DNA from: a virus | DNA length: 64,000 nt | IMG/VR virus record: IMGVR_UViG_3300045988_126262 | Reading direction: 5' to 3' (one strand) | In this document: piece after piece, positions 1 to 64,000 of the stretch | Position numbering within the stretch: position 1 is the first letter of the stretch | Layout of the letters: the number at the start of each line of letters is the position of its first letter | Notes under the pieces: generated by a model | Database searches by the model: none | Seen by the model: only the letters and a program-made list of their open reading frames with translations | What the model was told of the DNA's origin: nothing | Made by a program: the position numbers and the translations under genes

Positions 1-50
1 GCTTACGATGTAATCAAATTCGCCTGTATAAAATAAGCCCCCTTAATAAC

Positions 51-653
51 ATGAACACAACCTGTATTATCCCACGGTCAACAATCGAGAAACGATACGA
101 CAAGGCAAGGGAAGATTTCAACGACCAATACGACAACTCCCCTTACAAATTGAAATGTAAGGAATTTTATCTAGGAGGCGGGGTAGAAAACTACGAGGTC
201 GCCAGCCAGATACTATTGATGAACGATGAAGAAATAGCCAAATCCTACCTCGAAGATTGTGACCCGAAAGACTGGCAGAGCATTCGTCGATACCGGGAAG
301 ACCTCATGTGCGATACCACGGACGTATACAAAACGGCTATTGATATGGTAAAAGCCGATATTCAGAAACTAAAAAACATACAGGACGAGGTAGAAAATTT
401 TCTTGACGACCATATAGGAGAAAACATGGACGGTCACTATCTCGACGGAGATATAAACTATGAAGTAGATTTAATCGACAAAAACGTCGATGTCAGCATT
501 CATTACGACGCATACAATCACAAGGAATGGGACAACGGCGACTATTTAACGCCATCTTCTGGTAGTGGCTACATCGATACGGAATACACGGTAACCGTAT
601 TCGACGAATGCGGGAATGAAGAATTTGAGTTTAACGGTAATTTCCAAATATAA
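51..653 (+). CDS. hypothetical protein (200 aa, acidic)
   Basis: ATG-initiated ORF from the track, co-directional with the downstream gene train. No motif recognised. Confidence 0.55.
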   Translation: MNTTCIIPRSTIEKRYDKAREDFNDQYDNSPYKLKCKEFYLGGGVENYEVASQILLMNDEEIAKSYLEDCDPKDWQSIRRYREDLMCDTTDVYKTAIDMVKADIQKLKNIQDEVENFLDDHIGENMDGHYLDGDINYEVDLIDKNVDVSIHYDAYNHKEWDNGDYLTPSSGSGYIDTEYTVTVFDECGNEEFEFNGNFQI

Positions 654-658
654 CAGTC

Positions 659-835
659 ATGATATTCTACAAGTTATTTACCCTGCTCGCCATACTGCTT
701 ATGCTTTCCTCGATATTCGGGGTAGTCGCTTCGCTCATCAATGCCAACCTTTGGCAACTGGTAATAAGTATATCCCTGTTAGCGCTGTCATCGATGGCTC
801 TTGCCGGGCAACAACAAACCGATAAGAAACTATAA
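659..835 (+). CDS. small membrane protein (58 aa)
   Basis: Hand translation gives MIFYKLFTLLAILLMLSSIFGVVASLINANLWQLVISISLLALSSMALAGQQQTDKKL, with two hydrophobic helices. It is below the 60-aa track cutoff. I prefer it to the overlapping track ORF 616..825. Confidence 0.4.
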   Translation: MIFYKLFTLLAILLMLSSIFGVVASLINANLWQLVISISLLALSSMALAGQQQTDKKL

Positions 836-874
836 CAAAATCACTAACACAATGGAAAAACGATTAAAAGATTA

Positions 875-1159
875 ATGGATATGGGAATAGAAGATACAAT
901 TATCAAGGTAGTGAGAGATGAAAACAATATACTGCTCGGAAAATTGGAAGATGTAATTAACCATGCAATATCCGGTATAAAGAAAGGCTATGGAGATGTG
1001 TTCTTGCCTGATTATGTACCGGTTAGAAAGGCAACAGAATTATTAGGGTGTTCTCATAGAGAATTGTTGAAGCGTTTGAATGCAATTAACGCCAAGCCTG
1101 AAAAAGTCGGCACACGTAACTGTATTACCAGAGATGAACTTTTAAAAATCATGAATTAA
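875..1159 (+). CDS. excisionase/MerR-like HTH DNA-binding protein
   Basis: 94 aa. The C-terminal segment VRKATELLGCSHRELLKRL...TRNCITRDELLKI resembles the HTH_17/excisionase family. Confidence 0.5.
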   Translation: MDMGIEDTIIKVVRDENNILLGKLEDVINHAISGIKKGYGDVFLPDYVPVRKATELLGCSHRELLKRLNAINAKPEKVGTRNCITRDELLKIMN

Positions 1160-1260
1160 ATAAGTAGCTATAATTCCATATAAATCAAGCATATTCACCG
1201 CCCGTCCGGGAGGATATGCGGTGTATAAAAAGAAACATAACCCTTTAAAATAAAACAACA

Positions 1261-2091
1261 ATGGCAACAACGACATTACCACAATTAAAGAGCCTGTTGA
1301 ACGGTGATTCGGTCAAGACAAGATTTAACGAGATATTGGGGAAGAAAGCCCCCGGATTTATCTCCTCGGTCATTTCAGCCGTCAACGGGAACACCATGCT
1401 CCAAACGGCCGAGCCCCAAAGCATACTCAACTCGGCGGTCATAGCCGCCACGCTCGACCTGCCTATCAATAGCAACTTGGGTCTATCGGCCATCGTTCCC
1501 TATTACGACTCCAAGCTGAGGACGACAGTAGCACAATTCCAGCTCATGTACAAGGGGCTGATAGAGCTATGCCTGCGAAGCGGACAATTCTCCTCTCTCA
1601 TAGACGAGGTGGTCTATGAGGGTCAGCTTGTCAAGAAGAATAAATTCACGGGCGAATACATCTTCGACGAGGATTCAAAGACCTCCGACAAGGTCATCGG
1701 CTATATGGCCTATTTCCGGCTTGTGAACGGGTTCGAGAAAACACACTACATGACAGTAGGGGAAGTCGAGGCACATGCCAAGAAGTATTCCCAATCCTAC
1801 AAGAAAGGGTTCGGAGTATGGAAAGACGACTTCGACACGATGGCACGAAAAACGGTTTTAAAACTTCTGCTCGCCAAATATGCCCCCAAATCGATAGAAA
1901 TGCAACGGGCTATCACTTTCGACCAAGCCACGATAAAGGGAGATTTGACACAGCAAGACACCAGTGTGGACGAAGTGGAAATCGAATATGTCGACAACGA
2001 TACGGCGACCGACCGTCTGAGGGAGATGGCCGTCGAAGCAGTCGAGCAACCGGAATCTGAAAATGTCAATGGACAAGGACTGTTTGAGTGA
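1261..2091 (+). CDS. recT: RecT-family single-strand annealing recombinase
   Basis: 276 aa with RecT-like blocks (LDLPINSNLGLSAIVPYY, QFQLMYKGLIELCLRSG, VYEGQ). It overlaps a YqaJ exonuclease gene by 4 nt. Confidence 0.85.
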   Translation: MATTTLPQLKSLLNGDSVKTRFNEILGKKAPGFISSVISAVNGNTMLQTAEPQSILNSAVIAATLDLPINSNLGLSAIVPYYDSKLRTTVAQFQLMYKGLIELCLRSGQFSSLIDEVVYEGQLVKKNKFTGEYIFDEDSKTSDKVIGYMAYFRLVNGFEKTHYMTVGEVEAHAKKYSQSYKKGFGVWKDDFDTMARKTVLKLLLAKYAPKSIEMQRAITFDQATIKGDLTQQDTSVDEVEIEYVDNDTATDRLREMAVEAVEQPESENVNGQGLFE

Positions 2092-2762
2092 TGGAAGCGC
2101 AAAGGACTCTTGAATGGTACAGGAAACGCCTCGGCTGTTTCACGGGCAGCCGCATAGGCGACCTGATGAAAGCGAACCGAAGCGGCAACGGGTTCGGGGA
2201 ATGCGCCATGAGCTACATCTACCAAGTGGCCGGAGAGCGCATGCTCAACCCCCTGCTGTTCGAGGACGACGAGGTTTTCGAAAGTTACCTCTATCAAACC
2301 GACATATCCTCGAAACAGATGCGATGGGGAGCAGAGCAGGAACCCGATGCCCGGCGCATATACGAACTTAAAACAGGTCGCCGTGTCGTCGAGGTAGGAC
2401 TATGCAAACACCCCACCATCGCCCATTTCGCAGCCAGCCCCGACGGATATTATTACGATGAGAATAAGCGGGAGAAAGGGGTAATCGAGATAAAAAGCGT
2501 GGGAACGGCCACATACGCCAAATACTTCCACAAGATAAAGGACAACGATACCCTCCTGTCCACGGAGCCTAAGTACTATTACCAAATCATGTCCGAACTC
2601 ATGTGCGTTGAAGCCGATTGGTGCGATTTCATCGTATATAACCCGTTCGAGAAGCCCTCCATGTTTATCAGAAGGATATATCCAGATGATAACACCTTCA
2701 AGAAGATAGCCGAAAGGATATACGAAGCCGATGAATTAGTCAATGAAATAATCAATTCATGA
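2088..2762 (+). CDS. YqaJ-like (lambda Exo-type) recombination exonuclease
   Basis: 224 aa. The N-terminus TLEWYRKRLGCFTGSRIGDLM is typical of YqaJ, and there is a PD-(D/E)xK-like GVIEIKS. Translationally coupled to recT. Confidence 0.85.
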   Translation: MMEAQRTLEWYRKRLGCFTGSRIGDLMKANRSGNGFGECAMSYIYQVAGERMLNPLLFEDDEVFESYLYQTDISSKQMRWGAEQEPDARRIYELKTGRRVVEVGLCKHPTIAHFAASPDGYYYDENKREKGVIEIKSVGTATYAKYFHKIKDNDTLLSTEPKYYYQIMSELMCVEADWCDFIVYNPFEKPSMFIRRIYPDDNTFKKIAERIYEADELVNEIINS

Positions 2763-2911
2763 AAGACTATGAAATACAGTCAATCGTCAGCCTGCTGGAA
2801 AGAGCGGCAAAAGCGTTGGAAAAGTCAGACGACTACCGGCATAAAGAGCTGGCAAGATTGATGAGAAATAAAGTCAGACAATTAAATAAGAAATACAATG
2901 GACAAAAATGA
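2759..2911 (+). CDS. small hypothetical protein (50 aa)
   Basis: Hand-translated MKDYEIQSIVSLLERAAKALEKSDDYRHKELARLMRNKVRQLNKKYNGQK. ATGA overlap with the exonuclease stop codon. Below the track cutoff. Confidence 0.35.
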   Translation: MKDYEIQSIVSLLERAAKALEKSDDYRHKELARLMRNKVRQLNKKYNGQK

Positions 2912-3296
2912 GATCTTAAATAGCGACTGTGATGTCCGCAAGAATGCGGCAGGGAATCCCAACATTCCCGCCGATGTACTCACAGAACTGGCAAAGGACA
3001 GCGACTGTATTGTCCGCCGTTATGCGGCAGGGAACCCCAACATGCCCGATTACGAAGCGGAAGAACTTCAATTTACGGTAAAAGATACCTATGTGTCAGT
3101 ACAAGGTACTACTCATATCTGGTATAAACACAACTATCCCAATGTTGCTCCATTTTATACATGTGGCTGTTTTTGTGGCTCACGAGAGCAATTGTTAATG
3201 AGAATTTACACTACTGATAATCAAGGTAGAGCGGCTGAGCGAATGAGAATATTGAATGCCCTCGACGAGAAGTTCAAAGAAGTTTTTAACCGATAA
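2898..3296 (+). CDS. hypothetical protein with two leucine-rich-repeat-variant-like repeats
   Basis: 132 aa. Tandem repeat NAAGNPNIPADVL / YAAGNPNMPDYEA at the N-terminus. Confidence 0.6.
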   Translation: MDKNEILNSDCDVRKNAAGNPNIPADVLTELAKDSDCIVRRYAAGNPNMPDYEAEELQFTVKDTYVSVQGTTHIWYKHNYPNVAPFYTCGCFCGSREQLLMRIYTTDNQGRAAERMRILNALDEKFKEVFNR

Positions 3297-3307
3297 GAAT
3301 AAAAGCG

Positions 3308-3850
3308 ATGAAGACTAGACATAATTTCAACAAAGACCTAAGAATGGACTTGGCATGCAGTAGAAACGACTATTTCAGACCTGTATTTTCATATATCCAT
3401 TTTAAAGATGGTTACGCTTATGCATGCGATACACATATCTTGGTAAAAAACAAGTTATCCGAATGTTCCACATTCACCGATGAAGAAATAGAAAAGCTCG
3501 ATGGTAAGTTTATAGGCTCAAAAGCCTACAAGTCTATCCTCTCTTACGATATGGTACAAGTTACGGACATGGGGTTTGAATGTATATTGTGTGACAATCA
3601 AAAAGTTATATACCCATTCTCCGAAGTCTATAAATACCCTGAAATGGAGAATGTAATTTCAGAACATCTAAAAGAGAGCACAGAAGGAATCACAAAGTTA
3701 CGGATAGATCCTTCGTTCCTCTCCAAGATTGGAAAAGCTCTATTCAATTTTGATGACGCATATATGCAGCTTTCGGAAGGCAATAAATCTTTGCTCGTTA
3801 AAAGCGACGACAGCGATAGTATCGGAATCATTATGCTAAAATTAATATAG
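3308..3850 (+). CDS. hypothetical protein (180 aa)
   Basis: Track ORF with ATG start, in the gene train. No motif recognised. Confidence 0.6.
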   Translation: MKTRHNFNKDLRMDLACSRNDYFRPVFSYIHFKDGYAYACDTHILVKNKLSECSTFTDEEIEKLDGKFIGSKAYKSILSYDMVQVTDMGFECILCDNQKVIYPFSEVYKYPEMENVISEHLKESTEGITKLRIDPSFLSKIGKALFNFDDAYMQLSEGNKSLLVKSDDSDSIGIIMLKLI

Positions 3851-3867
3851 ATTAAATACGAATCATT

Positions 3868-4266
3868 ATGTTTTACGAAATTAAACTGAAAGTCGATAAA
3901 GAGAACGGCAAAGGAGAGAAGAAAGAAGTCGTCGAACACTTCATCACCGATGTAGAACTGTTCGCCGAGGCCGAGGCAAAAGGATTAGAGCAGTACAACG
4001 GAGATTGCGATGTATTCTCTATCACCCGCTCGAAAGTCATCGAGATAGTCAACGAAAAGGAAGAAGGCAAGCCCTTCTACAAAGCCACGTTGATAGACAT
4101 ATTCATCGATGACAACGGCAATGAAAAGGAAACGAAGTACTACAACCTCGTTTGCGCCAAAGACATCACCGAAGCCAACCGCCTCATGCAAGAACACATG
4201 AGACAAGGCCTTAAAGACATGAGGTTGGACGGAATTGTGAAAACCAAAATCATAGACCTGATATAG
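3868..4266 (+). CDS. hypothetical protein (132 aa)
   Basis: Track ORF with ATG start, charged and lysine/glutamate rich. No motif recognised. Confidence 0.6.
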   Translation: MFYEIKLKVDKENGKGEKKEVVEHFITDVELFAEAEAKGLEQYNGDCDVFSITRSKVIEIVNEKEEGKPFYKATLIDIFIDDNGNEKETKYYNLVCAKDITEANRLMQEHMRQGLKDMRLDGIVKTKIIDLI

Positions 4267-4373
4267 GAGAATAATGTGAGACATTCCCCGCAAGCCGATC
4301 CGGGTACGTGGTCGATCACCATACGGAGAAAGGAACTGCGGGGAGAAATTAGCCATAAGTGTTTTAGGTGGTA

Positions 4374-4458
4374 TCGGCAGTGGTTCAAACGGGAGAGCGG
4401 TATAAGTCGAGTATAAGGAGCGAATATACAGTTGCGGGTTCGAGTCCCGCCTGCCGAA
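4374..4458 (+). tRNA. tRNA-like gene (85 nt) with an aberrant anticodon region; isotype undetermined, possibly a pseudo-tRNA
   Basis: Perfect 7-bp acceptor stem TCGGCAG/CTGCCGA. D arm GTTC-AAACGGGA-GAGC. Canonical T arm GCGGG-TTCGAGT-CCCGC. The central part holds a duplicated GTATAAG and gives no standard 5-7-5 anticodon arm. GTATA/TATAC can pair around a 20-nt or a 9-nt loop. Confidence 0.5.
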
Positions 4459-4481
4459 CAAAAAGAGAAAGATACAATATA

Positions 4482-5045
4482 ATGGAAGAACAGGCCACAT
4501 ACAACAGAGAACACAAATACGATGTATTGATAGGGATAGACCCCGACGTTGAGCGCAGCGGCTACTCCGTATTGGACACAAGGAAAATGAAAATGGAGAT
4601 GAGTGTTTGCCCATTCCCCTTGTTGGTAGAGGGCATAAAAAAACTTCATGAGCACTGCAAGAAAAACGATGAACGAGTGGCGGTATATGTCGAGGCAGGT
4701 TGGAAAAACAAATCCAACTGGCATTTGTCACCGAAGGACACACGGGCGAGCGCAGCCAAGAAAGGCGAGCATGTAGGTCGCAACCAAGAGACCGGTCGCA
4801 AGATAGTCGAAATGCTGAGTCATTACGGAATACAAGTCATGGAGCAATCCCCATTGCGCAAGTGCTGGCAAGGGAAAGACGGCAAGATCACCCATGAAGA
4901 ATTGAAGCGGTTGTGCCAGATGAGCGGGATAGAGTTTAACAGACCCCGCAGCAACCAAGAAGAAAGGGACTCTGCCCTGCTCGCCATCACCTGCTCCGGA
5001 TTGCCCATTAAATACAAGGTTGTCGAATCTGAAATAAACAAATGA
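4482..5045 (+). CDS. RuvC-fold Holliday junction resolvase-like protein
   Basis: 187 aa counted from the internal ATG, which lies downstream of the tRNA-like element. VLIGIDPDVERSGYSVLD matches the RuvC first catalytic motif (GIDPG..G), and a later VYVEAGW supplies the acidic residue. The track start at 4368 is a GTG inside the tRNA-like gene. Confidence 0.65.
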   Translation: MEEQATYNREHKYDVLIGIDPDVERSGYSVLDTRKMKMEMSVCPFPLLVEGIKKLHEHCKKNDERVAVYVEAGWKNKSNWHLSPKDTRASAAKKGEHVGRNQETGRKIVEMLSHYGIQVMEQSPLRKCWQGKDGKITHEELKRLCQMSGIEFNRPRSNQEERDSALLAITCSGLPIKYKVVESEINK

Positions 5046-5074
5046 TATGACAGCAGAAGAATTTATAAACTCTA

Positions 5075-5123
5075 CCGTTTTCCGGCAACAAAGGCGTAAA
5101 AAATATTCCGTTTTCCGGCAACA
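5075..5123. repeat. two copies of the 16-bp direct repeat CCGTTTTCCGGCAACA
   Basis: Exact copies at 5075-5090 and 5108-5123 in the short gap between the resolvase gene and ORF 5163. A 39-aa ORF (5047..5166) also spans them. Confidence 0.7.
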
Positions 5124-5162
5124 TTTTATATTAAAATATTCCACACAACTAAAATTAAAGCT

Positions 5163-5729
5163 ATGAAGTACAAAGTTGGCGACAAAGTTCAAATTAAAAG
5201 CGAAGAATGGATTTATAACAATGTTGGAATACCACATGTTTTAGCATATTTGTTGGAATATGCTGGCAAATATGCTAAAATAACTCGTGTATCTAAATCA
5301 GATAATCCAAAATATAGAATAGATATAGACTATGGAGAATTTGAGTGGTTTGATCTTCTTTTTGAAGAAAATACTATTGCAGAAACACCTACATTGCAAG
5401 ACATTTCCAAAACAATACGAGAACAAAATCTTGGCGTATCGGTGAAAGAAGAGGAAGGAAAGCTCATCATCGAGCCGCTTAAAGTGGAACATGACCTACC
5501 TGTTGATACCCCGGTGATGGTAAAAATGCCAAACGACGAATGGAAACTTGCTTATTATGCAGGAGAACTTAAAACACAATCAGGGGAAATTCTTAAATCA
5601 ACATGGGTAAGAGGATATAAAAGCGGACAAGGATTTGGTTCCATAAGCCAAACGCACATCATTCCTTTCGACAAGTTCGACCCGAACAACATCGAGGAAA
5701 GTCTTAAACATAACATTGTGAAGCCATGA
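5163..5729 (+). CDS. hypothetical protein (188 aa)
   Basis: Track ORF with ATG start. No motif recognised. Confidence 0.6.
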   Translation: MKYKVGDKVQIKSEEWIYNNVGIPHVLAYLLEYAGKYAKITRVSKSDNPKYRIDIDYGEFEWFDLLFEENTIAETPTLQDISKTIREQNLGVSVKEEEGKLIIEPLKVEHDLPVDTPVMVKMPNDEWKLAYYAGELKTQSGEILKSTWVRGYKSGQGFGSISQTHIIPFDKFDPNNIEESLKHNIVKP

Positions 5730-5935
5730 TTATAGCCAAGCAAGTTATATCCTCCATTATCGAGGAAAAGAAAAAGAATAACAAGGAGCCCTCCATAGCG
5801 AGCTTTACCGAGATACAGTCGGTGGTTATCCAGTCGCTTAAATCCGAGATAAACGAGTTATGCAAAACCGGTGAGATTGACAAGCACAAGACCCTGAACG
5901 GGTGGGCATTCACTATCAATATTGAGAATAAATGA
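5726..5935 (+). CDS. hypothetical small protein (69 aa)
   Basis: ATGA overlaps at both ends indicate translational coupling. Confidence 0.55.
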   Translation: MIIAKQVISSIIEEKKKNNKEPSIASFTEIQSVVIQSLKSEINELCKTGEIDKHKTLNGWAFTINIENK

Positions 5936-6723
5936 AAGACAGCTTTTTGATTTATAAATCATTTTACAAACCCATATCGAGATTATCGGACAAACAACTG
6001 GGCAGGCTGTTTCGAGCAATATTCAAATATCAACTTGGCGAGGAGGTTACGGTAGAGGAGGACATTGAAATGGCATTTGAGTTTTTCAAGAATCAATTCG
6101 AGATAGATGAACTCAAATATCAGGGCATTGTCGAGAGAAACCGGAACAACGGGCGTAAAGGAGGTAATGACAAAAACTCTGAAACGGTTAAATCAAAGTC
6201 CAGTGGGAGCCAAACGATCCACTCGACCCCAAATAACCCAGTGGGAGCCAAACGAGCCAGTGGGGGCTTAAATGATAATGATAATGAAAATGATAATGAT
6301 TTAAAAGAAACTTCTCTATCGAGAAGCAAAGAAAAAGAAGAAGATTTTGGCAAAGACGTTGACAAGCCACTGACAGAACTGCGTGAAGAACTACTCTCAA
6401 ATCAAACGTGGATAGAAACGCTATCGATGAACAACCACATTGACGAGAACGAATCGAGGTTATATATCGAGGCATATATCCGTAAACTTCAAAACGAGGG
6501 TATTTCAAGAAAAAGCGTCAGCGATGCACAACAACACTTTGCCCGCTGGTTAAGAATCGAACTAAAACGAGCACGAGATGAGCAATCCGGAATCCATCAA
6601 AAACCTAATTCCAAGACCAAACAGGAGCGATATGCAGAGTTTGCAGAAGCCATCGCCACCAAGCTGGCAGCGGGAGATACTGGCAACCTACAAGACGGGG
6701 GAGAATCTGCTCTGCCTTTTTAG
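5932..6723 (+). CDS. putative replication-organiser-like protein
   Basis: 263 aa. The N-terminus FLIYKSFYKPISRLSDKQLGRLFRAIFKY resembles phage replication/DnaD-type organisers. The family assignment is not verified. A low-complexity linker holds the nucleotide repeats listed separately. Confidence 0.5.
   Translation: MKDSFLIYKSFYKPISRLSDKQLGRLFRAIFKYQLGEEVTVEEDIEMAFEFFKNQFEIDELKYQGIVERNRNNGRKGGNDKNSETVKSKSSGSQTIHSTPNNPVGAKRASGGLNDNDNENDNDLKETSLSRSKEKEEDFGKDVDKPLTELREELLSNQTWIETLSMNNHIDENESRLYIEAYIRKLQNEGISRKSVSDAQQHFARWLRIELKRARDEQSGIHQKPNSKTKQERYAEFAEAIATKLAAGDTGNLQDGGESALPF
6200..6310. repeat. iteron-like 18-bp direct repeats followed by a (GATAAT)n AT-rich stretch; candidate origin
   Basis: CCAGTGGGAGCCAAACGA occurs at 6200-6217 and 6238-6255, with a partial third copy CCAGTGGG at 6257-6264. 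The stretch aatgataatgataatgaaaatgataatgattt follows at 6268-6310. Confidence 0.45.
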
Positions 6724-7228
6724 CCCAGACAATCAAAGCCGCTATTGCCAGAGCCTCGAACGCTGCTTTATCGGCAAGGCTCCGAGCATAGCCCGTGTAT
6801 CGAGGACATTCGGCAGTCACATCGCCGAGTCGTGGCTGGAAATACAGCTTCTCGACCTCGCCGAATTTTCGGGAGTCCGCAAGGACGGAATGACGGAAAA
6901 GGAGTATGAGGAGATAGCCCGTATCATCATCTCCGGCTATGGCGATTTCAAGCTCACCGAGTTCATGGTATTCTTTCAGCGGTTCAAGCAAGGGCTTTAC
7001 GGGACGTTCTACGGAGTTTTCGACCCTATGGTGATAACAAGGTCTCTTCGAGAGTTCAGAGCCGACAGAGAGAAACTATTGCGGTTCTATGAGGACAAGA
7101 AAAGGCAGGAGGAAAAGGAACGGGAATGGGAACGAAGCAGAACCACCAGCCTCACCTTCGAGGAATGGGAAGAGCTCAAATGGCTGTTTAACATGGGATA
7201 TGAAATGAATGATTTGAAGCAAAATTAA
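6632..7228 (+). CDS. hypothetical protein, replication-module associated; start uncertain
   Basis: The track ORF 6578..7228 lies in the +1 frame and overlaps the previous gene. ATG candidates are at 6578 and 6632, and there is no ATG just after 6723. Confidence 0.5.
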   Translation: MQSLQKPSPPSWQREILATYKTGENLLCLFSPDNQSRYCQSLERCFIGKAPSIARVSRTFGSHIAESWLEIQLLDLAEFSGVRKDGMTEKEYEEIARIIISGYGDFKLTEFMVFFQRFKQGLYGTFYGVFDPMVITRSLREFRADREKLLRFYEDKKRQEEKEREWERSRTTSLTFEEWEELKWLFNMGYEMNDLKQN

Positions 7229-7243
7229 GAAAGGAGAAATGAC

Positions 7244-7546
7244 ATGGAAATAACATTGATAGCGGGATTAGCCATTCTTTTTATTACGCTTGTAATATTT
7301 ATTTATCTTGACATAAGGAATGACCGAGTATATGTTTTCTCGAAGCATATTATCAACTGTTCCCATGAAGAAGTTCAGCGAGTTATCTATGAAGACATAG
7401 ACAGAGCTAAGCAACTATATAGCCGATTAGACGAGCTATACAATAGGAATAGCTACGACGAAATGCTTTACAGCATAAGGCCTCTCAAAGTCAAATATTG
7501 GTTCACCGAGGAGGAAATAAAAACTTTTAATCTCAGTGACTTATGA
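7244..7546 (+). CDS. small membrane-anchored protein (100 aa)
   Basis: N-terminal hydrophobic helix ITLIAGLAILFITLVIFIYL. GAAAGGAGA lies upstream of the ATG. Confidence 0.6.
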   Translation: MEITLIAGLAILFITLVIFIYLDIRNDRVYVFSKHIINCSHEEVQRVIYEDIDRAKQLYSRLDELYNRNSYDEMLYSIRPLKVKYWFTEEEIKTFNLSDL

Positions 7547-7669
7547 GGATAGGGTTGTTAGATGTAGATCATACAGTAATTAGGCTACGGGTAAGACTAT
7601 TCGAGACTGCCGTGTACTGTCCAAATTATTAAAACAAATTGAGAATTACAGCAAAAAGGAAAGTTAAGT

Positions 7670-8425
7670 ATGAAAGACATAGAGCTTTACAACGACTCAT
7701 TCCAGAATTATAAAGTCTATGGTCTGCCAAAAGCGCAGCTGATTATAGCAGATGTGCCGTATAATTTGGCGAATAACGCCTACGCCAGCAACCCCGCATG
7801 GTATATCGACGGAGACAACAAGAACGGCGAGAGCGCATTGGCAGGCAAACAATTCTTCTCGTCCGACAGCGAGTTTCGTCCGGCCGAGTTCATGCACTTC
7901 TGTTCAAAAATGCTCGTGAAAGAGCCGAAAGAAGCTGGCAAATCCCCCTGCATGATACTGTTTTGCGAGTACGAACAGCAATTCAAATTCATAGAGTTAG
8001 GACGCAAATACGGGTTAAATCACTACATACCGCTGGTTTTCCGCAAGGACTTCTCTGCGCAAGTGTTGAAAGCAAACATGAAGGTCGTCGGCAACTGCGA
8101 ATACGGCCTTATCCTTTATCGGGACAAGTTGCCCAAATTCAACAACAACGGGAGAATGATTTTCAACTGCTTCGACTGGGTGAGGGACAACACCACGCCC
8201 AAATGCCACCCTTGCCAGAAACCTGTCCCGCTCCTCAAACGGTTGATAGAGATATTCACGGACAAGGGCGATGTTGTCATCGACCCGTGCGCAGGAAGCG
8301 GCACAACCCTGTATGCGGCGGCCTCATTGGGAAGAAAGGCATATGGTTTCGAGGTCAACAAACAGTTCTATAACGACGCAAATGAAAAGGTCTTGAAAAG
8401 AATACAAGTCAGTTTATTTCAATAA
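7670..8425 (+). CDS. DNA methyltransferase, beta-class (N6-adenine or N4-cytosine)
   Basis: 251 aa. Motif IV-like IIADVPYN lies near the N-terminus and motif I VIDPCAGSGTT near the C-terminus, which is the beta-class motif order. Confidence 0.8.
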   Translation: MKDIELYNDSFQNYKVYGLPKAQLIIADVPYNLANNAYASNPAWYIDGDNKNGESALAGKQFFSSDSEFRPAEFMHFCSKMLVKEPKEAGKSPCMILFCEYEQQFKFIELGRKYGLNHYIPLVFRKDFSAQVLKANMKVVGNCEYGLILYRDKLPKFNNNGRMIFNCFDWVRDNTTPKCHPCQKPVPLLKRLIEIFTDKGDVVIDPCAGSGTTLYAAASLGRKAYGFEVNKQFYNDANEKVLKRIQVSLFQ

Positions 8426-8480
8426 ATTATAAAAAGAATACGAATATGGGAGAAACCGAACTTATGAAAGGAGGAGAGCA

Positions 8481-9014
8481 ATGAGAAAAACGATATTAGA
8501 TGCCTGTTGTGGGGGAAAGATGTTCTACTTCGACAAACATGACGAAAGAGTTCTTTTTCAAGACATTCGAAAGGTATCTACTCATTTATGCGATGGTAGA
8601 TCATTTGAAGTAAATCCCGACATACAAGCCGACTTTACAAATATGCCCTACGAGGATAAATCTTTTTCGATGGTAGTTTTCGATCCGCCTCACTTATTAA
8701 GGAATGCTGGAAAGTCAAAGATGGCAGATATGTACGGAAGTTTGAACGAAAAAGCATCGCCAACAGGCTACCAACAAATTAAATACGGAGCTCTGTATTC
8801 AGATTGGCGTGATATGCTGGCAAAGGGATTTAAAGAATGTTTTCGAGTCCTGAAACCCGGAGGATTTTTGATTTTCAAATGGAACGAGACCGACATCAAA
8901 GTGTCGGAAGTTCTTAAACTCACACCTGAAAAGCCAATATTCGGGCATATATCCGGCAAACGTTCTAATACACATTGGATTTGTTTCATGAAAGATTTTA
9001 TAAAGGAGGAATAA
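8481..9014 (+). CDS. SAM-dependent methyltransferase (probable DNA methyltransferase)
   Basis: 177 aa. ILDACCGG (motif I-like) and VVFDPPH (motif IV-like). Adjacent to the other methyltransferase gene. Confidence 0.6.
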   Translation: MRKTILDACCGGKMFYFDKHDERVLFQDIRKVSTHLCDGRSFEVNPDIQADFTNMPYEDKSFSMVVFDPPHLLRNAGKSKMADMYGSLNEKASPTGYQQIKYGALYSDWRDMLAKGFKECFRVLKPGGFLIFKWNETDIKVSEVLKLTPEKPIFGHISGKRSNTHWICFMKDFIKEE

Positions 9015-9017
9015 GAG

Positions 9018-9335
9018 ATGTTTATTTTAAAATGGATAAAAGCAAAGAAAAACGGTATACCATTATATATTAAAGACAAATGGTATAATTATAGGGCGAT
9101 GATGACAGAAAGTGAAGCGAAAACAACAGATCATATACAGATATACGATGACAATGGAAAATATATCGTCCCCAAAAGAGGAGTTACTGTTAATGTTTTT
9201 TTCTCAAAAAAGAAAGTTATAGCTACTTATGTAATAATAGGGATTCATGAAGAATCGCGGAATAAGGATTGGTTATATGCTTACGATTGGGTAAATGTAG
9301 ATTTATTTTTCGTTGGAAATATAAAAAAGATATGA
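9018..9335 (+). CDS. hypothetical protein (105 aa)
   Basis: Track ORF. AAGGAGGAATAAGAG lies upstream of the ATG. Confidence 0.55.
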   Translation: MFILKWIKAKKNGIPLYIKDKWYNYRAMMTESEAKTTDHIQIYDDNGKYIVPKRGVTVNVFFSKKKVIATYVIIGIHEESRNKDWLYAYDWVNVDLFFVGNIKKI

Positions 9336-9350
9336 GAAAGGAGGAAAGCA

Positions 9351-9545
9351 ATGATTGAACGATTAAAATGCTGTATCAACATTCTGTTTGAAAAGCAATA
9401 TATCGTTTTTACGGCAGACAAATACAAGATGGGTAAGTTCGGATCAGGATATATCCGTACAACTAATAAAGCATTCTTACAAGCGGCCATTGAGGTTATA
9501 GAGGAAATAGATAGTCATCTTGTTGAAGTTAATGAGAAAAATTGA
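9351..9545 (+). CDS. hypothetical protein (64 aa)
   Basis: Track ORF. AAGGAGGAAAGCA lies upstream of the ATG. Confidence 0.5.
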   Translation: MIERLKCCINILFEKQYIVFTADKYKMGKFGSGYIRTTNKAFLQAAIEVIEEIDSHLVEVNEKN

Positions 9546-9551
9546 TAGGTA

Positions 9552-9875
9552 ATGAAAATAGAAGATATTGAGAAGAAGTCATTAGAATATGCCAAAACAG
9601 CAACCCCATCTTGTGTCTTTGGAGATTTTGATAAGTACGCAATAGCTGATGCTTTCGAGCATGGTGCAAACTGGCGTATCGATTCAGTGTGGCATTACAT
9701 AGATAAGAAGGAAATTCCCGAATGTTTTAAATCAATTCTATTGGAGTATAAAGAACAAGGAATACCTCTTATAAAGGTTGCAATAAGAGACCACTATGAT
9801 GATTCTTTCTTTATGGAAGGTTGGATACGTTGGGCATATGTAGAAGACTTGTTACCAAATAAACAGGAGGAATAG
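9552..9875 (+). CDS. hypothetical protein (107 aa)
   Basis: Track ORF with ATG start. Confidence 0.55.
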   Translation: MKIEDIEKKSLEYAKTATPSCVFGDFDKYAIADAFEHGANWRIDSVWHYIDKKEIPECFKSILLEYKEQGIPLIKVAIRDHYDDSFFMEGWIRWAYVEDLLPNKQEE

Positions 9876-9903
9876 AGGTTGAAAGACTTAAAAAGAAAAG
9901 AAT

Positions 9904-10074
9904 ATGACAGTACAAGAATTGATTGACGAACTTGAAAAAGTTCCAGATAAGTCAGCCGAAGTGTTTTATCTTTCAGATAGTGGCGATTTCTTTAATAATT
10001 TAGAAGTCTATTCTATGGGTAAGATATATGGAGACGACGAGGTTACAGAAGTTTATCTAATTAATGGAGATTGA
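9904..10074 (+). CDS. small hypothetical protein (56 aa)
   Basis: Hand-translated MTVQELIDELEKVPDKSAEVFYLSDSGDFFNNLEVYSMGKIYGDDEVTEVYLINGD. It fills the gap between two track ORFs. Confidence 0.45.
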   Translation: MTVQELIDELEKVPDKSAEVFYLSDSGDFFNNLEVYSMGKIYGDDEVTEVYLINGD

Positions 10075-10077
10075 AAT

Positions 10078-10803
10078 ATGAAGAAGATAGATTTAACAGG
10101 GAATAGGTATGGTCACCTTACTGTCCTGAAAGAAAATGGGAAACGAGGAAAGAATATTCTTTGGCTATGCCGTTGTGACTGTGGAAACGAAATAAATGTA
10201 ATTCCGTATAATCTAAAAAACGGTCATACGCAATCATGTGGATGTATTAGGGGAAATAATCGTATAACGCACCATAAATCAAAAAGTAGGCTATATAGAA
10301 TATGGAGGAGCATTAAAAGTAGATGTCTCAATGAAAATGTATCTCATTATAAATACTATGGTGGTAGAGGGATTTCATTATGCGAGAAATGGACGAACTC
10401 ATTTGAAAAGTTTTATGAGTGGGCTAACGCAAATGGGTATCAAGATAATTTGAGCATTGACCGAATAGATGTAAACGGCAATTACGAGCCATCAAATTGC
10501 CGTTGGACTAACGCAAAGAAACAGGCAAATAACAAAACAAATAACCGATTGATTGAGTATAACGGAGAAACCCATACTTTATCAGAGTGGTCAGACATAT
10601 TAGGTATTAACCACTTGACTATATCTAAAAGGATAGATGATTATGGTTGGGACATAAAGAGGGCATTTGAAACTCCTGTTCGAGATAGAATATCCGATGA
10701 AATGATTCAATGCGATTGTGGATGCGGAACAATTATTAGACGCTATTCTAAATATGGAAGAGAACGTAGATATGTTGTCGGACACAACAATAGAAAACGG
10801 TAA
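10078..10803 (+). CDS. HNH/AP2-type phage DNA-binding or homing-endonuclease-like protein
   Basis: 241 aa. Cys-rich N-terminus (CRCDCGNE...SCGC). SIDRIDVNGNYEPSNCRWTN is typical of phage HNH_3/AP2 proteins. C-terminal HTH-like TLSEWSDILGINHLTISKRI. Confidence 0.65.
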   Translation: MKKIDLTGNRYGHLTVLKENGKRGKNILWLCRCDCGNEINVIPYNLKNGHTQSCGCIRGNNRITHHKSKSRLYRIWRSIKSRCLNENVSHYKYYGGRGISLCEKWTNSFEKFYEWANANGYQDNLSIDRIDVNGNYEPSNCRWTNAKKQANNKTNNRLIEYNGETHTLSEWSDILGINHLTISKRIDDYGWDIKRAFETPVRDRISDEMIQCDCGCGTIIRRYSKYGRERRYVVGHNNRKR

Positions 10804-10847
10804 TAGAACCCCTATGTATTTGTGTATGATTTCGAACTGGTAAAGAA

Positions 10848-11384
10848 ATGGAAATAGATAAAATAGAGGCATTTGATTATATGCTCCACCTTTTTGAGGA
10901 GTGGCGGGATAATCATGAAACGATTAAGGGCAAGCCGTTTCCTAAACTTACAGCCATGAAACTGCTGTTTTTGGCTGCTGCTCCTAAGAAAGATAGAGGC
11001 GATGACCTTTTGGATATATTCGATAATTTCTATGCTATGCCATATGGCCCGGTGGAGAGTGATGTATATAATGCAATGTGCGAAGATAAACTTCCTTCGT
11101 TTTCGGTTAAATATCGTAGTATTGAACCAAGAGAAGGTGCGGAACCGTATAACGCAAAAAGATATAATTGCAAGCTTTATCACAGAGTAAGAAATGCTGT
11201 AAATGACCTGAGAGAGAAAAACGAAAAATTGGTATTACTAAATGCTTTTGAACTAGTAGAGATTACTCATAGATGGTCTAGTTGGAATCGGGCGATGGAT
11301 TTTGCTGAATTTATGAAGCAATTGAGTGCCAAGATGTCTATTGATTCTATTAGGGATTCAAGCAAGATATTCGATTTAAAATGA
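10848..11384 (+). CDS. Panacea (DUF4065)-like domain protein
   Basis: 178 aa. TAMKLLFLAAA...FYAMPYGPVESDVYNAM matches the KLQKLLY...AW.YGPV core of the Panacea/SocA-like antitoxin domain. Confidence 0.55.
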   Translation: MEIDKIEAFDYMLHLFEEWRDNHETIKGKPFPKLTAMKLLFLAAAPKKDRGDDLLDIFDNFYAMPYGPVESDVYNAMCEDKLPSFSVKYRSIEPREGAEPYNAKRYNCKLYHRVRNAVNDLREKNEKLVLLNAFELVEITHRWSSWNRAMDFAEFMKQLSAKMSIDSIRDSSKIFDLK

Positions 11385-11393
11385 AATATAATC

Positions 11394-12110
11394 ATGGAAA
11401 GAAAAGTAGGAGAAATATTTGAGTACAACGGTGAATGGTATAAGTGTATTGAACAACCCAAAGATTATATAGGTGATGTTTGCAAAATCTGTTCTTTTAG
11501 TGGAATAGGAAATTGTGAGCTTGATAGATGTGTCGAAACTTATAGAAGTGATGGTAAATCTGTCATTTTCAAGAAACTTGAAAAGGTCGGAGAGCCATTT
11601 GTATATGATGGCAGAATAATGCAAAAATATAAGGACGTTTATAGCCCTACAATTTTCACCTATAAATCATTGTACTGTTATAATGGACTCGATGGAAGAA
11701 TATGTATAGAAATACCCAAAAACAAAGAAAATATGGAAGAAAAGAAATTGAACTTAAAAGAATTTAACATTGAAGCAGCCAAAGCTGGTAAGCCAGTCTG
11801 CACAAGAGACGGAAGAAAGGTAAGGATTATTTGCTTTGACGCAGAATGTAATAAGCCAATTGTTGCTTTAATATACGATTGTAATAAAGAAACTGTTTTT
11901 CAATATCTTAAAAGTGGTAGATTTTTTGTTGACCAGATTGATAAATATGATCTCATGATGCTCCCCCAGAAGAAAGAGGGGTGGGTTAATATCTATAAAG
12001 ATTTCGAGGATACAGTTTGTTGTATTTATTCAACAGAAAAAGAAGCTCTTGAAGAGAAAGAAACAGAAGAAGATTACATCACAACCGTTAAAATCGAGTG
12101 GGAGGAGTAA
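11394..12110 (+). CDS. hypothetical protein (238 aa)
   Basis: Track ORF. Cys-rich N-terminus. No motif recognised. Confidence 0.6.
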   Translation: MERKVGEIFEYNGEWYKCIEQPKDYIGDVCKICSFSGIGNCELDRCVETYRSDGKSVIFKKLEKVGEPFVYDGRIMQKYKDVYSPTIFTYKSLYCYNGLDGRICIEIPKNKENMEEKKLNLKEFNIEAAKAGKPVCTRDGRKVRIICFDAECNKPIVALIYDCNKETVFQYLKSGRFFVDQIDKYDLMMLPQKKEGWVNIYKDFEDTVCCIYSTEKEALEEKETEEDYITTVKIEWEE

Positions 12111-12112
12111 CA

Positions 12113-12379
12113 ATGAAGACAGATAAAAGACTAAAACCATGTCCTTTTTGTGGTAAAATACCACAAATATATGTTTGTGACGAAGAAGGGAATATACATA
12201 TTGACGAATACGAAAATGATCCGTGGAGTGGATTGTGTTATGCAATATGCCACGATATAAGCAATTGCGATTGTGATAATGTTGATTGTCCTATTGCCAC
12301 ACATGAAGGAGAGATATTAGGGACTCAGCTTTATGAAAGTATTGATGAACTTGTAGAAAAATGGAATAAAAGGTTTTGA
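12113..12379 (+). CDS. Lar-family restriction-alleviation-like zinc protein
   Basis: 88 aa counted from the ATG just after the preceding stop codon. LKPCPFCGK at the N-terminus is the Lar-family hallmark. Confidence 0.5.
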   Translation: MKTDKRLKPCPFCGKIPQIYVCDEEGNIHIDEYENDPWSGLCYAICHDISNCDCDNVDCPIATHEGEILGTQLYESIDELVEKWNKRF

Positions 12380-12380
12380 T

Positions 12381-12815
12381 ATGAACATCGAAATATTGAA
12401 AGAGGAATACAGCCGGAAAATGGAGAAGGCTCTGAGAAGGGGCGACTTCGATCTGTTTGAAAACTTACGAAGGCAATACGACCGGCTACTGCAAACCCGT
12501 GAGCAAGTCACGGCAAAAACAATCACCGACACCATGAGCAAAGAGGACAAAGAGAAATGCAATCGCCTCCTGAGAAAAATCCCAGTGTTGGCGGACATTG
12601 CAGAATCCTCCGCCGTCGATTTACTTTCACTACTGAAAAAATACGACGGAACTGTTTCCCTTCCTATGCTGGAAGAACTGAGAGCTTTCAACCACATTGC
12701 CCGTGACCTGCGATCCATCATAGACCGTGTAGGAGACGAATCTTTTGCCATTTCCTTTGGAGATACATGTGACAGGGTGAACGAAAAAATCGAAAGCATA
12801 TTTGATGAAAATTAG
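12381..12815 (+). CDS. hypothetical protein (144 aa)
   Basis: Track ORF. The antisense ORF 12317..12799 is judged to be a shadow. Confidence 0.55.
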   Translation: MNIEILKEEYSRKMEKALRRGDFDLFENLRRQYDRLLQTREQVTAKTITDTMSKEDKEKCNRLLRKIPVLADIAESSAVDLLSLLKKYDGTVSLPMLEELRAFNHIARDLRSIIDRVGDESFAISFGDTCDRVNEKIESIFDEN

Positions 12816-12850
12816 GAGTAAAATATGAGTTATAAAAAATTATTTGAAAC

Positions 12851-13060
12851 ATGATTGAGAGTATATACAAGTCATATCCTTTCTGCGAGAATTGGGAGAA
12901 GAAACATTGCAAGAGTGTCATTGAGGAAGCCTATCAGTGGGGTGAACAACTCAAAAAGAAAAATATTAAGCAAAAAATTAATACAAGAATAAACATGATG
13001 AGATTTTATAATGGGACGAAGCAGGATATAAATGGGAACTGCAAAGTTACCAAAAGTTAA
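12851..13060 (+). CDS. hypothetical protein (69 aa)
   Basis: Track ORF with ATG start. Confidence 0.45.
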   Translation: MIESIYKSYPFCENWEKKHCKSVIEEAYQWGEQLKKKNIKQKINTRINMMRFYNGTKQDINGNCKVTKS

Positions 13061-13172
13061 ACTCTTGATTATGAGTAAAATAAGGCTGTAAATATTTGGT
13101 TAACTCACTGATAATGAGTATCTTTACAATACTAAAACAAACAACATTACTAACAATTAAAAGACAAAAACG
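13045..13172 (+). promoter_or_regulatory. family-A promoter plus leader cassette, copy 1
   Basis: ~128-bp repeat shared with 25601.. and 34468... TTTG at 13095-13098, a 20-nt spacer, TATCTTTA at 13119-13126, then an A/C-rich leader running up to the ATG. Confidence 0.7.
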
Positions 13173-13355
13173 ATGAAAGTAAAAGAAATAATGGTAGGTT
13201 TGAGATACAGAATTTCGGGTGATTTACAAAATGGGAATTATGTAACGCACGATGATGTAGTGCGAAAAATAACACGCATTACCGATACACATGTGATATG
13301 TGAATGTGGTCGCATATTTATTATAAATAGTAATCTAAAGATTGAAAAATTCTAA
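13173..13355 (+). CDS. hypothetical protein (60 aa)
   Basis: First ORF after family-A promoter copy 1. Confidence 0.5.
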   Translation: MKVKEIMVGLRYRISGDLQNGNYVTHDDVVRKITRITDTHVICECGRIFIINSNLKIEKF

Positions 13356-13398
13356 GTTTAACCGACAGGGCGAAAGCCCTATATAACACATAAGAGCA

Positions 13399-13689
13399 AT
13401 GAAAACATTTGATTTTTATCAGGACCGCAAAGTAACATGTTGGGAGCGTACTCAGTTTTCTATCGAAGCAGAAAGTTATAAAGAAGCGTTAGAAATAATA
13501 AAATCATGGGAAGGTGAAGATGTACTTTGTTTTGAAGATGACAAGCAGATAATGGTTACAGACGGAGAAACTTTATATGAAACATCAGAGGCTATTTCTC
13601 CTATTGATAACGGAGGTAGACCAACTATAGAAGTATTTGATAGTACAGGTAACAAAATTACTGATAATGTCATGAAAACACGATTATGA
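13399..13689 (+). CDS. hypothetical acidic protein (96 aa)
   Basis: Preceded by a GGGCGAAAGCCC hairpin and by the TAAGAGCAATG start context. Confidence 0.55.
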   Translation: MKTFDFYQDRKVTCWERTQFSIEAESYKEALEIIKSWEGEDVLCFEDDKQIMVTDGETLYETSEAISPIDNGGRPTIEVFDSTGNKITDNVMKTRL

Positions 13690-13982
13690 AAGTATATAAC
13701 TCTAATGGTATATTGGTAGCAGAAGGCTACTTGGTGTCCAATCCTAATTTTGTCCCCAAAGGTGAATACAAAGAAACAGAATTGGACAGATACAAACGTA
13801 GTGTTGATTTTCGGATAACGAACTGTGGTAACAGGTATGAAATCATCTTCAATAAGCCTGTTGTTCTCAAAGAGACACGCTCTATCAAGCGCATAAGCAG
13901 CAAAAACAGTTACGCATACCTTGTTACAGAAAAAGCCTTAGAAAGCCTGAAAAAGCAATATACTCACGCTTGCGATTTCTAA
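13686..13982 (+). CDS. hypothetical protein (98 aa)
   Basis: ATGA overlap with the previous gene. Confidence 0.55.
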   Translation: MKVYNSNGILVAEGYLVSNPNFVPKGEYKETELDRYKRSVDFRITNCGNRYEIIFNKPVVLKETRSIKRISSKNSYAYLVTEKALESLKKQYTHACDF

Positions 13983-14027
13983 TCTTATTATCATAAAAAG
14001 TTTATTTACAAATTAAATTATCATACA

Positions 14028-14789
14028 ATGGACAAACAAATAGCATCTGTTTATGAAACATACGACTACGATAAGTTTCATATCATGGAAAAAGGGAATA
14101 GGGAAATTGACCATTACAAGAAGATTGCAACTCAAATGAATGAGCAATTCCTATTTACAGTTATTATTGTGAATGAAAAATTTGAAATAATAGATGGGCA
14201 AAACCGTTTTCTTGCATCAAAGGAACTACATAAACCTATAAGATACATCATAGTAGAAGGATACGGCGTTGAGCAGGTGCGTATGTATAATATGGAAGCT
14301 CGGAATTGGCAAAAAAAAGACTTTGTTAAATCCTATGCAGATGAAGGTAAAAGAGAGTATGTGAAGATAATGGAGTTTCAAAAAAGGTATCCAGATTTCC
14401 CAATCTCTATATGCGAATTTTTCTTGCGAATGTCTTTGACTTGTGATTATGATAAAAAGAGACACCTAAACCATAGTGCCATACGAAGAGGTCTTTTTGT
14501 TATAAAAGATTTTGAAACCTCATGCAAACTAGCAGATATGGTAATGGCTTATAAACCCTTTTGTGAAAACCAGAGTTCACCAATATACAGGAGAAGGGAG
14601 TTTGTAGCAGCTATTATAAAGCTATATCGATGTGAAGACTTTGACAATGAGCTCGTATTAAAGAAAATAAAACTCAATCCCCGTGCTTTCACTCCATGTG
14701 TAAATTCCGATGATTATATCAGAATGATCGAAGATATAGTGAATTTCAGAAGTAGGAATAAGGTGAGATTTAATGTATATTCAAAATAG
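14028..14789 (+). CDS. ParB/sulfiredoxin-like (DGQHR-like) nuclease-domain protein
   Basis: 253 aa. FEIIDGQNRFLASKEL matches the ParB N-terminal / DGQHR-type motif. Confidence 0.6.
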   Translation: MDKQIASVYETYDYDKFHIMEKGNREIDHYKKIATQMNEQFLFTVIIVNEKFEIIDGQNRFLASKELHKPIRYIIVEGYGVEQVRMYNMEARNWQKKDFVKSYADEGKREYVKIMEFQKRYPDFPISICEFFLRMSLTCDYDKKRHLNHSAIRRGLFVIKDFETSCKLADMVMAYKPFCENQSSPIYRRREFVAAIIKLYRCEDFDNELVLKKIKLNPRAFTPCVNSDDYIRMIEDIVNFRSRNKVRFNVYSK

Positions 14790-14798
14790 CAATAAAGG

Positions 14799-14901
14799 CA
14801 GTAAATATCGCTGATTCTCTCACAGTAGAGTTTAAGAAATATATTTATATATTTCATTTCTTAAATCTTGCTACCTGAAAGGAGTGTCAGCGATATTACT
14901 G
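14799..14901. repeat. nested inverted repeat (~103 bp)
   Basis: Outer arms CAGTAAATATCGCTGA (14799-14814) and TCAGCGATATTACTG (14887-14901). Inner arms TTTAAGAAAT (14831-14840) and ATTTCTTAAA (14856-14865). Confidence 0.7.
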
Positions 14902-14986
14902 TATCTGTATCAAATTTGCCGCTCAACGGAGAATGCAGGAAAACACTAAAACTGGCGAATATAGTAGATTAAACAAATTTAGTCTT

Positions 14987-15023
14987 AAAAGTATATGAAA
15001 TTCATTCACTTTTACTATTTTTG
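14987..15023 (+). promoter_or_regulatory. family-B (palindrome plus -7 box) promoter, copy 1
   Basis: Palindrome aaaagtatatgaaattcattcactttt at 14987-15013, then TATTTTTG (TAnnTTTG) at 15016-15023. The conserved CGTATGAAG follows. Confidence 0.65.
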
Positions 15024-15043
15024 AAAAAAAATCGTATGAAGTA

Positions 15044-15826
15044 ATGCGAAACATGCCTATGGACGAAATTAAAATTTTTGAGAATGAGCAATTCGGAAAA
15101 GTAAGAATTGCAATGAGTGAGAGTAACGAGCCATTGTTTTGCTTGGCAGATGTGTGCAGTATTATAGGCATTACTAACGCAAGAAATGTCAGGTCAAGAC
15201 TTGAAGAAGATGATGTCCGCCAAATGGACACCATAGATTCGTTAGGTAGAAATCAACAAGTTACATTTATAACAGAAAGCGGTTTATATGATGTGATAAT
15301 TCGTAGTGACAGCGAAAAAGCAAAGCCGTTTCGCAAATGGGTGACAAGTGAAGTTCTCCCTTCTATCCGAAAACATGGCGTATACCTGACAAACGAAACA
15401 CTTGAAAAGGCTCTTTTATCTCCAGATTATTTAATTAAACTTGCTACCCAAATTAAAGAAGAACGCCAAAAGCGCATTGAAGCGGAAAAAAAAGTAGCTG
15501 AAGCCGCACCGTCAGTTGCATTTACGAATGCGGTTCAATCTTCTAATACTTCTTGCTTGATTGGAGAACTTGCTAAATTAATTGCTCAGAACGGTTATCC
15601 AATCGGAGAAAAGCGGTTATTCGCATGGCTGCGTGAAAACGGATATCTTGGGAAACATGGTGAACGGTACAATATCCCCAATCAGCAATATATTGAACAA
15701 GGATTATTTGAGTTGAAAAAAGGAGTACGGTCTGGTAATGGTGGCGTATTACATACCACTATAACACCGAAAATAACCGGAAAAGGACAAGTATATTTTG
15801 TAAACAAATTCCTTAGAAATCAATAA
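15044..15826 (+). CDS. Bro-N / KilAC-domain phage antirepressor
   Basis: 260 aa. Bro-N block FGKVRIAM..EPLFCLADVC...ESGLYDVIIRSDSEKAKPFRKWVTSEVLPSIRKHG. C-terminal KilAC-like LIGELAKLIAQNGYPIGEKRLFAWLRENGYL. Confidence 0.8.
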   Translation: MRNMPMDEIKIFENEQFGKVRIAMSESNEPLFCLADVCSIIGITNARNVRSRLEEDDVRQMDTIDSLGRNQQVTFITESGLYDVIIRSDSEKAKPFRKWVTSEVLPSIRKHGVYLTNETLEKALLSPDYLIKLATQIKEERQKRIEAEKKVAEAAPSVAFTNAVQSSNTSCLIGELAKLIAQNGYPIGEKRLFAWLRENGYLGKHGERYNIPNQQYIEQGLFELKKGVRSGNGGVLHTTITPKITGKGQVYFVNKFLRNQ

Positions 15827-15867
15827 TAAATACACAGTGTGAAGATGCACTGCACAATTATACAATC

Positions 15868-17274
15868 ATGGACGAAATAACCGCTATATTAAACAGTGCC
15901 CGACCCGTTGATAATATTATCAATGACTTAAAAAGAAAATCCGTTTGTGTTCCTTCATGGGAATTTCTTATTAAAGCGTATGAACCATCATTCCATGAAA
16001 TAGCCAAAGATACTATAACACGAAAAGATAAAATACGCAAAGACGGGACAAAAGAAGAAGCATCACGCATTTACATTGGCCTTGAAAAGCTGCTTACAAA
16101 GCGTATGACTGAGTTCATGTTTGCCATTCCTGTAAAACGTATCTACCACAACACAGAAGGATTTGAAGTCCGCCAACAGATAGCAAAGGCTATAGAGGCA
16201 ATTTACAAGTATGCCCGAATCGATACAGAAAATATTAAACGTGCAAATGCGTATTTCGCCTCATGCGAAATTTTCACAATTTGGTACGTAGTAGAAAAGA
16301 CCAATACATTATATGGTTTTAATAGTAAGTATAAGCTAAAATGCAAAACATACTCGCCAATGGAGGGAGTAAAACTATATCCATTGATCGACGAGCTTGA
16401 CGATATGCTTGCAATGTCCTTTGAATACACCAAAAGGGTAAAGGACGAAGTAATTACTTATTTTGAGACATACACATCGGACAAACATTATAAATGGAAA
16501 CAAAATGGTAAAGGTTGGGAACCTGTCGGAACTGTTGAACAAATACGATTAATGAAAATACCCGGTGCATACGCATTTAGACCTGTACCTATATACCACG
16601 GATTAACTCGTATTCGCAAAGAATTGGAATATACACTTTCTCGTAACTCCGACGTGATTGCCTATAATTCAGCACCAATTTTGAAAATAGCCGGTGGTAT
16701 AAAAGGTGGAGAAGATAAAGGAGAAAGCCGTAGAGTTTACCGTGTGGAATATAATGGAGACGTATCGTATGTATCATGGTCGCAATCTATCGAAGCATTG
16801 AAGTATCATGTGGAAACCCTGCTTAAACTCTATTGGATGCAATCGCAGATGCCGGACGTTTCTTTTGACAACATGAAGTCTTTGGGGAACATAGGTTACG
16901 ATGCCAGACAAATGCTTTTGACCGACGCACACTTAAAGGTTGGAGACGAAAGCGGCTCATGGATTGAGCTTTTCGAACGTGAGGCAAGTGTCATCAAAGA
17001 ATTTTTAAAGCACATGAACACATCATGGGAAAGCGAAATTGATAATATAGAGATTGAACATATCATTACCCCCTTCATACAACAAGATGAAGATGCCACA
17101 GCAGATCGCTTATTGAAACTTAATGGCGGAAAACCAGTCATGTCTCAGCTTGAATCTATCCAACAGGCAGGTTATAGCAATGACGCGCAGGCTACATTGG
17201 AACAGATACGGCAAGAGGAGACTATCACTTCACAAAGCAGGGTCGACAATATATTTGGAGAGTCAGCAATTTAA
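15868..17274 (+). CDS. portal protein (SPP1 gp6-like)
   Basis: 468 aa. Size, charge pattern and its position immediately upstream of a MuF/gp7-type minor head gene support the call. It is the only portal-sized candidate in the window. Confidence 0.7.
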   Translation: MDEITAILNSARPVDNIINDLKRKSVCVPSWEFLIKAYEPSFHEIAKDTITRKDKIRKDGTKEEASRIYIGLEKLLTKRMTEFMFAIPVKRIYHNTEGFEVRQQIAKAIEAIYKYARIDTENIKRANAYFASCEIFTIWYVVEKTNTLYGFNSKYKLKCKTYSPMEGVKLYPLIDELDDMLAMSFEYTKRVKDEVITYFETYTSDKHYKWKQNGKGWEPVGTVEQIRLMKIPGAYAFRPVPIYHGLTRIRKELEYTLSRNSDVIAYNSAPILKIAGGIKGGEDKGESRRVYRVEYNGDVSYVSWSQSIEALKYHVETLLKLYWMQSQMPDVSFDNMKSLGNIGYDARQMLLTDAHLKVGDESGSWIELFEREASVIKEFLKHMNTSWESEIDNIEIEHIITPFIQQDEDATADRLLKLNGGKPVMSQLESIQQAGYSNDAQATLEQIRQEETITSQSRVDNIFGESAI

Positions 17275-17377
17275 TTAGATAATTATGGGAAATATCAGTT
17301 TTCAAGATAAAGGTGGCGTGGGTATATTGCTTATGCCGCTGGCTTAAAATATATCTTAAAGCTATAAAACGGCATGT

Positions 17378-20014
17378 ATGGCAAAGCCGAAAACTCCAAA
17401 TCAGAAACGCAAGTACGGCGAGCTGAATAAACGGCTCGCCAAATACGTCATGCTTGTGGAATCCATATACGAGGATTTGAATTTAGAGGCGGCTAAAATA
17501 GTCGGAATCACCGATTTTACCATTGATAGTGATAGGCCGTTTATGTGGTCGGATTATCCCCAAACAAGAAAACGGATAAGAGACTTACAAGAAAGGTTCG
17601 TTGAGGACATCGGAGCTGTAATATATAGTGGCACTTCTGAAGAATGGAAAAACAGCAACGAAGTTCAAGATCTTCTTGCCAACAAAGTATTGCAAACTTA
17701 TGGCGCAACCATAGGAAAGGAGAAATACGAAATCCTATACCAGCCCAATAATGATGCATTGAAAGCGTTTCAGCAACGTAAGGATAAAGGATTTACTATA
17801 TCAGATAAGTTGTGGAATCAATCGACTCTGTATAAGCAAGAACTTGAAGAAGCCATATCATGTGCCATTCAAAAAGGTACGAGTGCAATTACATTAAGTA
17901 AGCAAATATCCAAATATCTGCTCGATTTCCCACAACTACAAAAAGATTACAAGGAAAGGTTCGGAAAAGCATCACGGGCAATGGATTGTGAGTATCGTTC
18001 TATCCGTTTGGCTGCTTCCGAAATCAATATGGCATACCGCCAAGCTGAAAACCTTCGCTGGCAGCAGATGGACTTCGTGGTGGGATATGAAATCAAGTTG
18101 AGCAACAACCATACTTGCAACGGAAAGCCTTTCCAAGACATTTGCGATATACTAGCCGGGAAGTACCCGAAAGACTTCCAATGGACCGGTTGGCATCCCC
18201 TTTGTTATTCAGATGATAGCGAAGTTCTGACGAATAGAGGTTGGAAGTTATTCAAAGACGTTTTAGATGATGATTTGATATTATCGTTAAATCCAAATAC
18301 ACGTAATATAGAATGGGTTGAATTTATCGATAGACAATGTTTCTCATATTATGGAGAAATGATACATTTCTACAATCGCTCTCTTGATTGTCTCGTAACC
18401 CCAGAACACAATATGGTGTATTTGAATAAGAATGACGGAAAAATTAAGAATTGCCAAGCGAAAGAATACACGAAAGGTAAAGGCAGATTTTATAGAGGTT
18501 GCGAGTATGAATCAGGCGATGTCGAATTTTACCAAATTGATGATTTGATAATCCAATTTGATTTGTTCTGCGAATTTATGGGGTATTGGCTTTCTGACGG
18601 TAGTACAATGAGCAATTCGGGCGTCGTAATATCCCAGCAAGAGGGAGAAACGGCAAGAGATAAAATAGTTGATTGTATCAATCGTATGGGATTTGAACCA
18701 CATCTTGAAAAACAAAAGGTCGTATTTTATAACACTACCATACGCAACTATTTGAAGATTTTTGGACGGTGTATAAACAAATTTGTCCCGTATGTTATAA
18801 AGAATGCTTCAAAGAGGCAGATAAGGATTTTTCTTGATGCCTTTGTCCTTTGCGACGGTTATAAGCGTCCTTGCAGATCATTCATAGGGAATCACGGTAA
18901 TGAATTCAAGTCAGATAAAGATGAAATCATATACTTCACCACATCTGAACGCATGGCAGGAGACTTATCCGAACTAATACTGAAATCAGGACATAGGCCT
19001 TCTTTTTCTATAAATAAAGCAGGAGTATCACACAAAGCGAATGGTCCAATTATAAAGTCAAACTATGATTGTTACTCTATACGTGAATGCTATTCTGTCA
19101 CGTCTTCGGTATTTAATAAAGAGATACAGCATTATGATGGTCTTGTCTATGATTTGACACTGGAACGCAACCATATCATGTATATCCGCAGGAACGGAAA
19201 ATGCTTTTGGGGTAGCAATTGTCGCTGTTACAAGATACCCATTCTAAAAACCGAAGAAGAATTTTGGGAATGGGACGGTCGGAGTGAAGCCACGACAGCA
19301 AGCGTGAACGAAGTTAAAGACGTACCGGACGCTTTCAAAAAGTGGGTATTAGATAATCAAGAGCGCATCAGCACAGCAAAAAAACGTAATACTTTACCAT
19401 ACTTTTTGCGTGATAATAAATCCGTTTATCAGAAAATAACAGTTGAAAGTTCCATTTCGGAAATTGTAAAACGAGCATCATCAGTGGGAGATGAAGTACA
19501 GTCCATAGCAGAACGGATCGCAATAAAAAATGGTGGTTATGTTACGCCTATTAATTTCAAGAGTACAACTTCTATCACAAGAAAAGTCATCACAGAAGGT
19601 ATAACTCCATACGATATTAAAGATGCTGTAAGAACAACCATAATCGTTCCGAAGTCCCGAATAGAAGATGTGTTAGAAGAACTGTACAAAACGGAAGGCT
19701 TTTTACGCCTTAAAAGGCAAAAACCAGAATCATTCATGGGATATAGTGGAAACATCGTAAACATAAGAACCACAAATGGTCTTACTGCGGAAATACAGGT
19801 TAATACGGAACGTATGATTTTTGCAAAAGAAAGGCCGGAAGATGCGAAACGTATTCTTGGAAAAAAACGTTGGGAAGAAATACATAATGAGACAGGAATG
19901 GAAGGTGGTCTCGGACATAAATATTATGAGCAATGGCGCATACTCGATAAATCAAGTAATGAAGCACTAAAAATAGTAGAAAAATCTATTGAATATTATA
20001 GTCATTTCCGATAA
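17378..20014 (+). CDS. MuF/SPP1-gp7-type minor head protein, intein-containing, with a C-terminal RelA/SpoT-like domain
   Basis: 878 aa. The MuF hallmark HP(N/L)CRC is split as ...GWHPL|C(intein)N|CRCYKIPIL. The C-terminal ~160 aa carries RSH-like motifs in the expected order (see the separate feature and finding). Confidence 0.8.
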   Translation: MAKPKTPNQKRKYGELNKRLAKYVMLVESIYEDLNLEAAKIVGITDFTIDSDRPFMWSDYPQTRKRIRDLQERFVEDIGAVIYSGTSEEWKNSNEVQDLLANKVLQTYGATIGKEKYEILYQPNNDALKAFQQRKDKGFTISDKLWNQSTLYKQELEEAISCAIQKGTSAITLSKQISKYLLDFPQLQKDYKERFGKASRAMDCEYRSIRLAASEINMAYRQAENLRWQQMDFVVGYEIKLSNNHTCNGKPFQDICDILAGKYPKDFQWTGWHPLCYSDDSEVLTNRGWKLFKDVLDDDLILSLNPNTRNIEWVEFIDRQCFSYYGEMIHFYNRSLDCLVTPEHNMVYLNKNDGKIKNCQAKEYTKGKGRFYRGCEYESGDVEFYQIDDLIIQFDLFCEFMGYWLSDGSTMSNSGVVISQQEGETARDKIVDCINRMGFEPHLEKQKVVFYNTTIRNYLKIFGRCINKFVPYVIKNASKRQIRIFLDAFVLCDGYKRPCRSFIGNHGNEFKSDKDEIIYFTTSERMAGDLSELILKSGHRPSFSINKAGVSHKANGPIIKSNYDCYSIRECYSVTSSVFNKEIQHYDGLVYDLTLERNHIMYIRRNGKCFWGSNCRCYKIPILKTEEEFWEWDGRSEATTASVNEVKDVPDAFKKWVLDNQERISTAKKRNTLPYFLRDNKSVYQKITVESSISEIVKRASSVGDEVQSIAERIAIKNGGYVTPINFKSTTSITRKVITEGITPYDIKDAVRTTIIVPKSRIEDVLEELYKTEGFLRLKRQKPESFMGYSGNIVNIRTTNGLTAEIQVNTERMIFAKERPEDAKRILGKKRWEEIHNETGMEGGLGHKYYEQWRILDKSSNEALKIVEKSIEYYSHFR
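18203..19219 (+). mobile_element. intein (339 aa) with a LAGLIDADG homing endonuclease
   Basis: Block A CYSDDSEVLT, block B LVTPEHNM, two LAGLIDADG motifs (FMGYWLSDGS, IFLDAFVLCDGY), block F/G VYDLTLERNHIMY...FWGSN, followed by a +1 Cys. Excision would restore HPLCRC. Confidence 0.85.
19475..19957 (+). other. RelA/SpoT-homologue (toxSAS-like) nucleotidyltransferase-like domain of the MuF protein (aa ~700-860)
   Basis: FKSTTSITRK (KxxxSxxxK), KDAVRTTIIV, MGYSGNIVNI and AEIQVNTERM (compare EIQIRT) occur in the order of RSH synthetase motifs. Divergent and not verified. Confidence 0.45.
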
Positions 20015-20038
20015 AAATAATTATCTTTACATATAAAT

Positions 20039-20269
20039 ATGAACCCAAATATCCTACAAAAAAAATTACAAGCGGGTGAAGAAGTCTATATTTTAGACGA
20101 TTTTGAAGAATCTGCAATACGTCTTGTTCTTGAAAATGGAAAGACAAATGCTTTCATTAAGCACAAAGGAAGACGCAATGAAAAGGAAATATCACAGTCA
20201 AATGAAACCGTTTGCGAGATAATATTAGGAGGTATAGAAATACCCAAATCAGAATATGACATGTACTAA
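20039..20269 (+). CDS. hypothetical protein (76 aa)
   Basis: Track ORF between the MuF gene and the HD hydrolase gene, overlapping the latter by 14 nt. Confidence 0.5.
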   Translation: MNPNILQKKLQAGEEVYILDDFEESAIRLVLENGKTNAFIKHKGRRNEKEISQSNETVCEIILGGIEIPKSEYDMY

Positions 20270-20693
20270 AAATTCACTATTAGAAAAAGCCCTTCAAATC
20301 GCCGTCAAAGCCCATAGCGGACAAACCGATAAAGCTGGAGCAGCCTACATCTTCCACCCTATCCGTGTGGCAAACCGATGCAAAACAGATGAGGAGCGCA
20401 TAGTAGCTTTATTGCATGACACGATAGAAGATACCGAAGTTACTGCTGAATATTTACTAATGGAAGGCTTTCCTCATAATATTGTGGATGCTATACTTTC
20501 TGTCACTCGTAACGATGATGAGATCTATGACGATTTCATAAAACGGTGTAGATTGAATCCTATTGGAAGACAAGTAAAGCTGCACGACTTGGAGGACAAT
20601 TTGGACGTAACCCGTTTACCTCAAATAATAGAGGAAGACTTACCGAGATTGAACAAGTATCTTAAAGCGTATAAGTTTTTGCTGTCATTGTAG
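20256..20693 (+). CDS. HD-domain small alarmone hydrolase (SAH/Mesh1-like (p)ppGpp hydrolase family)
   Basis: 145 aa. ALQIAVKAHSGQTDKAGAAYIFHPIRVA ... ALLHDTIEDT is the RelA/SpoT hydrolase (HD_4) signature. Confidence 0.8.
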   Translation: MTCTKNSLLEKALQIAVKAHSGQTDKAGAAYIFHPIRVANRCKTDEERIVALLHDTIEDTEVTAEYLLMEGFPHNIVDAILSVTRNDDEIYDDFIKRCRLNPIGRQVKLHDLEDNLDVTRLPQIIEEDLPRLNKYLKAYKFLLSL

Positions 20694-20703
20694 AGAAACG
20701 GTC

Positions 20704-21033
20704 ATGAAGCAAATCAAGCTATCAAAACAGGAGAAGCAAGTGTTGCGTTTAATCAGCAGCGGGATTGTCTGCCCAAACACTTATCCGCACCATATATTCA
20801 TTTCGTGCGTAGACTCGCTGGAAAGATTAGGTCTTGTCAAAGGTCTATGGAACGAGGGGCATGAACTTGAAGATGTCCGCATAACGAAATATGGAAAAAT
20901 TTATCTTGCCACCAATCCTAACTTACGCAATCCCATAGACTGGAAATGGATTATAACTACCATCATCGCAGTAGCAAGTGCCATATTCGGCGCTATGGCC
21001 TTGTTTGTGGCTTGCTCGATAAAATACGGATAA
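20704..21033 (+). CDS. hypothetical protein with a C-terminal transmembrane helix
   Basis: 109 aa. C-terminal WKWIITTIIAVASAIFGAMALFVAC. Confidence 0.55.
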   Translation: MKQIKLSKQEKQVLRLISSGIVCPNTYPHHIFISCVDSLERLGLVKGLWNEGHELEDVRITKYGKIYLATNPNLRNPIDWKWIITTIIAVASAIFGAMALFVACSIKYG

Positions 21034-21113
21034 TTCCTTTGATTTAAAGAATTGATGTTTGTACAACTCTAATTTGGCATTTGTTTACACACGTCTATTT
21101 TGAGGCATATAAA

Positions 21114-21148
21114 AAGCGGTGAGATTAATTTTTCATCGCTTTCTTTTT
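21114..21148 (+). terminator. intrinsic terminator
   Basis: Stem AAGCGGTGA/TCATCGCTT (one G.U pair) followed by TCTTTTT. Confidence 0.6.
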
Positions 21149-21287
21149 ACGTTTTCTGTTACAACTTTTGTGGTGCACTTCATTATTTGTGAAGATATGG
21201 GGATTTTACTTTAAACTGAATTTCGCCTTACGATTCACTGCCTTAGGAAATCGTATAATAGCCCTCAAAGGTTAATAATATTGAATT

Positions 21288-21332
21288 ATGTATGAAATTC
21301 ATACATTTTCAAGATTCCATGCTCTAATTTTG
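21288..21332 (+). promoter_or_regulatory. family-B-like palindrome with a more distant -7 box, copy 2
   Basis: atgtatgaaattcatacat at 21288-21306, with TAATTTTG at 21325-21332. Confidence 0.45.
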
Positions 21333-21389
21333 TGCCCAATAATTAGCATTACCTCGTAAAATTCAATACTTTTGTAATGCTACAAGTTG

Positions 21390-21503
21390 ATGAACTTAAT
21401 CATCTCGCAGGGCAAGCGGTTAATTTGCTCAATAGAAAGTTGGGCTTTTTTTATGCCTATACTTTTATATATTGGCGGCCTCCTATACGTAAGTAAAGAT
21501 TAG
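21390..21503 (+). CDS. possible 37-aa hydrophobic peptide
   Basis: Hand-translated MNLIISQGKRLICSIESWAFFMPILLYIGGLLYVSKD. Its ATG is preceded by the same 14-mer TAATGCTACAAGTT that precedes the ATG at 21591. Confidence 0.25.
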   Translation: MNLIISQGKRLICSIESWAFFMPILLYIGGLLYVSKD

Positions 21504-21590
21504 CCTTTCGAGGTGAAGTCCATTAACTTGTAGCAGCGTATATGGCGGCCGCTTTTTGCTGCCTATCATACAACTTAATGCTACAAGTTT

Positions 21591-22415
21591 ATGGCAGCCC
21601 AAATTCAAGTCCTAAAACAAACAGAATTGCTTGGACACCAATTCACAGTTTACGGAACAGCAGAAAATCCCATGTTCCTTGCAAGAGAGATTGCAGAATG
21701 CATCGATTACGACAAAACAAGCCTTAACAAATTGGTTGCATCTGTAGATGATGATGAAAAGGGTCGGAACATTATTCCGACCCCCGGTGGAAACCAACAA
21801 GTTTGGTTCCTAACCGAAGGTGGTTTATACGAAGTCCTTATGCAAAGCCGCAAGCCAATAGCCAAACAATTCAAGAAAGGGGTCAAACAAATCCTTCACG
21901 AAGTACGTACCACAGGCGGCTACATCTCCACCAAGCAAGAAGACACACCAGAAGAAATCATGGCACGTGCGCTAACCATTGCACAAGCCACTCTTGCCAA
22001 AAGAGAAGAACGATTAAAACAGCTCGAAGCTGAAAATGCCCAGAAACAAATTATCATCGAGAGAAAAGACGAGGAAATATCCATAAAGGACGATACTATA
22101 AAGGTCCTCGCCCCCAAAGGTAAATGTTACGATGAAATCATGTCGAGTGAAGGACTTGTGACGACAAACATGATAGCGGCATTCTTAGGTGTATCGGCTA
22201 TAAAACTGAACAAACTACTCTGTGAATGGGGAGTTCAATACAGACAATCTTCTGTTTACTTCCTCACGGCCAAATACCGCAGTAAAGGATTTACCAAACA
22301 TGTCCCCTACCCTTATATGGATAACGGAGTACAGAAATCAAGAGAACATATGTATTGGACCGAATCAGGCAGAAAGTTTGTCATTGAATTGTTCAATACC
22401 AAACTCTCGGCATAA
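21591..22415 (+). CDS. Bro-N / KilAC-domain antirepressor paralogue
   Basis: 274 aa. Bro-N block (LGHQFTVYG..NPMFLAREIAECI...EGGLYEVLMQSRKPIAKQFKKGVKQILHEVRTTGGY) and a C-terminal KilAC-like region. Confidence 0.8.
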   Translation: MAAQIQVLKQTELLGHQFTVYGTAENPMFLAREIAECIDYDKTSLNKLVASVDDDEKGRNIIPTPGGNQQVWFLTEGGLYEVLMQSRKPIAKQFKKGVKQILHEVRTTGGYISTKQEDTPEEIMARALTIAQATLAKREERLKQLEAENAQKQIIIERKDEEISIKDDTIKVLAPKGKCYDEIMSSEGLVTTNMIAAFLGVSAIKLNKLLCEWGVQYRQSSVYFLTAKYRSKGFTKHVPYPYMDNGVQKSREHMYWTESGRKFVIELFNTKLSA

Positions 22416-22622
22416 TATCAGCTATAACCATAAAGTTATTATAAATCCAAAGGGGCGGTTTATCCGCTCCGGGGTTACCCTACCCTAATAGGGTGCTTTT
22501 ATATGTTTGTTAAATTATAGACGGGGCAGCCGCTTGTGAAAGTAAGCTATCCCACCGGTAGCGGACGTGTCCGGGAGGATTCCCGCTATTCCGAACATCG
22601 TTAAACAATAAACTTTTTTTAT

Positions 22623-22922
22623 ATGGAAACAACCGAATTAAAACAAGATGAGCAGACAGTAGAAGTAATCGAACATCGTAGCGTCGATACCATGCGTAAC
22701 GCAGTCATCAGTGGACAGACAAGGGAGTTATTAATCATGTTGGCAGGATTGCGGGATATAGAGAACTCTTTTTGCAACTGGAAGAACAAGTACGGAATTG
22801 TATCAGATAATGATACAGATCACTTTATACAACTAACAACCCAATGCGGAACCTTGATACAGGAAAGTATCATTAAGTCTATAAATGACAATTTAGGCCG
22901 ATTGGATTTTAAGGCGATATGA
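22623..22922 (+). CDS. hypothetical protein (99 aa)
   Basis: Track ORF with ATG start. Confidence 0.5.
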   Translation: METTELKQDEQTVEVIEHRSVDTMRNAVISGQTRELLIMLAGLRDIENSFCNWKNKYGIVSDNDTDHFIQLTTQCGTLIQESIIKSINDNLGRLDFKAI

Positions 22923-23086
22923 AACGTAATATTTTAAGCATTAACATAGAGATACCGATGTTTATAATATATCGGATCCCAATTTCCTGAACATCTCCCC
23001 TCCGAGCTTTCATGCCGGGTGGAGTAAGACGAACGACAAGCCGAGAGAGAAATTTTTCTAAAATAGAATAAAAACAGACACGATTG

Positions 23087-23118
23087 TTTGCTAATTTGGA
23101 AACAAATTATTATCTTTG
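23087..23118 (+). promoter_or_regulatory. Bacteroidota-type promoter for the toxin-antitoxin pair
   Basis: TTTG at 23087-23090, a 20-nt spacer, and TATCTTTG (TAnnTTTG) at 23111-23118, 21 nt before the ATG at 23139. Confidence 0.55.
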
Positions 23119-23138
23119 TAAATATAACAAGAAACGAT

Positions 23139-23480
23139 ATGGCCGGGCATACGATAACCATAATACTAAGCGATGAGGCGAACAGTTTTGTAAGGCAGCA
23201 GCCATTCAAGGCACAGCAGAAGATAGCGTATAATATTCGTAGAGTGCAGAGTGGTCTAATAGAAAAGGACGTTTTCAAGAAATTGGAAAACTCTGATATA
23301 TGGGAGTTACGGACGCTTTTCAACGGAATTTGTTACCGTCTGTTTGCTTTCTGGGACACCAAGAAAGGGGCTTTGGTAGTGGTTACTCACGGGATAGTGA
23401 AAAAGACGCAGAAAACCCCTAAAAAGGAGATAGAAAAGGCAGAGAGAATAAGGAAAGAATATTTTAATGATAAAAAGTAA
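23139..23480 (+). CDS. Gp49/DUF891 (RelE/HigB-superfamily) toxin-like protein
   Basis: 113 aa from the internal ATG. IWELRTLFNGICYRLFAFWDTKKGALVVVTHGIVKKTQKTPKKEIEKAERIRKEYF is typical of Gp49-like killer proteins. Confidence 0.7.
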   Translation: MAGHTITIILSDEANSFVRQQPFKAQQKIAYNIRRVQSGLIEKDVFKKLENSDIWELRTLFNGICYRLFAFWDTKKGALVVVTHGIVKKTQKTPKKEIEKAERIRKEYFNDKK

Positions 23481-23485
23481 CAGAT

Positions 23486-23818
23486 ATGGCAAAGATGAAT
23501 TTCACACCAGCAGACAAATTGATAGATGATGTATGGGGAAAGGTGGGCACTCCCGAAAGGGACGCTATGGAAGCTCAACTCAAAGATGATTTGCAGGCTT
23601 ATTACATTGGAGAGGCTATCAAGGCAGAAAGGCTCAAACAGAACCTCACACAGGAGGAATTAGGCAAAAAAGTAGGCGTGAAACGCTCTCAAATTTGTAA
23701 GTTGGAGAGCGGTAAGTGTATAATAACACTTCCTACTATGAGCAAAGTTTTTAAGGCTTTGGGAATTACAACGGCCACCCTTGATTTGGGAATAGGCGGA
23801 AAGGTTGCTTTGTGGTAA
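23486..23818 (+). CDS. XRE-family HTH antitoxin-like protein (HigA-like)
   Basis: 110 aa. HTH segment LTQEELGKKVGVKRSQICKLESGK. Starts 5 nt after the toxin-like gene. Confidence 0.7.
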   Translation: MAKMNFTPADKLIDDVWGKVGTPERDAMEAQLKDDLQAYYIGEAIKAERLKQNLTQEELGKKVGVKRSQICKLESGKCIITLPTMSKVFKALGITTATLDLGIGGKVALW

Positions 23819-23842
23819 GAATATAAAGCAGGATCCATAACG

Positions 23843-23870
23843 AGGAGGACGCAAAACGCCCTCCTTTTTT
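23843..23870. terminator. bidirectional intrinsic terminator between convergent operons
   Basis: AGGAGG...CCTCCT stem followed by TTTTTT on the + strand. Confidence 0.6.
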
Positions 23871-23980
23871 GTCGCCTTATACTTTAAATTTAGGTCGTGA
23901 TTAGGTAATAAATAAACTTAAACGAGTTACAAATGAAATCATTGCTTCATTCATAATCTTTAATTCAAATCCAGACAATA

Positions 23981-24742
23981 CTATCCTACAATCGAGAGAT
24001 ACCGGCTTAAAGATTCTATTTCAGCCCGTATAACGACCTTTTGGAACTCTGCCGGATTGTTCTCCGTATGAGAGGCTTCCAGTGCCTTGTAATAGCTTAT
24101 TTTGTCCTCGTTGCTGCCTTTGAGATTTACCAGTGTATAACCGTTGCGGAGTAAGTATAGATTCATCAGAAGCCGAGATGTACGCCCGTTCCCGTCTATG
24201 AACGGGTGTATTCGTACCAACTCATCATGAAGATAAGCCGCAATGAGCACCGGGTGAATGCCCTGCTCCTCCATTCCGGAAAACCTTGTCATAAAAGCCT
24301 CCATTTGTGGTTGTATCAAATACGGCTGTGGAGGGACATGTGTACTTCCCGAAATCATAACAGGCACGCCCCGATAACGTCCGGCATTCTCTCTGTCTAT
24401 GCCATGTAGCACAATAGCGTGTATTTCCTTGATTGTGCGCTCCGATATTTCCATACCTCCCTTTGCAAAGTCCTTTATGTAGTCTATCGCTTCAACGTGG
24501 TTAATCGCTTCAAGGTGTTCCCGCATTGACTTTCCGGCGATAGTAACCCCCTCGTTGACTACTAACTCCGTTTCTTGCAGTGTGAGCGTATTTCCCTCGA
24601 TCCGGTTGCTTTCATAGGTGTATTCAATGGCAAACGCATTCTCTATCTTTTGCAGGGCATCCGGTGGTAATGGGCGCAGCCCCAACAAACGAGCTTTCAA
24701 CGTGTCGCATTGAAGTAATAGCTTTGTTATTTCCTCGTTCAT
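23981..24742 (-). CDS. Fic-family protein (class II, N-terminal inhibitory helix)
   Basis: 253 aa. Active-site motif HPFIDGNGRTSR. Upstream SNRIEG fits the (S/T)xxxE(G/N) inhibitory motif. Confidence 0.85.
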   Translation of the reverse strand: MNEEITKLLLQCDTLKARLLGLRPLPPDALQKIENAFAIEYTYESNRIEGNTLTLQETELVVNEGVTIAGKSMREHLEAINHVEAIDYIKDFAKGGMEISERTIKEIHAIVLHGIDRENAGRYRGVPVMISGSTHVPPQPYLIQPQMEAFMTRFSGMEEQGIHPVLIAAYLHDELVRIHPFIDGNGRTSRLLMNLYLLRNGYTLVNLKGSNEDKISYYKALEASHTENNPAEFQKVVIRAEIESLSRYLSIVG

Positions 24743-24745
24743 GGC

Positions 24746-25009
24746 TTAATCTTTTGACTCAATTACCTTTAACTTCGCTCCACATTTAGGACACGTCAAT
24801 ACAGTAGTATCGATATTGGGGCGTACTTCTTCTGGTGATACAAACAATTCCCATATATTAACTCCTAAATTAGAAGCAATTGAAGTAAGAACTTTAATTG
24901 AAGGATTCCCTGATATATGTTGGTTCAATGCACTTTGGCTAATTCCCATTCTTTCGGCTAACTCTTTTGTAGTTATACCTTTTTGCTCAATAATATCTCT
25001 TATTCTCAT
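24746..25009 (-). CDS. XRE-family HTH repressor (CI-like candidate)
   Basis: 87 aa. HTH segment ITTKELAERMGISQSALNQHISG. Transcribed divergently from the early operon across three operators. Confidence 0.75.
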   Translation of the reverse strand: MRIRDIIEQKGITTKELAERMGISQSALNQHISGNPSIKVLTSIASNLGVNIWELFVSPEEVRPNIDTTVLTCPKCGAKLKVIESKD

Positions 25010-25058
25010 ATCCTAAAAGTTATTTCTGTTACAAAAGTCGTTTTTTTATTAGTATATG

Positions 25059-25139
25059 CAAGCTATATCTTGTATAAATAAAGTTAAATACAAGATAAAT
25101 CTTGCTCAAACCATTGTAAATACAAGATATAACTTGTAT
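25059..25139. promoter_or_regulatory. three operator palindromes CAAG-N6-CTTG spaced 32 bp centre to centre
   Basis: CAAGCTATATCTTG at 25059-25072, CAAGATAAATCTTG at 25091-25104, and ATACAAGATATAACTTGTAT at 25120-25139. The last overlaps TATCTTTA at 25136-25143. Confidence 0.7.
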
Positions 25140-25167
25140 CTTTATATCATAAAACTAAAACAAAGAT

Positions 25168-25455
25168 ATGAAAACGAAAATCAACAAATCGCAACTCTTC
25201 AAAATGGCATGGTCAATGTATAAACGCTCTATCTCGGTTCTCGGCCGTGAGTTCTGCCAGTCGTTCAGTGCTTGTTTGAGGAACGCATGGTTTAAGATGA
25301 AAGCGGAAGCCCGCAAGGCAGAAAAAGAGGCTCGCCGGTTAATGAAAAAGTCGGGACCCGCACAAAAGCCCGAATCGATTGTATTCGACTCAGCAATGGA
25401 AAGAGGTATAATAGAGTATTACAGAAACCAAAGCGGGCGTTATTGCGGAGATTGA
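25168..25455 (+). CDS. hypothetical basic protein (95 aa), first rightward gene of the switch
   Basis: Track ORF. Lys/Arg-rich central helix. Confidence 0.55.
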   Translation: MKTKINKSQLFKMAWSMYKRSISVLGREFCQSFSACLRNAWFKMKAEARKAEKEARRLMKKSGPAQKPESIVFDSAMERGIIEYYRNQSGRYCGD

Positions 25456-25600
25456 TACACCAAATACACGTGCTCTTCCAAAACAACAAGAGCGGTGGCC
25501 CGGCTATATCACTGTGGAAACAAAAGCCGGGTCACTTTAATAAAAACCAATAGATTAAACCTATTGTCCGTGATACTCCATTTCATTCATATTTCATTTC

Positions 25601-25730
25601 AAGTTACCAAAAGTTAAACTCCTGATTATGAGTAAAATAAGGTTGTAAATATTTGGTTAACTTACTGATAATGAGTATCTTTACAATACTAAAACAAACA
25701 ACATTACTAACAATTAAAAGACAAAGAGCA
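25601..25730 (+). promoter_or_regulatory. family-A promoter plus leader cassette, copy 2
   Basis: TTTG at 25652-25655, a 20-nt spacer, TATCTTTA at 25676-25683. Near-identical to 34468-34597. Confidence 0.7.
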
Positions 25731-26069
25731 ATGAAAGCAACTCATATTTTTACAGAGAAATTTGATACAAGAAGAAAACTTGCCAACAGAGCACTGAAAG
25801 CAATGAATGACATCTGTGACTACGATAATGGTACAATTCGCAACCCTTATGAGCTTGCAAGTTCTGTAATGAAAGACGGTAGAACACTTATCCAAACTAT
25901 CTATGAAGATGGCGAGGTACAATACAATGATGGGTGGTATATCGTAGAAGTTGACGAATATTGTATGTATGTTGACTTAACAGGTATTGCTACTAAAGAA
26001 ATGGGGATTGAGAAGTATGAGTATATTGACGAAATCAGCGAATTTGAAGAGATTGAAGTATTAGTATAA
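25731..26069 (+). CDS. hypothetical acidic protein (112 aa)
   Basis: ATG in the AAGAGCAATG context. The track start at 25653 is a TTG inside the repeated promoter. Confidence 0.6.
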   Translation: MKATHIFTEKFDTRRKLANRALKAMNDICDYDNGTIRNPYELASSVMKDGRTLIQTIYEDGEVQYNDGWYIVEVDEYCMYVDLTGIATKEMGIEKYEYIDEISEFEEIEVLV

Positions 26070-26112
26070 TTTTAACTAGCAGAGCGAAAGCCTTGCACAA
26101 TATATAAGAGCA

Positions 26113-26757
26113 ATGAACACATATTACAAGTTTGCGCCAAACGTATTTTTGGCAAAGTGCGAAGAAAAGCATGAAAGAGGTGAGGAAATTCTAGTTACAA
26201 CCAAGTATGGAAAAGAGAATGAAAGTATCGTTTTTAATCTGATATTTGAGCGTGACGGATTCTATTATTACTCCATCGTAAGGGCTGACGGATTCAACGT
26301 ACAAGAATGGGCAAAACGTAGAGCCGAACGTAGACGTGAATGGTCTGTATCAGCAAATAAAAAAAGTCATGAATATTTCGAAAAGTCAAATAAGGACAGA
26401 GATTTTCTTTCACTTGGAGAACCTATTAAAGTAGGACATCATAGCGAAAGACGACACAGAAAAGCAATAGCGGATGCTTGGAGAAACATGGGTAAAAGCG
26501 TTGAATTTAGCGACAAAGCAACAGAACATGAAAGAGAAGCCGAATACTGGGACAAGCGTGCTACAACCATCAACCTATCTATGCCGGAAAGTATTTACTT
26601 TTATGCGCACAAGCTGGAAGAAGCCAAAGAATATCATGAAGGTGTAAAGTCAGGCAAATATCCACGTGAACACTCCTACACTCTTACTTATGCCAAAAAA
26701 GCAGTAAATGAAGCTCAAAAGAATTACGATCTTGCAGTAAAATTATGGGGAGAATAA
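26113..26757 (+). CDS. DUF3560-like protein
   Basis: 214 aa. LGEPIKVGHHSERRHRKA resembles the DUF3560 core. The assignment is from memory and unverified. Confidence 0.5.
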   Translation: MNTYYKFAPNVFLAKCEEKHERGEEILVTTKYGKENESIVFNLIFERDGFYYYSIVRADGFNVQEWAKRRAERRREWSVSANKKSHEYFEKSNKDRDFLSLGEPIKVGHHSERRHRKAIADAWRNMGKSVEFSDKATEHEREAEYWDKRATTINLSMPESIYFYAHKLEEAKEYHEGVKSGKYPREHSYTLTYAKKAVNEAQKNYDLAVKLWGE

Positions 26758-26760
26758 AAA

Positions 26761-27009
26761 ATGGAAAAGTTGATTAGAAACGATAACGCTTGGAGTGTGA
26801 TGATCATTACAGGGGATAAACTTGGCTATAAAAGCGAAGCTTTAGAACTTGCTAAAAAGGTGTTATTGGAGCATTATAGCTTATATCCAAGTCAAATACC
26901 TTTTTTATCAGGGGAGGCGACAAGAATACACAATTTAATTGCTTATGATAAAAAAGTTTATAAAGCAAACGAAATGGCACAACGCATAATAAAAGAGTTA
27001 GGACTATGA
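26761..27009 (+). CDS. hypothetical protein (82 aa)
   Basis: Track ORF. Confidence 0.5.
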   Translation: MEKLIRNDNAWSVMIITGDKLGYKSEALELAKKVLLEHYSLYPSQIPFLSGEATRIHNLIAYDKKVYKANEMAQRIIKELGL

Positions 27010-27320
27010 AAACGAAAGTTACAAAAGACGGTTTTGTCTGGCTTATAGTAGATAAAGACACAGCCACAGCCATATACAAAACTGGAACGCAAGAATTGTA
27101 TTCTCTATACGACGACGATGCAGAAGGACTTATCGAAAGTGATGAAGATTTTGAAAGAGCATTACGGAGCAGTTGCCCATTTGGAGTTGAAGTTGGCTAC
27201 ATTAAAGACTTGCTCCCAACCTGTACGAAATGTGGTAATTCGCTTTTCCTCTCTCCTGCTTCTGGATATATGTGGCGGTGTAATAAATGTGATGAAGATT
27301 ATACAAGTAATGAAATATGA
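27006..27320 (+). CDS. hypothetical protein with a CxxC...CxxC zinc ribbon
   Basis: 104 aa. CTKCGNS...WRCNKCDE. ATGA overlap with the preceding gene. Confidence 0.55.
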   Translation: MKTKVTKDGFVWLIVDKDTATAIYKTGTQELYSLYDDDAEGLIESDEDFERALRSSCPFGVEVGYIKDLLPTCTKCGNSLFLSPASGYMWRCNKCDEDYTSNEI

Positions 27321-27499
27321 AATATAAATACAAATTCAGAATAATCGAAACCTACTCGAAGATAGTGGAGGTAGAAGCAGAAAACATGGATTCCGCTCAT
27401 GAGAAAGTAGAAGAAATGATAAACACAGAAGAAATCGACCTTACTGACGATGATTTTGAAGACATAGAAATTTACCCTTATGGAAACCAAGACAAGTAA
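27317..27499 (+). CDS. hypothetical acidic protein (60 aa)
   Basis: Track ORF. ATGA overlap with the preceding gene. Confidence 0.5.
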   Translation: MKYKYKFRIIETYSKIVEVEAENMDSAHEKVEEMINTEEIDLTDDDFEDIEIYPYGNQDK

Positions 27500-27534
27500 A
27501 GCTATATCCTATATCCCTACTCCACTCCGGCTAT

Positions 27535-27741
27535 TTGAAAGAAGCATTAGCTATATTCTCTACTTTTCGAGTTGGTTTCTCCAAAGAAGAACGCAGGACA
27601 TTGAAGATAGCCCACGAATGTCTTTCAGGCAATGCTGGGTTCTATCGTCAACTTGGGATTGATACCAGTGCGGAGATTGAGAAATGCAGGTCGATTTTAC
27701 TTTCCAAGTATCAGAGAATCAATAAGTTAAATAAAGTTTAA
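27535..27741 (+). CDS. hypothetical protein (68 aa); TTG start, weakly supported
   Basis: One of two overlapping track ORFs (the other is 27480..27662). Neither has a good start codon. Confidence 0.3.
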   Translation: MKEALAIFSTFRVGFSKEERRTLKIAHECLSGNAGFYRQLGIDTSAEIEKCRSILLSKYQRINKLNKV

Positions 27742-27831
27742 TCAGAGTGAATAATAGGCGTAACTCATTGGTATTCAATATATTATTTATATCTTTATAT
27801 ATCAAAAATAACAACTTAAACAACAAGAGCA

Positions 27832-28143
27832 ATGAAAAAATATCTGTTTTATATTACGAACGATGGAAATATTGGTGTAAGAGAACATCATTTTGATTGG
27901 AAAGAAAATGATAAGATTATGACAAATGGTTCGTCGAGCAGGATTCTGAAAGTTTTTGATGGTAATAGCCACAACATAATGATAGCGAATAAGATAATGA
28001 AAACCCTTAATAAGGTTGGTAAAATAAGAACGAGACTTGGATATAGAGACGGAATGCCTGCAATTATTCAATCTGGATACAAATGGAGAGATGCTAATGC
28101 TAAACTTGAATACGTAAATGAGAATTTACGTGCTATGATTTAA
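27832..28143 (+). CDS. hypothetical protein (103 aa)
   Basis: ATG in the CAAGAGCAATG context. Confidence 0.55.
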   Translation: MKKYLFYITNDGNIGVREHHFDWKENDKIMTNGSSSRILKVFDGNSHNIMIANKIMKTLNKVGKIRTRLGYRDGMPAIIQSGYKWRDANAKLEYVNENLRAMI

Positions 28144-28175
28144 GTAATAGATATGTAAACATTCCTAAAAGAGCA

Positions 28176-28451
28176 ATGAGTGAGATAGAACAAATGACAT
28201 ATGAACTTAACCTAATATTACACTCTGATACCTATCAGTTTGAAATCGATACAGAAGATTATGTCTTCGGATTCAAGAAAACCATAAGAAAACGAACTAA
28301 AAGTTTAGCAAAAGCTATTCAATTACAAGTTAAGCTAATTAATGATTGCGGGCGATTTTTGTCTGAAACAGTGAGAATCGTATCTGTACGGTTTTACAGG
28401 AACGGTGAGTTAAGAAAAGAAGTTCATGTCAACGAAACAACGCATAAATAA
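28176..28451 (+). CDS. hypothetical protein (91 aa)
   Basis: ATG in the AAAGAGCAATG context. Confidence 0.55.
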   Translation: MSEIEQMTYELNLILHSDTYQFEIDTEDYVFGFKKTIRKRTKSLAKAIQLQVKLINDCGRFLSETVRIVSVRFYRNGELRKEVHVNETTHK

Positions 28452-28458
28452 TAGAGCA

Positions 28459-28887
28459 ATGGAAATGAAAAGAGCAATGACAAGCCAAGAAAGTTTTGCT
28501 ATTCTCCGAGAAATTGAAAATCGAAAGTATCCCGGAGGCATAAGTCTTACAGATTGGACTAGGCAAATTCAAGAAGAGAAAATTAAAGCCATTAAGGGCC
28601 TTGTCCCAGAGGAAGGCTTAGGCTGCACAATCTGCTATTATTCAGACAGACGTGCAGCCACGGTTACAAGAATAATCTCTCCATGCAAGATAGAGGTGAC
28701 ATTTAACGAAGTTAGGTGCATCGACTACTATGCCGGGGATTATGAGATTTTGCCGAAGCTCAAAGGAGAGCCAAAGGTGTTTACCAAAAGAAGAAATGGA
28801 TATTGGGTAGCAGAAGGACAGCCAGTCAAGGGCGGTGTCTTGCTGATGCTGCATTATCAAAGTCATTATATTGACCCAAGTTTTTAA
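28459..28887 (+). CDS. hypothetical protein (142 aa)
   Basis: Two consecutive (A)AGAGCAATG contexts, at 28459 and 28477. The track start at 28426 overlaps the previous gene. Confidence 0.55.
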   Translation: MEMKRAMTSQESFAILREIENRKYPGGISLTDWTRQIQEEKIKAIKGLVPEEGLGCTICYYSDRRAATVTRIISPCKIEVTFNEVRCIDYYAGDYEILPKLKGEPKVFTKRRNGYWVAEGQPVKGGVLLMLHYQSHYIDPSF

Positions 28888-28899
28888 AGAATAAGAGCA

Positions 28900-29049
28900 A
28901 TGAGGACGGCGACATTGAAAGAGCCATACAAAGGCTATCGAAACATTATCCTAATAGAATATTGGGGTAACGTATGCAAATGGGAAGTAGAGATTTGCGG
29001 AAGTGGTAAACATATCTTCGTTTATGAAGATGAATTTGTGGAGGACTAA
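28900..29049 (+). CDS. small hypothetical protein (49 aa)
   Basis: Hand-translated MRTATLKEPYKGYRNIILIEYWGNVCKWEVEICGSGKHIFVYEDEFVED. ATG in the TAAGAGCAATG context. Confidence 0.45.
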   Translation: MRTATLKEPYKGYRNIILIEYWGNVCKWEVEICGSGKHIFVYEDEFVED

Positions 29050-29052
29050 ATT

Positions 29053-29304
29053 ATGACATTCGAGGATTTGAAAGAAAGTGACAAGGATAAAATAAAGAAC
29101 GTTAACCGGCGAAATCGTTATGGATTGTCAAGCAAACAGCTTGAGCGTCTTATCAAAGAACATAAGAAAGCAATGCAATTAGGCGATGAATATACTTGTT
29201 TACTTATAGAATATCGCCTTTGTGACATCAATTTTCATACGGAGGTGGATTTGTTGCACGCCGGAGAATATGAAAAAGTCATAGAAATAATAAAAACGTG
29301 GTAG
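29053..29304 (+). CDS. hypothetical protein (83 aa)
   Basis: Track ORF. Confidence 0.5.
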   Translation: MTFEDLKESDKDKIKNVNRRNRYGLSSKQLERLIKEHKKAMQLGDEYTCLLIEYRLCDINFHTEVDLLHAGEYEKVIEIIKTW

Positions 29305-29323
29305 TTTAGACAATTTTAGCACT

Positions 29324-29360
29324 AAAAGTGCATGAATTTCATATACTTTTTATATATTTA
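29324..29360 (+). promoter_or_regulatory. family-B promoter, copy 3
   Basis: Palindrome aaaagtgcatgaatttcatatactttt at 29324-29350, and TATATTTA at 29353-29360. Confidence 0.6.
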
Positions 29361-29380
29361 CACCGTAAAAAGAACAAAAA

Positions 29381-29785
29381 ATGAAGATTTTTACATCGTA
29401 TTTCGGTAATAGCCGAAAACTGAAAGAGGCGGGAGTTAATATGATTTGCGTAGCAATCGGAAAACCCAGATTTATAGCTGGTATTCCACAAATGCTGAAT
29501 GTTTGCCCGACTCGTTATATGGTAAGTGGACCTTGTTCCCACGATGAATACCTAAAACTTTACGACAGAATATTGGCAAGCCAAGATGCGAACCAAGTCG
29601 TGAAACAAATTGAAATGTTAAGCGGAGGAAAAGACGTTGCTCTTTGTTGCTACGAAAAACCGGGTGATTTCTGCCATCGCCATATTTTGGCAAAATGGAT
29701 CACAGAAAATACTGGTATTGAAATCACAGAATTTGGAGTTGTTGAGAAGAAAGAGCCCAATTATGAACAAGCGAGTTTGTTTTGA
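29381..29785 (+). CDS. DUF488-like protein
   Basis: 134 aa. MKIFTSYFGN... and the C-terminal VALCCYEKPGDFCHRHILAKWI resemble the phage DUF488 clade. Confidence 0.55.
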   Translation: MKIFTSYFGNSRKLKEAGVNMICVAIGKPRFIAGIPQMLNVCPTRYMVSGPCSHDEYLKLYDRILASQDANQVVKQIEMLSGGKDVALCCYEKPGDFCHRHILAKWITENTGIEITEFGVVEKKEPNYEQASLF

Positions 29786-29865
29786 AAATAATGCCAACCA
29801 TCAATAGCGTTTGATGGGATGCTGTCAGATTTGCCAAGCAAGCGGTGGTTTGACAGCATTGGTTT

Positions 29866-29938
29866 GGTTGAATGGCGAAGTGATTAACGCAACGGTCTGC
29901 AAAACCGTTATTCGTGGGTTTGAATCCCACTTCAACCT
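29866..29938 (+). tRNA. tRNA-Cys (GCA)
   Basis: Acceptor GGTTGAA/TTCAACC. Anticodon arm ACGGT-CTGCAAA-ACCGT. T arm GTGGG-TTTGAAT-CCCAC. Discriminator U73, as expected for tRNA-Cys. Confidence 0.9.
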
Positions 29939-29994
29939 CAGAGGACCGAAGTACAAGGAAGGGCAGTGGAAATTCTGTGCAGGCTGCCCATATT

Positions 29995-30064
29995 GCGGAA
30001 ATAGCTCATCGGCAGAGCGTTGGCATTCCAACCAAAGAGTGGGGTTCGATTCCCTGTTTCCGCT
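29995..30064 (+). tRNA. tRNA-Gly(UCC)-like gene with an 8-nt anticodon loop
   Basis: Acceptor GCGGAAA/TTTCCGC with G1-C72, C2-G71, G3-C70 and U73. D arm GCTC-ATCGGCA-GAGC. T loop TTCGATT. The anticodon stem is only TTGG/CCAA around CATTCCAA, which is CUUCCAA plus one extra A. Confidence 0.6.
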
Positions 30065-30287
30065 CAACCCTTATAGTAGCGATAAGCAAAAGCAAGAACA
30101 TTAAAGCTTGTGCAGTTTACGGGGTGATAGAAATTGCTATCTGACACGACTGAAAGAAGCCGAAGAATTGCATAAGTGTTCTTGTAAGTAGCTTGAAGAA
30201 TGATTGAATTTGTGTTTAAGCCTGTCGGGAATACGCTCGACAGGCATTTAACGCAAAATGTATATGAAGTTATATACAACTCAGTAA

Positions 30288-31589
30288 ATGTTTACAGGAA
30301 CGACACCACCAGAAGTTAAATTGCTCCTTCAAGATTTGATGAGAGGAGTAAAAGGGAAAGATGTTTTTATCGGATGTTCAGGAAACTACACCACCGATAA
30401 AATCATGTCAGCGATGGGTTATACTGTACATTCAAACGATGTAAGCCTATATTCTAAATTGATAGCGGATTTACTGCTTGATACTAGCACAGAAGTAGAG
30501 TGTATTAATCCTGAATTAAAAAACGTTTTTGATACATGGGAAGAAACCAAATACAAAAAACTTGTTCAGGTTATGTTCGCTTTAAAAGTAGCGCAATTCC
30601 ATCAACGTAAGAATGATTATCAAGAAGAAATGTTCAACGCATTCATTGAACAATCTAAGATTTATTATGATAATACTATCAAGAAGCTAGAGAAAGGTGC
30701 GTTAGATTTTTCCATTCAAAGTTTTTACTACGGGGATTTTTTGGACTTCCTAAAAATGAAAAGAGGTAAAGGTGTGGGAATTAGTTTTCCACCGACTTAC
30801 AAAGGGGGATATGAAAAATTATTTAGTTATGTCGAAGAAAGTTTTAAATATGAACATGCACCCTATAATATATTCGATCCCAAAGAAGGAGGAGCTGTTT
30901 TTAAGGAACTGTTAGATAACGATGAAAATATCATTTATTCAGACAGATACTTTAATATATTGGAAGGGTACTTGGTCGGGAAAATAAGGCTTGGTTCAAA
31001 TAAAAATCCTCTATTTGCTTATTCAAGCCTACAAACGAATAACCATTATTACATTGAGCGAGATAAATGCGTAAAGCCTTCCCATATCCATATACTTCCG
31101 GTAGATTATCAATTTACAACCGACACAGTAATTACAGTTCGCCCATGTGCCGTTAATGACGTGAACTATTATAAGGCATTCTACATGGCAAACAAGGTCA
31201 ATTACACAACAGGCGGAGATTTTGGCCTTGTGTTCATGGCAGACGGTATGGCTTTTGGGTTTACATCATTCAGCAAGCAGTTATCCACATTGTCGCAGAT
31301 ATTTATGCAAAGCGATTTTGTGGTTAATTCTGAGACCCAGCGTTTGAGCAAATTGCTTATCATGCTGGTGAAATCCCACGATGTCCGGAGGTTGATAGCA
31401 CGGAAGATGTATAATTATTATGATGGAGTGAAGACTACTGTATATACCACCAGTCCTGTATCGATGAAATACAGGGGGGTATTCAACCTTGAGCGGAGAG
31501 ATGAAGGTAAATTGATATATTCTTCCATCTTTACAGAGAAATCATTAAACGAACTATATGCGCTATGGATAAGAAAGTACAAGAAGTAA
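30288..31589 (+). CDS. Dam-like (D12-class related) methyltransferase-like protein with an atypical motif IV
   Basis: 433 aa. VFIGCSGNYT (FxGxG-like), HSNDVS (ND motif) and ISFPPTY in place of DPPY. Inference only. Confidence 0.4.
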   Translation: MFTGTTPPEVKLLLQDLMRGVKGKDVFIGCSGNYTTDKIMSAMGYTVHSNDVSLYSKLIADLLLDTSTEVECINPELKNVFDTWEETKYKKLVQVMFALKVAQFHQRKNDYQEEMFNAFIEQSKIYYDNTIKKLEKGALDFSIQSFYYGDFLDFLKMKRGKGVGISFPPTYKGGYEKLFSYVEESFKYEHAPYNIFDPKEGGAVFKELLDNDENIIYSDRYFNILEGYLVGKIRLGSNKNPLFAYSSLQTNNHYYIERDKCVKPSHIHILPVDYQFTTDTVITVRPCAVNDVNYYKAFYMANKVNYTTGGDFGLVFMADGMAFGFTSFSKQLSTLSQIFMQSDFVVNSETQRLSKLLIMLVKSHDVRRLIARKMYNYYDGVKTTVYTTSPVSMKYRGVFNLERRDEGKLIYSSIFTEKSLNELYALWIRKYKK

Positions 31590-32329
31590 AAGACGTGCAT
31601 ATCATTCAGGAGAAATTAGATGAAGTAAACAATTTGATTGCTCCATATCAACTGGCATACGTCAGTCCAACCAAAGATTGTATCCCATTGGAAAAAAACG
31701 CCCATTATATGGAAAAGCAGACGCTTGACCGATTGACTACTAATGTAGCAGAAGATGGCTTTCTTTCTCAATTACCGTTTGCAATGAAACGGAATGACGG
31801 TAAATATCTTATTTTATCTGGGAATCATCGGTTAAAAGCGAGTATCAAAGCGAAACTTGAATATATCCTTATCCTCTATATTGACGAGGTGGATAAAGAC
31901 AAACAGATTGCTTATACATTATCACATAATGCTTTGGTAGGTAAGGATGACATGCAAATGCTCAAAGAAATATATTCGGAAATGCGTAGCATAGAATCAC
32001 GAGAATATTCAGGGTTAAACGGTATAAAGTTCATGGATACAGATAAAATACCGACTGTATCTATTAACGATGGGGATATTGAACTTACTGAAATGAAATT
32101 CTTGTTTACTGAAAGTAGGAGCAATAATGTCAAAAATGTGCTTGCAGAACTAGAAAAACAGAAATTATCAGAAGATTGTTCTATCGTCGTTGGCTCTTAT
32201 GAAGCTTTTATTAAAGTGGCTACCGAAGTGAAGAATAAATATAATATTAAGAGCAATACAGTCGCATTTGCACGAATGGTAGATATTTGTGAAACATATC
32301 TTAAGGATTTGGAAGAAAAGGAGGAATAG
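31565..32329 (+). CDS. ParB N-terminal-domain (nuclease-like) protein
   Basis: 254 aa. KYLILSGNHRLKASIKA fits the ParB/Srx GxxR motif. Lies immediately upstream of the terminase genes. Confidence 0.6.
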   Translation: MDKKVQEVKDVHIIQEKLDEVNNLIAPYQLAYVSPTKDCIPLEKNAHYMEKQTLDRLTTNVAEDGFLSQLPFAMKRNDGKYLILSGNHRLKASIKAKLEYILILYIDEVDKDKQIAYTLSHNALVGKDDMQMLKEIYSEMRSIESREYSGLNGIKFMDTDKIPTVSINDGDIELTEMKFLFTESRSNNVKNVLAELEKQKLSEDCSIVVGSYEAFIKVATEVKNKYNIKSNTVAFARMVDICETYLKDLEEKEE

Positions 32330-32330
32330 T

Positions 32331-32843
32331 ATGTCGAGAAGAGGTAGGCCAAGAGATAAGTTGTCATTGTATGATAAATACATCAAAGGCAAGGAAGAGA
32401 TTATAAAATCTGACTGTCGAAACGGTGCAGATAATAAAGGGATTTGTAAACGATTGGGTATTGGGCTTACTACTTATAAAAGAATCCTTTCCCAATACCC
32501 AGAAGTACGCGATCTACTTAAGGAGAGCCGGCAAGAAGCTGACTTAAAGGTAGAAAGTGCATTGTATAAACGAGCCATCGGATATGATTACGAAGAAACA
32601 GTTACAGAAGTCAGGGTTGCTGAAGATGGGTCAGCGCAAACTACTGTTGTCAAAAAAACAAAGAAGCACGTTGCAGGAGATACTACTGCTCAAATATTTT
32701 GGCTTAAAAATAGAAAGCCTGATATATGGAGAGACAAGCAAGATGTAAACGTAAACAATGACGAATGGGTAGATGCTTTGAAATCTCTTACAGGTTCATA
32801 TAAGAATGACAACAAGCGAGGAAAAGAAGAAAATAATAAATGA
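32331..32843 (+). CDS. terS: terminase small subunit
   Basis: 170 aa. An HTH (ICKRLGIGLTTYKRIL) and the TTAQIFWLKNRKPDIWRDKQ block typical of phage TerS. Directly precedes TerL. Confidence 0.75.
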   Translation: MSRRGRPRDKLSLYDKYIKGKEEIIKSDCRNGADNKGICKRLGIGLTTYKRILSQYPEVRDLLKESRQEADLKVESALYKRAIGYDYEETVTEVRVAEDGSAQTTVVKKTKKHVAGDTTAQIFWLKNRKPDIWRDKQDVNVNNDEWVDALKSLTGSYKNDNKRGKEENNK

Positions 32844-34347
32844 AGCAATACATTATTGGTCTAAAGATTGGAACAGGTTTATACGTGATGCGCTTTGTGC
32901 AAATCTTGACAGAGAGCAACAAGCTATCATTGAGTCCGTACAGCACAATCCTATGACCGCTGTGGCATCAGGTACGGCAAGAGGGAAAGATTTTGTCGCT
33001 GCTTGTGCTGCATTATGCTTTATGTATCTTACCCCTCGTTTTGACATGAATGGCGTTTTGTCTGAGAATACAAAGGTCGCATTAACCGCCCCATCTGGAA
33101 GGCAAGTAAAAAACATCATGACACCAGAAGTTAGGAGGCTTGTACGTTCAGCAAGGGCAAAGTTCCCATTTTGTTGCCCGGGAAGATTAGTATCAGACGA
33201 TATAAGGACAAATTATGAAGAATGGTTTTTAACGGGGTTCAAAGCAGATGATAATGCTACTGAAGTTTGGTCTGGTTTTCATGCGGCAAATGTTATGTTT
33301 GTTGTTACAGAAGCCTCTGGTATATCAGAAACCATATACAATGCTATTGAAGGTAACTTACAGGGAAATTCCCGTTTACTCATCGTATTTAATCCTAACA
33401 TAACTACGGGTTATGCCGCACGAGCCATGAAATCCAATCGATTTGCGAAATTCCGGTTAAACTCACTCAATGCAGAGAATGTAGTCAAAAGGAAATTAGT
33501 CATTCCCGGTCAAGTAGATTATGAATGGGTAAAAGATAAAGTGACAAATTGGTGTTCTCCCATTCAGAAGGCAGATTTTAATGAAGGAGAAGGTGATTTT
33601 AAGTGGGAAGGTGGTCTATACCGACCTAATGACCTTTTTCGTGTCAAGGTACTTGGTATGTTTCCAAAAGTCTCCGAAGATGTACTTATTCCGTATGAAT
33701 GGATAGAGATTGCAAATGATAATTGGAATCGTTTACAAGAAGAAGGTTTTACACCGTCTAAATCATGTAAGATTGGTTCTGATGTTGCTGGTATGGGTCG
33801 AGATGAAAGTGTACTTTGCCCTCGATACGGAAACTATGTCCCTAAATTTGAAGTTCACCAATCTGCTGGAAAAGCGGACCACATGCATGTCGCAGGAATG
33901 CACATCATATATCTTTCTGACAAAAAATCCAAAGCGTACATCGATACAATAGGTGAAGGAGCTGGAGTATATTCCCGATTGGAAGAACTCGGATATAGAA
34001 ATGTTTATTCTTGTAAGTATTCCGAGAGTGCAAAAGGCTTGCATGACCTTACCGGACAATATGAATTTGCCAATATGCGAGCTTACTGCTATTGGTCTTT
34101 ACGTGATTGGCTTAATCCTAAGAACGGTTTTGGGGCGGCTATTCCCCCTTGTGACAAACTCATGGAGGAAGCAACCGAAACACACTGGAAGTTCCAAAGC
34201 GATGGACGGATTATAATTGAACCGAAAGAAGAAATCAAGAAACGTATCAAACGTTCGCCAGACTATATGGATGCACTTGCTAATACATTTTATCCATTTG
34301 ACTATGATTTTATTAGTGACGAAGAATTACTAAAAGACTTTTTATGA
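32806..34347 (+). CDS. terL: terminase large subunit
   Basis: 513 aa. N-terminal ATPase region (AVASGTARGKDF as Walker A-like, LLIVFNPN) and a C-terminal nuclease-sized domain. Follows TerS. Confidence 0.8.
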   Translation: MTTSEEKKKIINEAIHYWSKDWNRFIRDALCANLDREQQAIIESVQHNPMTAVASGTARGKDFVAACAALCFMYLTPRFDMNGVLSENTKVALTAPSGRQVKNIMTPEVRRLVRSARAKFPFCCPGRLVSDDIRTNYEEWFLTGFKADDNATEVWSGFHAANVMFVVTEASGISETIYNAIEGNLQGNSRLLIVFNPNITTGYAARAMKSNRFAKFRLNSLNAENVVKRKLVIPGQVDYEWVKDKVTNWCSPIQKADFNEGEGDFKWEGGLYRPNDLFRVKVLGMFPKVSEDVLIPYEWIEIANDNWNRLQEEGFTPSKSCKIGSDVAGMGRDESVLCPRYGNYVPKFEVHQSAGKADHMHVAGMHIIYLSDKKSKAYIDTIGEGAGVYSRLEELGYRNVYSCKYSESAKGLHDLTGQYEFANMRAYCYWSLRDWLNPKNGFGAAIPPCDKLMEEATETHWKFQSDGRIIIEPKEEIKKRIKRSPDYMDALANTFYPFDYDFISDEELLKDFL

Positions 34348-34425
34348 TCGCTATAAACCTCTATCTTTGCATCGAAGACTGTCTTATTATTTATTAATAA
34401 TTGCAGTTTTCATTGCTCTTATGTA

Positions 34426-34452
34426 CGCCGGCTTGTGAAAGTCGGCGTTTTT
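34426..34452 (+). terminator. intrinsic terminator after terL
   Basis: CGCCGGC/GTCGGCG stem followed by TTTTT. Confidence 0.65.
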
Positions 34453-34467
34453 GATATTACAATATCC

Positions 34468-34597
34468 AAGTTACCAAAAGTTAAACTCCTGATTATGAGT
34501 AAAATAAGGTTGTAAATATTTGGTTAACTTACTGATAATGAGTATCTTTACAATACTAAAACAAACAACATTACTAACAATTAAAAGACAAAGAGCA
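34468..34597 (+). promoter_or_regulatory. family-A promoter plus leader cassette, copy 3
   Basis: TTTG at 34519-34522, a 20-nt spacer, TATCTTTA at 34543-34550. Confidence 0.7.
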
Positions 34598-34954
34598 ATG
34601 AAACATTCAGAAGAACAAATAAAAGAAATAATGTTAGCCTTATACGAACAACTTGGCAGACATAGATTTGTAGTTATGACAGGATCAAAATTTACTGGTT
34701 ACATGGAGAATGAATCTGGTGACCTAGAGCAGGTTATTAAATTGAGCAAAAATAAATCTGGCGCAGATAAATTAATTATTACTTATGAAGAAGGTAAGGA
34801 TACTTATTCTATGAGATTCATCAAATCCCCGAAATTAAACAAAAAGACTTTTTCTTTTTCCGAGGCCAAAGAGGTCTTCTTTTCGAGTGATATTTATGCT
34901 GAACAGTTGCAAGAAGTGTTCACACAAGTGACAGGCTTATATACTCATCTTTAA
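34598..34954 (+). CDS. hypothetical protein (118 aa)
   Basis: ATG in the AAGAGCAATG context. The track start at 34520 is a TTG inside the repeat. Confidence 0.6.
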   Translation: MKHSEEQIKEIMLALYEQLGRHRFVVMTGSKFTGYMENESGDLEQVIKLSKNKSGADKLIITYEEGKDTYSMRFIKSPKLNKKTFSFSEAKEVFFSSDIYAEQLQEVFTQVTGLYTHL

Positions 34955-35024
34955 ACATAAAATCGATGAAAGCAAACAATCCTAACTACAAATTCGAAAT
35001 AGCATAACTAAATACATAAGAGCA

Positions 35025-35462
35025 ATGAAAAAGAAAGCAGTAGAATACAGCATAACAGCAAAAAAACAAGATTTTGAAGTTGTCAAAGTTTATTCTTCTA
35101 TAGACTCTGCTAATTTCGCAAGAAAGTTCTATCATGAAGATATTCTTATTTACGAAAGTGCATTCATTATATTGATGAACAAAGCCTGCAATATAACCGG
35201 GTATGCTAAAATCTCTCAAGGAGGAATATGCGGAACACCAGTTGACAAAAGATTGATTGCCAAATATGCTATTGAGACTCTCTCTGCTGGTGTCATATTC
35301 GTTCATAATCACCCAAGCGGTAACAAAAACCCTAGTAATGAGGATATAAAAATGACTAACTCCCTTAAAAATATATTGAAATTGTTCGATATAAAATTAT
35401 TAGACAGTATTATTCTAACTGAAAATGATTATCTTTCAATGAGTGATGAATGCCTTATATAG
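35025..35462 (+). CDS. RadC-like JAB/MPN-domain protein
   Basis: 145 aa. VIFVHNHPSGNKNPSNEDIKMT is the RadC JAMM-type motif. Confidence 0.8.
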   Translation: MKKKAVEYSITAKKQDFEVVKVYSSIDSANFARKFYHEDILIYESAFIILMNKACNITGYAKISQGGICGTPVDKRLIAKYAIETLSAGVIFVHNHPSGNKNPSNEDIKMTNSLKNILKLFDIKLLDSIILTENDYLSMSDECLI

Positions 35463-35687
35463 TATCTAATCTGCAACCTCACACGCAATTTTCAGATTCA
35501 CTGATGAAACAATCTTTGCCATTCTCAATAGAATAACTGGATAATAACGCAAATTCACTTCCACTTGCCGTTGGTTACTTGATGATAAATCTCTCATTCC
35601 CAGCCATCTTGTTTTTGTCTTGCTTTGTCTTATTCTTTATTAACCTCTTTTCTTAAAAAAAAATAAAACTCGATCAATATTTTATTG

Positions 35688-35725
35688 AAAAGTGTATGAA
35701 ATTCATATACTTTACTGTATATTTG
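35688..35725 (+). promoter_or_regulatory. family-B promoter, copy 4
   Basis: Palindrome aaaagtgtatgaaattcatatacttt at 35688-35713, and TATATTTG at 35718-35725. Confidence 0.65.
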
Positions 35726-35813
35726 CAAAAAGCGTATGAAGATGTACGCCACCCGACTTGTCGTAAACACCTGTTTGTCCGTTTAGGCGGAGGCACATCT
35801 GAAAGAAGATGCG

Positions 35814-35853
35814 AATAGTCTGCTGGCTACATTGCTACGCAGACTATTTTTTT
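35814..35853 (+). terminator. strong intrinsic terminator inside the leader of the head operon
   Basis: 10-bp stem AATAGTCTGC/GCAGACTATT plus a T7 tract. It lies between promoter B4 and the scaffold gene ATG at 35871. Confidence 0.7.
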
Positions 35854-35870
35854 GTTTAAACCTAAATGAA

Positions 35871-36581
35871 ATGAACAGACAACAGCAAGTTTTCGTAAGG
35901 TTGAAACTTAAAGCGAAGGCGTTAGGGTTCAACGCAAAGGAATTGAAGGGTATCGCCGCCAAGATTGCCGATAACCTGAAATCCGCAGAAGATGCCTCAG
36001 AAGAGGATGTAAACGCAGAAATCGACGAGCAGATAGAAGCGGTTCTCCCTTACCTCACTTTCGGCCAGTCGCAAGCCAACCGTTTGCTTGACGAATGGAA
36101 GAAAAAACACCCCGAATCAGAAGAAGATGATGATGACGACGTTGACGATGACACGTCAAAAGGCGGCTCTCGTCCAGCTGGTTCAAACAAGAAAAATCCC
36201 AACAACAAAGGAAATGAACAAGACGAAGAACCCGCATGGTTTAAGTCTTTCAGAGAGCAACAGGAAGCCCGTTTTGCCGCATTGGAAGGTGAAAAAGTTT
36301 CTAACTTGCGTAAGGCCAAACTTGAAGCCCTGCTGAAAGACACTGGAACATTCGGTTCACGTACCTTGAAAAGCTTCTCTAAGATGAGCTTTGAAAGTGA
36401 CGACGATTTCGAGGAGTTCTATTCAGATGTTGAGGAAGACCTGAAGAATTATAATCAAGAGCGTGCAGATGCAGGTTTGGCAACATTGGCAACCCCTCCT
36501 GCTGCCGGAAGTAAAGGTTCGGGTAAACAAGACGAAGTATTAACCGACAAAGAAGTTGAAGATTTAGTCAACACTTTCTAA
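35871..36581 (+). CDS. putative scaffolding protein
   Basis: 236 aa. Helical with a highly acidic tract EEDDDDDVDDD. Its position before the capsid gene supports the call. The track start at 35832 is a TTG in the terminator loop. Confidence 0.55.
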   Translation: MNRQQQVFVRLKLKAKALGFNAKELKGIAAKIADNLKSAEDASEEDVNAEIDEQIEAVLPYLTFGQSQANRLLDEWKKKHPESEEDDDDDVDDDTSKGGSRPAGSNKKNPNNKGNEQDEEPAWFKSFREQQEARFAALEGEKVSNLRKAKLEALLKDTGTFGSRTLKSFSKMSFESDDDFEEFYSDVEEDLKNYNQERADAGLATLATPPAAGSKGSGKQDEVLTDKEVEDLVNTF

Positions 36582-36602
36582 GTCAAAAAAGAAATTGTAA
36601 CA

Positions 36603-37004
36603 ATGGGTGCAACAGCAAATTTATCAAGCGAAATGGAAGTTCTCAATGCCGGAATGGATTCTGTCGTAATCCGGCATTATGTAGCTGGCATTATCGGAGG
36701 TCGTACTCTTGACGTATCAAATTATAACCTTCCGGTTATTAAAGCCGGACACGTTGTTATTCGTGATCCGTCAACAGACACGTACAAACCTATGCCCGTA
36801 AAATCATCTGGCGATGGATACGACTCACTTCCCGGTTCTCATGAATATGTAGGAGTAGTTGTATGTACAAAACCAACTAGTGAACCATTGGTTGGTATTA
36901 TGTATAGTGGCGAAGTCAATGATTTGGCGAGTCCATACCCCATAGACGACATAAAAGCGGCTATGAAAACGGCATTGCCAACTCTTGTATTCTTACACGA
37001 TTAA
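36603..37004 (+). CDS. head-associated protein (decoration-like), function uncertain
   Basis: 133 aa. Lies between the scaffold and major capsid genes. Confidence 0.4.
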   Translation: MGATANLSSEMEVLNAGMDSVVIRHYVAGIIGGRTLDVSNYNLPVIKAGHVVIRDPSTDTYKPMPVKSSGDGYDSLPGSHEYVGVVVCTKPTSEPLVGIMYSGEVNDLASPYPIDDIKAAMKTALPTLVFLHD

Positions 37005-37023
37005 TGTAGAAAGGAGGTAAAAA

Positions 37024-38334
37024 ATGAAAGAATCACTATTTATTGAATACATCAGAAAGATTTTCCCGAAACTTCAAACCATCATCGAGAGAATCAATGG
37101 TAAGCGAGGCAATCAGCTTACATATCTTCACAAGACAATGCTTCGCAAAGAATATTCCGCAGACCAAAAGTGGGAAAGTGCATCAGTTAACACAACTTAT
37201 GTTGCGGCCGACATGGTAGCAATGGACTCACCTCTCCCTCCCAAGATGAGAGACTCCATTGCTCACGCAAATGGTACATTGCCAAAGGTCGGAATGAAAA
37301 AAATTCTTCGTGAGACTCAGATCAACACAATCAACATCATGAAAGCTCAAGGAGCTGCGTTCACTAATATAGCTAACAAGCTAACCAACGATGCGGTAGC
37401 TTGCTCTGTTGGTATCGATGAAAAGAACGAAGCAAACTTTTTAACTGCTTTATCTGATGGAGTTGTAATCGTTGAAGATGAAAACAATACAGGAACTGGA
37501 TTGCGCATAAATTTCAACTATTTACCGCAAAATAGCTTTGGTGTAGAAACAGCTGGAACTATTTCCTCTGATGACATAAAGCGTGTTATTGCAAAAGCTG
37601 ACGCAGATGGAAACTCAATTACAACGATAGCAATCTCGTTATCGACTTACAATAAAATGAGACAAGAACAATGGGCAAAAGAATTGGTTGCCAACTATCG
37701 AGGTCAGACATTCGACAGCAACACTAAGTTACCTGTTCCTACTGCTACATTGTTTGACGAAGCATTTGCCGATGACAACAACGGAATTACATTCTTAAAG
37801 ATTGACCGTACAGTCATTTCTGAGAAAAATGGTAAACGCATTCCGTACAAACCGTGGAATGCGAACAAACTAATATTCCTTACTACACAAGAAGTTGGCG
37901 CATTGGTTTGGGGCACACTTGCAGAAGTTACTAATCCCGTAGCAGGAGTAATTTATTCCACGGTAGATGAATACAAACTTATCAGCAAGTATTCTAAAAA
38001 TGATCCTTTGCAGGAATTTACAAGTGGTCAAGCATTAGTTCTCCCTGTTATTGAAAACGTAGACCAAATCTACTCTCTTGACATCTCAGAGGCTCAAACG
38101 ATTGACACTACCGAAGAGGGAAAAGATTCTACCGATAAGAACATCACCATTTGGGGACAAGCTTACATAAAAGCAAACTTCGTCGCAGAGTTCAATAAAA
38201 TAACCGGTAAAAACTTATCGACGACTATTTCAGACGATAAGTTAATTGCTGCTGTGAACAAATTGAATGATGCCGATGAAGCTAAGCTCAAAAAAGCTGT
38301 TGAATCATATAAAACAACAAATGGAGATAGTTAA
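37024..38334 (+). CDS. major capsid protein (by position and size)
   Basis: 436 aa. A strong AAGGAGG lies upstream. Sits between the scaffold and connector genes. Confidence 0.6.
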   Translation: MKESLFIEYIRKIFPKLQTIIERINGKRGNQLTYLHKTMLRKEYSADQKWESASVNTTYVAADMVAMDSPLPPKMRDSIAHANGTLPKVGMKKILRETQINTINIMKAQGAAFTNIANKLTNDAVACSVGIDEKNEANFLTALSDGVVIVEDENNTGTGLRINFNYLPQNSFGVETAGTISSDDIKRVIAKADADGNSITTIAISLSTYNKMRQEQWAKELVANYRGQTFDSNTKLPVPTATLFDEAFADDNNGITFLKIDRTVISEKNGKRIPYKPWNANKLIFLTTQEVGALVWGTLAEVTNPVAGVIYSTVDEYKLISKYSKNDPLQEFTSGQALVLPVIENVDQIYSLDISEAQTIDTTEEGKDSTDKNITIWGQAYIKANFVAEFNKITGKNLSTTISDDKLIAAVNKLNDADEAKLKKAVESYKTTNGDS

Positions 38335-38337
38335 GCC

Positions 38338-38676
38338 ATGAAGACAATTCAGCAAGCTCTTATAGACGAAATACATTACCCTATTTCAGAAGGTTTTGTA
38401 GAGAATGTGATGATAAAACGCAAACTCAATCCATTTGGTTATTGCGATTCAGATACAATGGACTCAAAGGAGTATATGGGAGCTTTGGCTGACTGTCTTT
38501 GGTCTTTAGTTCAGTCTATCAATTTTTCTGAAGCAGACAAGTCTTTCGGTTCTTTATCAGATAAAGACAAAGAACGTATTCTGTTACGTGTTAACTCAAT
38601 CTATAATGCCATTGGTGAACCTTCGGTAGAGTTGGAGGCAAAGCCAATGGTATATATAGGTGACTGCCTTTTGTAA
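38338..38676 (+). CDS. head-tail connector (gp6-like) protein
   Basis: 112 aa. Called from position in the connector block. Confidence 0.45.
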   Translation: MKTIQQALIDEIHYPISEGFVENVMIKRKLNPFGYCDSDTMDSKEYMGALADCLWSLVQSINFSEADKSFGSLSDKDKERILLRVNSIYNAIGEPSVELEAKPMVYIGDCLL

Positions 38677-38677
38677 T

Positions 38678-39004
38678 ATGTCAGTAATAATACTATATCC
38701 ACACAGATTGCAGTACCTCGTATCAAAAGATGGTTACGAGGATAGCAATGGTGATTATCATGAAGGAGAAACTAACTGGGAAGGCTGTATTGAATGCGAC
38801 GCAGTTCCTGCTGGTAAAGCCTCTGAAAAAGAGTTTGACGATGGTATTGTAAGAAGCTATTCATATACAGTTTATCTACGTGCAAATTGTCGAACATTCA
38901 TGATCGGTGACAGGATTAAGATACATCTGCTTGAAGGAATTGAAAGGGAGTTTAGTGTGAAAGGTTTCCATCGCTACCAGAAACAATGTAAACTATGGGT
39001 ATAA
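38678..39004 (+). CDS. head closure / head-tail adaptor protein
   Basis: 108 aa counted from the ATG right after the preceding stop codon. Confidence 0.45.
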   Translation: MSVIILYPHRLQYLVSKDGYEDSNGDYHEGETNWEGCIECDAVPAGKASEKEFDDGIVRSYSYTVYLRANCRTFMIGDRIKIHLLEGIEREFSVKGFHRYQKQCKLWV

Positions 39005-39456
39005 GAATGACCACCAAGCTAAGCGAAGTGCATGACATGCTCATGAGAGAAACAGAGCGTGTCGAGCGTCTTACTATTCGTGCTTTATCCAAACTTGGCG
39101 AACAATGCGTTACAAAAATTCGTGATAGAGCAGGTGATAAAAGTTGGTACGACCAAACAGGCAACTTGCGTAGTTCGGTTGGATATGTGATTGCTCATAA
39201 TAAGAACATTATTCAATACTCAACTTTCAACCAAGTGAAGCAAGGTTCAGAAGGTGTAAAAACAGGTAAAGACTTAGCGGAAGAACTTGCTAAAAGATAT
39301 TCCAACAACTATGTACTTATCGTAGTCGCCGGAATGAACTATGCTGAGTTTGTAGAAGCGATGGATAATAAAGACGTACTTGCATCAACCGAACTTTGGG
39401 CAAAAGAACAAGTTCTATTGATGCTTGAAAAACTTAAAAGACAGATTGCGAAATAA
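38995..39456 (+). CDS. HK97 gp10-like tail-completion protein
   Basis: 153 aa. QTGNLRSSVGY is the gp10-family motif. The start could instead be the ATG at 39007. Confidence 0.55.
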   Translation: MGIRMTTKLSEVHDMLMRETERVERLTIRALSKLGEQCVTKIRDRAGDKSWYDQTGNLRSSVGYVIAHNKNIIQYSTFNQVKQGSEGVKTGKDLAEELAKRYSNNYVLIVVAGMNYAEFVEAMDNKDVLASTELWAKEQVLLMLEKLKRQIAK

Positions 39457-39878
39457 TGAAATCCGATATTGAAATAGCTAAGTTCGTTTATCACAAAATT
39501 AAAGGTACAGAACTCGAACGTAATGTCTCCGGTAAATTGAGTGACAGAGGAAGGCCCAACAAATCTGATAAAGAAGATATAGTCATATCTGTTCTTGCAA
39601 ATGAAGGTTGCGGGCAAATACAACGAGCCTATGTGAATGTCAATATATATGTCAAAGACTTATGGGACTCTGAAATCAAAACATGGGAAAAAGATTCAAT
39701 CCGAATTTGTGAATTATGCGAACTATCGAAGTTTTTATTCGCTATACGAAAAGACGAATATCATACGGTTCCATCACAATGCAGTCAAAAAACTGATTCA
39801 ACAGGAGTTTCATTTGAAGACGGACATACAGAGCATTTCATTAATAACAAACTGTACATAGAGATAAATAACGAATAA
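39456..39878 (+). CDS. tail terminator-like protein
   Basis: 140 aa. TAATG overlap with the previous gene. Called from position. Confidence 0.4.
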   Translation: MKSDIEIAKFVYHKIKGTELERNVSGKLSDRGRPNKSDKEDIVISVLANEGCGQIQRAYVNVNIYVKDLWDSEIKTWEKDSIRICELCELSKFLFAIRKDEYHTVPSQCSQKTDSTGVSFEDGHTEHFINNKLYIEINNE

Positions 39879-39903
39879 ATTTTTAATATAAATTAGGTAT
39901 ATC

Positions 39904-40452
39904 ATGGCAGTAATAGGATGGGGTAAGCCCCGTGTATTTATAAAAGATTTGGATGCTTCTGCTCCTAAATGGGAGGAATTACCTACCCCTGTGGAAGATT
40001 CTACACAGTTGACAACAACAAAAGGAGATAAACAAGAAGCAAAAATCGAAGGAGGCGAAAATGAAGATGTAAAGTATGGAAAGAATACCTATGCTTTGGC
40101 ATTGAACATTCGTGCCGCAAAAGGACGTAAGCGTCCTGTAAGTGATAGCGATGGTGTTGTTGCACACAATTATGCCGTTGTTGTTCAACCGGAAGACCCA
40201 GAAGTTCAAGGCTTCTGTATGGAGAAAACGACAGTTTCCGTCGAAGACACCTTTACTTCTGCTGACGGTGGTGTTTGGGCATACACTTTTGATGCTTTGA
40301 AAGCAGCCGCCGATAAAAAACAAATTCAGTGGGGTAAAATCATCGTGACGGAATCCGGTGGAAACATCAGTAAAATTGAATGCGATCCTGAAGATGAGTC
40401 TGGAGACGGTGATAAATTCGAAGTAGCTCCTAATCCAAGTGTTGGTGTATAA
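39904..40452 (+). CDS. major tail protein
   Basis: 182 aa. Called from its position after the connector genes and before the chaperone and tape measure. A hairpin ACGTGGG...CCCACGT follows it. Confidence 0.55.
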   Translation: MAVIGWGKPRVFIKDLDASAPKWEELPTPVEDSTQLTTTKGDKQEAKIEGGENEDVKYGKNTYALALNIRAAKGRKRPVSDSDGVVAHNYAVVVQPEDPEVQGFCMEKTTVSVEDTFTSADGGVWAYTFDALKAAADKKQIQWGKIIVTESGGNISKIECDPEDESGDGDKFEVAPNPSVGV

Positions 40453-40505
40453 TTCAATAGGTTGTAGATAGAGCCAAACGTGGGGGCTTCGTACCCACGT
40501 GTTCT

Positions 40506-40576
40506 GCGTATCTGGTGTAACGGTAGCACATATACACTCCATGTATAAAGTTGTGGTTCGACCCCACAGTTACGCT
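40506..40576 (+). tRNA. tRNA-Gly (UCC) with C at position 33
   Basis: Acceptor GCGTATC/GTTACGC (one U-U mismatch) with G1-C72, C2-G71, G3-C70 and U73. D arm GTGT-AACGGTA-GCAC. Anticodon arm TATAC-ACTCCAT-GTATA. T arm TGTGG-TTCGACC-CCACA. Confidence 0.7.
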
Positions 40577-40594
40577 CAGTATAATTTATTTTGC

Positions 40595-41311
40595 ATGGAC
40601 AAAGAAGGGAAAATAATAGAAATGGATATTACAGATACTATCATGGAAAGACCTTATGAGTTCCATATAGGAGAAATGCAATTCTACTTATACCCTGCCA
40701 CATTGGGTAAAATATACCTTTTATCACGTCTTACCGAAAATTTAGAAATAAATAAAGACTTCCTTTCTCTAAATCCATATATGGAAGCATTACGATTATG
40801 CAATTCCAAAAGAGATATTATATGCAAAATATTGTCTTACCATACATTCGATAAAAAGGAAGAATTATTCAATAGCCACCTAATAAATGAAAGACGAAAG
40901 CTATTTGAAGACAACCTCTCGAATGAAGAACTTGCTCAACTATTCATAATAGTGTTATCAAAGGATAACATTGAGCAGTTTATTAAACACTTCAAGATTG
41001 ATATTGAGAAAAAAGAACAAGAAAAAATATCAAGAATCAAGAAAAAGAAGTGTAACACTATAACCTTTGGAGGTAAAAGTATTTATGGTACTTTGATAGA
41101 TATAGCCTGCGAACGCTATGGCTGGACTATGGACTATGTTGTATGGGGTATTAGTTATGCCAACCTGCATATGTTACTTAATGATTACATAACATCTATA
41201 TACCTTACTGACGACGAGATAAAAAAATATCATATATCTACGGACCGAACATTTATAAACGGGGACGATCCTAAAAATATGGATAAAATAAAAGGCATGA
41301 AGTGGGACTAA
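40595..41311 (+). CDS. tail assembly chaperone candidate (by position)
   Basis: 238 aa counted from the ATG downstream of the tRNA. The track start at 40499 overlaps the tRNA. Confidence 0.4.
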   Translation: MDKEGKIIEMDITDTIMERPYEFHIGEMQFYLYPATLGKIYLLSRLTENLEINKDFLSLNPYMEALRLCNSKRDIICKILSYHTFDKKEELFNSHLINERRKLFEDNLSNEELAQLFIIVLSKDNIEQFIKHFKIDIEKKEQEKISRIKKKKCNTITFGGKSIYGTLIDIACERYGWTMDYVVWGISYANLHMLLNDYITSIYLTDDEIKKYHISTDRTFINGDDPKNMDKIKGMKWD

Positions 41312-41416
41312 AAATAATATTAATCCCCTTATCCATATCCAACGTTATTAAGCATTCTGCTATAAATTTATTTTAATGCATCCTATTAATAATGTTCCAC
41401 AATGTACACTGTTTTC

Positions 41417-42112
41417 TTATAAAGGGATAGTATCAATATGAATGATTTCACCATTTGTACCAATATCTATCGTCCAACATATCACGTCATTATAATTAGT
41501 CCATGCCCCAATAGATGGCACTTGAATTGTGGCATTTTCAAGTATTTGATAATAAACCTTTTCTCCAATATATATATAAAAGAAATTCAGAGGATATTGT
41601 TTTGCGCTTCCTTTTGTAGCAGATTTTATTCCAGAATTATATGTATTAAATGACATTGTAATATTACCAAAATATGGAGCATTAAATGTATATGATTTTC
41701 CGCTCAAAGTATTGTTTTTAGTAGATGGAGTCTTTTTGACTTTTGTAAACGATATACTTTTTGTTTTTTTATTTCCATATAAATCTTTATAGTCGATATT
41801 CACTTTAAGCAAATCATCTGATACTTCTTCAACTGTATAAATTGTTGTCCTATTAAAATAGGAATTTTGACATGATACTATATTTTTGGATTGAGTATAA
41901 TCACCGCTATCTATAAACTCATCTGCAATATATGCCGAATAGAATCCATCATTTCCAAATGACACTACATAATTTTCACTTTCCCAAACACCTATAATTA
42001 GTGATTTCGTATCATCACTCGTCGATCCGGGTTCTCCGTCCTCCGTTCGTGCACATGATTGTAAAATAATAATTGATAATAGAATCAATATATATAAAAA
42101 TAATTTCTTCAT
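41417..42112 (-). CDS. lipoprotein (lipocalin-like), moron
   Basis: 231 aa. Signal peptide MKKLFLYILILLSIIILQSC with a lipobox Cys. On the opposite strand to the tail genes. Confidence 0.75.
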   Translation of the reverse strand: MKKLFLYILILLSIIILQSCARTEDGEPGSTSDDTKSLIIGVWESENYVVSFGNDGFYSAYIADEFIDSGDYTQSKNIVSCQNSYFNRTTIYTVEEVSDDLLKVNIDYKDLYGNKKTKSISFTKVKKTPSTKNNTLSGKSYTFNAPYFGNITMSFNTYNSGIKSATKGSAKQYPLNFFYIYIGEKVYYQILENATIQVPSIGAWTNYNDVICWTIDIGTNGEIIHIDTIPL

Positions 42113-42124
42113 ATCTTTATTTTT

Positions 42125-43255
42125 TTATTTATCAGCACATTTTTTCGCCAAATCAAGACCCTCTTTAAGACCATCGGCATAATTAAAAATATCATCGATA
42201 GTCTCAATGTCAATCCATTCATTCGTCTTGTAGTTATCCTTTGGCAAGCATATTTTTTTACTCCGTTTCCCTATATAAATGCGGCAAATCCACCACCATG
42301 TACTACCATCTATGTTCACTGAAAAATAAGTCTTGTAGTCGTTATATTGAATACGAGATACATCTACATACTGCCTCAATATACTGCGCACAATGTTATA
42401 GGCATCTATCTCCTCTTGTGTAGTAACTATACCTTTTTCTCGGTCTTGAAATACTACACCATCGGGAAGTTTTTCTTCATTCATTTCGTTTGGTTGTTGA
42501 TTTTCATTCTCAACCTCCTGTGGTATCTGTTTTTCCTCCTTATTCTCATTCTTCATAGCCACATTCAAACGGTCGGATATAATATCGTTAATCACCGAAG
42601 CAATGGATTTCTTAACAATAGGTCTATATTGGTCCACAAGTTTTGCCGTATATTTCCCATCATTAAGATTACGGACAAAATAACGTGTAAATTCATCGTC
42701 TGGCATTTGGAAATTACGATTAAGCATTTCTTTTACTTGTATCGTGATTTGTAACTCTTGTGCCGTACTCAATATATCTTGCTCATTATAATAAGACTTA
42801 TGAAACTTTTTCAGTTGCTCAATATCGTTGTCCGATAAATCGAGCATATTTACCACAAGGAACGGCTTTTCGTCCATTATGTTCACCTTTTCTAAATCTG
42901 TATAAAAGCGATATTCTATTCCATTCGTCAAGACCCCAAACCTAGCCTTTGATGCGACAAAATATCTTTGTAACTGAGTGTCATGTAAATTCAAGTTTTG
43001 TTTACAATGCTTGCATTCTATAAGTAGTATAGGATTTTCGTCCTTCATTATGGCATAGTCTATTTTTTCGCCTTTTCTCTTAACTAAGTCACAATCCATT
43101 TCCGGTACAACCTCAAAGGGATTGAATACATCATACCCCAATGCTGCTATCACAGGCATTACAAAAGAGGTTTTTGTCGCTTCTTCCGTTGCTATGCTAT
43201 CCTTCTGTTTAGCAATTTTCTCTACAATCTGTTGAATTGTATCTTTGAAATCCAT
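42125..43255 (-). CDS. HsdR-N-terminal-like PD-(D/E)xK nuclease-domain protein
   Basis: 376 aa. EEATKTSFVMPVIAALGYD...KIDYAI...ILLIECKH...QLQRYF...GVLTNGIEYRFY matches the type I restriction R-subunit N-terminal nuclease domain (D...ExK). Confidence 0.7.
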   Translation of the reverse strand: MDFKDTIQQIVEKIAKQKDSIATEEATKTSFVMPVIAALGYDVFNPFEVVPEMDCDLVKRKGEKIDYAIMKDENPILLIECKHCKQNLNLHDTQLQRYFVASKARFGVLTNGIEYRFYTDLEKVNIMDEKPFLVVNMLDLSDNDIEQLKKFHKSYYNEQDILSTAQELQITIQVKEMLNRNFQMPDDEFTRYFVRNLNDGKYTAKLVDQYRPIVKKSIASVINDIISDRLNVAMKNENKEEKQIPQEVENENQQPNEMNEEKLPDGVVFQDREKGIVTTQEEIDAYNIVRSILRQYVDVSRIQYNDYKTYFSVNIDGSTWWWICRIYIGKRSKKICLPKDNYKTNEWIDIETIDDIFNYADGLKEGLDLAKKCADK

Positions 43256-43364
43256 ATCTTATGCTGTTAAGATTGTTTCGTCAAAAGTATAATACAATAA
43301 TCATTTATTAAAATATTTATACTCACACATTAGTTAAACTTTATTAACTCTATTCTATTTTATC

Positions 43365-43400
43365 AAAAGTATATGAATTTCATACACTTTTGTATATTTG
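43365..43400 (+). promoter_or_regulatory. family-B promoter, copy 5
   Basis: Palindrome aaaagtatatgaatttcatacactttt at 43365-43391, and TATATTTG at 43393-43400. Confidence 0.65.
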
Positions 43401-43445
43401 CAAATGATGTGATGTTACATCTACCCCTTTTAATCGAAAAGACTC

Positions 43446-46400
43446 ATGGCCGGACTTCATTTTGATATAACAGGCGACAATTCTAATTTTCTTCGTAAAC
43501 TACGAGAAGTAGAAACCGGAGTAACCAATACTTCTAAGGAAATAGAAAAAAATGGATTGGGCATAGAAGATATGTTCAACAAAATGACGAAAGCAGCTGC
43601 AGCTTTTGGGGCTGGCTTTACAGCAAAAGAACTTATCCAAAATATTATACAAGTAAGAGGTGAATTTCAACAATTAGAGGTCGCCTTTACCACTATGCTT
43701 GGAAGTAGTGAAAAGGCAAACGTCCTTATGGCTCAGCTCACAGAAACAGCCGCCAAAACTCCATTCGATCTACAAGGTGTTGCCAATGGAGCTCGTCAAT
43801 TACTGGCTTACGGTACTTCTGCTGAAGATGTTAACGAGACTCTTATACGATTAGGGAACATTGCAGCCGGACTTTCACAACCTTTGGGAGACTTAGTATA
43901 TCTCTATGGTACAACTATGACACAAGGTCGACTTTATACACAGGACCTAAACCAATTCACTGGACGAGGTATTCCAATGATAAAAGAACTTGCCAAAGAA
44001 TTTGGAGTAGCTGAAAGTGAAATCAAAGGAATGGTAGAAGCTGGTATGATAGGGTTTCCAGAGGTTCAGAAAGTCATACAGAACCTTACCAACGAGGGTG
44101 GTATGTTCTTTAACTTAATGCAAGAACAAAGCAAAACCATTACCGGACAGATTTCTAACATAGGAGATAGTTTCTCGATGATGTTGAACGACATCGGCAA
44201 AGCGAATGAAGGTATTATCAATGATGCATTATCCGGAGTCTCTTATTTGATAGGAAACTATGAAACTGTCGGAAAAACCTTGCTTGAAATCGTCGGAACA
44301 TACGGAGCGTATAAAGCTGCATTGATTACTATAACAGCTTTACAAAAAGTATATTCCGCCGTATTAGCTCAGTCCGCATTAAATCAAAGTCTTGCAGCAG
44401 CTTCAGGAATAACATTATCAAATGCAGAAGCTTTGGCTGCTACTCGCACGAAATTATTGCAAGTTGCGCAAGCTGCACTGAACAAGACTTTACTTGCCAA
44501 CCCATATGTCTCAGTAGCAGCGGCAGTAGCAGCACTAGGTTTAGGCATTTATAAATTAGTCACTTATCAAACAGAAGCGGAAAAGGCACAGGAAAGGCTG
44601 AATGCTGCGGAAAAGGAATCTGAGAAAGCAGCCTTATCTGAGCAAAGGGAACTTGCTAAGCTCAATGGAGAATTGTCTTCATTAAAAGAAGGTACAGATG
44701 AATATAATACCGTCAAAGAAAAAATTGTTGCAGGATATAGCAAGTATTATGAAGGTCTAGAAGAAGAAATAAATAAGGTTGGACTCACAGAAGAAGCTTA
44801 TGAAAAACTCACAAAAGCAATCACAGATTCTTACGGGGCAAGACAATACCAGCATTTCAAGTCGCAGCAGGAAGATTGGTTGGACAACATAATGTCCGAT
44901 AATCTCGGAAAGATACAAGACCGCCTATATAGCGAGTTAGGAGATAAAGAAGGTGCAAAACTCTATTCACAAATCTACCATGCCATATTGGAACGAAGAG
45001 ATTTGGATGCTGCGATCCAAGACAAACTAAATGAAATACAAGGCAAAGGTACGATTTTTGCGGATTCACGTATTGATACATATATCTCCAATATCCGAGA
45101 AGCGCAAAAAATAACAGAGGATTTAGATGAAAAAGCGCGTGAAAAGTTTGGCGTTACAAGTATAAATACCTCTCAACAGGCAGCAAATGAGCCATTTTCC
45201 ACCGAAGGTAAATCCATCTCCCAACTTGAAGAAGAAATCAAGAAGGCTGAAACCTCACTTGCCTCATTAAAAAAGGCCCTTGCAGACGGCAGCGGCACGA
45301 AAGAAGCAGTGGAGCAACAAGAGGCTTATATCAAGTCGCTTCAAGACACTGTACTTGAACGTGAGAAAGATTTGAGGGTAATCAATGAAGTCAAAACACA
45401 AATCTCAAAATTAGAGAAAGAGCAGGGAGAAACTGTAAGCGGAAGCAAGGAATACAATGCGTTACAATCACGAATTGACGCACTCCGTGCAAAGCTGCCT
45501 AAAACAGCCACTGGATTGACTGACATAAATGCCTATACCGACCAGCTGAACAGGATTAAAGAACTCCGTAAAAAAAATGCAAGTGAACGAATACGACTTG
45601 ATACGGATTTGGAGAACCAAGTAGAACAGGCTCGGATAAATGCGATGGAGGACGGCATAGACAAAGAAATGGCGCAACGTGAACTGAACAACAAAATAGA
45701 ATTACAAGACATCGAAAGACAGAAGCAGGAATATATCCGTAAAATTACGGAGGCGCAAAGACAAATATTTGAAGCAGAGGAGAACGCCAAAGCCGCCAAA
45801 GATAAGAACTACAAGAAAAAGGCGTTTGACCCTTCCTCTGTCTCTGTTGATACATCGATGTTTGACAACATGTCAGAATACACCAAACAGAAGCAGGCCA
45901 ACGAAACGGCAAATTATTATAACAATATTCTCGCCAAGTATCAAGACTATACAACAAAGCGTTTAAGCGTTACAAAGAAATACCAGAATGATTTAGCAAA
46001 TCTGGAAAAAGCGGGAGGTACGGAGGAGCAAAAGGCTGAATTGTCCTATCAGCTAACGGAAGCATTAAACGCTATCGATAAAGAATTTGCCATGCGTGAA
46101 GTTTCTTTTCAGACGTGGGCAAATAGTATAACAAATATGAGTTTGGACGAACTGGAACGGTTGCTTACCGAAGCGGAACAGGAATTAGCACGCATGGAAA
46201 ATGAAGGAGGGACAAACGGAAACGAACTTGCAGTGCAGCGTGCAAAGGTAACGGCAACGAAAGACCGAATCGCCAATATAAAAAGTAAAGAAAGCACATC
46301 GCCGGATAAACGAAGTATTAAAGAGTGGCAGGAGTTGTATAAAACTTTATCTAAGGTAGAAAGAGAGTTTGAAGAACTTGGAGATACAATAGGGGGCACG

Positions 46401-47729
46401 GTCGGTGAAATTATATCCGCAGCCGGAAGTATCTCCTCTTCTACGTTACAAATGATTGATGGTATTGTAACACTTGCAAATAGTTCTTCTACTGCCATGT
46501 CAGGAACGGCCGAAGCTGCATCTACGGCAATTCAGAATGTAGAAAAAGCCTCCGTAATACTGTCGATTGTAGGTGCAGCCTTGCAAGTAGCAACAAAAAT
46601 AGTAAGCTTATTTAGACAAGAGTCGTCGTATGAAAAGTACGAAGAAGCAAAGGAGGTGTACGAGTCATATATAGATATATTGGATCAGATAATCGAGAAA
46701 CAATTGGAATTGGCCGATTCGCTGGCGGGAGAAAACGCACAGGCTGCCTATGACAAAGCGATAGAATTATACAAGAAACAGGCAGATTCGGCACGGGTAT
46801 TAGGAGCACAATATTACAAATCTAGGGAATCCGGGGAAAAATCGAAAGGGTATCAAGATTTTTACGGTATGTCCGCCGCCGGTTGGCAGCAAGCCGCATC
46901 CGCACTAGGTATATCTGCGCAAGAATTGGCTATGATGATGTCAAAAAACATGACTAACTTATTTAACCTTCCCGTTGAGCAATTAGAAAAACTAATGTCG
47001 GAAGCTCCTCTATTTATATCACAGCTGGATAGTGAAGCGCAAGAATACATAAAGCAGATTATCGAAGCGGAGAATAATATTAAATCGACGGCAGAGCGAG
47101 AGATGGAGAACGCCACAGGCATATCTTTTGAATCTTTCTCCGATGACATATTAGAGTCCTTGTATGATGTGGAGAAAGGAGCGGAGGACATTGCGGACGA
47201 CATCGCAGACTATATGAGAAAAGCTCTCATTAAAGCCATGTATGTAAAGCAATATGAACCGGAAATGCGCAAATGGTATGAGATGTGGGCGGAGGCGACA
47301 AAAGACGGAGAAATCGACACGGAAGAACAGACCGCACTGGATAACCTAAAAAATTCAATTATTCAAGGAGCCGAAGCGGGAGCCGCCGCTATCAATGCAC
47401 AATTTGGAACAGGTTCTACCACCGAACAAAAGTCGACAGCCGGAGGTTCTGAAACCATGTCACAAGATACAGCAACGGAATTAAACGGCCGGTTTACAGC
47501 GTTGCAGCTTTCTGGTGAAGAAATCAAAAATCAAATGATTTCAGCCGTAATCTCTCTAAATTCTCTTTTATCTTTATCAACTAATAGCAATTCTATATTA
47601 AATAACATTCTTAATCAACACGTGATTACTAACAGCTACTTAGAAGACATTGCAAAATACACGAAGCCAATTCTTGAATTTGGCGATAAATTTGATAGAA
47701 TGATTTCAATTTTTAACAATAAACTATAA
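43446..47729 (+). CDS. tail tape measure protein
   Basis: 1427 aa. TP901-type core TAAKTPFDLQGVANGARQLLAYG and long coiled-coil regions. Confidence 0.9.
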   Translation: MAGLHFDITGDNSNFLRKLREVETGVTNTSKEIEKNGLGIEDMFNKMTKAAAAFGAGFTAKELIQNIIQVRGEFQQLEVAFTTMLGSSEKANVLMAQLTETAAKTPFDLQGVANGARQLLAYGTSAEDVNETLIRLGNIAAGLSQPLGDLVYLYGTTMTQGRLYTQDLNQFTGRGIPMIKELAKEFGVAESEIKGMVEAGMIGFPEVQKVIQNLTNEGGMFFNLMQEQSKTITGQISNIGDSFSMMLNDIGKANEGIINDALSGVSYLIGNYETVGKTLLEIVGTYGAYKAALITITALQKVYSAVLAQSALNQSLAAASGITLSNAEALAATRTKLLQVAQAALNKTLLANPYVSVAAAVAALGLGIYKLVTYQTEAEKAQERLNAAEKESEKAALSEQRELAKLNGELSSLKEGTDEYNTVKEKIVAGYSKYYEGLEEEINKVGLTEEAYEKLTKAITDSYGARQYQHFKSQQEDWLDNIMSDNLGKIQDRLYSELGDKEGAKLYSQIYHAILERRDLDAAIQDKLNEIQGKGTIFADSRIDTYISNIREAQKITEDLDEKAREKFGVTSINTSQQAANEPFSTEGKSISQLEEEIKKAETSLASLKKALADGSGTKEAVEQQEAYIKSLQDTVLEREKDLRVINEVKTQISKLEKEQGETVSGSKEYNALQSRIDALRAKLPKTATGLTDINAYTDQLNRIKELRKKNASERIRLDTDLENQVEQARINAMEDGIDKEMAQRELNNKIELQDIERQKQEYIRKITEAQRQIFEAEENAKAAKDKNYKKKAFDPSSVSVDTSMFDNMSEYTKQKQANETANYYNNILAKYQDYTTKRLSVTKKYQNDLANLEKAGGTEEQKAELSYQLTEALNAIDKEFAMREVSFQTWANSITNMSLDELERLLTEAEQELARMENEGGTNGNELAVQRAKVTATKDRIANIKSKESTSPDKRSIKEWQELYKTLSKVEREFEELGDTIGGTVGEIISAAGSISSSTLQMIDGIVTLANSSSTAMSGTAEAASTAIQNVEKASVILSIVGAALQVATKIVSLFRQESSYEKYEEAKEVYESYIDILDQIIEKQLELADSLAGENAQAAYDKAIELYKKQADSARVLGAQYYKSRESGEKSKGYQDFYGMSAAGWQQAASALGISAQELAMMMSKNMTNLFNLPVEQLEKLMSEAPLFISQLDSEAQEYIKQIIEAENNIKSTAEREMENATGISFESFSDDILESLYDVEKGAEDIADDIADYMRKALIKAMYVKQYEPEMRKWYEMWAEATKDGEIDTEEQTALDNLKNSIIQGAEAGAAAINAQFGTGSTTEQKSTAGGSETMSQDTATELNGRFTALQLSGEEIKNQMISAVISLNSLLSLSTNSNSILNNILNQHVITNSYLEDIAKYTKPILEFGDKFDRMISIFNNKL

Positions 47730-47730
47730 A

Positions 47731-48150
47731 ATGGCATCGGGAGAGTTTTACATAAATGGGAAAGACTGCTATACAACTTGGGGTATAAGTATGGATACAT
47801 CATCTCTTTCCTTCTTAATGACACCGTCACCTTTAAAAGAGTTCATCGAAAACAAGTCTCGATTAGAACATGGCAAACGAGTCCTGTCCTCTAATCCTAA
47901 AATCGATGAACGAAATATCACTTTAACTTTTAACCTGACGGCAAAAACGGAAGAAGAATTCTTTTCAAGATACAACAGCTTTTGTGAAGAATTGGCAACA
48001 GGCATAATAAATATAAAAACAAAGTATCAACCAAATATTACTTACAAAACAATCTATATTTCATGCAATCAATTTACGCAATTCATGAGAGGAATAGCAC
48101 GATTTTCTCTAAAACTTGTCGAATATAATCCAGCAGATAGAAATTCATAA
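47731..48150 (+). CDS. distal tail protein (Dit)-like
   Basis: 139 aa. FYINGKDCYTTWGISM...ERNITLTFNLTA resembles siphovirus tail component proteins. Follows the tape measure gene. Confidence 0.5.
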   Translation: MASGEFYINGKDCYTTWGISMDTSSLSFLMTPSPLKEFIENKSRLEHGKRVLSSNPKIDERNITLTFNLTAKTEEEFFSRYNSFCEELATGIINIKTKYQPNITYKTIYISCNQFTQFMRGIARFSLKLVEYNPADRNS

Positions 48151-48187
48151 AAAAGTGCATGTTTTTCATACACTTTTATTATCTTTG
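48149..48187 (+). promoter_or_regulatory. family-B promoter, copy 6
   Basis: Palindrome aaaaagtgcatgtttttcatacactttt at 48149-48177, and TATCTTTG at 48180-48187. Confidence 0.6.
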
Positions 48188-48198
48188 ACTGAAATCGT

Positions 48199-51100
48199 AT
48201 GAAGATATACGAAACCATCATGATAGACATTAAAAACATACAAGGAGATACTATTTTATCAGTTCCTATAACAGAAGAATGTGTTCATGTAGAAGAATTG
48301 ATGAAATCCGATTATGTAGAATTGTCGTGGAACTCGGACCAAAATGAAGAGATTCCGGTAGGGGCTTATATCATACTCGATGGTGAGAAATATTCTCTTT
48401 TGGATCCATATAATCCAGAACAAAAGAACGAGGTCAAATTTCAATACAAACCACAATTTCATTCGAAATTTATATCATGGGGTAAAGTGCCTTTTTTCAT
48501 GTATTCTTATGATGAGAATAACGAGATAACTAATCGGGAGCCGGATTGGTCTCTTACCGATAACCCGGCCAATTTCATGAGTGTTATTTGTAAGGCTATC
48601 GAGAACGAAACCGGGGATACATGGACTTACGCCGTCGATTCTTCTCTTAACGCTTCCACTTCTTTGTCTTTCCAATCAATCGACATATTGTCTGCCTTGA
48701 ACAGTATAGCATCTGCGTTTGATACAGAATGGTGGGTTGAGAAAGATTCCATGATTATTCATCTGTCGAAATCCGAACATGGAGCTGTTGTTTCTCTCGA
48801 AGTTGGTGAAAACATCAATACACCTTCGGTCACGGAGGGAAAAGATGGGTATTATACCCGATTTTACGCATTCGGGTCAACTCGAAACATCGTACAGGAA
48901 TACAAAGGTGCTAATGTCAACAATTTGGTCAACAAACGGCTGACTCTTGACCCTAAAAAATATCCGAACGGATATAAAGATATAAGGCCAAACCTTCAAC
49001 AGGGAGAGATATTTAGCAAAATCCTCCAGTTCGATGATATATACCCTTCATCGGAACTCTCCATATCAGATGTCAGATTCCGCCTTATGTGGCGTATAGA
49101 CTCGGAAACGAATGATAAAATACAGATAGGCACAGATGAAAACGGAGACCCTATATACGACCAATATGCGATATGGTATTTTCAAATACCGGAATTTAAC
49201 TTCGACAATTCCACTTATGACGAAGAAAAAAATCCGAATGGTATGCTTATACCCAATAAAGTACCTTCGGTACATTTCCAATCGGGGGCTTTGCAAGGTA
49301 TGGAATTTGAGCTTATATACCATGATGAGAGTAAAACAATAACAAGTGATGACGGCATAAGCTTCGAAGTCAAAAAAGGAGATTTCGAGATTAAATATAA
49401 AGAGGAAGAAGGTAACTATATTATCCCTGCTATTACGGGACTTATACCGTCGGAAAATGACGATATTATCCTATTCAACGTCAAAATGCCGGAAGAATAT
49501 ACAGATTCGGCGTACATACGTCTAGAAACGGCTATGAACGAAGAAATAGAACGGCTTTCTTCCGACCAAAACAATTACCAGTTTTCATCTAATCCTGTGG
49601 TGTTCAATGAAAACAATCCTGATTTATCCATAGGAAGAAAAGTCGAATACATAAACGCAGGATATTCATATGTTACTCGTGTTATAAGCCTTACAACCAA
49701 ACTCGACTATCCTTGCGAACAGACTATTACCATCGGGAACAACCTAATAAAAGGGAATACGCAAGAACTGAAAGAAGAGGTTGCATCTGCCAATAAGAAT
49801 ATCGACTTGATTTCTGCCATCAATGATATGACGGCTTCCCTGCAACAATCGTATCAACGGACTGTAAAACAAATGCAGGAAGGATTTGCCCGTATTAACG
49901 ATATGTGGAAATTCGACACAGAGTTGGAAAATACGATATACTCGAAATTTAATGTGTATTCACAGGGTGGAATATCCGCTCTTGGTGTATGGCGTGGGGA
50001 AGGGGGTGGCGGTGGTGAAGGAGGGCTCATCAAGCTCGTGTATGGGTTCGACGATCTGGGCGGCGCATTCGACAACGCCACCCTTACCGATACCTTCAAC
50101 GCCTATACCATCAACGAGATTTGGAAACTCGCCAACGCCGGCGCATCTACGATAGGTACAGGCAATGTGGTGACGGCCGTCAGCAAAACGGGCGGTAACA
50201 TCGTTGTCACCAAAGGCATCACCCTGTACGATTGGGTGCAGCAGCCGAACAAGCCTACCTATTCGCTGGCCGAGATAAACAACGTGAGCGGCACATATAC
50301 GGGGCTGACCGTAGGCAATGCGAACAACGCCGATTATGCCACGAATGCCGGATATGCCGTCTCGTCAGGAAATTCTGCCAACACGAGCGCTTTCGCGAAC
50401 AAGGACATTTACCACTATCAAGAGGCGGGCTGGATTATTCTGTCATCGCATAAGTATATAGATTCCGAGAGTCGTTGGTATTGGAACAAGATTGCTACCG
50501 TCACGGACAGTCATACGAATTACTCGGGCGTGGTCATCGAAATCGAAGCCGTCGAGGATTATGTGACCGGAGGAGCCGTTTACGGAAGGCTTTACCTTAC
50601 CTGTGGGGAGGGTGCTATATCCCTTAACTTGATGACCATGCAGAAGTGTCAATCCCAGAGGGACCTGTACATACATGCCTGTATAGACAAGAGCGGGAAC
50701 GTGTGGGTGAAAACGAATACGCAATGGCATAACCAGTTCCGGTTCAGAACTGTCGGAAAAGAGTACCTCTATATCGACACATATACGAGCGATATAGAAA
50801 CCACTCTCGACAAACCTGCCGACACGAGCGAGGAGATAGAAAACCGGATAGTCGTGCTCCGGGACGGTAATTTTACTTATTTCTCGAACTCCCGTCTCGA
50901 CAACGTCACTTGCAGCCAAGCCGATAAATTAGCCAGTTCCCGGACGATTTGGGGAAATTCGTTTGACGGTACGGGTGACGTTTCGGGTAATCTGACAGAT
51001 GTAGGCAGCATTTCCATGAGCGGAGATATAAATGGGGTTGAAAGAATTTACTGTTCAGGAGTCGTGGCGGAAACCGGTAGCAAGAGGGTTACTATCTATA

Positions 51101-51591
51101 ATGGCGGAATATTGGCCACAAACTATCTCCGTTCGAACGGGTATATCACATCGGACGGTAACATCACGGCCGGAGGGGATATATCGTCGCAAGGCAATAT
51201 CTCGGCACAAGGCTCGGTCACCGCCTTGACGACCTCGGACAAACGTTTGAAGCGGGATTTCGACCACACCCGAAGTTATACCGACAGGCTCTTGGCGATG
51301 GGCAGGGTATGCGATTTCCGATACACCGAAAAAGCACGGAAGCGTAACAAGGGCGGCGTGGACGGGAAAGCCCATACGGGGCTGATCTATCAAAAGGTGA
51401 AAGAGGTATTGCCATCGATGGCCTACGAAACGGGGGACGGTTACGGCGCCCTTAATTACCTCTCACCCGACTATATCAACACCATCGCCGGTGCAACGCA
51501 GGAGACAGCCCGTCTGGTTAAAGCCCTTAAAAAAGAGGTGGAACGATTGAAAAAGGAATTGTCCGAATTAAAAGGGAAAGGAGGAAAGTGA
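48199..51591 (+). CDS. tail-associated (Tal-like) / receptor-binding protein with a C-terminal S74 chaperone domain
   Basis: 1130 aa. Tal-like N-terminus and a poly-Gly linker GEGGGGGEGG. The C-terminus TTSDKRLKRDF...TGLIYQKVKEVLP...coiled coil is typical of the peptidase S74 intramolecular chaperone. Confidence 0.8.
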   Translation: MKIYETIMIDIKNIQGDTILSVPITEECVHVEELMKSDYVELSWNSDQNEEIPVGAYIILDGEKYSLLDPYNPEQKNEVKFQYKPQFHSKFISWGKVPFFMYSYDENNEITNREPDWSLTDNPANFMSVICKAIENETGDTWTYAVDSSLNASTSLSFQSIDILSALNSIASAFDTEWWVEKDSMIIHLSKSEHGAVVSLEVGENINTPSVTEGKDGYYTRFYAFGSTRNIVQEYKGANVNNLVNKRLTLDPKKYPNGYKDIRPNLQQGEIFSKILQFDDIYPSSELSISDVRFRLMWRIDSETNDKIQIGTDENGDPIYDQYAIWYFQIPEFNFDNSTYDEEKNPNGMLIPNKVPSVHFQSGALQGMEFELIYHDESKTITSDDGISFEVKKGDFEIKYKEEEGNYIIPAITGLIPSENDDIILFNVKMPEEYTDSAYIRLETAMNEEIERLSSDQNNYQFSSNPVVFNENNPDLSIGRKVEYINAGYSYVTRVISLTTKLDYPCEQTITIGNNLIKGNTQELKEEVASANKNIDLISAINDMTASLQQSYQRTVKQMQEGFARINDMWKFDTELENTIYSKFNVYSQGGISALGVWRGEGGGGGEGGLIKLVYGFDDLGGAFDNATLTDTFNAYTINEIWKLANAGASTIGTGNVVTAVSKTGGNIVVTKGITLYDWVQQPNKPTYSLAEINNVSGTYTGLTVGNANNADYATNAGYAVSSGNSANTSAFANKDIYHYQEAGWIILSSHKYIDSESRWYWNKIATVTDSHTNYSGVVIEIEAVEDYVTGGAVYGRLYLTCGEGAISLNLMTMQKCQSQRDLYIHACIDKSGNVWVKTNTQWHNQFRFRTVGKEYLYIDTYTSDIETTLDKPADTSEEIENRIVVLRDGNFTYFSNSRLDNVTCSQADKLASSRTIWGNSFDGTGDVSGNLTDVGSISMSGDINGVERIYCSGVVAETGSKRVTIYNGGILATNYLRSNGYITSDGNITAGGDISSQGNISAQGSVTALTTSDKRLKRDFDHTRSYTDRLLAMGRVCDFRYTEKARKRNKGGVDGKAHTGLIYQKVKEVLPSMAYETGDGYGALNYLSPDYINTIAGATQETARLVKALKKEVERLKKELSELKGKGGK
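51230..51588 (+). other. peptidase S74 intramolecular chaperone auto-processing domain
   Basis: SDKRLK cleavage-site-like motif followed by a terminal coiled coil (KALKKEVERLKKELSELK). Confidence 0.65.
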
Positions 51592-51595
51592 GCGT

Positions 51596-52867
51596 ATGGC
51601 CATCGATAAAAACAAGATCGTAGCCCCGGTAGCGATAACCGACCCGTATAACCTGCTGGGAATATACCCGAAGAACGGGGTATGGGACGTGGCCGACATC
51701 GTTGCCCTCGAACGCCCCCTGTTGCAGGGTGGCCGTCCGGGACGTATCAACAAATGGAGTCGTCATAAACCCGTGCGCTATCCGCAGGCTGCACCGCTAT
51801 CCGACAACTATCCTCAGCAATCCGGCGGGGTCACTACATACGTCGATCAATGGGAAGGGAGCGACACCGACAAAAATCAGGGCATACGTTATGGGCTGAA
51901 AGCCACGATACCGCACGGCACGAATATCGTCGCTATCCATGATACCTCCTTCGACTATGTGGCCTATCCCCACCCGGGTACGGATTTTTGTCGCCTGAGC
52001 GATTTCGACGGCTACGACCACAATGCGGAACCTAATCTTATCGGAAGTAAAATTGACGAAATCAGTGCGGACGTGCCGCATCTTTTTGTCGATATTAACT
52101 ATTACGATACTTCGGTGAATCCTACCGGCGTACCCGTCGAATCATGGCTGTCGCTGGCCTCCGACAAGAGTATCGGCGATTATTATCCGGCTATTTTGGC
52201 AACCGATGGAAATGGAAGCAGTTTTGCCCGATTGCTGACGAACGCCTCGACAAACACCGTAACCACCTTACGGGTGGGCAATGTGTGGTACTCCGCTTTC
52301 AAGGTCAAGTTTTTCAGTGACGGTACTACTCCGCCGATACTTCCTGTCGGACAGAGCGACACATTTCCGGGGGAGGATTCGATAGGGACGAATTTGAAGG
52401 TGACATTGTTCCTTATCGATAAGAAGTCGTTCGAATACTGGACAGGGGTCGACAAACAGATCACCGTGGCGGATTATTTCCCCATACCCACATCGATAGC
52501 TATGACAGCCGAGATAAACAGCACATATACCCCGATTAAAATCGTGGATTTCACTTTCCTTTCGAGTTACTTTCAGGTGCGTATCAGTTTTCCGAACGGA
52601 AATCCTCCGGTGGGTGAGAAATACACCTTCCGCATTTCGGGGTCCGGATTCCTCGCGATATATGATTACGAATACAAGGGAGCAGGGATTCTCATTTTGA
52701 ATATCCCTTTGGGGACGATACATCCGGACCTTCCACCGGGAACCCATACCTATTACCTGACCTGTTCCGTGTATGGGGTCTCCTCGTCGGGTGAGGCCGG
52801 CGTTCAACTCGACTCCCTATCCAAAAACGTGACATTTGACATTCCCGACAGCGGGATTATCAGTTAA
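51596..52867 (+). CDS. tail-associated hypothetical protein (423 aa)
   Basis: Track ORF in the GC-rich tail-fibre region. Confidence 0.55.
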   Translation: MAIDKNKIVAPVAITDPYNLLGIYPKNGVWDVADIVALERPLLQGGRPGRINKWSRHKPVRYPQAAPLSDNYPQQSGGVTTYVDQWEGSDTDKNQGIRYGLKATIPHGTNIVAIHDTSFDYVAYPHPGTDFCRLSDFDGYDHNAEPNLIGSKIDEISADVPHLFVDINYYDTSVNPTGVPVESWLSLASDKSIGDYYPAILATDGNGSSFARLLTNASTNTVTTLRVGNVWYSAFKVKFFSDGTTPPILPVGQSDTFPGEDSIGTNLKVTLFLIDKKSFEYWTGVDKQITVADYFPIPTSIAMTAEINSTYTPIKIVDFTFLSSYFQVRISFPNGNPPVGEKYTFRISGSGFLAIYDYEYKGAGILILNIPLGTIHPDLPPGTHTYYLTCSVYGVSSSGEAGVQLDSLSKNVTFDIPDSGIIS

Positions 52868-52885
52868 CCATAAATACAAAACATT

Positions 52886-53125
52886 ATGATTGAGTTAGTA
52901 AAAATCAGCGAAAACATCAGCCGTTCGTTCAACGGAAAAGAGACTGTGGAAACCCTGCAAGCGGTCAATTACCGAATTGTGGAAAACGGTGTGGAAAAAG
53001 GTCATGTCACTGTCGGGCAAGGCAGTTTTAACATGAATGTCTATTCCATGACCTCCACGGTCGAGGAGACAAAGGGCCTTGTGGAAAAAATGTTCAACGC
53101 ATTATCCGATGGCAGCGATGAGTGA
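52886..53125 (+). CDS. hypothetical protein (79 aa)
   Basis: Track ORF. Confidence 0.5.
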   Translation: MIELVKISENISRSFNGKETVETLQAVNYRIVENGVEKGHVTVGQGSFNMNVYSMTSTVEETKGLVEKMFNALSDGSDE

Positions 53126-53456
53126 CAAAAAGTACGAAGAGAAATACTCATGGGAGGATATTAAGTTTACCATTGGCTTTGAGGACAGAAACAAGCAGCC
53201 CATCGATGCCGAGACGAAGAAGTTTAAGTTCATCTACAAGGACGAGGCCGGTTGTTGTTGCGAAGTGAGCTATGACGGAAAGACACGTAAGAACTGTGTG
53301 TTCCGTGACGGCGTGCTGTACGGCATATTCAATTCCGGGACTTTCCGCTATGGCTTGCTCACGGTCGAGAGGCATTACTGGATAGAGGATGCCGATTTCG
53401 ATGACGGCAAATGGGACTATGGAGATGTTTACAAAACCAATATAATCATCAAGTGA
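53118..53456 (+). CDS. hypothetical protein (112 aa)
   Basis: The ATG overlaps the previous gene end by 8 nt. The track start at 53079 is further upstream. Confidence 0.5.
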   Translation: MSDKKYEEKYSWEDIKFTIGFEDRNKQPIDAETKKFKFIYKDEAGCCCEVSYDGKTRKNCVFRDGVLYGIFNSGTFRYGLLTVERHYWIEDADFDDGKWDYGDVYKTNIIIK

Positions 53457-53457
53457 T

Positions 53458-54966
53458 ATGGCAGATAGTGATTGCATAATCGTTCATGAGCAGGTGGTAG
53501 TACCCGATGCCGCCGTGGTGGAGGAAATGGTTGCCTTGCCCGGTGAAAAAGGTGACAAGGGAGACCCTTTTACCTACGACGATTTTACGCCGGAGCAAAT
53601 CGCCGAGCTTCAACGCCCTGCGACAGAGGCGGCGGCAGTTGCCAATCAAGCGGCTGAAAAGGCAAACAAGGCGGCCACGGATATAGAGGCTCTCGGCGAC
53701 AGGTTGACGGCAGAAGAAGCGAAACGGGAATCGGCTGAAAGCGGCCGTGCCTCGGCAGAGAGTGATAGAGCCGAAGCGGAAGTTCTAAGAGAGACGAGTT
53801 TTTCCCAAATGCAAACTACGCTCGAAGGGCTTATTTCCGATACAAACACAGCCACATCGAACGCCAACACAGCGGCGGGAAATGCGGAGAATGCCGCAAC
53901 GGAAGCTAACAACTCGGCAACTCTCGCTAATGCGGCAGCCGATAAAGCTAACCAAGCGGCGGAGAGCATAGACGATAAAATCTCCGGGAAACAAGACAGA
54001 TTGATTAGTGGAGAAAACGTCGAAATAAAAGACAACATTATTTCTGCGCAGGGGATAAACGGGAAATTATTCGAAGATACGAGTAAAACCTACCAGCTGT
54101 ATTATTTTAAAAACGGTTTGTTTTTTTATTGCAACAAGGATAGCAGGCTTGCCTGTTGGAATGAACAGACAGGAGAAGATACAGTTTATGATGAAATCAC
54201 GTTAAATATACATTCATATCTCTATAATAGAAACTCTTGCTTCGTTTATAAAGACGGTAAAATCATTGTACCTAACAGTAGTGCCATCACCTGCTGGGAT
54301 TTAGATACACGAACTAAGATATGGACTTTATCAGAACCGTACTATAATTGCAACTTCGTCGAATATAAGGACTTCGTTTATTTTTACAAAAATGATGGCG
54401 TTCTACGACTGATAGATTTTGAAACCGGTCTCACTGAAAAAGAATTCGATCTGAAAGAATTGTCCGGAGCCTCTATTTCAGATATTCAGAATTTCGGGCA
54501 ATGCGAATACAACGAATTCAATTATTTCCTGTCGTACAGTAATTTGTTTAAAATCGACAGTTCCAACGGCGATATTTCATTTGTCGGAAAAATAGAAGGT
54601 TCAGGATATAACATTATCGTCTATTTCAAAAGTGCGGCTTATGTTATAAGCCATCAAAAGATTTGTACGATAGAGATGTCAAACATAGAGAACGGAACTC
54701 TTGCCAAGAAAAACGAAGCGGGATATACCATGAATACTTATGTCAATGTTTCCCCAAGCGATTCATTGATGGACAATTCGATTTATGGTTATAAATATAA
54801 ACTCACTTTCAACAGCTTGTACTACAATATTTATGTATATGCAGATATAAATATGGACGAGTATGCCGGTAGGGTGGTAAAGGGAGATTCCGGGTATATA
54901 CAAATTCCTAACCCTAATTTGGAAAATGGAAAACTTCTGTATCCGAGGTATAAAAAATTCAATTGA
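53458..54966 (+). CDS. tail fibre-like protein (collagen-like triplets, Ala-rich coiled coil, AT-rich C-terminal domain)
   Basis: 502 aa. GEKGDKGDP triplets and a long Ala/Glu/Asn-rich helix. The C-terminal ~300 aa are encoded by much more AT-rich DNA. Confidence 0.65.
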   Translation: MADSDCIIVHEQVVVPDAAVVEEMVALPGEKGDKGDPFTYDDFTPEQIAELQRPATEAAAVANQAAEKANKAATDIEALGDRLTAEEAKRESAESGRASAESDRAEAEVLRETSFSQMQTTLEGLISDTNTATSNANTAAGNAENAATEANNSATLANAAADKANQAAESIDDKISGKQDRLISGENVEIKDNIISAQGINGKLFEDTSKTYQLYYFKNGLFFYCNKDSRLACWNEQTGEDTVYDEITLNIHSYLYNRNSCFVYKDGKIIVPNSSAITCWDLDTRTKIWTLSEPYYNCNFVEYKDFVYFYKNDGVLRLIDFETGLTEKEFDLKELSGASISDIQNFGQCEYNEFNYFLSYSNLFKIDSSNGDISFVGKIEGSGYNIIVYFKSAAYVISHQKICTIEMSNIENGTLAKKNEAGYTMNTYVNVSPSDSLMDNSIYGYKYKLTFNSLYYNIYVYADINMDEYAGRVVKGDSGYIQIPNPNLENGKLLYPRYKKFN

Positions 54967-54967
54967 T

Positions 54968-55354
54968 ATGATACAAGTTAAAATATACGACGAAAGAGTC
55001 ACTAATATTTATTATGGCGAAACCCTGATAGAAGGATTCATACGAATAGATTCTATCCCATCTCCCGAAGAGATACCCGGAAAAATACCCGTGATGTATT
55101 ACCGGAACGGTGCGATAGTCTATGAGTACGAGGCCGCACCGGAAGCGACGGATAACGGCACGGAAACACCACCTGCCCAAATAGACTACGGAGAAACGGT
55201 AAACGGATTGATCCGTCGGAAATATACCTTGTCGGAGGAGTTGGCGATACTTCGGCAAAGAGATACGAAAGCAGAGGAGTTCGAGGCTTATAACGCCTAT
55301 GCGGAATCCTGCAAAGAGGAAGCTATATTGTTAATCGAAAAACAGAAACATTGA
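54968..55354 (+). CDS. tail fibre assembly/chaperone-like protein
   Basis: 128 aa. YTLSEELAILRQRDTKAEEFEAYNAY resembles tail-fibre assembly proteins. Follows the fibre gene. Confidence 0.4.
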   Translation: MIQVKIYDERVTNIYYGETLIEGFIRIDSIPSPEEIPGKIPVMYYRNGAIVYEYEAAPEATDNGTETPPAQIDYGETVNGLIRRKYTLSEELAILRQRDTKAEEFEAYNAYAESCKEEAILLIEKQKH

Positions 55355-55355
55355 T

Positions 55356-55979
55356 ATGGGAGGGATAAACGAGGCTACGGAGGTGGCCAGAGGGATAAGC
55401 GAACAGGGGTTCTTGGTGATGACCGCAGCATTCTTCTTGGTGTTGTCGGCCATGATGATGGTGGCCTGCTTCAAGTGGTTCAAGTCGATTATCACCAAGA
55501 GTATGGAGGATTACGGCGAATCCCTGAAAGAGCTTATCGAAAAGACGAACGACCAGAATAATATGTTGTCCGACATATCGGAAGGGTTGAGGCAGGAAAC
55601 CTTGTTGCGCTTGAAAGTGGTTATAAGCAACGCTATTGACTTGTCTGTCGAGCAGGTATGCCGGATTATTAAAGACGTCCGAGAGGAGAACAACATCGAC
55701 AAGAAGGAGCAGACAAAAAAGAAAATACACGCAAGGGTGTGGAATGTTCAAGACGAGCGGGCAAACGGCTTTAACTATTTCACCTATCACGGCAAGAAGC
55801 TCTCCGATTTCACCAACCCGAAATGGGGTGAATGGGTGGCTGACGTGGTAGAGAGCGAGGTCTATTCTGACAAAGTTAACAACGGTAGAGCCTATGCCAA
55901 TGTGAAGCAAGTTTACGAAAGGATAAAACACGATTTTTTTAACAGATTAGAAAATGGAAACGATGAAAGCAATTTATGA
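55356..55979 (+). CDS. membrane-anchored protein of the lysis region
   Basis: 207 aa. N-terminal transmembrane helix FLVMTAAFFLVLSAMMMVACF. Confidence 0.55.
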   Translation: MGGINEATEVARGISEQGFLVMTAAFFLVLSAMMMVACFKWFKSIITKSMEDYGESLKELIEKTNDQNNMLSDISEGLRQETLLRLKVVISNAIDLSVEQVCRIIKDVREENNIDKKEQTKKKIHARVWNVQDERANGFNYFTYHGKKLSDFTNPKWGEWVADVVESEVYSDKVNNGRAYANVKQVYERIKHDFFNRLENGNDESNL

Positions 55980-56232
55980 CAAATTGGTAAAGTGGATTGA
56001 AAATATTCCCCACGACAAGCTGCTGCATTTTATCGCAGGAGGTGTCATCGCCTCTTTCTTCGCCATCGTGATAGGTGCGACGGCGGAATATTGTGTGCTG
56101 TTCTCTGCCATAGCGGGCTGTATCAAGGAGGCTGTCGACGAGTGGAGGAAGCCGGGGGCTTGGTCGTATGCCGACTTGCTGGCGACCATACTGGGAGGGC
56201 TGGTGATTCAAATCGAGGTTTGGATTGCCTGA
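55954..56232 (+). CDS. holin-like protein with three transmembrane helices
   Basis: 92 aa with three hydrophobic helices. Sits in the lysis region upstream of the endolysin gene. Confidence 0.5.
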   Translation: METMKAIYDKLVKWIENIPHDKLLHFIAGGVIASFFAIVIGATAEYCVLFSAIAGCIKEAVDEWRKPGAWSYADLLATILGGLVIQIEVWIA

Positions 56233-56332
56233 CGAAAAAAATGAATTTTTATAACCCGGCGACGGGAAAGCGTTCTTTGACTTCTTGGAATCACCGTTTG
56301 ATTTATCGTAAAAAAGTATAAGAATTGGTTGC

Positions 56333-56845
56333 ATGTTACGATATTTTTTGTTACTTTGCAACAAGATGATAAGCGATACCTATAAATACGATAGCGTTAC
56401 GGTTGCAAACTATATCATTGCGTTTGCTAACCAGAATAAGTTTTTCATTAACATGACTAAGCTTCAAAAGTTGTTGTATATAGCTTATGGAGTATATCTT
56501 TACGTAAAGAACGAACGCTTGACAAACGAGCACCCTCAGGCTTGGCCGTATGGTCCGGTTTTCCCGACCACTCGAAATAAATTGATAAAAAAGGATTTTT
56601 CAGAAATTTCCCTTTCTGATGAAAACCTTGAAAAAATAGCCCGTGATTCCGAAATGGAATCTCTGATGAAACTGGTCTTTGGCAGCTATGGTTCTAAAAC
56701 TGCCGCCTATCTGACGGAATGGTCTCACAAGCCCGGTTCTCCGTGGGATAGGACCGTTAAGCAGCCTTCATTCAGCTGGGGGGATAGAATCCCGGATAGT
56801 TATATCCAAGAGTATTTTAAGACACTAATTTCTCCCAAAGCATGA
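56333..56845 (+). CDS. Panacea (DUF4065) domain protein, PanA-like antitoxin candidate
   Basis: 170 aa. TKLQKLLYIAYGVYLY...AWPYGPVFP is the Panacea core. The start may instead be the ATG at 56366. Confidence 0.75.
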   Translation: MLRYFLLLCNKMISDTYKYDSVTVANYIIAFANQNKFFINMTKLQKLLYIAYGVYLYVKNERLTNEHPQAWPYGPVFPTTRNKLIKKDFSEISLSDENLEKIARDSEMESLMKLVFGSYGSKTAAYLTEWSHKPGSPWDRTVKQPSFSWGDRIPDSYIQEYFKTLISPKA

Positions 56846-57189
56846 CTAAACAGAAAGATTCTTTTAGCGGCTTGGATTTACGTAGTGAGAATGGTGTCCA
56901 TATTTCTCCCGACTCAAATTTGGGCGATATAGACGACAAGAATTTATCCGAACAAATACGGGAGCGATATTCACAAGATACACAATTTCGTAAACATTTG
57001 GCCAGATGGGTCATGTGGATTATCCCCATATGGTTATTCATAGTAATTGCCATTCTTGTATTTTGCGGGATCGGATTATTTTCATTGGGACCGGAAATAT
57101 TGATAGCTCTATTGGCTACGACGACTATCAATGTATTAGGTTTAGCCAATATCGTATTAAAGGGTATTTTCCCGAACAGAAAAAAATAA
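56842..57189 (+). CDS. small membrane protein with two transmembrane helices, toxin (PanT-like) or holin-like candidate
   Basis: 115 aa. ATGA overlap with the Panacea gene. WVMWIIPIWLFIVIAILVFCGIGLF and ILIALLATTTINVLGLANIVL. Confidence 0.6.
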   Translation: MTKQKDSFSGLDLRSENGVHISPDSNLGDIDDKNLSEQIRERYSQDTQFRKHLARWVMWIIPIWLFIVIAILVFCGIGLFSLGPEILIALLATTTINVLGLANIVLKGIFPNRKK

Positions 57190-57200
57190 ACATTGCTCAC

Positions 57201-57389
57201 ATGGATACAAAAGGTTCATTCCCCTATGTCCAGAACTCGTCCGATACGGATTCTCAACCTCCGATACCGGCTGATTATTCTCCAAAATTCGATGAAAGTT
57301 ATTTAAATTCTTTAATCGAAAAGGCTTACCCTCGTCTAAAAGATGTCGACCCTGTACAATGGCTCGATGAATTGAGGAGAGAGGATTGA
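57201..57389 (+). CDS. small hypothetical protein (62 aa)
   Basis: Internal ATG of track ORF 57006..57389, just after the previous stop codon. Confidence 0.4.
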   Translation: MDTKGSFPYVQNSSDTDSQPPIPADYSPKFDESYLNSLIEKAYPRLKDVDPVQWLDELRRED

Positions 57390-57471
57390 TAATGCCTTCG
57401 GCCTACGTTTGTCCCATTTTCAATAACGGATAAGCCTAACCCTAAGGCTACTCTCCCATACATTCGTTACA

Positions 57472-57504
57472 AGCGGTGATTCTAAAAAAGTCACCGCTTT
57501 TTTT
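57472..57504 (+). terminator. intrinsic terminator
   Basis: AGCGGTGA...TCACCGCT stem followed by TTTTTTT. Confidence 0.75.
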
Positions 57505-57521
57505 GTCGCCAAAAATGAAGA

Positions 57522-57926
57522 ATGGATATGAAATACTTCACGATGAAAGAACTCACAAAGAGCTCGACGGCCGATAAACTGGGTATAGACAATACCCCTA
57601 CTCCCGAAGCGTCGGCCCAGTTGTCGAACCTTGTCACCCATGTTTTAGACCCACTGCGGGAGATGTACGGAAAGGCGATAACCGTCAATTCGGGCTATCG
57701 TTGTCCCAAACTCAATGCCGCTGTGGGTGGTGCGAAAAACAGCCAGCACATGAGGGGCGAGGCGGCGGACATAACGGCAGGGAGCAAGGAGGAGAACAAG
57801 AGGCTGTTCGAGCTTATACGGGATAACCTTCCCTTCGACCAGCTTTTGAACGAGAGCAATTACAGTTGGGTGCACGTGTCTTATGTGTCTACATCGAAGA
57901 ACCGGAAACAAATACTGAGCCTATGA
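57522..57926 (+). CDS. endolysin, peptidase M15 family (L-Ala-D-Glu / D-Ala-D-Ala peptidase type)
   Basis: 134 aa. SGYRCPKLNAAVGGAKNSQHMRGEAADI is the M15 zinc-binding signature. Confidence 0.85.
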   Translation: MDMKYFTMKELTKSSTADKLGIDNTPTPEASAQLSNLVTHVLDPLREMYGKAITVNSGYRCPKLNAAVGGAKNSQHMRGEAADITAGSKEENKRLFELIRDNLPFDQLLNESNYSWVHVSYVSTSKNRKQILSL

Positions 57927-58321
57927 GACATATCGTATTCCTATTGTTGTTTTTGGCTATCTTGGCTGCGACGAGTTGTACCAGACATGTGTACGTTCCG
58001 GTGGAAACGACAAAGAGCGACACGGTGTATCTGAACCGGGTGCAGCTCGATTCCATATACATGCGGGACAGTGTTTTTGTAGAGAAATCGGGAGACACGA
58101 TACGTGAGTTCCAATACAAGTACATATACAGGTTCAAGGACAGAATCGATACGCTGTATATATCCAAGACGGACAGCATACAAGTACCCTACCCCGTCGA
58201 GGTAGTAAAGTACAAGACTCCTCAATGGTGCTGGTGGACACTCGGTGGCATTGTCTTGCTGCTTGTCCCTTACATCGTGAAATGGATAACAAAATTGAAA
58301 GGACTGGGTTTCTTGATATAA
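57923..58321 (+). CDS. unimolecular spanin candidate
   Basis: 132 aa. ATGA overlap with the endolysin gene. N-terminal lipoprotein signal MRHIVFLLLFLAILAATSC and a C-terminal transmembrane helix WCWWTLGGIVLLLVPYIV. Confidence 0.6.
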   Translation: MRHIVFLLLFLAILAATSCTRHVYVPVETTKSDTVYLNRVQLDSIYMRDSVFVEKSGDTIREFQYKYIYRFKDRIDTLYISKTDSIQVPYPVEVVKYKTPQWCWWTLGGIVLLLVPYIVKWITKLKGLGFLI

Positions 58322-58406
58322 TTTGATTTACGACTCCTTCCGGGGCTTCGGAGTATAAAGAGGAAAGCCTCAATCTCTTGCTGCTCTTCCAAAACTAACA
58401 AGAGAC

Positions 58407-58466
58407 AACATCACGGGGAATGTTACGAGGCTTTCACAGCCTTTAAACAGGAACGTGATGTTTTTT
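58407..58466 (+). terminator. compound stem-loop terminator after the lysis genes
   Basis: Outer stem AACATCACG/CGTGATGTT encloses an AGGCT/AGCCT hairpin and is followed by TTTTT. Confidence 0.6.
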
Positions 58467-58515
58467 ATTGTGTCAACAATCTATAATTTAACAAATATTT
58501 AAAAAGGCAAGAGAT

Positions 58516-58815
58516 ATGAAAACCAATGAAATCTTTGAACACGTCTTGCAAATCGTTTGCGAGGAATGTGAGCTGTGTTACGGCGAATTGATCAATGGTG
58601 CGAACAAAAATGCGGTCGACGCACGTTGCCTGCTCATCTGTGCGTTGGTATCGCTCGGCTTCTCCGAGGAGAACACCGCCGCTTATCTTTCCATGACCCG
58701 ACAGGGAGTGAACAAATTGAAAAACAGCCTGAAACAGCGGTGTTCGGGAAGTTTTATTCTGACAACGACAAATCAACGGGTCAGCAACAGGATAGCCACC
58801 GAAATCCGAGGATAG
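58516..58815 (+). CDS. small HTH protein (DnaA-domain-IV-like)
   Basis: 99 aa. DARCLLICALVSLGFSEENTAAYLSMTRQGVNKL resembles a DnaA C-terminal type HTH. Confidence 0.45.
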   Translation: MKTNEIFEHVLQIVCEECELCYGELINGANKNAVDARCLLICALVSLGFSEENTAAYLSMTRQGVNKLKNSLKQRCSGSFILTTTNQRVSNRIATEIRG

Positions 58816-58878
58816 CAACGGCAATAGCCATACGTTTGTATGCGGCCGATATTGGCCGTAACCATCAATTATATCTAT

Positions 58879-59823
58879 ATGGAAAGAACGTATGTTTTCA
58901 ATCAAGAGCCCAATGGTGGCGGAAGCAAGTTCGACATCATGGCTTTATTGCCCAACCTGATGGGCGGTAAAGGGGTCGATCCCGGACTCTTGGCCCTTCT
59001 CAATCAGGGAAGGAACAATCAGGACGCTTGGGGCGGAGGCATGTGGTGGATTTGGATTATCCTGCTGTGGTTCTGCTGGGGCGGTAACGGATTCGGAGGT
59101 TTTGGCAACCGGGGCGGGCTTCCTGCCGAGTTGAACGGCGATGTAGGACGTGAATACCTGATGTCGGCCATTCAAGGGAACGGTAATGCCATCAACCAAC
59201 TCGCCTCGTCCTTGAACTGCTCTACCCAACAGTTACAATCTGCCTTGTGCAACATTCAGGGCTTGATTCAGGGTGTCGGCAACCAAGTGGGCATGTCCGC
59301 ACAACAGATCATCAACAGCATTCAATCGGGTAATTGTACGCTGGCTACCCAAATCGCAGATTGCTGCTGCAAGACGCAAAACGCAATCGAGAGACAAGGA
59401 TATGAAACTCGTATCGCCACCTCGGAACAAACCCACTCCCTCGTGGACAGCGGCAATGAGAACACTCGTGCCATTTTGGCGAAGCTGGATTCTATCCAAA
59501 CTCAGGCTTTACAGGACAAGATCACCGCTTTGACGGCAGAGAAGGCTACTTTGGCGGCTGAAATCTCCCAACGGAACCAGAATGCGACCATTCTCAATGC
59601 GGTAGGGCAACAGATTGCTCCCCTCGCTGCCGGTTTGCAGGCTCTCCAAAGCGATGTGGACGGCATCAAGTGTAAATTGCCCAATACCGTTCCCGTGGTA
59701 TATCCGAACATTCAGGCTGTAAACACGGACTTGTACCGGGCTGCCGCTTATGGTGCTTATGCGGGCGATGTCGCATACGGGCGCAGCGGTTACGGATGCG
59801 GTTGCAACAACTACTGGGGTTAA
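58879..59823 (+). CDS. Gly/Trp-rich membrane protein with a Gln/Cys-rich coiled region (orphan)
   Basis: 314 aa counted from the internal ATG. GGGMWWIWIILLWFCWGGNGFGGFGNRGG, many Cys residues including a CCC run, and the C-terminus YGCGCNNYWG. Confidence 0.55.
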   Translation: MERTYVFNQEPNGGGSKFDIMALLPNLMGGKGVDPGLLALLNQGRNNQDAWGGGMWWIWIILLWFCWGGNGFGGFGNRGGLPAELNGDVGREYLMSAIQGNGNAINQLASSLNCSTQQLQSALCNIQGLIQGVGNQVGMSAQQIINSIQSGNCTLATQIADCCCKTQNAIERQGYETRIATSEQTHSLVDSGNENTRAILAKLDSIQTQALQDKITALTAEKATLAAEISQRNQNATILNAVGQQIAPLAAGLQALQSDVDGIKCKLPNTVPVVYPNIQAVNTDLYRAAAYGAYAGDVAYGRSGYGCGCNNYWG

Positions 59824-59846
59824 TTCCAGTAAGAAAGGAGGTATAT

Positions 59847-60257
59847 ATGTGGCCTAACTTTTTTACAGGGTTTCCCTTTCCGTTCCCGACGCTGGGCAGA
59901 GTGAATTACAACACTCTTCCTACGGTGGCGGTGACGGTCGGCACGGAGAACGTGACTTTGGAACTTCCAAACCATGCGTTCCGTAACAGGGACTATGTGG
60001 GGGGATTCTATATCAATCTCCGTCAGGCGATACCCGCCGGAACGACCGCAACGCTTCCCATTCTCATCGGGACGAACGGGGACACGAGACCTCTGCTGGC
60101 TTACAACAACGAGCCGGTGACGGTAGAGAATATCGCCGGTACTGGGATCTATGAAATCCATTACAACAAGTACACCAACGAAGTGTATCTTGTCAACGGT
60201 GGGTACAGACCTACTACGGCGACGGCGGCAACCAACGTCGCTGCCAAAAGCAAATAA
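59847..60257 (+). CDS. hypothetical protein (136 aa)
   Basis: Internal ATG preceded by AAAGGAGG. N-terminus MWPNFFTGFPFPFP. Confidence 0.55.
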   Translation: MWPNFFTGFPFPFPTLGRVNYNTLPTVAVTVGTENVTLELPNHAFRNRDYVGGFYINLRQAIPAGTTATLPILIGTNGDTRPLLAYNNEPVTVENIAGTGIYEIHYNKYTNEVYLVNGGYRPTTATAATNVAAKSK

Positions 60258-60306
60258 TTAACACGGGGCTGCCTTTTATCGGGCAGTCCCATTAAATCAA
60301 AAAACT

Positions 60307-60849
60307 ATGTTTCAGAATCTTCGAGCAAACAACCAGTTATTTATCCTTCATAAGGAAGAAAATCCCTTAGTGGATATAGGCTCCGTCGTCAGCGTTTCGG
60401 CTGCGAAGCCCAAGTACCCCATGCCGACACCTATCGGGCAGATACCCCAGATGGAAATGGTGGTGGACGTGGTGGTCTGCGTGAACGGGCAGAACACGAC
60501 GTTCCAGAACTTGCCGGCAGGTGCAGACATCGCTGACTTCGGGCAAAACGGAAACATCGTCATATCTTGTTCCAGAGAGGCCATGAACTCGGAAGTGTCG
60601 GCTATCCGGCAAAAGAGCTTGGACGAACTGAACCGGCGTAATTACCACGAGAACGTGATTTCCGGGTGCGACAAGATATTGACAATTTTGAATCCCGAAT
60701 TTGCGGAGAAGCAAAGGCAGGAGCAGGAGATTGCCACCCTCAAAGGGCAGATGTCCGAAATGAGCAGAAGCATGGCCGACCTAATGGCCATGAACAAAAA
60801 ACTGATGGAACAGCTCAGTGTTTCTGAAACTTCTAAAAACAAAAAGTAA
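60307..60849 (+). CDS. hypothetical protein with a C-terminal coiled coil (180 aa)
   Basis: Track ORF. Confidence 0.55.
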   Translation: MFQNLRANNQLFILHKEENPLVDIGSVVSVSAAKPKYPMPTPIGQIPQMEMVVDVVVCVNGQNTTFQNLPAGADIADFGQNGNIVISCSREAMNSEVSAIRQKSLDELNRRNYHENVISGCDKILTILNPEFAEKQRQEQEIATLKGQMSEMSRSMADLMAMNKKLMEQLSVSETSKNKK

Positions 60850-60850
60850 T

Positions 60851-61165
60851 ATGGGAATGTGGTCAATATTAGAAGAAGGCCGTGGATATGAAGGATTCAA
60901 TGAACGCGGCGGTAGAGAGCTCGAAATGGCCTACAAGGAAGGTTGCGAGCACGGCTACAAGAAAGGCTATGAAGCTGCCATGCGGGAAATGCAGGGCGGC
61001 GATATGGGCTTCCGTGGCAATAATGGCGGCAGTTACGGCGGCGGGAATTATGGCGGAGGTTCTTCCAGTGGAATGAACAACCGTTATGCTCCCGGTTATC
61101 CTCCTTCGTACTATGACGAAATGGGGGAACGCAGACGCAGACGGGCCAACGGCGAGTTCTATTAA
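60851..61165 (+). CDS. Gly/Tyr-rich low-complexity protein (104 aa)
   Basis: The ATG lies directly after the previous stop codon. GGSYGGGNYGGGSSSG and a C-terminal RRRRR. Confidence 0.5.
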   Translation: MGMWSILEEGRGYEGFNERGGRELEMAYKEGCEHGYKKGYEAAMREMQGGDMGFRGNNGGSYGGGNYGGGSSSGMNNRYAPGYPPSYYDEMGERRRRRANGEFY

Positions 61166-61167
61166 TC

Positions 61168-61193
61168 GGGAGGGGAGAAATCCCCTCTCTTTT
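61168..61193 (+). terminator. intrinsic terminator
   Basis: GGGAGGGGA-GAAA-TCCCCTCTC stem-loop followed by TTTT. Confidence 0.65.
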
Positions 61194-61216
61194 CAAAAAC
61201 ATAAAAAAGCAGTGTT

Positions 61217-61636
61217 ATGAACCAACGATTAGACATTTATGATATTTTCCCCTCCGGCATGACGGAGTACCTTTCCCGATACGGCTGGCACTTCTCCAAG
61301 AACATGTGCGAGTGGGCGGTTTCCAGAATGAAGGCCGAAAACAAGGCCACCGGAAAGAAGGAGGAGATAAAAGCCCTTTCGAAAGAAGATGTGGAGGTCA
61401 TTTTGACACAGGCGGGCGTGAAGTTGGAAAAGTCCAAAGGGTACGACCATGTATTTGTCGCCAATATGGGTAAGGCCGACTATTTGAAATCATCGATTCC
61501 CGACGATACCCATTTGGCTCTGTTTGTAAAGGACTATATCGACGACCCTGACGGTTACGACGGGTTGCCCTTTACACGTTTTTATGCCGATTGTATAGGT
61601 TCGGGTACTCCGATCATGTGGGAAGATATGTTATAA
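61217..61636 (+). CDS. hypothetical protein (139 aa)
   Basis: Track ORF. Confidence 0.55.
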   Translation: MNQRLDIYDIFPSGMTEYLSRYGWHFSKNMCEWAVSRMKAENKATGKKEEIKALSKEDVEVILTQAGVKLEKSKGYDHVFVANMGKADYLKSSIPDDTHLALFVKDYIDDPDGYDGLPFTRFYADCIGSGTPIMWEDML

Positions 61637-61639
61637 AAC

Positions 61640-62077
61640 ATGATTGTTCAGGATTTCTACATAGCGAAATACGACTGGCACGTAAGGGTTTTTTACGCCG
61701 TTACCACCTACTGGACAAACACCATACTCCGGGAGCTGGAACGTATCGGTTGTACGGGGAATAATCTGGAAAATGCTTTCAGAAGTTTGTCGTTCGGTAA
61801 CTTGAATACAGGACTTACCTATTCCAATTTCGAGCATCGCCGGACGGTGATGGTAATTGCCATGACGACGAGTCCCGAACAGTTCCAAAACTCTTGGGAC
61901 CATGAAAAGGGGCATTTGTGCAGGCATATATCCCGGACGTTCGGCATTGACCCTTACGGGGAGGAAGAACAGTACCTTCGGGGATATATCGGGCAGAAGA
62001 TGTTCCCCGTGTCGAAGAAGTTCCTATGTGAGTGTTGCAGAAATAAATTAATTCGGGAAGTACATGGAGATAGCTAA
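61640..62077 (+). CDS. hypothetical protein with an HExxH motif (possible small metallopeptidase)
   Basis: 145 aa. WDHEKGHLCRH contains HEKGH. Confidence 0.5.
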   Translation: MIVQDFYIAKYDWHVRVFYAVTTYWTNTILRELERIGCTGNNLENAFRSLSFGNLNTGLTYSNFEHRRTVMVIAMTTSPEQFQNSWDHEKGHLCRHISRTFGIDPYGEEEQYLRGYIGQKMFPVSKKFLCECCRNKLIREVHGDS

Positions 62078-62234
62078 AATCATACAAGCCATCTGTTCCG
62101 GCAAGTCGAGGAAGGAGGTTTATAACCTGCTTTCGCCGGAAGAGAAGGATACCTTGAATCGGTTTGCCGATAACGGTCTCTTGAATAGGAGAATGAGGCG
62201 AAAATTTCAAAGGAATATTCGGAAATGCAAATGA
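62064..62234 (+). CDS. small basic protein (56 aa)
   Basis: Hand-translated MEIAKIIQAICSGKSRKEVYNLLSPEEKDTLNRFADNGLLNRRMRRKFQRNIRKCK. Overlaps the previous gene by 14 nt. Confidence 0.35.
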   Translation: MEIAKIIQAICSGKSRKEVYNLLSPEEKDTLNRFADNGLLNRRMRRKFQRNIRKCK

Positions 62235-62244
62235 TGAACAGGGA

Positions 62245-62278
62245 AATGCCGGGGTGAGAAGCTCCGGCATTCGTGTTT
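62245..62278 (+). terminator. intrinsic terminator at the end of the GC-rich block
   Basis: AATGCCGG...CCGGCATT stem followed by CGTGTTT. Confidence 0.5.
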
Positions 62279-62420
62279 AATTCTATGTCAATCATTTTTG
62301 CGGAAAATCTTCCACAACTATACGAAAATAGACTATATCGTATAAAATAATGAGGAAAATTTTCCACATCATTCGTTTTGTTAAATATTGATAAATCATA
62401 AAACATTTATACTACAATAT

Positions 62421-62493
62421 TTTGTATATACAATAAAATGGAGTATCTTTACCATGTAATCAAAAACAAACAGTAACCAATTAAAATAGAGTC
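62421..62493 (+). promoter_or_regulatory. family-A promoter plus leader, diverged copy 4
   Basis: TTTG at 62421-62424, a 19-nt spacer, TATCTTTA at 62444-62451. The leader AAAAACAAACAGTAACCAATTAAAATAGAG is similar to copies 1-3. Confidence 0.6.
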
Positions 62494-62811
62494 ATGTTAC
62501 AGAAAGGTACAGAACAATACAAAGAAGCTCAGGAATTATCCAACAGACTTCAACAGATTGCTAGCTATGAAAGATGGAATAATAACAATTCGTATGAGAT
62601 GCACTTCAATCCGTTCTATCGGTTCTTGTCCCGGATAATCAACCTGAATGTTTTTGCCTCCAATGTGGCAAAGACGATTGATGAAAAATGCACCTATCCG
62701 AGTTTCAAGATTGCCAACATGTCGAGTAAGCAAGCATGGATACTTGCCTGTGCGGCGATCGAGAATAACATAAATCTTGAAGATTGTTATACCCCTGTAT
62801 GGGCTAGATGA
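62494..62811 (+). CDS. hypothetical protein (105 aa)
   Basis: First gene after family-A copy 4. Confidence 0.55.
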   Translation: MLQKGTEQYKEAQELSNRLQQIASYERWNNNNSYEMHFNPFYRFLSRIINLNVFASNVAKTIDEKCTYPSFKIANMSSKQAWILACAAIENNINLEDCYTPVWAR

Positions 62812-63236
62812 TTATAAATAAAAATTACTTATATATGGAAACAAAAAGAACAATGGTATTATCATTTCATGTTTGCCGAGGAGGCAGATTCTTTAACCCC
62901 GGCCACTTTGAATTTATCGGAGAAAAAACATTCTCAGATGTGTGTAGCATGTTGTCAGATCGCTTGTTCACGAAAGACAGGGACGAGCATGGAAGGTTCT
63001 GCAAGCCCTATATTGCAGACGAAGTGGGCACTGTCGTTAGTGAGGACGACGAGAACGGAAGAACAGGAGAGATAGACTTCGATGGTGATTATGACAGATA
63101 TTATACTATCGAGATAGAGGATATAGACGACCTCAGCGACTCGGAATTGGAAGCCATAAGGGAGTATAAAGGGTATATAAGCGAAGATCTTGAACATATT
63201 GTTAAAGTCGATGACGACGAGGAGGACGAAGAATGA
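62808..63236 (+). CDS. strongly acidic protein (142 aa), DNA-mimic-like composition
   Basis: ATGA overlap with the preceding gene. About half of the C-terminal 66 aa are Asp or Glu, and the protein ends DDDEEDEE. Confidence 0.55.
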   Translation: MIINKNYLYMETKRTMVLSFHVCRGGRFFNPGHFEFIGEKTFSDVCSMLSDRLFTKDRDEHGRFCKPYIADEVGTVVSEDDENGRTGEIDFDGDYDRYYTIEIEDIDDLSDSELEAIREYKGYISEDLEHIVKVDDDEEDEE

Positions 63237-63700
63237 AAAGGGAATTTCCGCTATTCATTGTAGACCATAACCGGGCGCACAAGTTCGGAGAAGTCGACTT
63301 CATATACTGTTCCGACATAGACAATGGCTTTATAGCCAAAGTCGAGTATATAGACGGTATTGTCGAGGAAGTCGGAGAGGATTACCGCATAGAGCCCGGA
63401 TTGTCAGGATCTAATATTTCCGCAAAGATAAGCATTAAGCGTATTACAGGTAAAAATCCTGATAAGACTAAAATACGGGGCCTTTTAAAACAGGCTATGA
63501 AGTATTATACATCGCTATCGACATTCTCGGCAGACATCGGCAATATTACGGTTCGGCAAATGGTGTTGTTCATTGATACGCTGATTTTAGACGGTCGTAA
63601 GAATGCAATTGCAGCCGGTAGTGATTATAATTATAGGAATACGGTATTAACATCTATCGCATTTTTAGAGGCGATAAAGAAGGAATTAATAGGAGTATGA
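63233..63700 (+). CDS. hypothetical protein (155 aa)
   Basis: ATGA overlap with the preceding gene. Confidence 0.55.
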   Translation: MKREFPLFIVDHNRAHKFGEVDFIYCSDIDNGFIAKVEYIDGIVEEVGEDYRIEPGLSGSNISAKISIKRITGKNPDKTKIRGLLKQAMKYYTSLSTFSADIGNITVRQMVLFIDTLILDGRKNAIAAGSDYNYRNTVLTSIAFLEAIKKELIGV

Positions 63701-63894
63701 CAATAGAAGAATTATCGAAACAAGTGCGTAAGATTCGCGAAGAAAAGGGATTGACCCAATATAATATCTGGAAACAGGGTATGAACTTTGGAACAGTCAT
63801 TGCCATTGAAAGTGGGAAGAATGTCAACTTGAAAAACTTCCTTAAATACTGTGAGATTGTAGGAATTGATGTAACTTTGGAAGAGAAAGAGTAA
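63697..63894 (+). CDS. small XRE-family HTH protein (65 aa)
   Basis: EEKGLTQYNIWKQGMNFGTVIAIESGK. ATGA overlap with the preceding gene. Last gene of the operon. Confidence 0.65.
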   Translation: MTIEELSKQVRKIREEKGLTQYNIWKQGMNFGTVIAIESGKNVNLKNFLKYCEIVGIDVTLEEKE

Positions 63895-63941
63895 ATAGGA
63901 TTATAATATCTTGTGCAAATATTGTGCATATTTAAAATGTT

Positions 63942-63980
63942 AAAAGCGTAACACTGTATTATACAAAATGTTACGCTTTT
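63942..63980 (+). terminator. intrinsic terminator
   Basis: AAAAGCGTAACA...TGTTACGCTTTT stem, whose 3' arm ends in TTTT. Confidence 0.7.
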
Positions 63981-64000
63981 CATTTGCGGAAAGAGAGGGA

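What the first reader, a model, noticed from the sequence alone, without database searches (positions are those of the whole stretch)
14987..48187. A 27-bp palindrome abutting a TAnnTTTG box defines a dispersed promoter family in front of the late operons
A near-identical dyad with consensus AAAAGTRYATGAAWTTCATAYACTTTT occurs at five positions:
- 14987-15013
- 29324-29350
- 35688-35713
- 43365-43391
- 48149-48177

Each copy lies 1-4 nt upstream of a TAnnTTTG-type -7 box. The boxes are TATTTTTG, TATATTTA, TATATTTG, TATATTTG and TATCTTTG. A looser copy sits at 21288-21306.

None of the five has a TTTG -33 element at the usual 19-21 nt spacing, because the palindrome occupies that position. This is what one expects of activator-dependent promoters.

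The downstream genes are:
- antirepressor, portal and MuF
- DUF488, tRNAs, ParB and terminase
- scaffold and capsid
- tape measure
- tail fibre

Three copies also share the initial transcribed sequence CGTATGAAG 11-13 nt after the box, which gives near-leaderless starts or 2- to 16-codon mini-ORFs.
Basis: partly seen in the sequence, partly recalled or inferred. Interest (0 to 1): 0.65.

Follow-up and report, generated by a model that had tools for sequence, protein, structure and literature searches.

The report
Palindrome-tagged late promoters of a Bacteroides phage
A temperate Bacteroides-type phage marks the start of each of its virion-gene operons with the same 27-base palindrome butted against a host-type promoter box, most likely the docking site of a phage-encoded switch protein that turns the late genes on together; the design is familiar from coliphage P1 but has not been described for gut Bacteroidota phages.

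Summary
Five near-identical 27-bp dyads (0 expected by chance) each sit 1-3 nt upstream of a TAnnTTTG/A box on the coding strand (p about 6e-13), in front of Ant-portal-MuF, the DNA-modification/terminase block, scaffold-capsid, tape measure and tail fibre. A degenerate sixth copy lies 14 nt upstream of a box before a second Ant gene.

The design is widespread. The pattern AAAGTGA-N11-TCACTTT-N1-5-TAnnTTTG occurs in at least 111 IMG/VR stretches (39 contexts), mostly before orthologous late genes. The inner 13 nt are alike within a phage (11.1/13) and differ between phages (6.5/13, p<2e-4). This points to a phage-encoded, co-evolving DNA-binding factor, not a hairpin, terminator or host motif.

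One relative carries a canonical TTTG -33 element where the dyad sits. I favour positive control, as at P1 Lpa late promoters (0.45). A repressor operator (0.27) and a Q-like loading site (0.10) remain open. No regulator could be assigned.

The shared CGTATGAAG is not a start codon signal. It is half of a conserved 5' leader hairpin (6-bp stem, GAAGNN loop) with compensatory changes. The scaffold leader also carries a conserved terminator.

The parts
14987..15013 (.). Dyad copy 1 (AAAAGTATATGAAATTCATTCACTTTT), ahead of Ant1-portal-MuF
   Evidence: 1 mismatch. The downstream genes are Ant (Bro-N plus KilAC), portal and MuF.
15016..15023 (+). -7 box TATTTTTG of promoter 1, 2 nt after the dyad
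14974..14981 (-). Second -7-type box (TAAATTTG) on the opposite strand, 5 nt left of dyad 1; a possible divergent promoter sharing the dyad
   Evidence: The same box lies at 6 nt in relatives with other dyad sequences, including L220.
15032..15049 (+). 5' leader hairpin TCGTAT-GAAGTA-ATGCGA, which contains CGTATGAAG
21284..21310 (.). Degenerate dyad (core 21290-21304), distal class
   Evidence: The 14-nt spacing is conserved in relatives L012, L025 and L072.
21325..21332 (+). -7 box TAATTTTG, 14 nt after the degenerate dyad; leads into the structured Ant2 leader
21427..21452 (+). Terminator-like hairpin plus T7 inside the Ant2 leader, about 140 nt before the Ant2 start at 21591
29324..29350 (.). 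Dyad copy 2, ahead of DUF488 - tRNAs - DAM-like/GNAT - ParB_N - TerL
   Evidence: 0 mismatches.
29353..29360 (+). -7 box TATATTTA of promoter 2
35688..35714 (.). Dyad copy 3, ahead of the scaffold - major capsid - head-tail genes
35718..35725 (+). -7 box TATATTTG of promoter 3
35732..35749 (+). 5' leader hairpin GCGTAT-GAAGAT-GTACGC
   Evidence: Compensatory pairs appear in the alignment of 7 leaders.
35814..35853 (+). Conserved intrinsic terminator at the end of the roughly 125-nt scaffold leader, just upstream of the scaffold start codon
   Evidence: (compensatory UA>CG and AU>GC pairs).
43365..43391 (.). Dyad copy 4, ahead of the tape measure gene, following two reverse-strand genes
43393..43400 (+). 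-7 box TATATTTG of promoter 4
43406..43421 (+). Variant 5' hairpin GATGT-GATGTT-ACATC
48151..48177 (.). Dyad copy 5; starts right after the stop codon of the 139-aa tail gene, ahead of the 1130-aa tail fibre-like gene
   Evidence: 2 mismatches, both in the centre.
48180..48187 (+). -7 box TATCTTTG of promoter 5
48195..48212 (+). 5' leader hairpin TCGTAT-GAAGAT-ATACGA
   Evidence: PHROG alignments to the protein begin at residue 7-8, that is at the ATG at 48220.

Best explanation
**What it is.** The 27-bp dyad is the binding site (operator) of a phage-encoded, probably dimeric or tetrameric, sequence-specific DNA-binding protein. It is fused 1-3 nt upstream of a host sigma-ABfr-type -7 box. It therefore covers roughly -15 to -41 of the promoter and takes the place of the usual -33 TTTG element.

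**How it works (proposed).** Host RNA polymerase alone uses these promoters poorly. When the factor is made after induction or infection, it binds all copies and recruits or stabilises polymerase. The five virion-gene operons (Ant-portal-MuF, DNA-modification/terminase, scaffold-capsid, tape measure, tail fibre) then switch on together. This is the logic of the Lpa-dependent late promoters of coliphage P1.

**Distal class.** A second class of sites has the same dyad 13-16 nt (about one helical turn) further upstream of the box. The same factor would serve these sites. In the window this class precedes the structured leader of a second Ant gene.

**Shown and inferred.**
- Shown: the cassette architecture, its dispersal, its conservation across relatives, and its phage-specific sequence.
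- Inferred: that a protein binds it, that the protein is phage-encoded, and that the sign of regulation is positive.

**Separate module.** The transcripts start with a conserved stem-loop (GAAGNN hexaloop). This is a separate module that also occurs behind non-dyad promoters.
For: **Dispersal and placement**
- Five copies against 0 expected by chance.
- All five abut a + strand TAnnTTTG/A box, p about 6e-13.
- All five head late modules and none lies in the early/replication region.

**Sequence pattern fits protein contact rather than structure**
- Conservation is confined to the dyad, while the flanks differ.
- The variable positions 7-8 and 20-21 change without compensation. This gives weak hairpins of -5.8 to -11.7 kcal/mol.

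**The architecture is a family**
- 111 stretches in 39 contexts match AAAGTGA-N11-TCACTTT-N1-5-TAnnTTTG, against about 1 expected by my own rough estimate.
- These sit upstream of scaffold, portal, Ant, tail-fibre, ParB-TerS-TerL and lysis genes.

**The factor is probably phage-encoded**
- Inner-dyad similarity is 11.1/13 within a phage and 6.45/13 between phages, permutation p<2e-4.
- The exact dyad is absent from 185,579 species-representative genomes, apart from one isolated exact match in a Rickettsiales MAG, a lineage unrelated to the inferred Bacteroidota host.

**A promoter element is missing**
- No -33 TTTG is present at any copy.
- Relative L171 has TTTG, 20 nt, then TATCTTTG in place of the dyad, ahead of the same leader.
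- In B. thetaiotaomicron, 81% of primary TSSs carry the -33/-7 motif (PMC7366714).

**Spacing classes** differ by about one helical turn.

**Precedent**
- P1 has 11 late promoters with a conserved 9-bp inverted repeat bound by Lpa.
- Late genes of well-studied phages are under positive control (PMC10695390).
Against: - No TSS, binding or expression data exist for these promoters.
- No homologue of a known late activator was found among about 70 proteins scanned.
- A dyad centred near -28 to -31 covers the core promoter, which is the commonest position for repressors.
- Phage-specific diversification of the inner dyad resembles immunity (repressor/operator) evolution.
- In relatives L305 and L308 the same architecture precedes an HTH - DUF6291-like - DnaC-like replication module, so it is not strictly a late feature everywhere.
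- The -33 element is not universal in Bacteroidota.
- Two of the six promoters are followed by leader terminators. These would require control beyond initiation.
Confidence: 0.45

Rival explanations
1. **Repressor operator.** A phage-encoded repressor binds the dyad and blocks RNA polymerase at otherwise active promoters that lack a -33 element. This keeps the virion operons and the Ant antirepressor genes silent in the lysogen or early in infection. At the distal-class sites (dyad centre near -41 to -44) the same protein could act as an activator, as lambda CI does at PRM.
For: - The dyad spans about -15 to -41 and so overlaps the core promoter.
- Relatives are temperate, with an integrase and an S24 CI-like repressor just beyond the window end.
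- The phage-specific inner dyad resembles immunity specificity.
- Both Ant paralogues lie behind dyads.
- In L305 and L308 the dyad promoter also heads the replication module, which fits a global repressor.
- Two spacing classes exist.
- Distal-class dyads bracket a small regulatory module in L386 and L017.
Against: - Within the window the dyads lie only at late operons and at the second Ant gene, not at early genes.
- The immunity region of relative L316, around the S24 repressor, contains no dyad or half-site and has different repeats.
- The Bacteroidota LexA-like motifs GGA-N5-TCC and CTAA-N5-TTAG do not match.
- Known dispersed repressor sites (P1 C1 operators, mycobacteriophage stoperators; from my own knowledge) are not restricted to late operons.
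- Late genes of studied phages are under positive control.
Confidence: 0.27
2. **Loading site for a processive antiterminator (lambda Q-like logic).** The promoters fire constitutively. A phage factor bound at the dyad joins RNA polymerase at the promoter and makes it resistant to terminators, including the conserved terminators in the scaffold and Ant2 leaders. The GAAGNN hairpin could be a second, RNA-level (boxB-like) recognition element.
For: - A conserved intrinsic terminator with compensatory changes ends the roughly 125-nt scaffold leader, about 20-25 nt before the scaffold start codon in 7 diverse relatives.
- There is a terminator in the Ant2 leader.
- Distal-class dyad promoters in L017, L043 and L386 are followed by short transcripts that end in terminators.
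- The 5' stem-loop is conserved, with a GAAGNN loop.
- L171 keeps the leader and terminator behind a canonical promoter.
Against: - Four of the six window promoters have only 20-50 nt before the first gene, and no terminator was seen in that stretch.
- No -7-like pause element was seen in the initially transcribed region of the five promoters (sequences read).
- Known Q-binding elements are not long palindromes (from my own knowledge).
- The only Q-like signal is the fold match of the g25168 model to Q21, which is not significant (E 3.5, probability 0.18).
Confidence: 0.1
3. **Factor-independent element.** The dyad is a promoter-strength element read by host RNA polymerase, or a DNA/RNA structure (cruciform, or a terminator for the upstream operon). 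In this view its phage-specific sequence is kept uniform by gene conversion between promoter cassettes.
For: - The outer arms AAAGTG/CACTTT recur across very different phages.
- Inner arms are usually self-complementary, whatever their sequence.
- A-tract, stem and T-tract resemble a bidirectional terminator.
- Dyads coincide with mosaic junctions: L003-type relatives join the 21.26-kb flank to the scaffold promoter at the dyad.
- Another Bacteroides phage, B124-14, has its own conserved promoter family. A Bacteroides-phage promoter, P_BfP1E6, is constitutively strong in phage-free B. thetaiotaomicron (bioRxiv 10.1101/2025.03.18.644028).
Against: - Hairpins are weak, and the variable positions are not compensated within the window copies.
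- The terminator scan does not call them.
- Some family members have non-complementary inner sequences that are nevertheless identical between sites of one phage, for example L220 with three sites.
- The outer arms are not universal: L312 has AAAACGATTG...CAATCGAAATTT.
- The B124-14 promoters have no such dyad.
Confidence: 0.1
4. **DNA-level site for a ParB-like protein (parS/KorB-like).** The phage's two ParB-family proteins would use the site for partition, packaging or silencing.
For: - A ParB-like gene (phrog_12305) ends 197 nt upstream of dyad 1, and a ParB_N protein lies in the operon behind dyad 2.
- ParB_N genes are the first gene behind dyad promoters in L306, L308 and L279.
Against: - The strict coupling to a -7 box at fixed distance, in every context, points to transcription.
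- Pfam support for ParB_N is weak (E 0.0024, below the cut-off), and no HTH or ParA partner was seen.
- The ParB-like genes sit beside methylase and DUF488 genes, which suggests DNA modification.
Confidence: 0.03

Closest known systems
Lpa-dependent late promoters of coliphage P1
   Same: [quoted passage not shown]
- P1 is also a temperate phage with Ant and ParB genes (from my own knowledge).
   Different: - The promoter type differs: Bacteroidota -7 TAnnTTTG rather than sigma-70 -10.
- The dyad is 27 bp rather than a 9-bp repeat.
- No Lpa homologue was detected.
- Dependence on an activator is untested here.
Mu C/Mor and P2 Ogr / P4 delta late promoters (from my own knowledge, not checked in papers here)
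   Same: - A handful of late operons lack a -35 element, and each carries a dyad-symmetric activator site.
- Satellite P4 carries the same sites as its helper. This is a possible parallel to the L386 element that shares the window's dyad.
   Different: - Those sites are centred at -43.5 (Mu) or -55 (P2), upstream of the core promoter.
- Here the main class is centred near -28 to -31, and only the distal class sits near -41 to -44.
Lambda-type Q antitermination cassette (PR'-QBE-tR')
   Same: - A factor site lies inside the promoter.
- A short leader ends in a terminator directly upstream of the late genes (scaffold leader).
   Different: - Only 2 of the 6 promoters have such a terminator.
- The site is a long palindrome.
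- No pause element and no credible Q homologue were found.
Dispersed repressor sites: P1 C1 operators, phiC31 conserved inverted repeats, Cluster A mycobacteriophage stoperators (from my own knowledge)
   Same: - Multi-copy sites are scattered over the genome.
- Their sequences are phage-specific and co-evolve with the repressor.
   Different: - Those sites are not confined to late operon starts.
- They are not locked to a fixed distance from a promoter box.
- Stoperators are asymmetric.
Conserved promoter family of Bacteroides phage B124-14, and the engineered phage promoter P_BfP1E6
   Same: A Bacteroides phage reuses one promoter cassette (upstream element, TATATTTG, conserved 5' UTR) before several operons.
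   Different: - The B124-14 cassette has an AT-rich GTTAAAAnTTAAAGTTT-type upstream region and no AAAGT...ACTTT dyad.
- P_BfP1E6 is constitutive in phage-free cells.
- I could not confirm its sequence or its origin, because the source paper is not held.
T4 MotA-dependent middle promoters (from my own knowledge)
   Same: An activator site centred near -30 replaces the -35 element.
   Different: - The MotA box is asymmetric.
- It needs the AsiA co-factor.

Membership tests
Bacteroidota primary-sigma (sigma-ABfr) promoter | -7 element TAnnTTTG | tested here: met
   Four of the five boxes match exactly and one ends in A. The degenerate sixth site has TAATTTTG.
Bacteroidota primary-sigma (sigma-ABfr) promoter | -33 element TTTG about 19-21 nt upstream of the -7 box | tested here: not met
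   No TTTG lies at spacing 15-24 for any copy. The dyad occupies that stretch. Relative L171 does have one.
Bacteroidota primary-sigma (sigma-ABfr) promoter | Transcription start a few nt downstream of the box | not testable with these tools
   Needs dRNA-seq or 5'-RACE.
Activator-dependent phage late promoters (P1 Lpa type) | Several copies, each at the head of a late operon | tested here: met
   Five copies precede the portal, terminase, capsid, tape-measure and tail-fibre modules. The same holds in relatives.
Activator-dependent phage late promoters (P1 Lpa type) | Inverted repeat next to the -10-type element, in place of the upstream element | tested here: met
Activator-dependent phage late promoters (P1 Lpa type) | Cognate activator gene in the phage (Lpa, C, Ogr or RinA family) | tested here: inconclusive
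   - No such family was hit among about 70 proteins in PHROGs or Pfam.
- Many small ORFs have no hits.
- 1.5-6 kb of the genome lies outside the window.
Activator-dependent phage late promoters (P1 Lpa type) | Promoter inactive without the factor and active with it | not testable with these tools
   Needs reporter assays.
Intrinsic (rho-independent) terminator | Stable G+C-rich stem followed by a U tract, with the stem kept by compensatory change | tested here: not met
   - Folding energies are -5.8 to -11.7 kcal/mol, with uncompensated mismatches.
- The terminator scan does not call them.
Prophage CI / LexA-type operator | Copies in the immunity region next to the repressor gene, or a match to known Bacteroidota LexA-like motifs | tested here: not met
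   - No dyad or half-site lies near the S24 repressor of relative L316.
- The motifs GGA-N5-TCC and CTAA-N5-TTAG differ from the dyad.
Lambda Q-type late antitermination cassette | Terminator between the promoter and the late genes | tested here: inconclusive
   Present and conserved in the scaffold leader and present in the Ant2 leader. Absent at the other four promoters.
Lambda Q-type late antitermination cassette | Q-family protein | tested here: inconclusive
   The top PDB fold hits of the g25168 model are Q21, but at E 3.5, probability 0.18 and TM 0.3. There is no sequence-level hit.

The most novel reading that the evidence does not exclude
Gut Bacteroides temperate phages of this clade may run their late genes through a previously undescribed three-part cassette:
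- a phage-specific palindrome at the promoter;
- a GAAGNN-loop hairpin at the 5' end of the transcript, resembling boxB;
- a leader terminator.

Together these would form a combined initiation and antitermination switch, whose factor belongs to no known family. In addition, a small element integrated at tRNA-Arg (L386 type) carries perfect copies of the helper's palindrome. It also shares a near-identical small gene (g22623, 96% identity). It might therefore listen in on, or supply, the same regulator, in the manner of a satellite.
Probability: 0.12. Interest if true: 0.75.

Novelty: new variant of a known kind. Interest (0 to 1): 0.5.

Why it matters
Almost nothing is known about how temperate, non-crAss Bacteroides phages time their gene expression. 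This finding bears on that in four ways.

- **A tractable handle.** A compact and easily recognised cassette marks the late operons in at least a hundred gut viral contigs. It offers a way to find the missing regulator, for example by DNA pull-down with a 27-bp oligonucleotide.
- **Annotation.** The cassette could be used to annotate late operons in metagenomic phage genomes.
- **Engineering.** It could be used to build phage-inducible or orthogonal promoters for Bacteroides. Each phage has its own inner-dyad "address".
- **Evolution.** The phage-specific inner dyads provide a natural dataset on the co-evolution of a regulator and its sites. They may also report cross-talk between a phage and a satellite-like element.

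Tried and rejected
**1. Bacteroidota LexA-like SOS box.** The published motifs do not match the dyad.

**2. Host transcription-factor site or common prophage.** The exact 23-nt dyad is absent from the GTDB species representatives, apart from one isolated exact match in a Rickettsiales MAG.

**3. RNA hairpin or terminator reading of the dyad.** The structures are weak and the mismatches are uncompensated.

**4. CGTATGAAG as a third half-site for the dyad-binding protein.**
- Only 5 of 30 promoters repeat 7 nt or more of their dyad downstream, against about 7% in permutations.
- The same hairpin follows dyads with unrelated inner sequences, and also follows non-dyad promoters.

**5. CI (S24) repressor as the binder.** The immunity region of relative L316 contains no dyad.

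**6. g13686 as a Q-like regulator upstream of the first late promoter.** In L312 this gene lies between the large terminase and the portal, so it is probably a packaging or head gene.

**7. g24746 (HTH with zinc ribbon).**
- It has its own ATACAAGATA repeats.
- It is only 45-53% identical in loci that share the exact dyad.

**8. Structure models of g22623 and g25168.**
- g22623 folds as a three-helix coiled coil with no significant PDB match.
- The g25168 model has only non-significant matches to Q21.
- Neither model shows a recognisable DNA-binding fold.

**9. Nearest cultured phages.**
- There is no nucleotide match.
- Major capsid protein relatives at 36-49% identity (MT835773, MT835576) have no such motif.
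- A BLAST search with promoter variants against the cultured phage records found nothing.

**10. Comparison with the published Bacteroides phage promoter P_BfP1E6.**
- The source paper (PMC5576361) is not held.
- B124-14 promoters, inspected directly, are a different family.

**11. Shared-protein census across 111 loci.** Only the adjacent structural genes emerged, because each locus covers a few kb around its promoter.

Full report
**1. Observation**

None of 100 shuffles gave a match. The sites are:
- 14987-15013
- 29324-29350
- 35688-35714
- 43365-43391
- 48151-48177

The core GTATGAAATTCATAC of the looser copy lies at 21290-21304. As a 27-mer (21284-21310) this copy has 5 mismatches, all in the outer arms.

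Each of the five dyads is followed on the + strand, after 2, 2, 3, 1 and 2 nt, by TATTTTTG, TATATTTA, TATATTTG, TATATTTG and TATCTTTG. The + strand of the window holds only 57 TAnnTTT[GA] boxes. The chance of five out of five adjacencies is therefore about 6e-13. None of the boxes has a TTTG 15-24 nt upstream.

PHROG and Pfam scans confirm the downstream genes:
- Copy 1: Ant (Bro-N plus KilAC), portal, MuF-like head morphogenesis protein.
- Copy 2: DUF488-N3a, two tRNAs, DAM-like/GNAT protein, ParB_N protein, large terminase.
- Copy 3: scaffold-like protein, major capsid protein.
- Copy 4: tape measure protein.
- Copy 5: a 1130-aa tail protein.

Two details need correction.
- CGTATGAAG occurs three times in the window, always behind a dyad. 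It starts 7-9 nt after the box, not 11-13 nt.
- The coordinates of copies 3 and 5 are off by one and two bases.

**2. Is the dyad a structure or a protein site?**

As RNA the dyads fold weakly, at -5.8 to -11.7 kcal/mol. The positions that vary between copies (7-8 against 20-21) change without compensation and leave internal mismatches. The terminator scan does not call them.

Sequence identity stops at the edges of the dyad, and the flanks of the five copies are unrelated. Two conserved blocks per half-site (AAAGT and ATGAA), separated by two free positions, look like protein contacts rather than a stem.

**3. Where else does it occur?**

- The exact 23-nt dyad is absent from 185,579 species-representative bacterial and archaeal genomes. 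The one exception is an isolated exact match in a Rickettsiales MAG, a lineage unrelated to the inferred Bacteroidota host. It is therefore not a common host motif.
Nearly all of these are close relatives with the same flanks.
- A few independent contexts exist: L096/L006/L043 and L017/L032. There the same dyad lies 13-16 nt, not 1-3 nt, upstream of a TATATTTG box. The window's degenerate sixth copy has the same wider spacing (14 nt to TAATTTTG at 21325).
- There are thus two spacing classes, about one helical turn apart. I found no dyad without a box at one of these distances.

**4. A wider family**

Major capsid protein relatives at 75-83% identity lack the window's dyad. Reading their scaffold promoters was informative.
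- L177 has AAAGTGAAGCAGAAAGAATCACTTT, 3 nt, TATATTTG. The length, outer arms and position are the same, but the inner sequence differs.
- L171 has no dyad. It has a canonical TTTG, 20 nt, TATCTTTG promoter in front of the same leader.

A scan for AAAGTGA-N11-TCACTTT-N1-5-TAnnTTTG returned 111 stretches in 39 sequence contexts. By my own rough estimate about one match would be expected by chance.

These promoters sit upstream of homologues of the scaffold, portal, Ant and tail-fibre genes (26-99% identity). In phages with little similarity to the window they sit upstream of ParB_N-TerS-TerL and lysis modules. In L305 and L308 one also precedes an HTH - DUF6291-like - DnaC-like replication module. 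The cassette is therefore not strictly late in every phage.

The outer arms are common but not universal. L312 has AAAACGATTGTTATTCAATCGAAATTT before its portal gene.

**5. The inner dyad is phage-specific**

I compared nine phages or contigs that each have two or more distinct dyad promoters. The inner 13 nt agree at 11.1 of 13 positions within a phage and at 6.45 of 13 between phages. None of 5000 label permutations reached the observed value.

Even non-palindromic inner sequences are repeated exactly within a phage, as at the three sites of L220.

This is what a phage-encoded, co-evolving trans-acting factor would produce. The alternative is concerted evolution by gene conversion between cassettes. 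That cannot be excluded, and dyads do coincide with mosaic junctions (L003-type relatives).

**6. Lifestyle and host**

- The window is not the whole genome. In relatives its end joins its start after a further 1.5-6 kb.
- In L316 that extra piece encodes a tyrosine integrase, an HTH-plus-Peptidase_S24 CI-like repressor and a GerE-type regulator. The phage group is therefore temperate.
- Homologues of window proteins occur on Bacteroides-labelled and Mb-sized contigs.
- L386 is an element beside tRNA-Arg in a contig that carries T9SS and TamB genes, which points to a Bacteroidota host.
- The immunity region of L316 has its own AT-rich repeats and neither the dyad nor its half-sites. The CI-like repressor is therefore unlikely to be the dyad binder.
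- The published Bacteroidota LexA-like motifs do not match (PMC8565304).

**7. Who binds the dyad?**

This is unresolved.
- About 70 proteins were scanned against PHROGs or Pfam without a hit to a late-activator family.
- The best lead is comparative. The divergent loci that share the exact window dyad (L017, L096, L386) also share a small module. It comprises g22623 (93-97% identity), g25168 (69-92%) and an HTH-zinc-ribbon protein (45-53%). Their structural genes, by contrast, are only 35-58% identical to the window's.
- In L386 two perfect distal-class dyads bracket this module.
- The HTH protein has its own ATACAAGATA repeats in the window.
- AlphaFold models gave a three-helix coiled coil for g22623 (pLDDT 77) with no significant PDB match.
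- The model for g25168 (pLDDT 74) was helix-rich, and its top PDB hits are the antiterminator Q21. Those hits are at E 3.5 and probability 0.18, which is not significant.
- Neither protein can be called the regulator.

**8. The transcribed side**

CGTATGAAG is the 5' arm plus loop of a hairpin with a 6-bp stem, a GAAGNN hexaloop and a second 6-bp stem. The variants found are:
- TCGTAT/ATACGA
- TCGTAT/ATGCGA
- GCGTAT/GTACGC
- GCATGT/ACATGC
- ATTGTAT/ATACAAT

Fourteen variants lie 2-9 nt after a -7 box. They include promoters with unrelated dyads and promoters without any dyad (L171, L268).

In an alignment of seven scaffold leaders the hairpin has two fully compensated pairs. The leader also ends in a strong, conserved terminator (window 35814-35853) with two further compensated pairs, about 20-25 nt before the scaffold start codon.

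The ATG inside the hairpin is not conserved as an ORF. In L177 it reads ATG-TGA. PHROG alignments to the tail-fibre protein begin at its residue 8. The mini-ORF or leaderless reading is therefore not supported.

A test of the idea that the hairpin is a third half-site for the dyad binder failed.

The Ant2 leader behind the degenerate dyad is also highly structured (z = -4.6) and contains a terminator at 21427-21452.

**9. Mechanism**

*Solid.* This is a cis-regulatory cassette tied to sigma-ABfr-type -7 boxes, reused at the heads of the late operons, with a phage-specific address.

*Sign of regulation: inferred.* I favour positive control (0.45) for these reasons:
- Within the window the dyads are confined to late operons and the second Ant gene.
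- They replace the -33 element that an orthologous promoter in L171 possesses.
- In B. thetaiotaomicron, 81% of primary start sites have the -33/-7 motif (PMC7366714).
- The two spacing classes keep the site on one face of the helix.
- The only well-studied dispersed palindromes at late operon starts are activator sites. P1 Lpa has 11 such promoters, and late genes are under positive control in all well-studied phages (PMC10695390).

*Against positive control:*
- A site centred near -28 to -31 is a typical repressor position.
- Phage-specific diversification resembles immunity evolution.
- One relative uses the cassette on its replication module.
- The -33 element could not be found in Flavobacterium.

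A repressor, possibly a dual regulator that activates from the distal position, gets 0.27. A Q-like loading site that works with the leader terminators gets 0.10. A factor-independent element gets 0.10. A ParB-type site gets 0.03.

**10. Novelty**

- The logic is that of known activator-dependent late promoters.
- The promoter type, the dyad, its position and the (unknown) factor are different.
- My paper searches returned no description of such a cassette.
- The conserved promoter family of Bacteroides phage B124-14, inspected directly, is a different sequence family without a dyad.
- I rate this a new variant of a known kind, of moderate interest. It is most useful as a handle for finding the regulator and for annotating and engineering Bacteroides phages.

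Noticed in passing
L386 8093-8119 and 11896-11922 (ENA ERZ27292537 k141_260127, 223 kb): An element integrated beside tRNA-Arg(CCG) in a Bacteroidota chromosome (T9SS and TamB genes next door) carries two perfect window-type dyads.
- Each dyad lies 13-16 nt upstream of TATATTTG on the minus strand.
- Each is followed by a short transcript with a terminator.
- Together they bracket a module: HTH-zinc ribbon, g25168-like, WYL_2, g22623-like (96% identity) and a 73-aa protein.

This may be a satellite-like or defective element that shares the phage's regulator.
   Followed up: partly
window 21337-21600: The leader of the second Ant gene is strongly structured (z = -4.6).
- GCTACAAGTT occurs at 21379 and again at the Ant2 start codon region (21580).
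- Its complement lies at 21525.
- A terminator lies at 21427-21452.

Alternative pairings could gate Ant2 translation, reminiscent of RNA control of ant in P1 and P22.
   Followed up: partly
window 35729-35875 and relatives L171, L177, L293, L295, L301: The scaffold-capsid operon is preceded by a conserved leader of about 125 nt. It contains a GAAGNN-loop 5' hairpin, a conserved GAACTTGTCGTRA block, and an intrinsic terminator about 20-25 nt before the scaffold start codon. Both stems show compensatory changes.
   Followed up: yes
window 24746-25455 (repeats at 25066-25129): A divergent gene pair: an 87-aa HTH-zinc-ribbon protein with Fic behind it on the minus strand, and a basic 95-aa protein on the plus strand. 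Three ATACAAGATA/TATCTTGTAT repeats lie between them. This is a separate switch-like circuit, unrelated to the dyad.
   Followed up: partly
window 29381-32329: A gene cluster of DUF488-N3a, two tRNAs (one with an odd anticodon loop), a DAM-like-phage1 plus GNAT-phage-like protein, and a ParB_N protein lies just upstream of the large terminase. It looks like a DNA-modification module.
   Followed up: no
window 14974-14981 (minus strand): Dyad 1 has a second box, TAAATTTG, 5 nt to its left and pointing the other way. The same arrangement at 6 nt is kept in relatives with different dyad sequences (for example L220, L297). A single dyad may therefore serve divergent promoters.
   Followed up: partly
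L003 7634 (and two similar loci) against window 21255-21283 and 35688-35760: Some relatives join the upstream flank of the 21.3-kb degenerate dyad directly to the scaffold promoter at the dyad. In the 75% relatives the scaffold promoter follows MuF/g20256 directly. The window's 21.0-35.7 kb block therefore behaves as an insertion bounded by dyads, so the dyads coincide with mosaic junctions.
   Followed up: partly
beyond window end: L316 10927-16971: Close relatives continue past the window's last gene with a tyrosine integrase, a lipoprotein, a 380-aa protein, an HTH-plus-S24 CI-like repressor, two small HTH proteins and a GerE-type regulator. The phage group is therefore temperate, and the window lacks its immunity region.
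   Followed up: yes
window 23088-24742: A HigB/HigA-like pair (phrog_2523 plus an XRE HTH protein, 23088-23818) and a Fic/DOC protein (23981-24742, minus strand) sit in the non-structural block between the head genes.
   Followed up: no
L017 1120-1145, L043 about 1590-1615, L386 about 11930-11950: GGGGGAATTCCCC-type palindromes and related GGAAWTTCC hairpins recur next to the distal-class dyads in the divergent loci. Their function is unknown.
   Followed up: no
L311 (Bacteroides phage B124-14) 37968, 24522, 4193, 2836 (minus strand): B124-14 reuses its own conserved promoter cassette before several operons: GTTAAAAnTTAAAGTTT..., then TATATTTG, then a conserved CAGTGTCAAAAGGAAACAAA 5' UTR. This is a different family from the one studied here.
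   Followed up: partly

Follow-up and report, generated by a model that had tools for sequence, protein, structure and literature searches.

Relation of the locus to described MuF toxin systems

RelA-like toxins carried on MuF proteins have been known since 2017 (PMC5576092). The proposal that the capsid takes up such toxins for injection comes from the same year (PMC5576092) and was raised again as a hypothesis in 2023 (PMC10083569). The module of Bacteroides caccae consists of Apk2 (BACCAC_01148), BcTis1, and Aph1 (PDB 7SMG) (Ahmad et al., PNAS 2023, PMC10083569). This system is toxic in E. coli and makes (p)ppApp; either immunity protein alone protects partly, whereas both together protect fully (PMC10083569). 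Aph1 is specific for (p)ppApp, and hydrolysis of (p)ppApp but not ppGpp was measured for this enzyme and for selected homologues (PMC10083569). Members from Streptococcus, Mannheimia, and Pasteurella have also been described (PMC12226406), and both (p)ppApp synthesis and toxicity in the absence of neutralization are documented for orthologues (PMC10083569, PMC12226406). For example, Streptococcus pneumoniae SPNA45 encodes MuF-Apk2, IapK, and Aph1 in the same three-gene architecture as the locus described below (Bartoli et al., 2023, cited in PMC12226406). The mechanism proposed for the SPNA45, Mannheimia, and Pasteurella systems (PMC12226406) is also the same, consisting of (p)ppApp synthesis, an active site–occluding immunity protein, and a universally cross-protecting hydrolase. 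These systems differ from the present locus in their distant sequences and in belonging to prophages of Bacillota and Pseudomonadota, and no intein is mentioned for them.

[quoted passage not shown] The Bxa–Bsi–BAH system of Bacteroides stercoris shares a homologous Bacteroidales MuF N-terminus (phrog_16625 match) and the dual-immunity logic, with one protein that binds and an enzyme that undoes the toxin product (PMC11699363), but its toxin is an ADP-ribosyltransferase. Bxa is intein-less, as its PHROG profile runs without a break across the intein site. In FaRel–ATfaRel, a toxic (p)ppApp-producing small RSH is likewise neutralized by an adjacent alarmone hydrolase, but the pair is free-standing, with neither a structural-protein fusion nor a Tis1-type binder.

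The window, which is the whole 64,000-nucleotide stretch of a virus record (IMGVR_UViG_3300045988_126262) that was analyzed, contains the three plus-strand ORFs reported in the initial annotation. The ORF list confirmed them at 17378–20014 (878 aa plus stop codon), 20039–20269 (76 aa), and 20256–20693 (145 aa). The first is one uninterrupted ORF and would encode a precursor made of a MuF N-extein, an intein, and a MuF C-part with a linker and an Apk2 toxin domain. Directly upstream lies a gene for an SPP1 gp6-type portal protein of 468 aa (15868–17274, plus strand; Pfam SPP1_portal, E value, 5.2e-27; phrog_64 portal, E value, 2.6e-45). The 76-aa ORF starts 24 nt past the stop codon of the MuF–toxin gene and overlaps the hydrolase gene by 14 nt. 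Many gut assemblies, among them Barnesiella intestinihominis, encode proteins 99–100% identical to the 878-aa ORF. Toxin–antitoxin-like morons are abundant around the locus, namely a Gp49/HTH_3 pair and a Fic gene.

In a B. caccae-type locus (L010), whose Aph1 (P0148, named Bacteroides caccae) shares 100% identity with 7SMG, the portal gene, MuF-Apk2, the 75-aa gene, and Aph1 follow one another as in the window, with the same three protein families after the portal gene. The identities between the window and L010 were 72.9% for the spliced toxin protein, 65.3% for the immunity protein, which occupies the BcTis1 position in L010, and 82.5% for the hydrolase, and all catalytic and specificity motifs are common to both. 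The B. caccae-type MuF-Apk2 differs in being 538 aa long without an intein, with the junction WHPNDLCY versus WHPL-CRCY in the window. In addition, scaffold and capsid genes follow at once in the B. caccae-type phage, whereas approximately 15 kb of other genes separates aph1 from the scaffold-like and capsid genes in the window. By homology, the locus is assigned as an orthologue of the characterized Apk2–BcTis1–Aph1 module, and the three genes are a prophage copy of an already characterized system of toxin, blocking immunity protein, and (p)ppApp hydrolase.

The module is thus of a known kind and of modest significance. The initial interpretation is supported: it is right in substance, had been published before, and has gaps; packaging and injection of the toxin, which it had presented as the distinguishing feature, is the hypothesis cited above for MuF toxins. 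A predicted self-splicing intein interrupting the capsid-protein part is the sole unreported twist, and no mention of an intein was found among the accessible papers on MuF toxins.

The predicted toxin domain and its two putative immunity genes

Residues 689–876 of the 878-aa ORF matched Tas1 residues 245–432 (PDB 6OX6; E value, 9.2e-28), the closest solved relative, and this sequence similarity is far beyond chance. The match confirmed the call of an RSH synthetase-like C-terminal domain, which is predicted to be an Apk2-type adenosine 3′-pyrophosphokinase, i.e., a (p)ppApp synthetase, at aa 689–878 (19442–20011, plus strand). The four RSH-like motifs noted previously are present at aa 727–736, 748–757, 787–796, and 804–813, and equivalent Tas1 motifs align to all of them (IKSRERAMQK, KDLARNTIIV, LGYSGVNSTM, and GEIQVNSPEM). 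As in Tas1, GYSG.. stands in place of GYxSxH and EIQVN in place of EIQIR; the Syn3 region reads GYSGNI in the window toxin versus GYSGVN in Tas1. The motifs GYSGNIVNI, AEIQVNT, and KDAVRTTIIV are identical in the B. caccae-type Apk2 of L010, with which the toxin domain shares 72.6% identity.

Pfam RelA_SpoT gave 14.4 bits against a cutoff of 27, and the by-eye RSH call of the initial annotation reached further than this model. On the window proteins themselves, RelA_SpoT, Tis1_ImmP, HD_4, and TIGR01641 all scored below their curated cutoffs. By homology, the C-terminal domain belongs with the toxic RSH synthetases of the Tas1/Apk type, and its Syn motifs are those of Apk rather than of RSH. 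Its substitutions had been suspected to signal a non-standard product, and this suspicion proved well founded, since Tas1 and B. caccae Apk2 carry the same substitutions and both make (p)ppApp experimentally (PMC10083569). The odd motifs are read as an Apk signature, and the predicted product is (p)ppApp.

The 76-aa ORF (20039–20269, plus strand) had been recorded as lying between the two genes, but its identity as a Tis1/IapK immunity protein was unrecognized. The protein matched Pfam Tis1_ImmP with an E value of 4.8e-4 and 20.6 bits (cutoff, 27), and the same family was matched by all 21 aligned members, i.e., the window protein and 20 relatives (best E value, 1.4e-7). Syntenic genes of 75–76 aa are present in L001, L002, and L005–L010. 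A Foldseek search of the 76-aa model against the PDB library found no solved Tis1-like structure. Family matches and synteny assign this ORF, directly downstream of the toxin, to the putative non-enzymatic immunity proteins of the Tis1/IapK family.

The single-HD-domain protein of 145 aa (20256–20693, plus strand) matched PDB 7SMG, the "(p)ppApp hydrolase" Aph1, with an E value of 6e-76 and 83% identity over 7SMG residues 4–141, and phrog_990 with an E value of 2e-47. The catalytic residues H33, H53, D54, and D110 are conserved, and all six Aph signature residues listed in PMC10083569 (D24, R96, D116, R119, K133, and Y134) are kept. The earlier description as an alarmone hydrolase therefore holds, and the protein is assigned by homology to the Aph1 type.

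The MuF head-protein part and its predicted intein

The 878-aa ORF matched phrog_7625 "head morphogenesis" (E value, 4.9e-89) in two stretches, and its N-terminal part also matched phrog_1657 and phrog_115 "minor head protein." The N-extein (aa 1–275; 17378–18202, plus strand), which is the larger MuF/SPP1 gp7-like part and ends ...GWHPL, on its own matched phrog_35295 (E value, 4.6e-63), phrog_7625 (E value, 4.5e-53), phrog_1657, and phrog_115, and weakly phrog_21401 "pilot protein for DNA ejection." In the spliced protein, a TIGR01641 phageSPP1_gp7 match spans the splice junction (aa 185–282; E value, 0.037, below cutoff); Pfam Phage_Mu_F gave no match to the MuF protein. The PHROG matches and the adjoining portal gene bear out the MuF/SPP1 gp7-type head protein of the initial annotation: an N-terminal head domain encoded beside a portal gene, as in the Apk2 class. 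The C-terminal toxin extension described there also stands, but the proposed layout of about 700 aa of MuF plus 160 extra residues gives way to a 275-aa N-extein, a 339-aa intein, a 74-aa MuF remainder and linker, and a toxin domain of approximately 190 aa. The intein, 339 of the 878 residues, had been overlooked.

The insert (aa 276–614; 18203–19219, plus strand) is predicted to be a class-1 intein with a LAGLIDADG homing endonuclease, and it splits the conserved MuF motif WHPx-CxCY. It is absent, with colinear flanks, in the 539-, 523-, and 538-aa orthologues of L001, L002, and L010, respectively, and blastn against L001 puts the breakpoints at 18204 and 19219. The C-extein begins (aa 615–688; 19220–19441, plus strand) with the +1 Cys and the remainder of the MuF motif (CRCYKIPILK...), followed by a linker to the toxin-swapping junction, and in intein-less homologues it directly continues the N-extein. 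Sequence comparison thus identifies the insert as an in-frame intein insertion.

The splicing residues are C276, T341-P-E-H344 (block B), N614, and +1 C615. On the plus strand, Cys1 is at 18203–18205, block B (TPEH) within 18392–18415, the LAGLIDADG motifs FMGYWLSDGS and FLDAFVLCDGY at 18566–18604 and 18821–18862, and blocks F/G, ending ...GSN, at 19145–19219. None of the splicing and endonuclease residues varies among 13 homologues of 62–83% identity, and the same holds for the acidic D132 and D218 (intein numbering) of the LAGLIDADG motifs. All homologues have Ser at the penultimate position, where His is usual, and "GSN" is invariant. Ser in place of the penultimate His is a known, less common intein variant.

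PDB 6ZGQ, an intein, was matched at an E value of 2e-5 over residues 7–100, and in tblastn the insert aligned for the most part or entirely with phage TerL, portal, primase/helicase, and nucleotidyltransferase proteins that are described or annotated as intein hosts. In the AF2 model, the endonuclease part had a pLDDT of 83–97, and the Hint segments were of low confidence (pLDDT 27–50); the top Foldseek matches were the TliVMA intein (3e-12), PI-SceI, PI-PfuI, and I-DmoI. The model is consistent with an endonuclease fold carrying two LAGLIDADG motifs, and the conservation suggests that the intein is splicing-competent.

Intein-less (538–539 aa) and mini-intein (687 aa) alleles exist. The intein occupied the same site in 68 of the 68 IMG/VR contigs found, where the splice junctions are kept, the +1 Cys is invariant or nearly so, and the C-termini are Apk2, ADP-ribosyltransferase-like, or other. 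An N-terminus plus intein 97–99% identical to that of the window is fused to other C-termini in P0062, P0064, and P0065, which part ways after VKDVPDAFKKW / TLPYFL; those of P0062 and P0065 are ADP-ribosyltransferases. Because one N-terminus carries interchangeable unrelated toxins, this behavior is that of a polymorphic toxin rather than of a toxin–antitoxin system.

Inteins have also been reported in a minor capsid protein of actinobacteriophages (IPR006528; bioRxiv 10.1101/2025.01.02.630785), where intein-containing and intein-free alleles are interleaved as they are here. The actinophage inteins differ in having non-canonical (e.g., antisense) homing endonucleases, with toxin fusion unmentioned, whereas the window intein has a canonical nested LAGLIDADG endonuclease and resides in Bacteroidales MuF polymorphic toxins. 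IPR006528 corresponds to the MuF/SPP1 gp7-type "phage head morphogenesis" domain.

Proposed mechanism and alternative explanations

Very likely, the locus is a polymorphic toxin module of a prophage in which an Apk2-type MuF toxin is accompanied by two immunity genes. Judging from orthologues of 73–83% identity with measured activities, the toxin domain would move pyrophosphate from ATP onto the 3′-OH of ATP, ADP, or AMP, and the resulting (p)ppApp synthesis would drain the adenine-nucleotide pool and stop growth. In the producing cell, the 76-aa protein would bind the toxin and occlude its active site, and the Aph1 hydrolase would turn (p)ppApp back into ATP, ADP, or AMP, as expected from the same orthologues. 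Splicing at Cys276, Asn614, and Cys615 would rebuild WHPL-CRCY and give a mature protein of 539 aa, while the LAGLIDADG endonuclease may spread the intein into intein-free MuF alleles during co-infection. We hypothesize that the mature MuF part, like SPP1 gp7, docks in a few copies at the portal inside the capsid and that the toxin enters the next host with the DNA or is released at lysis.

It is rather unlikely that the intein is more than a passenger and gates the fate of the toxin, with a possibly redox- or oxygen-responsive splicing that couples packaging versus release to the host condition. Under such gating, only the spliced protein would regain WHPx-CxCY for portal docking and packaging, and the unspliced or C-terminally cleaved precursor would either be stored in inert form or yield a free Apk2 fragment in the cytoplasm. 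Redox- or oxygen-responsive splicing is conceivable because both splice junctions have a Cys and the phage infects strict anaerobes. A role as a toxin-releasing HINT autoprotease ("releasing peptidase"), or as an intein co-opted for this purpose, in which C-terminal cleavage would free the 264-aa C-extein (linker and Apk2), is quite improbable. In its favor, polymorphic toxins repeatedly use HINT domains as processing peptidases (PMC3482391), the C-terminal extension follows the insert in all 68 IMG/VR loci and is a recognizable toxin domain in 54 of them, and the penultimate Ser and invariant "GSN" imply an atypical C-terminal chemistry. However, a HINT releasing peptidase lies directly before its toxin and cleaves without ligating, whereas this insert interrupts the conserved MuF motif and leaves 74 residues between itself and the toxin domain; orthologues that lack the intein show exact colinearity through the insertion site. 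A +1 Cys nucleophile is retained, the apparently intact homing endonuclease and the mini-intein allele are typical of a mobile intein, and the peptidases of MuF toxins according to Zhang et al. are papain-like, not HINT.

The polymorphic toxin module is also to be weighed against a classical toxSAS toxin–antitoxin or abortive-infection system (FaRel/CapRel-like) or a prophage addiction module that is neither virion-borne nor a released effector. The logic of a toxic (p)ppApp-making SAS with an adjacent SAH resembles that of FaRel–ATfaRel (PMC10083569, PMC12691689), and toxin–antitoxin-like morons lie nearby, but this reading is very doubtful: here the toxin is never a free-standing ORF as in FaRel/CapRel but the tail of a head protein encoded beside the portal gene, all loci examined have the synthetase domain at the C-terminal end of a head protein of 523 aa or more, the same N-terminus carries unrelated toxins, and the closest solved relative is a T6SS effector. 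That the domain is catalytically dead or instead yields (p)ppGpp, pyrophosphorylated tRNA, or some other product is extremely improbable. The very low RelA_SpoT score and the Syn3 difference from Tas1 would fit such a view, but the B. caccae-type Apk2 of L010 has identical motifs and that enzyme makes (p)ppApp (PMC10083569). The co-encoded hydrolase of the (p)ppApp-specific type keeps all six specificity residues, and every related locus examined retains both immunity genes.

Organization of the locus and its relation to the Apk2-Tis1-Aph1 system

A gene encoding an SPP1 gp6-type portal protein of 468 aa (15868-17274; Pfam E value, 5.2e-27; phrog_64) is followed by three co-directional genes, which encode the 878-aa protein (17378-20014), a 76-aa protein (20039-20269; start 24 nt past the preceding stop codon), and a 145-aa protein (20256-20693; 14-nt overlap with the 76-aa gene). 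The assignment of the 878-aa product as a MuF/SPP1 gp7-type minor head protein in the initial annotation was backed by matches to head-morphogenesis and minor-head-protein families of PHROGs, namely, phrog_7625 (E value, 4.9e-89), phrog_1657, and phrog_115. When the protein was searched in its predicted spliced form, no significant match to Phage_Mu_F or gp7 was obtained in Pfam and NCBIfam, and TIGR01641 was matched with an E value of only 0.037. The MuF assignment is based on PHROGs, synteny, and published statements on homologues. In PHROGs v4, phrog_7625 carries "head morphogenesis" as its sole annotation, and its 504-position profile aligns to the C-extein through position 494. The profile therefore takes in the Apk2 toxin domain, and routine annotation conceals the toxin.

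The C-terminal part of the protein (aa 689-876) matched the toxin domain of Pseudomonas Tas1 (PDB 6OX6) with an E value of 9.2e-28, and this was the sole solved structure matched. The RSH synthetase-like motifs noted previously are present at aa 727-736, 748-757, 787-796, and 804-813, and each aligns with the matching motif of Tas1. Their departures from the canonical RelA/SpoT motifs, GYSG for GYxSxH and EIQVN for EIQIR, are common to Tas1, and such differences have been described as signatures that set (p)ppApp synthetases apart from those making (p)ppGpp (PMC12226406). On this domain, the generic Pfam RelA_SpoT model scored only 14.4 bits.

The 145-aa protein, proposed earlier to be an alarmone hydrolase of the HD type, indeed matched the "(p)ppApp hydrolase" Aph1 (PDB 7SMG; E value, 6e-76), with 83% identity to chain residues 4-141. 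The catalytic His/Asp residues are retained, as are all six positions reported to set Aph proteins apart (D24, R96, D116, R119, K133, and Y134). The 76-aa protein scored 20.6 bits against Pfam Tis1_ImmP, which is below the cut-off of 27; all 21 of its aligned family members matched this model (best E value, 1.4e-7), and several carry Tis1_ImmP in precomputed annotation. Its AF2 model was confident (pLDDT 87), but a Foldseek search of the PDB with this model returned nothing at E <= 0.001, with no Tis1-like chain turning up in the PDB copy used, and a profile search of PDB sequences gave no match.

The same arrangement has been described in a Bacteroides caccae prophage by Ahmad et al. (PMC10083569), in which BACCAC_01148, a MuF protein fused to a Tas1-like domain, was renamed Apk2, and BACCAC_01147 and BACCAC_01146 are BcTis1 and Aph1, respectively. 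B. caccae Apk2 is toxic in Escherichia coli and synthesizes (p)ppApp; each immunity protein alone gives partial protection and the two together give complete protection; and Aph1 hydrolyzes pApp, ppApp, and pppApp but not ppGpp (PMC10083569). The B. caccae-type locus (L010) was traced with the 7SMG sequence through a 100% identical protein named Bacteroides caccae (P0148). It shares 72.9, 65.3, and 82.5% identity with the window in the spliced MuF-Apk2, Tis1-like, and Aph1 proteins, respectively, and all toxin motifs of its Apk2 are identical to those of the window. Related modules have likewise been characterized in Streptococcus, Mannheimia, and Pasteurella (PMC12226406).

Based on these comparisons, the locus is assigned as another member of the Apk2-Tis1/IapK-Aph1 family, as shown at the sequence level by the gene order, the identity of the three protein families, and the conserved catalytic and specificity residues. 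The initial reading of a toxin paired with immunity was right, yet the system was already known, and the module alone adds little to a family for which structures and activity measurements are available. Packaging in the virion and injection, which had been highlighted as a difference from known systems, is likewise not new but the standing hypothesis of the family: a 2017 study catalogued RelA-like MuF toxins and proposed their loading into the head and delivery alongside DNA (PMC5576092).

By analogy with the characterized orthologues, the toxin would make (p)ppApp from ATP and deplete adenine nucleotides, the Tis1-like protein would obstruct the toxin active site, and Aph1 would break down the toxin product. 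The mature MuF part may tether the toxin to the portal, from which it would be ejected together with DNA; release at lysis would be the alternative.

An intein within the MuF domain

The 878-aa protein contains an intein, a feature overlooked in the initial annotation. Alignment with two MuF-Apk2 proteins, from Caecibacteroides pullorum (L001; 539 aa) and a Prevotella MAG (L002; 523 aa), revealed a single clean insertion of 339 residues (aa 276-614) between ...GWHPL and CRCYKIPIL.... At the DNA level, similarity to the C. pullorum locus stops at 18204 and picks up again at 19219. The first and last residues of the insert are Cys and Asn, respectively, and the C-extein starts with Cys. The insert carries a block B motif (TPEH), two LAGLIDADG motifs (FMGYWLSDGS and FLDAFVLCDGY), and the block F/G segment VYDLTLERNHIMYIRRNGKCFWGSN; its penultimate residue is Ser, as compared with the usual His. 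Neither the splice residues nor the two LAGLIDADG aspartates vary among 13 homologues with 62-83% identity, and the +1 Cys is almost invariant. By sequence, the splice and endonuclease motifs of the insertion are intact.

Comparisons with known inteins agreed with this identification. The N-terminal part of the insert matched the AceL NrdHF intein (PDB 6ZGQ; E value, 2e-5). In the AF2 model of the insert, the endonuclease core was predicted with pLDDT values of 83-97 and the Hint part poorly; the top Foldseek matches were the endonuclease-containing inteins TliVMA (3e-12), PI-SceI, and PI-PfuI, followed by I-DmoI. In tblastn searches, the insert aligned over most or all of its length within phage terminase, portal, primase/helicase, and nucleotidyltransferase genes, whose products are among the host proteins listed for actinophage inteins in a 2025 survey (10.1101/2025.01.02.630785).

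The predicted spliced product is 539 aa long, the length of the C. pullorum orthologue. On the spliced sequence, the weak match to the TIGR01641 gp7 model crosses the splice junction, which places the intein within the MuF domain at its conserved core, a location typical of inteins. According to general intein chemistry, the precursor would splice to yield the 539-aa MuF-Apk2, and the intein endonuclease would drive homing into intein-free alleles during co-infection.

We considered whether this intein was already contained in published MuF toxins. Bxa is an 869-aa protein with a "middle domain" at residues 323-620 (PMC11699363), but this domain was rejected as the intein, because the Bxa profile phrog_16625 aligns with the N-extein through position 303, resumes with the C-extein at position 305, and is thus contiguous across the intein site; the intein alone did not match phrog_16625. 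An intein in the published B. caccae Apk2 was also rejected, since the locus with the 7SMG-identical Aph1 encodes an intein-less protein of 538 aa. In a survey of polymorphic toxins, papain-like peptidases, not HINT, were assigned to MuF toxins (PMC3482391). Neither an intein nor a Hint domain is mentioned in the MuF-toxin literature surveyed, and a full-text literature search for "intein" together with "MuF" returned nothing relevant. IPR006528 is the MuF/gp7 head-morphogenesis domain. A 2025 preprint reported inteins with non-canonical endonucleases in actinobacteriophage minor capsid proteins of IPR006528 (10.1101/2025.01.02.630785), and MuF proteins as a host class are therefore not unprecedented. 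What is added here is a widespread and apparently unreported LAGLIDADG intein, which occupies the MuF domain in toxins of Bacteroidales phages and also has a mini-intein variant.

The intein has practical consequences, as Bacteroidales MuF toxins of the Apk2 and Bxa families get cloned and modelled as "full-length" proteins. Many natural alleles are precursors of 845-902 aa, the mature form of which is approximately 340 residues shorter, and the intein must be allowed for in domain maps, in AlphaFold models, and when the toxicity of a full-length protein is compared with that of the toxin domain. If MuF packaging requires splicing, the intein would also provide a handle on whether MuF toxins travel in the capsid.

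Alleles, distribution, and toxin cassettes

A contig scan with the toxin domain gave only four loci and served as a source of intein-less alleles, not as a survey. A prophage found on two contigs (L008 and L009) is 97-99% identical to the window at the nucleotide level over the portal gene, the two exteins, and the two immunity genes; its 687-aa MuF-Apk2 (6001-8064 in both contigs) holds a mini-intein of 148 aa at the site of the window intein. In place of the homing-endonuclease region (window 18421-19168), it has 175 unrelated nucleotides. An IMG/VR contig (L078) was grouped with these as a mini-intein case. In L008 and L009, the portal gene is also separated from the MuF gene by two small genes (116 and 120 aa) that are absent from the window. 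The B. caccae-type allele (L010:3146-4762) lacks an intein; at the insertion site, it has WHPNDLCY, compared with WHPL|CRCY in the window, with Asp where the +1 Cys would be. With such a junction, the B. caccae-type allele might resist the intein or be incapable of hosting it. In an intein-containing B. fragilis protein (P0074), the C-terminal junction is ...GSN|CMDY. The occurrence of full-length, mini-, and no-intein alleles at one site, in near-identical gut prophages, offers a tidy natural system for intein homing in gut phages.

In an IMG/VR scan, the intein matched 68 viral contigs with 37-100% identity. The N-terminal junction lies within the same motif, mostly GWHPx|C, in all 68, and the C-terminal ...GSN|C junction was readable in 66. 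The C-terminal part is of the Apk2 type in nine loci and of the P0065 or P0062 type, both proteins with ADP-ribosyltransferase Pfam domains, in 45; in the other 14, it is of another type, unassigned, truncated, or cut by the contig end. The N-terminus and intein of three homologous proteins (P0062, P0064, and P0065) are 97-99% identical to those of the window, but their C-termini are unrelated, diverging after VKDVPDAFKKW / TLPYFL. As judged from this divergence, the proteins show the pattern of classic polymorphic-toxin cassette swapping. With P0111 included, the shared N-terminus and intein are 77-99% identical and the C-termini differ. The alternative C-termini comprise two ADP-ribosyltransferase types and a further domain of approximately 260 aa. 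In the 686-aa forms (P0111; 690-aa ORF translations in L040 and L045-L048), a stop codon lies exactly at the start of the toxin cassette.

Genomic neighborhood

The window as a whole resembles a prophage of Bacteroidales. Many human-gut assemblies, including some named Barnesiella intestinihominis, encode proteins with 99-100% identity, and megablast of 15800-21100 against GenBank phages gave no match; the known occurrence of the element is in bacterial and metagenome assemblies and IMG/VR only. The gene order between 15868 and 38334 is unusual, with the portal, MuF-toxin, and immunity genes located approximately 12 kb upstream of the large terminase gene (32806-34347; phrog_2) and the scaffold-like and major capsid genes after the terminase (35832-38334). 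Unlike in the window, aph1 is immediately followed by the scaffold and capsid genes in the loci of the B. caccae type and of Caecibacteroides.

In the window, the intervening block contains accessory genes and tRNAs. The accessory cluster beside the toxin module includes two Bro-N/ANT antirepressor-like genes (15044-15826 and 21591-22415), a Gp49 (HigB-like) and HTH_3 pair (23088-23818), and a minus-strand Fic/DOC gene (23981-24742). The gene aph1 is followed by a 109-aa ORF (20704-21033), whose product has a hydrophobic segment at its C-terminus and gave only a sub-threshold DUF6486 match. A 109-aa gene occupies the same position in the mini-intein prophage (L008 and L009), and the position differs in L005-L007 (a SocA_Panacea-domain gene and a 150-aa gene), L001, and L010. 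A 433-aa protein (30288-31589) matched the Pfam families "Phage DNA Adenine Methylase-like domain 1" (E value, 3e-40) and "Phage GNAT-like domain" (E value, 8e-32); together with the ParB-like nuclease-domain protein encoded next (31565-32329), it may form a DNA-modification module. ARAGORN called four tRNA genes (29866-30065, 4374-4459, and 40506-40577), comprising Arg-tcg, Cys-gca, Gly-tcc, and a fourth call (29995-30065) with a two-base anticodon and no amino-acid identity assigned. The G + C content is 0.49-0.52 in 50001-54000 and 58001-62000, as compared with 0.34-0.44 elsewhere in the window, and these high-G + C stretches take in part of a 1130-aa ORF (48199-51591) and the ORFs after it.
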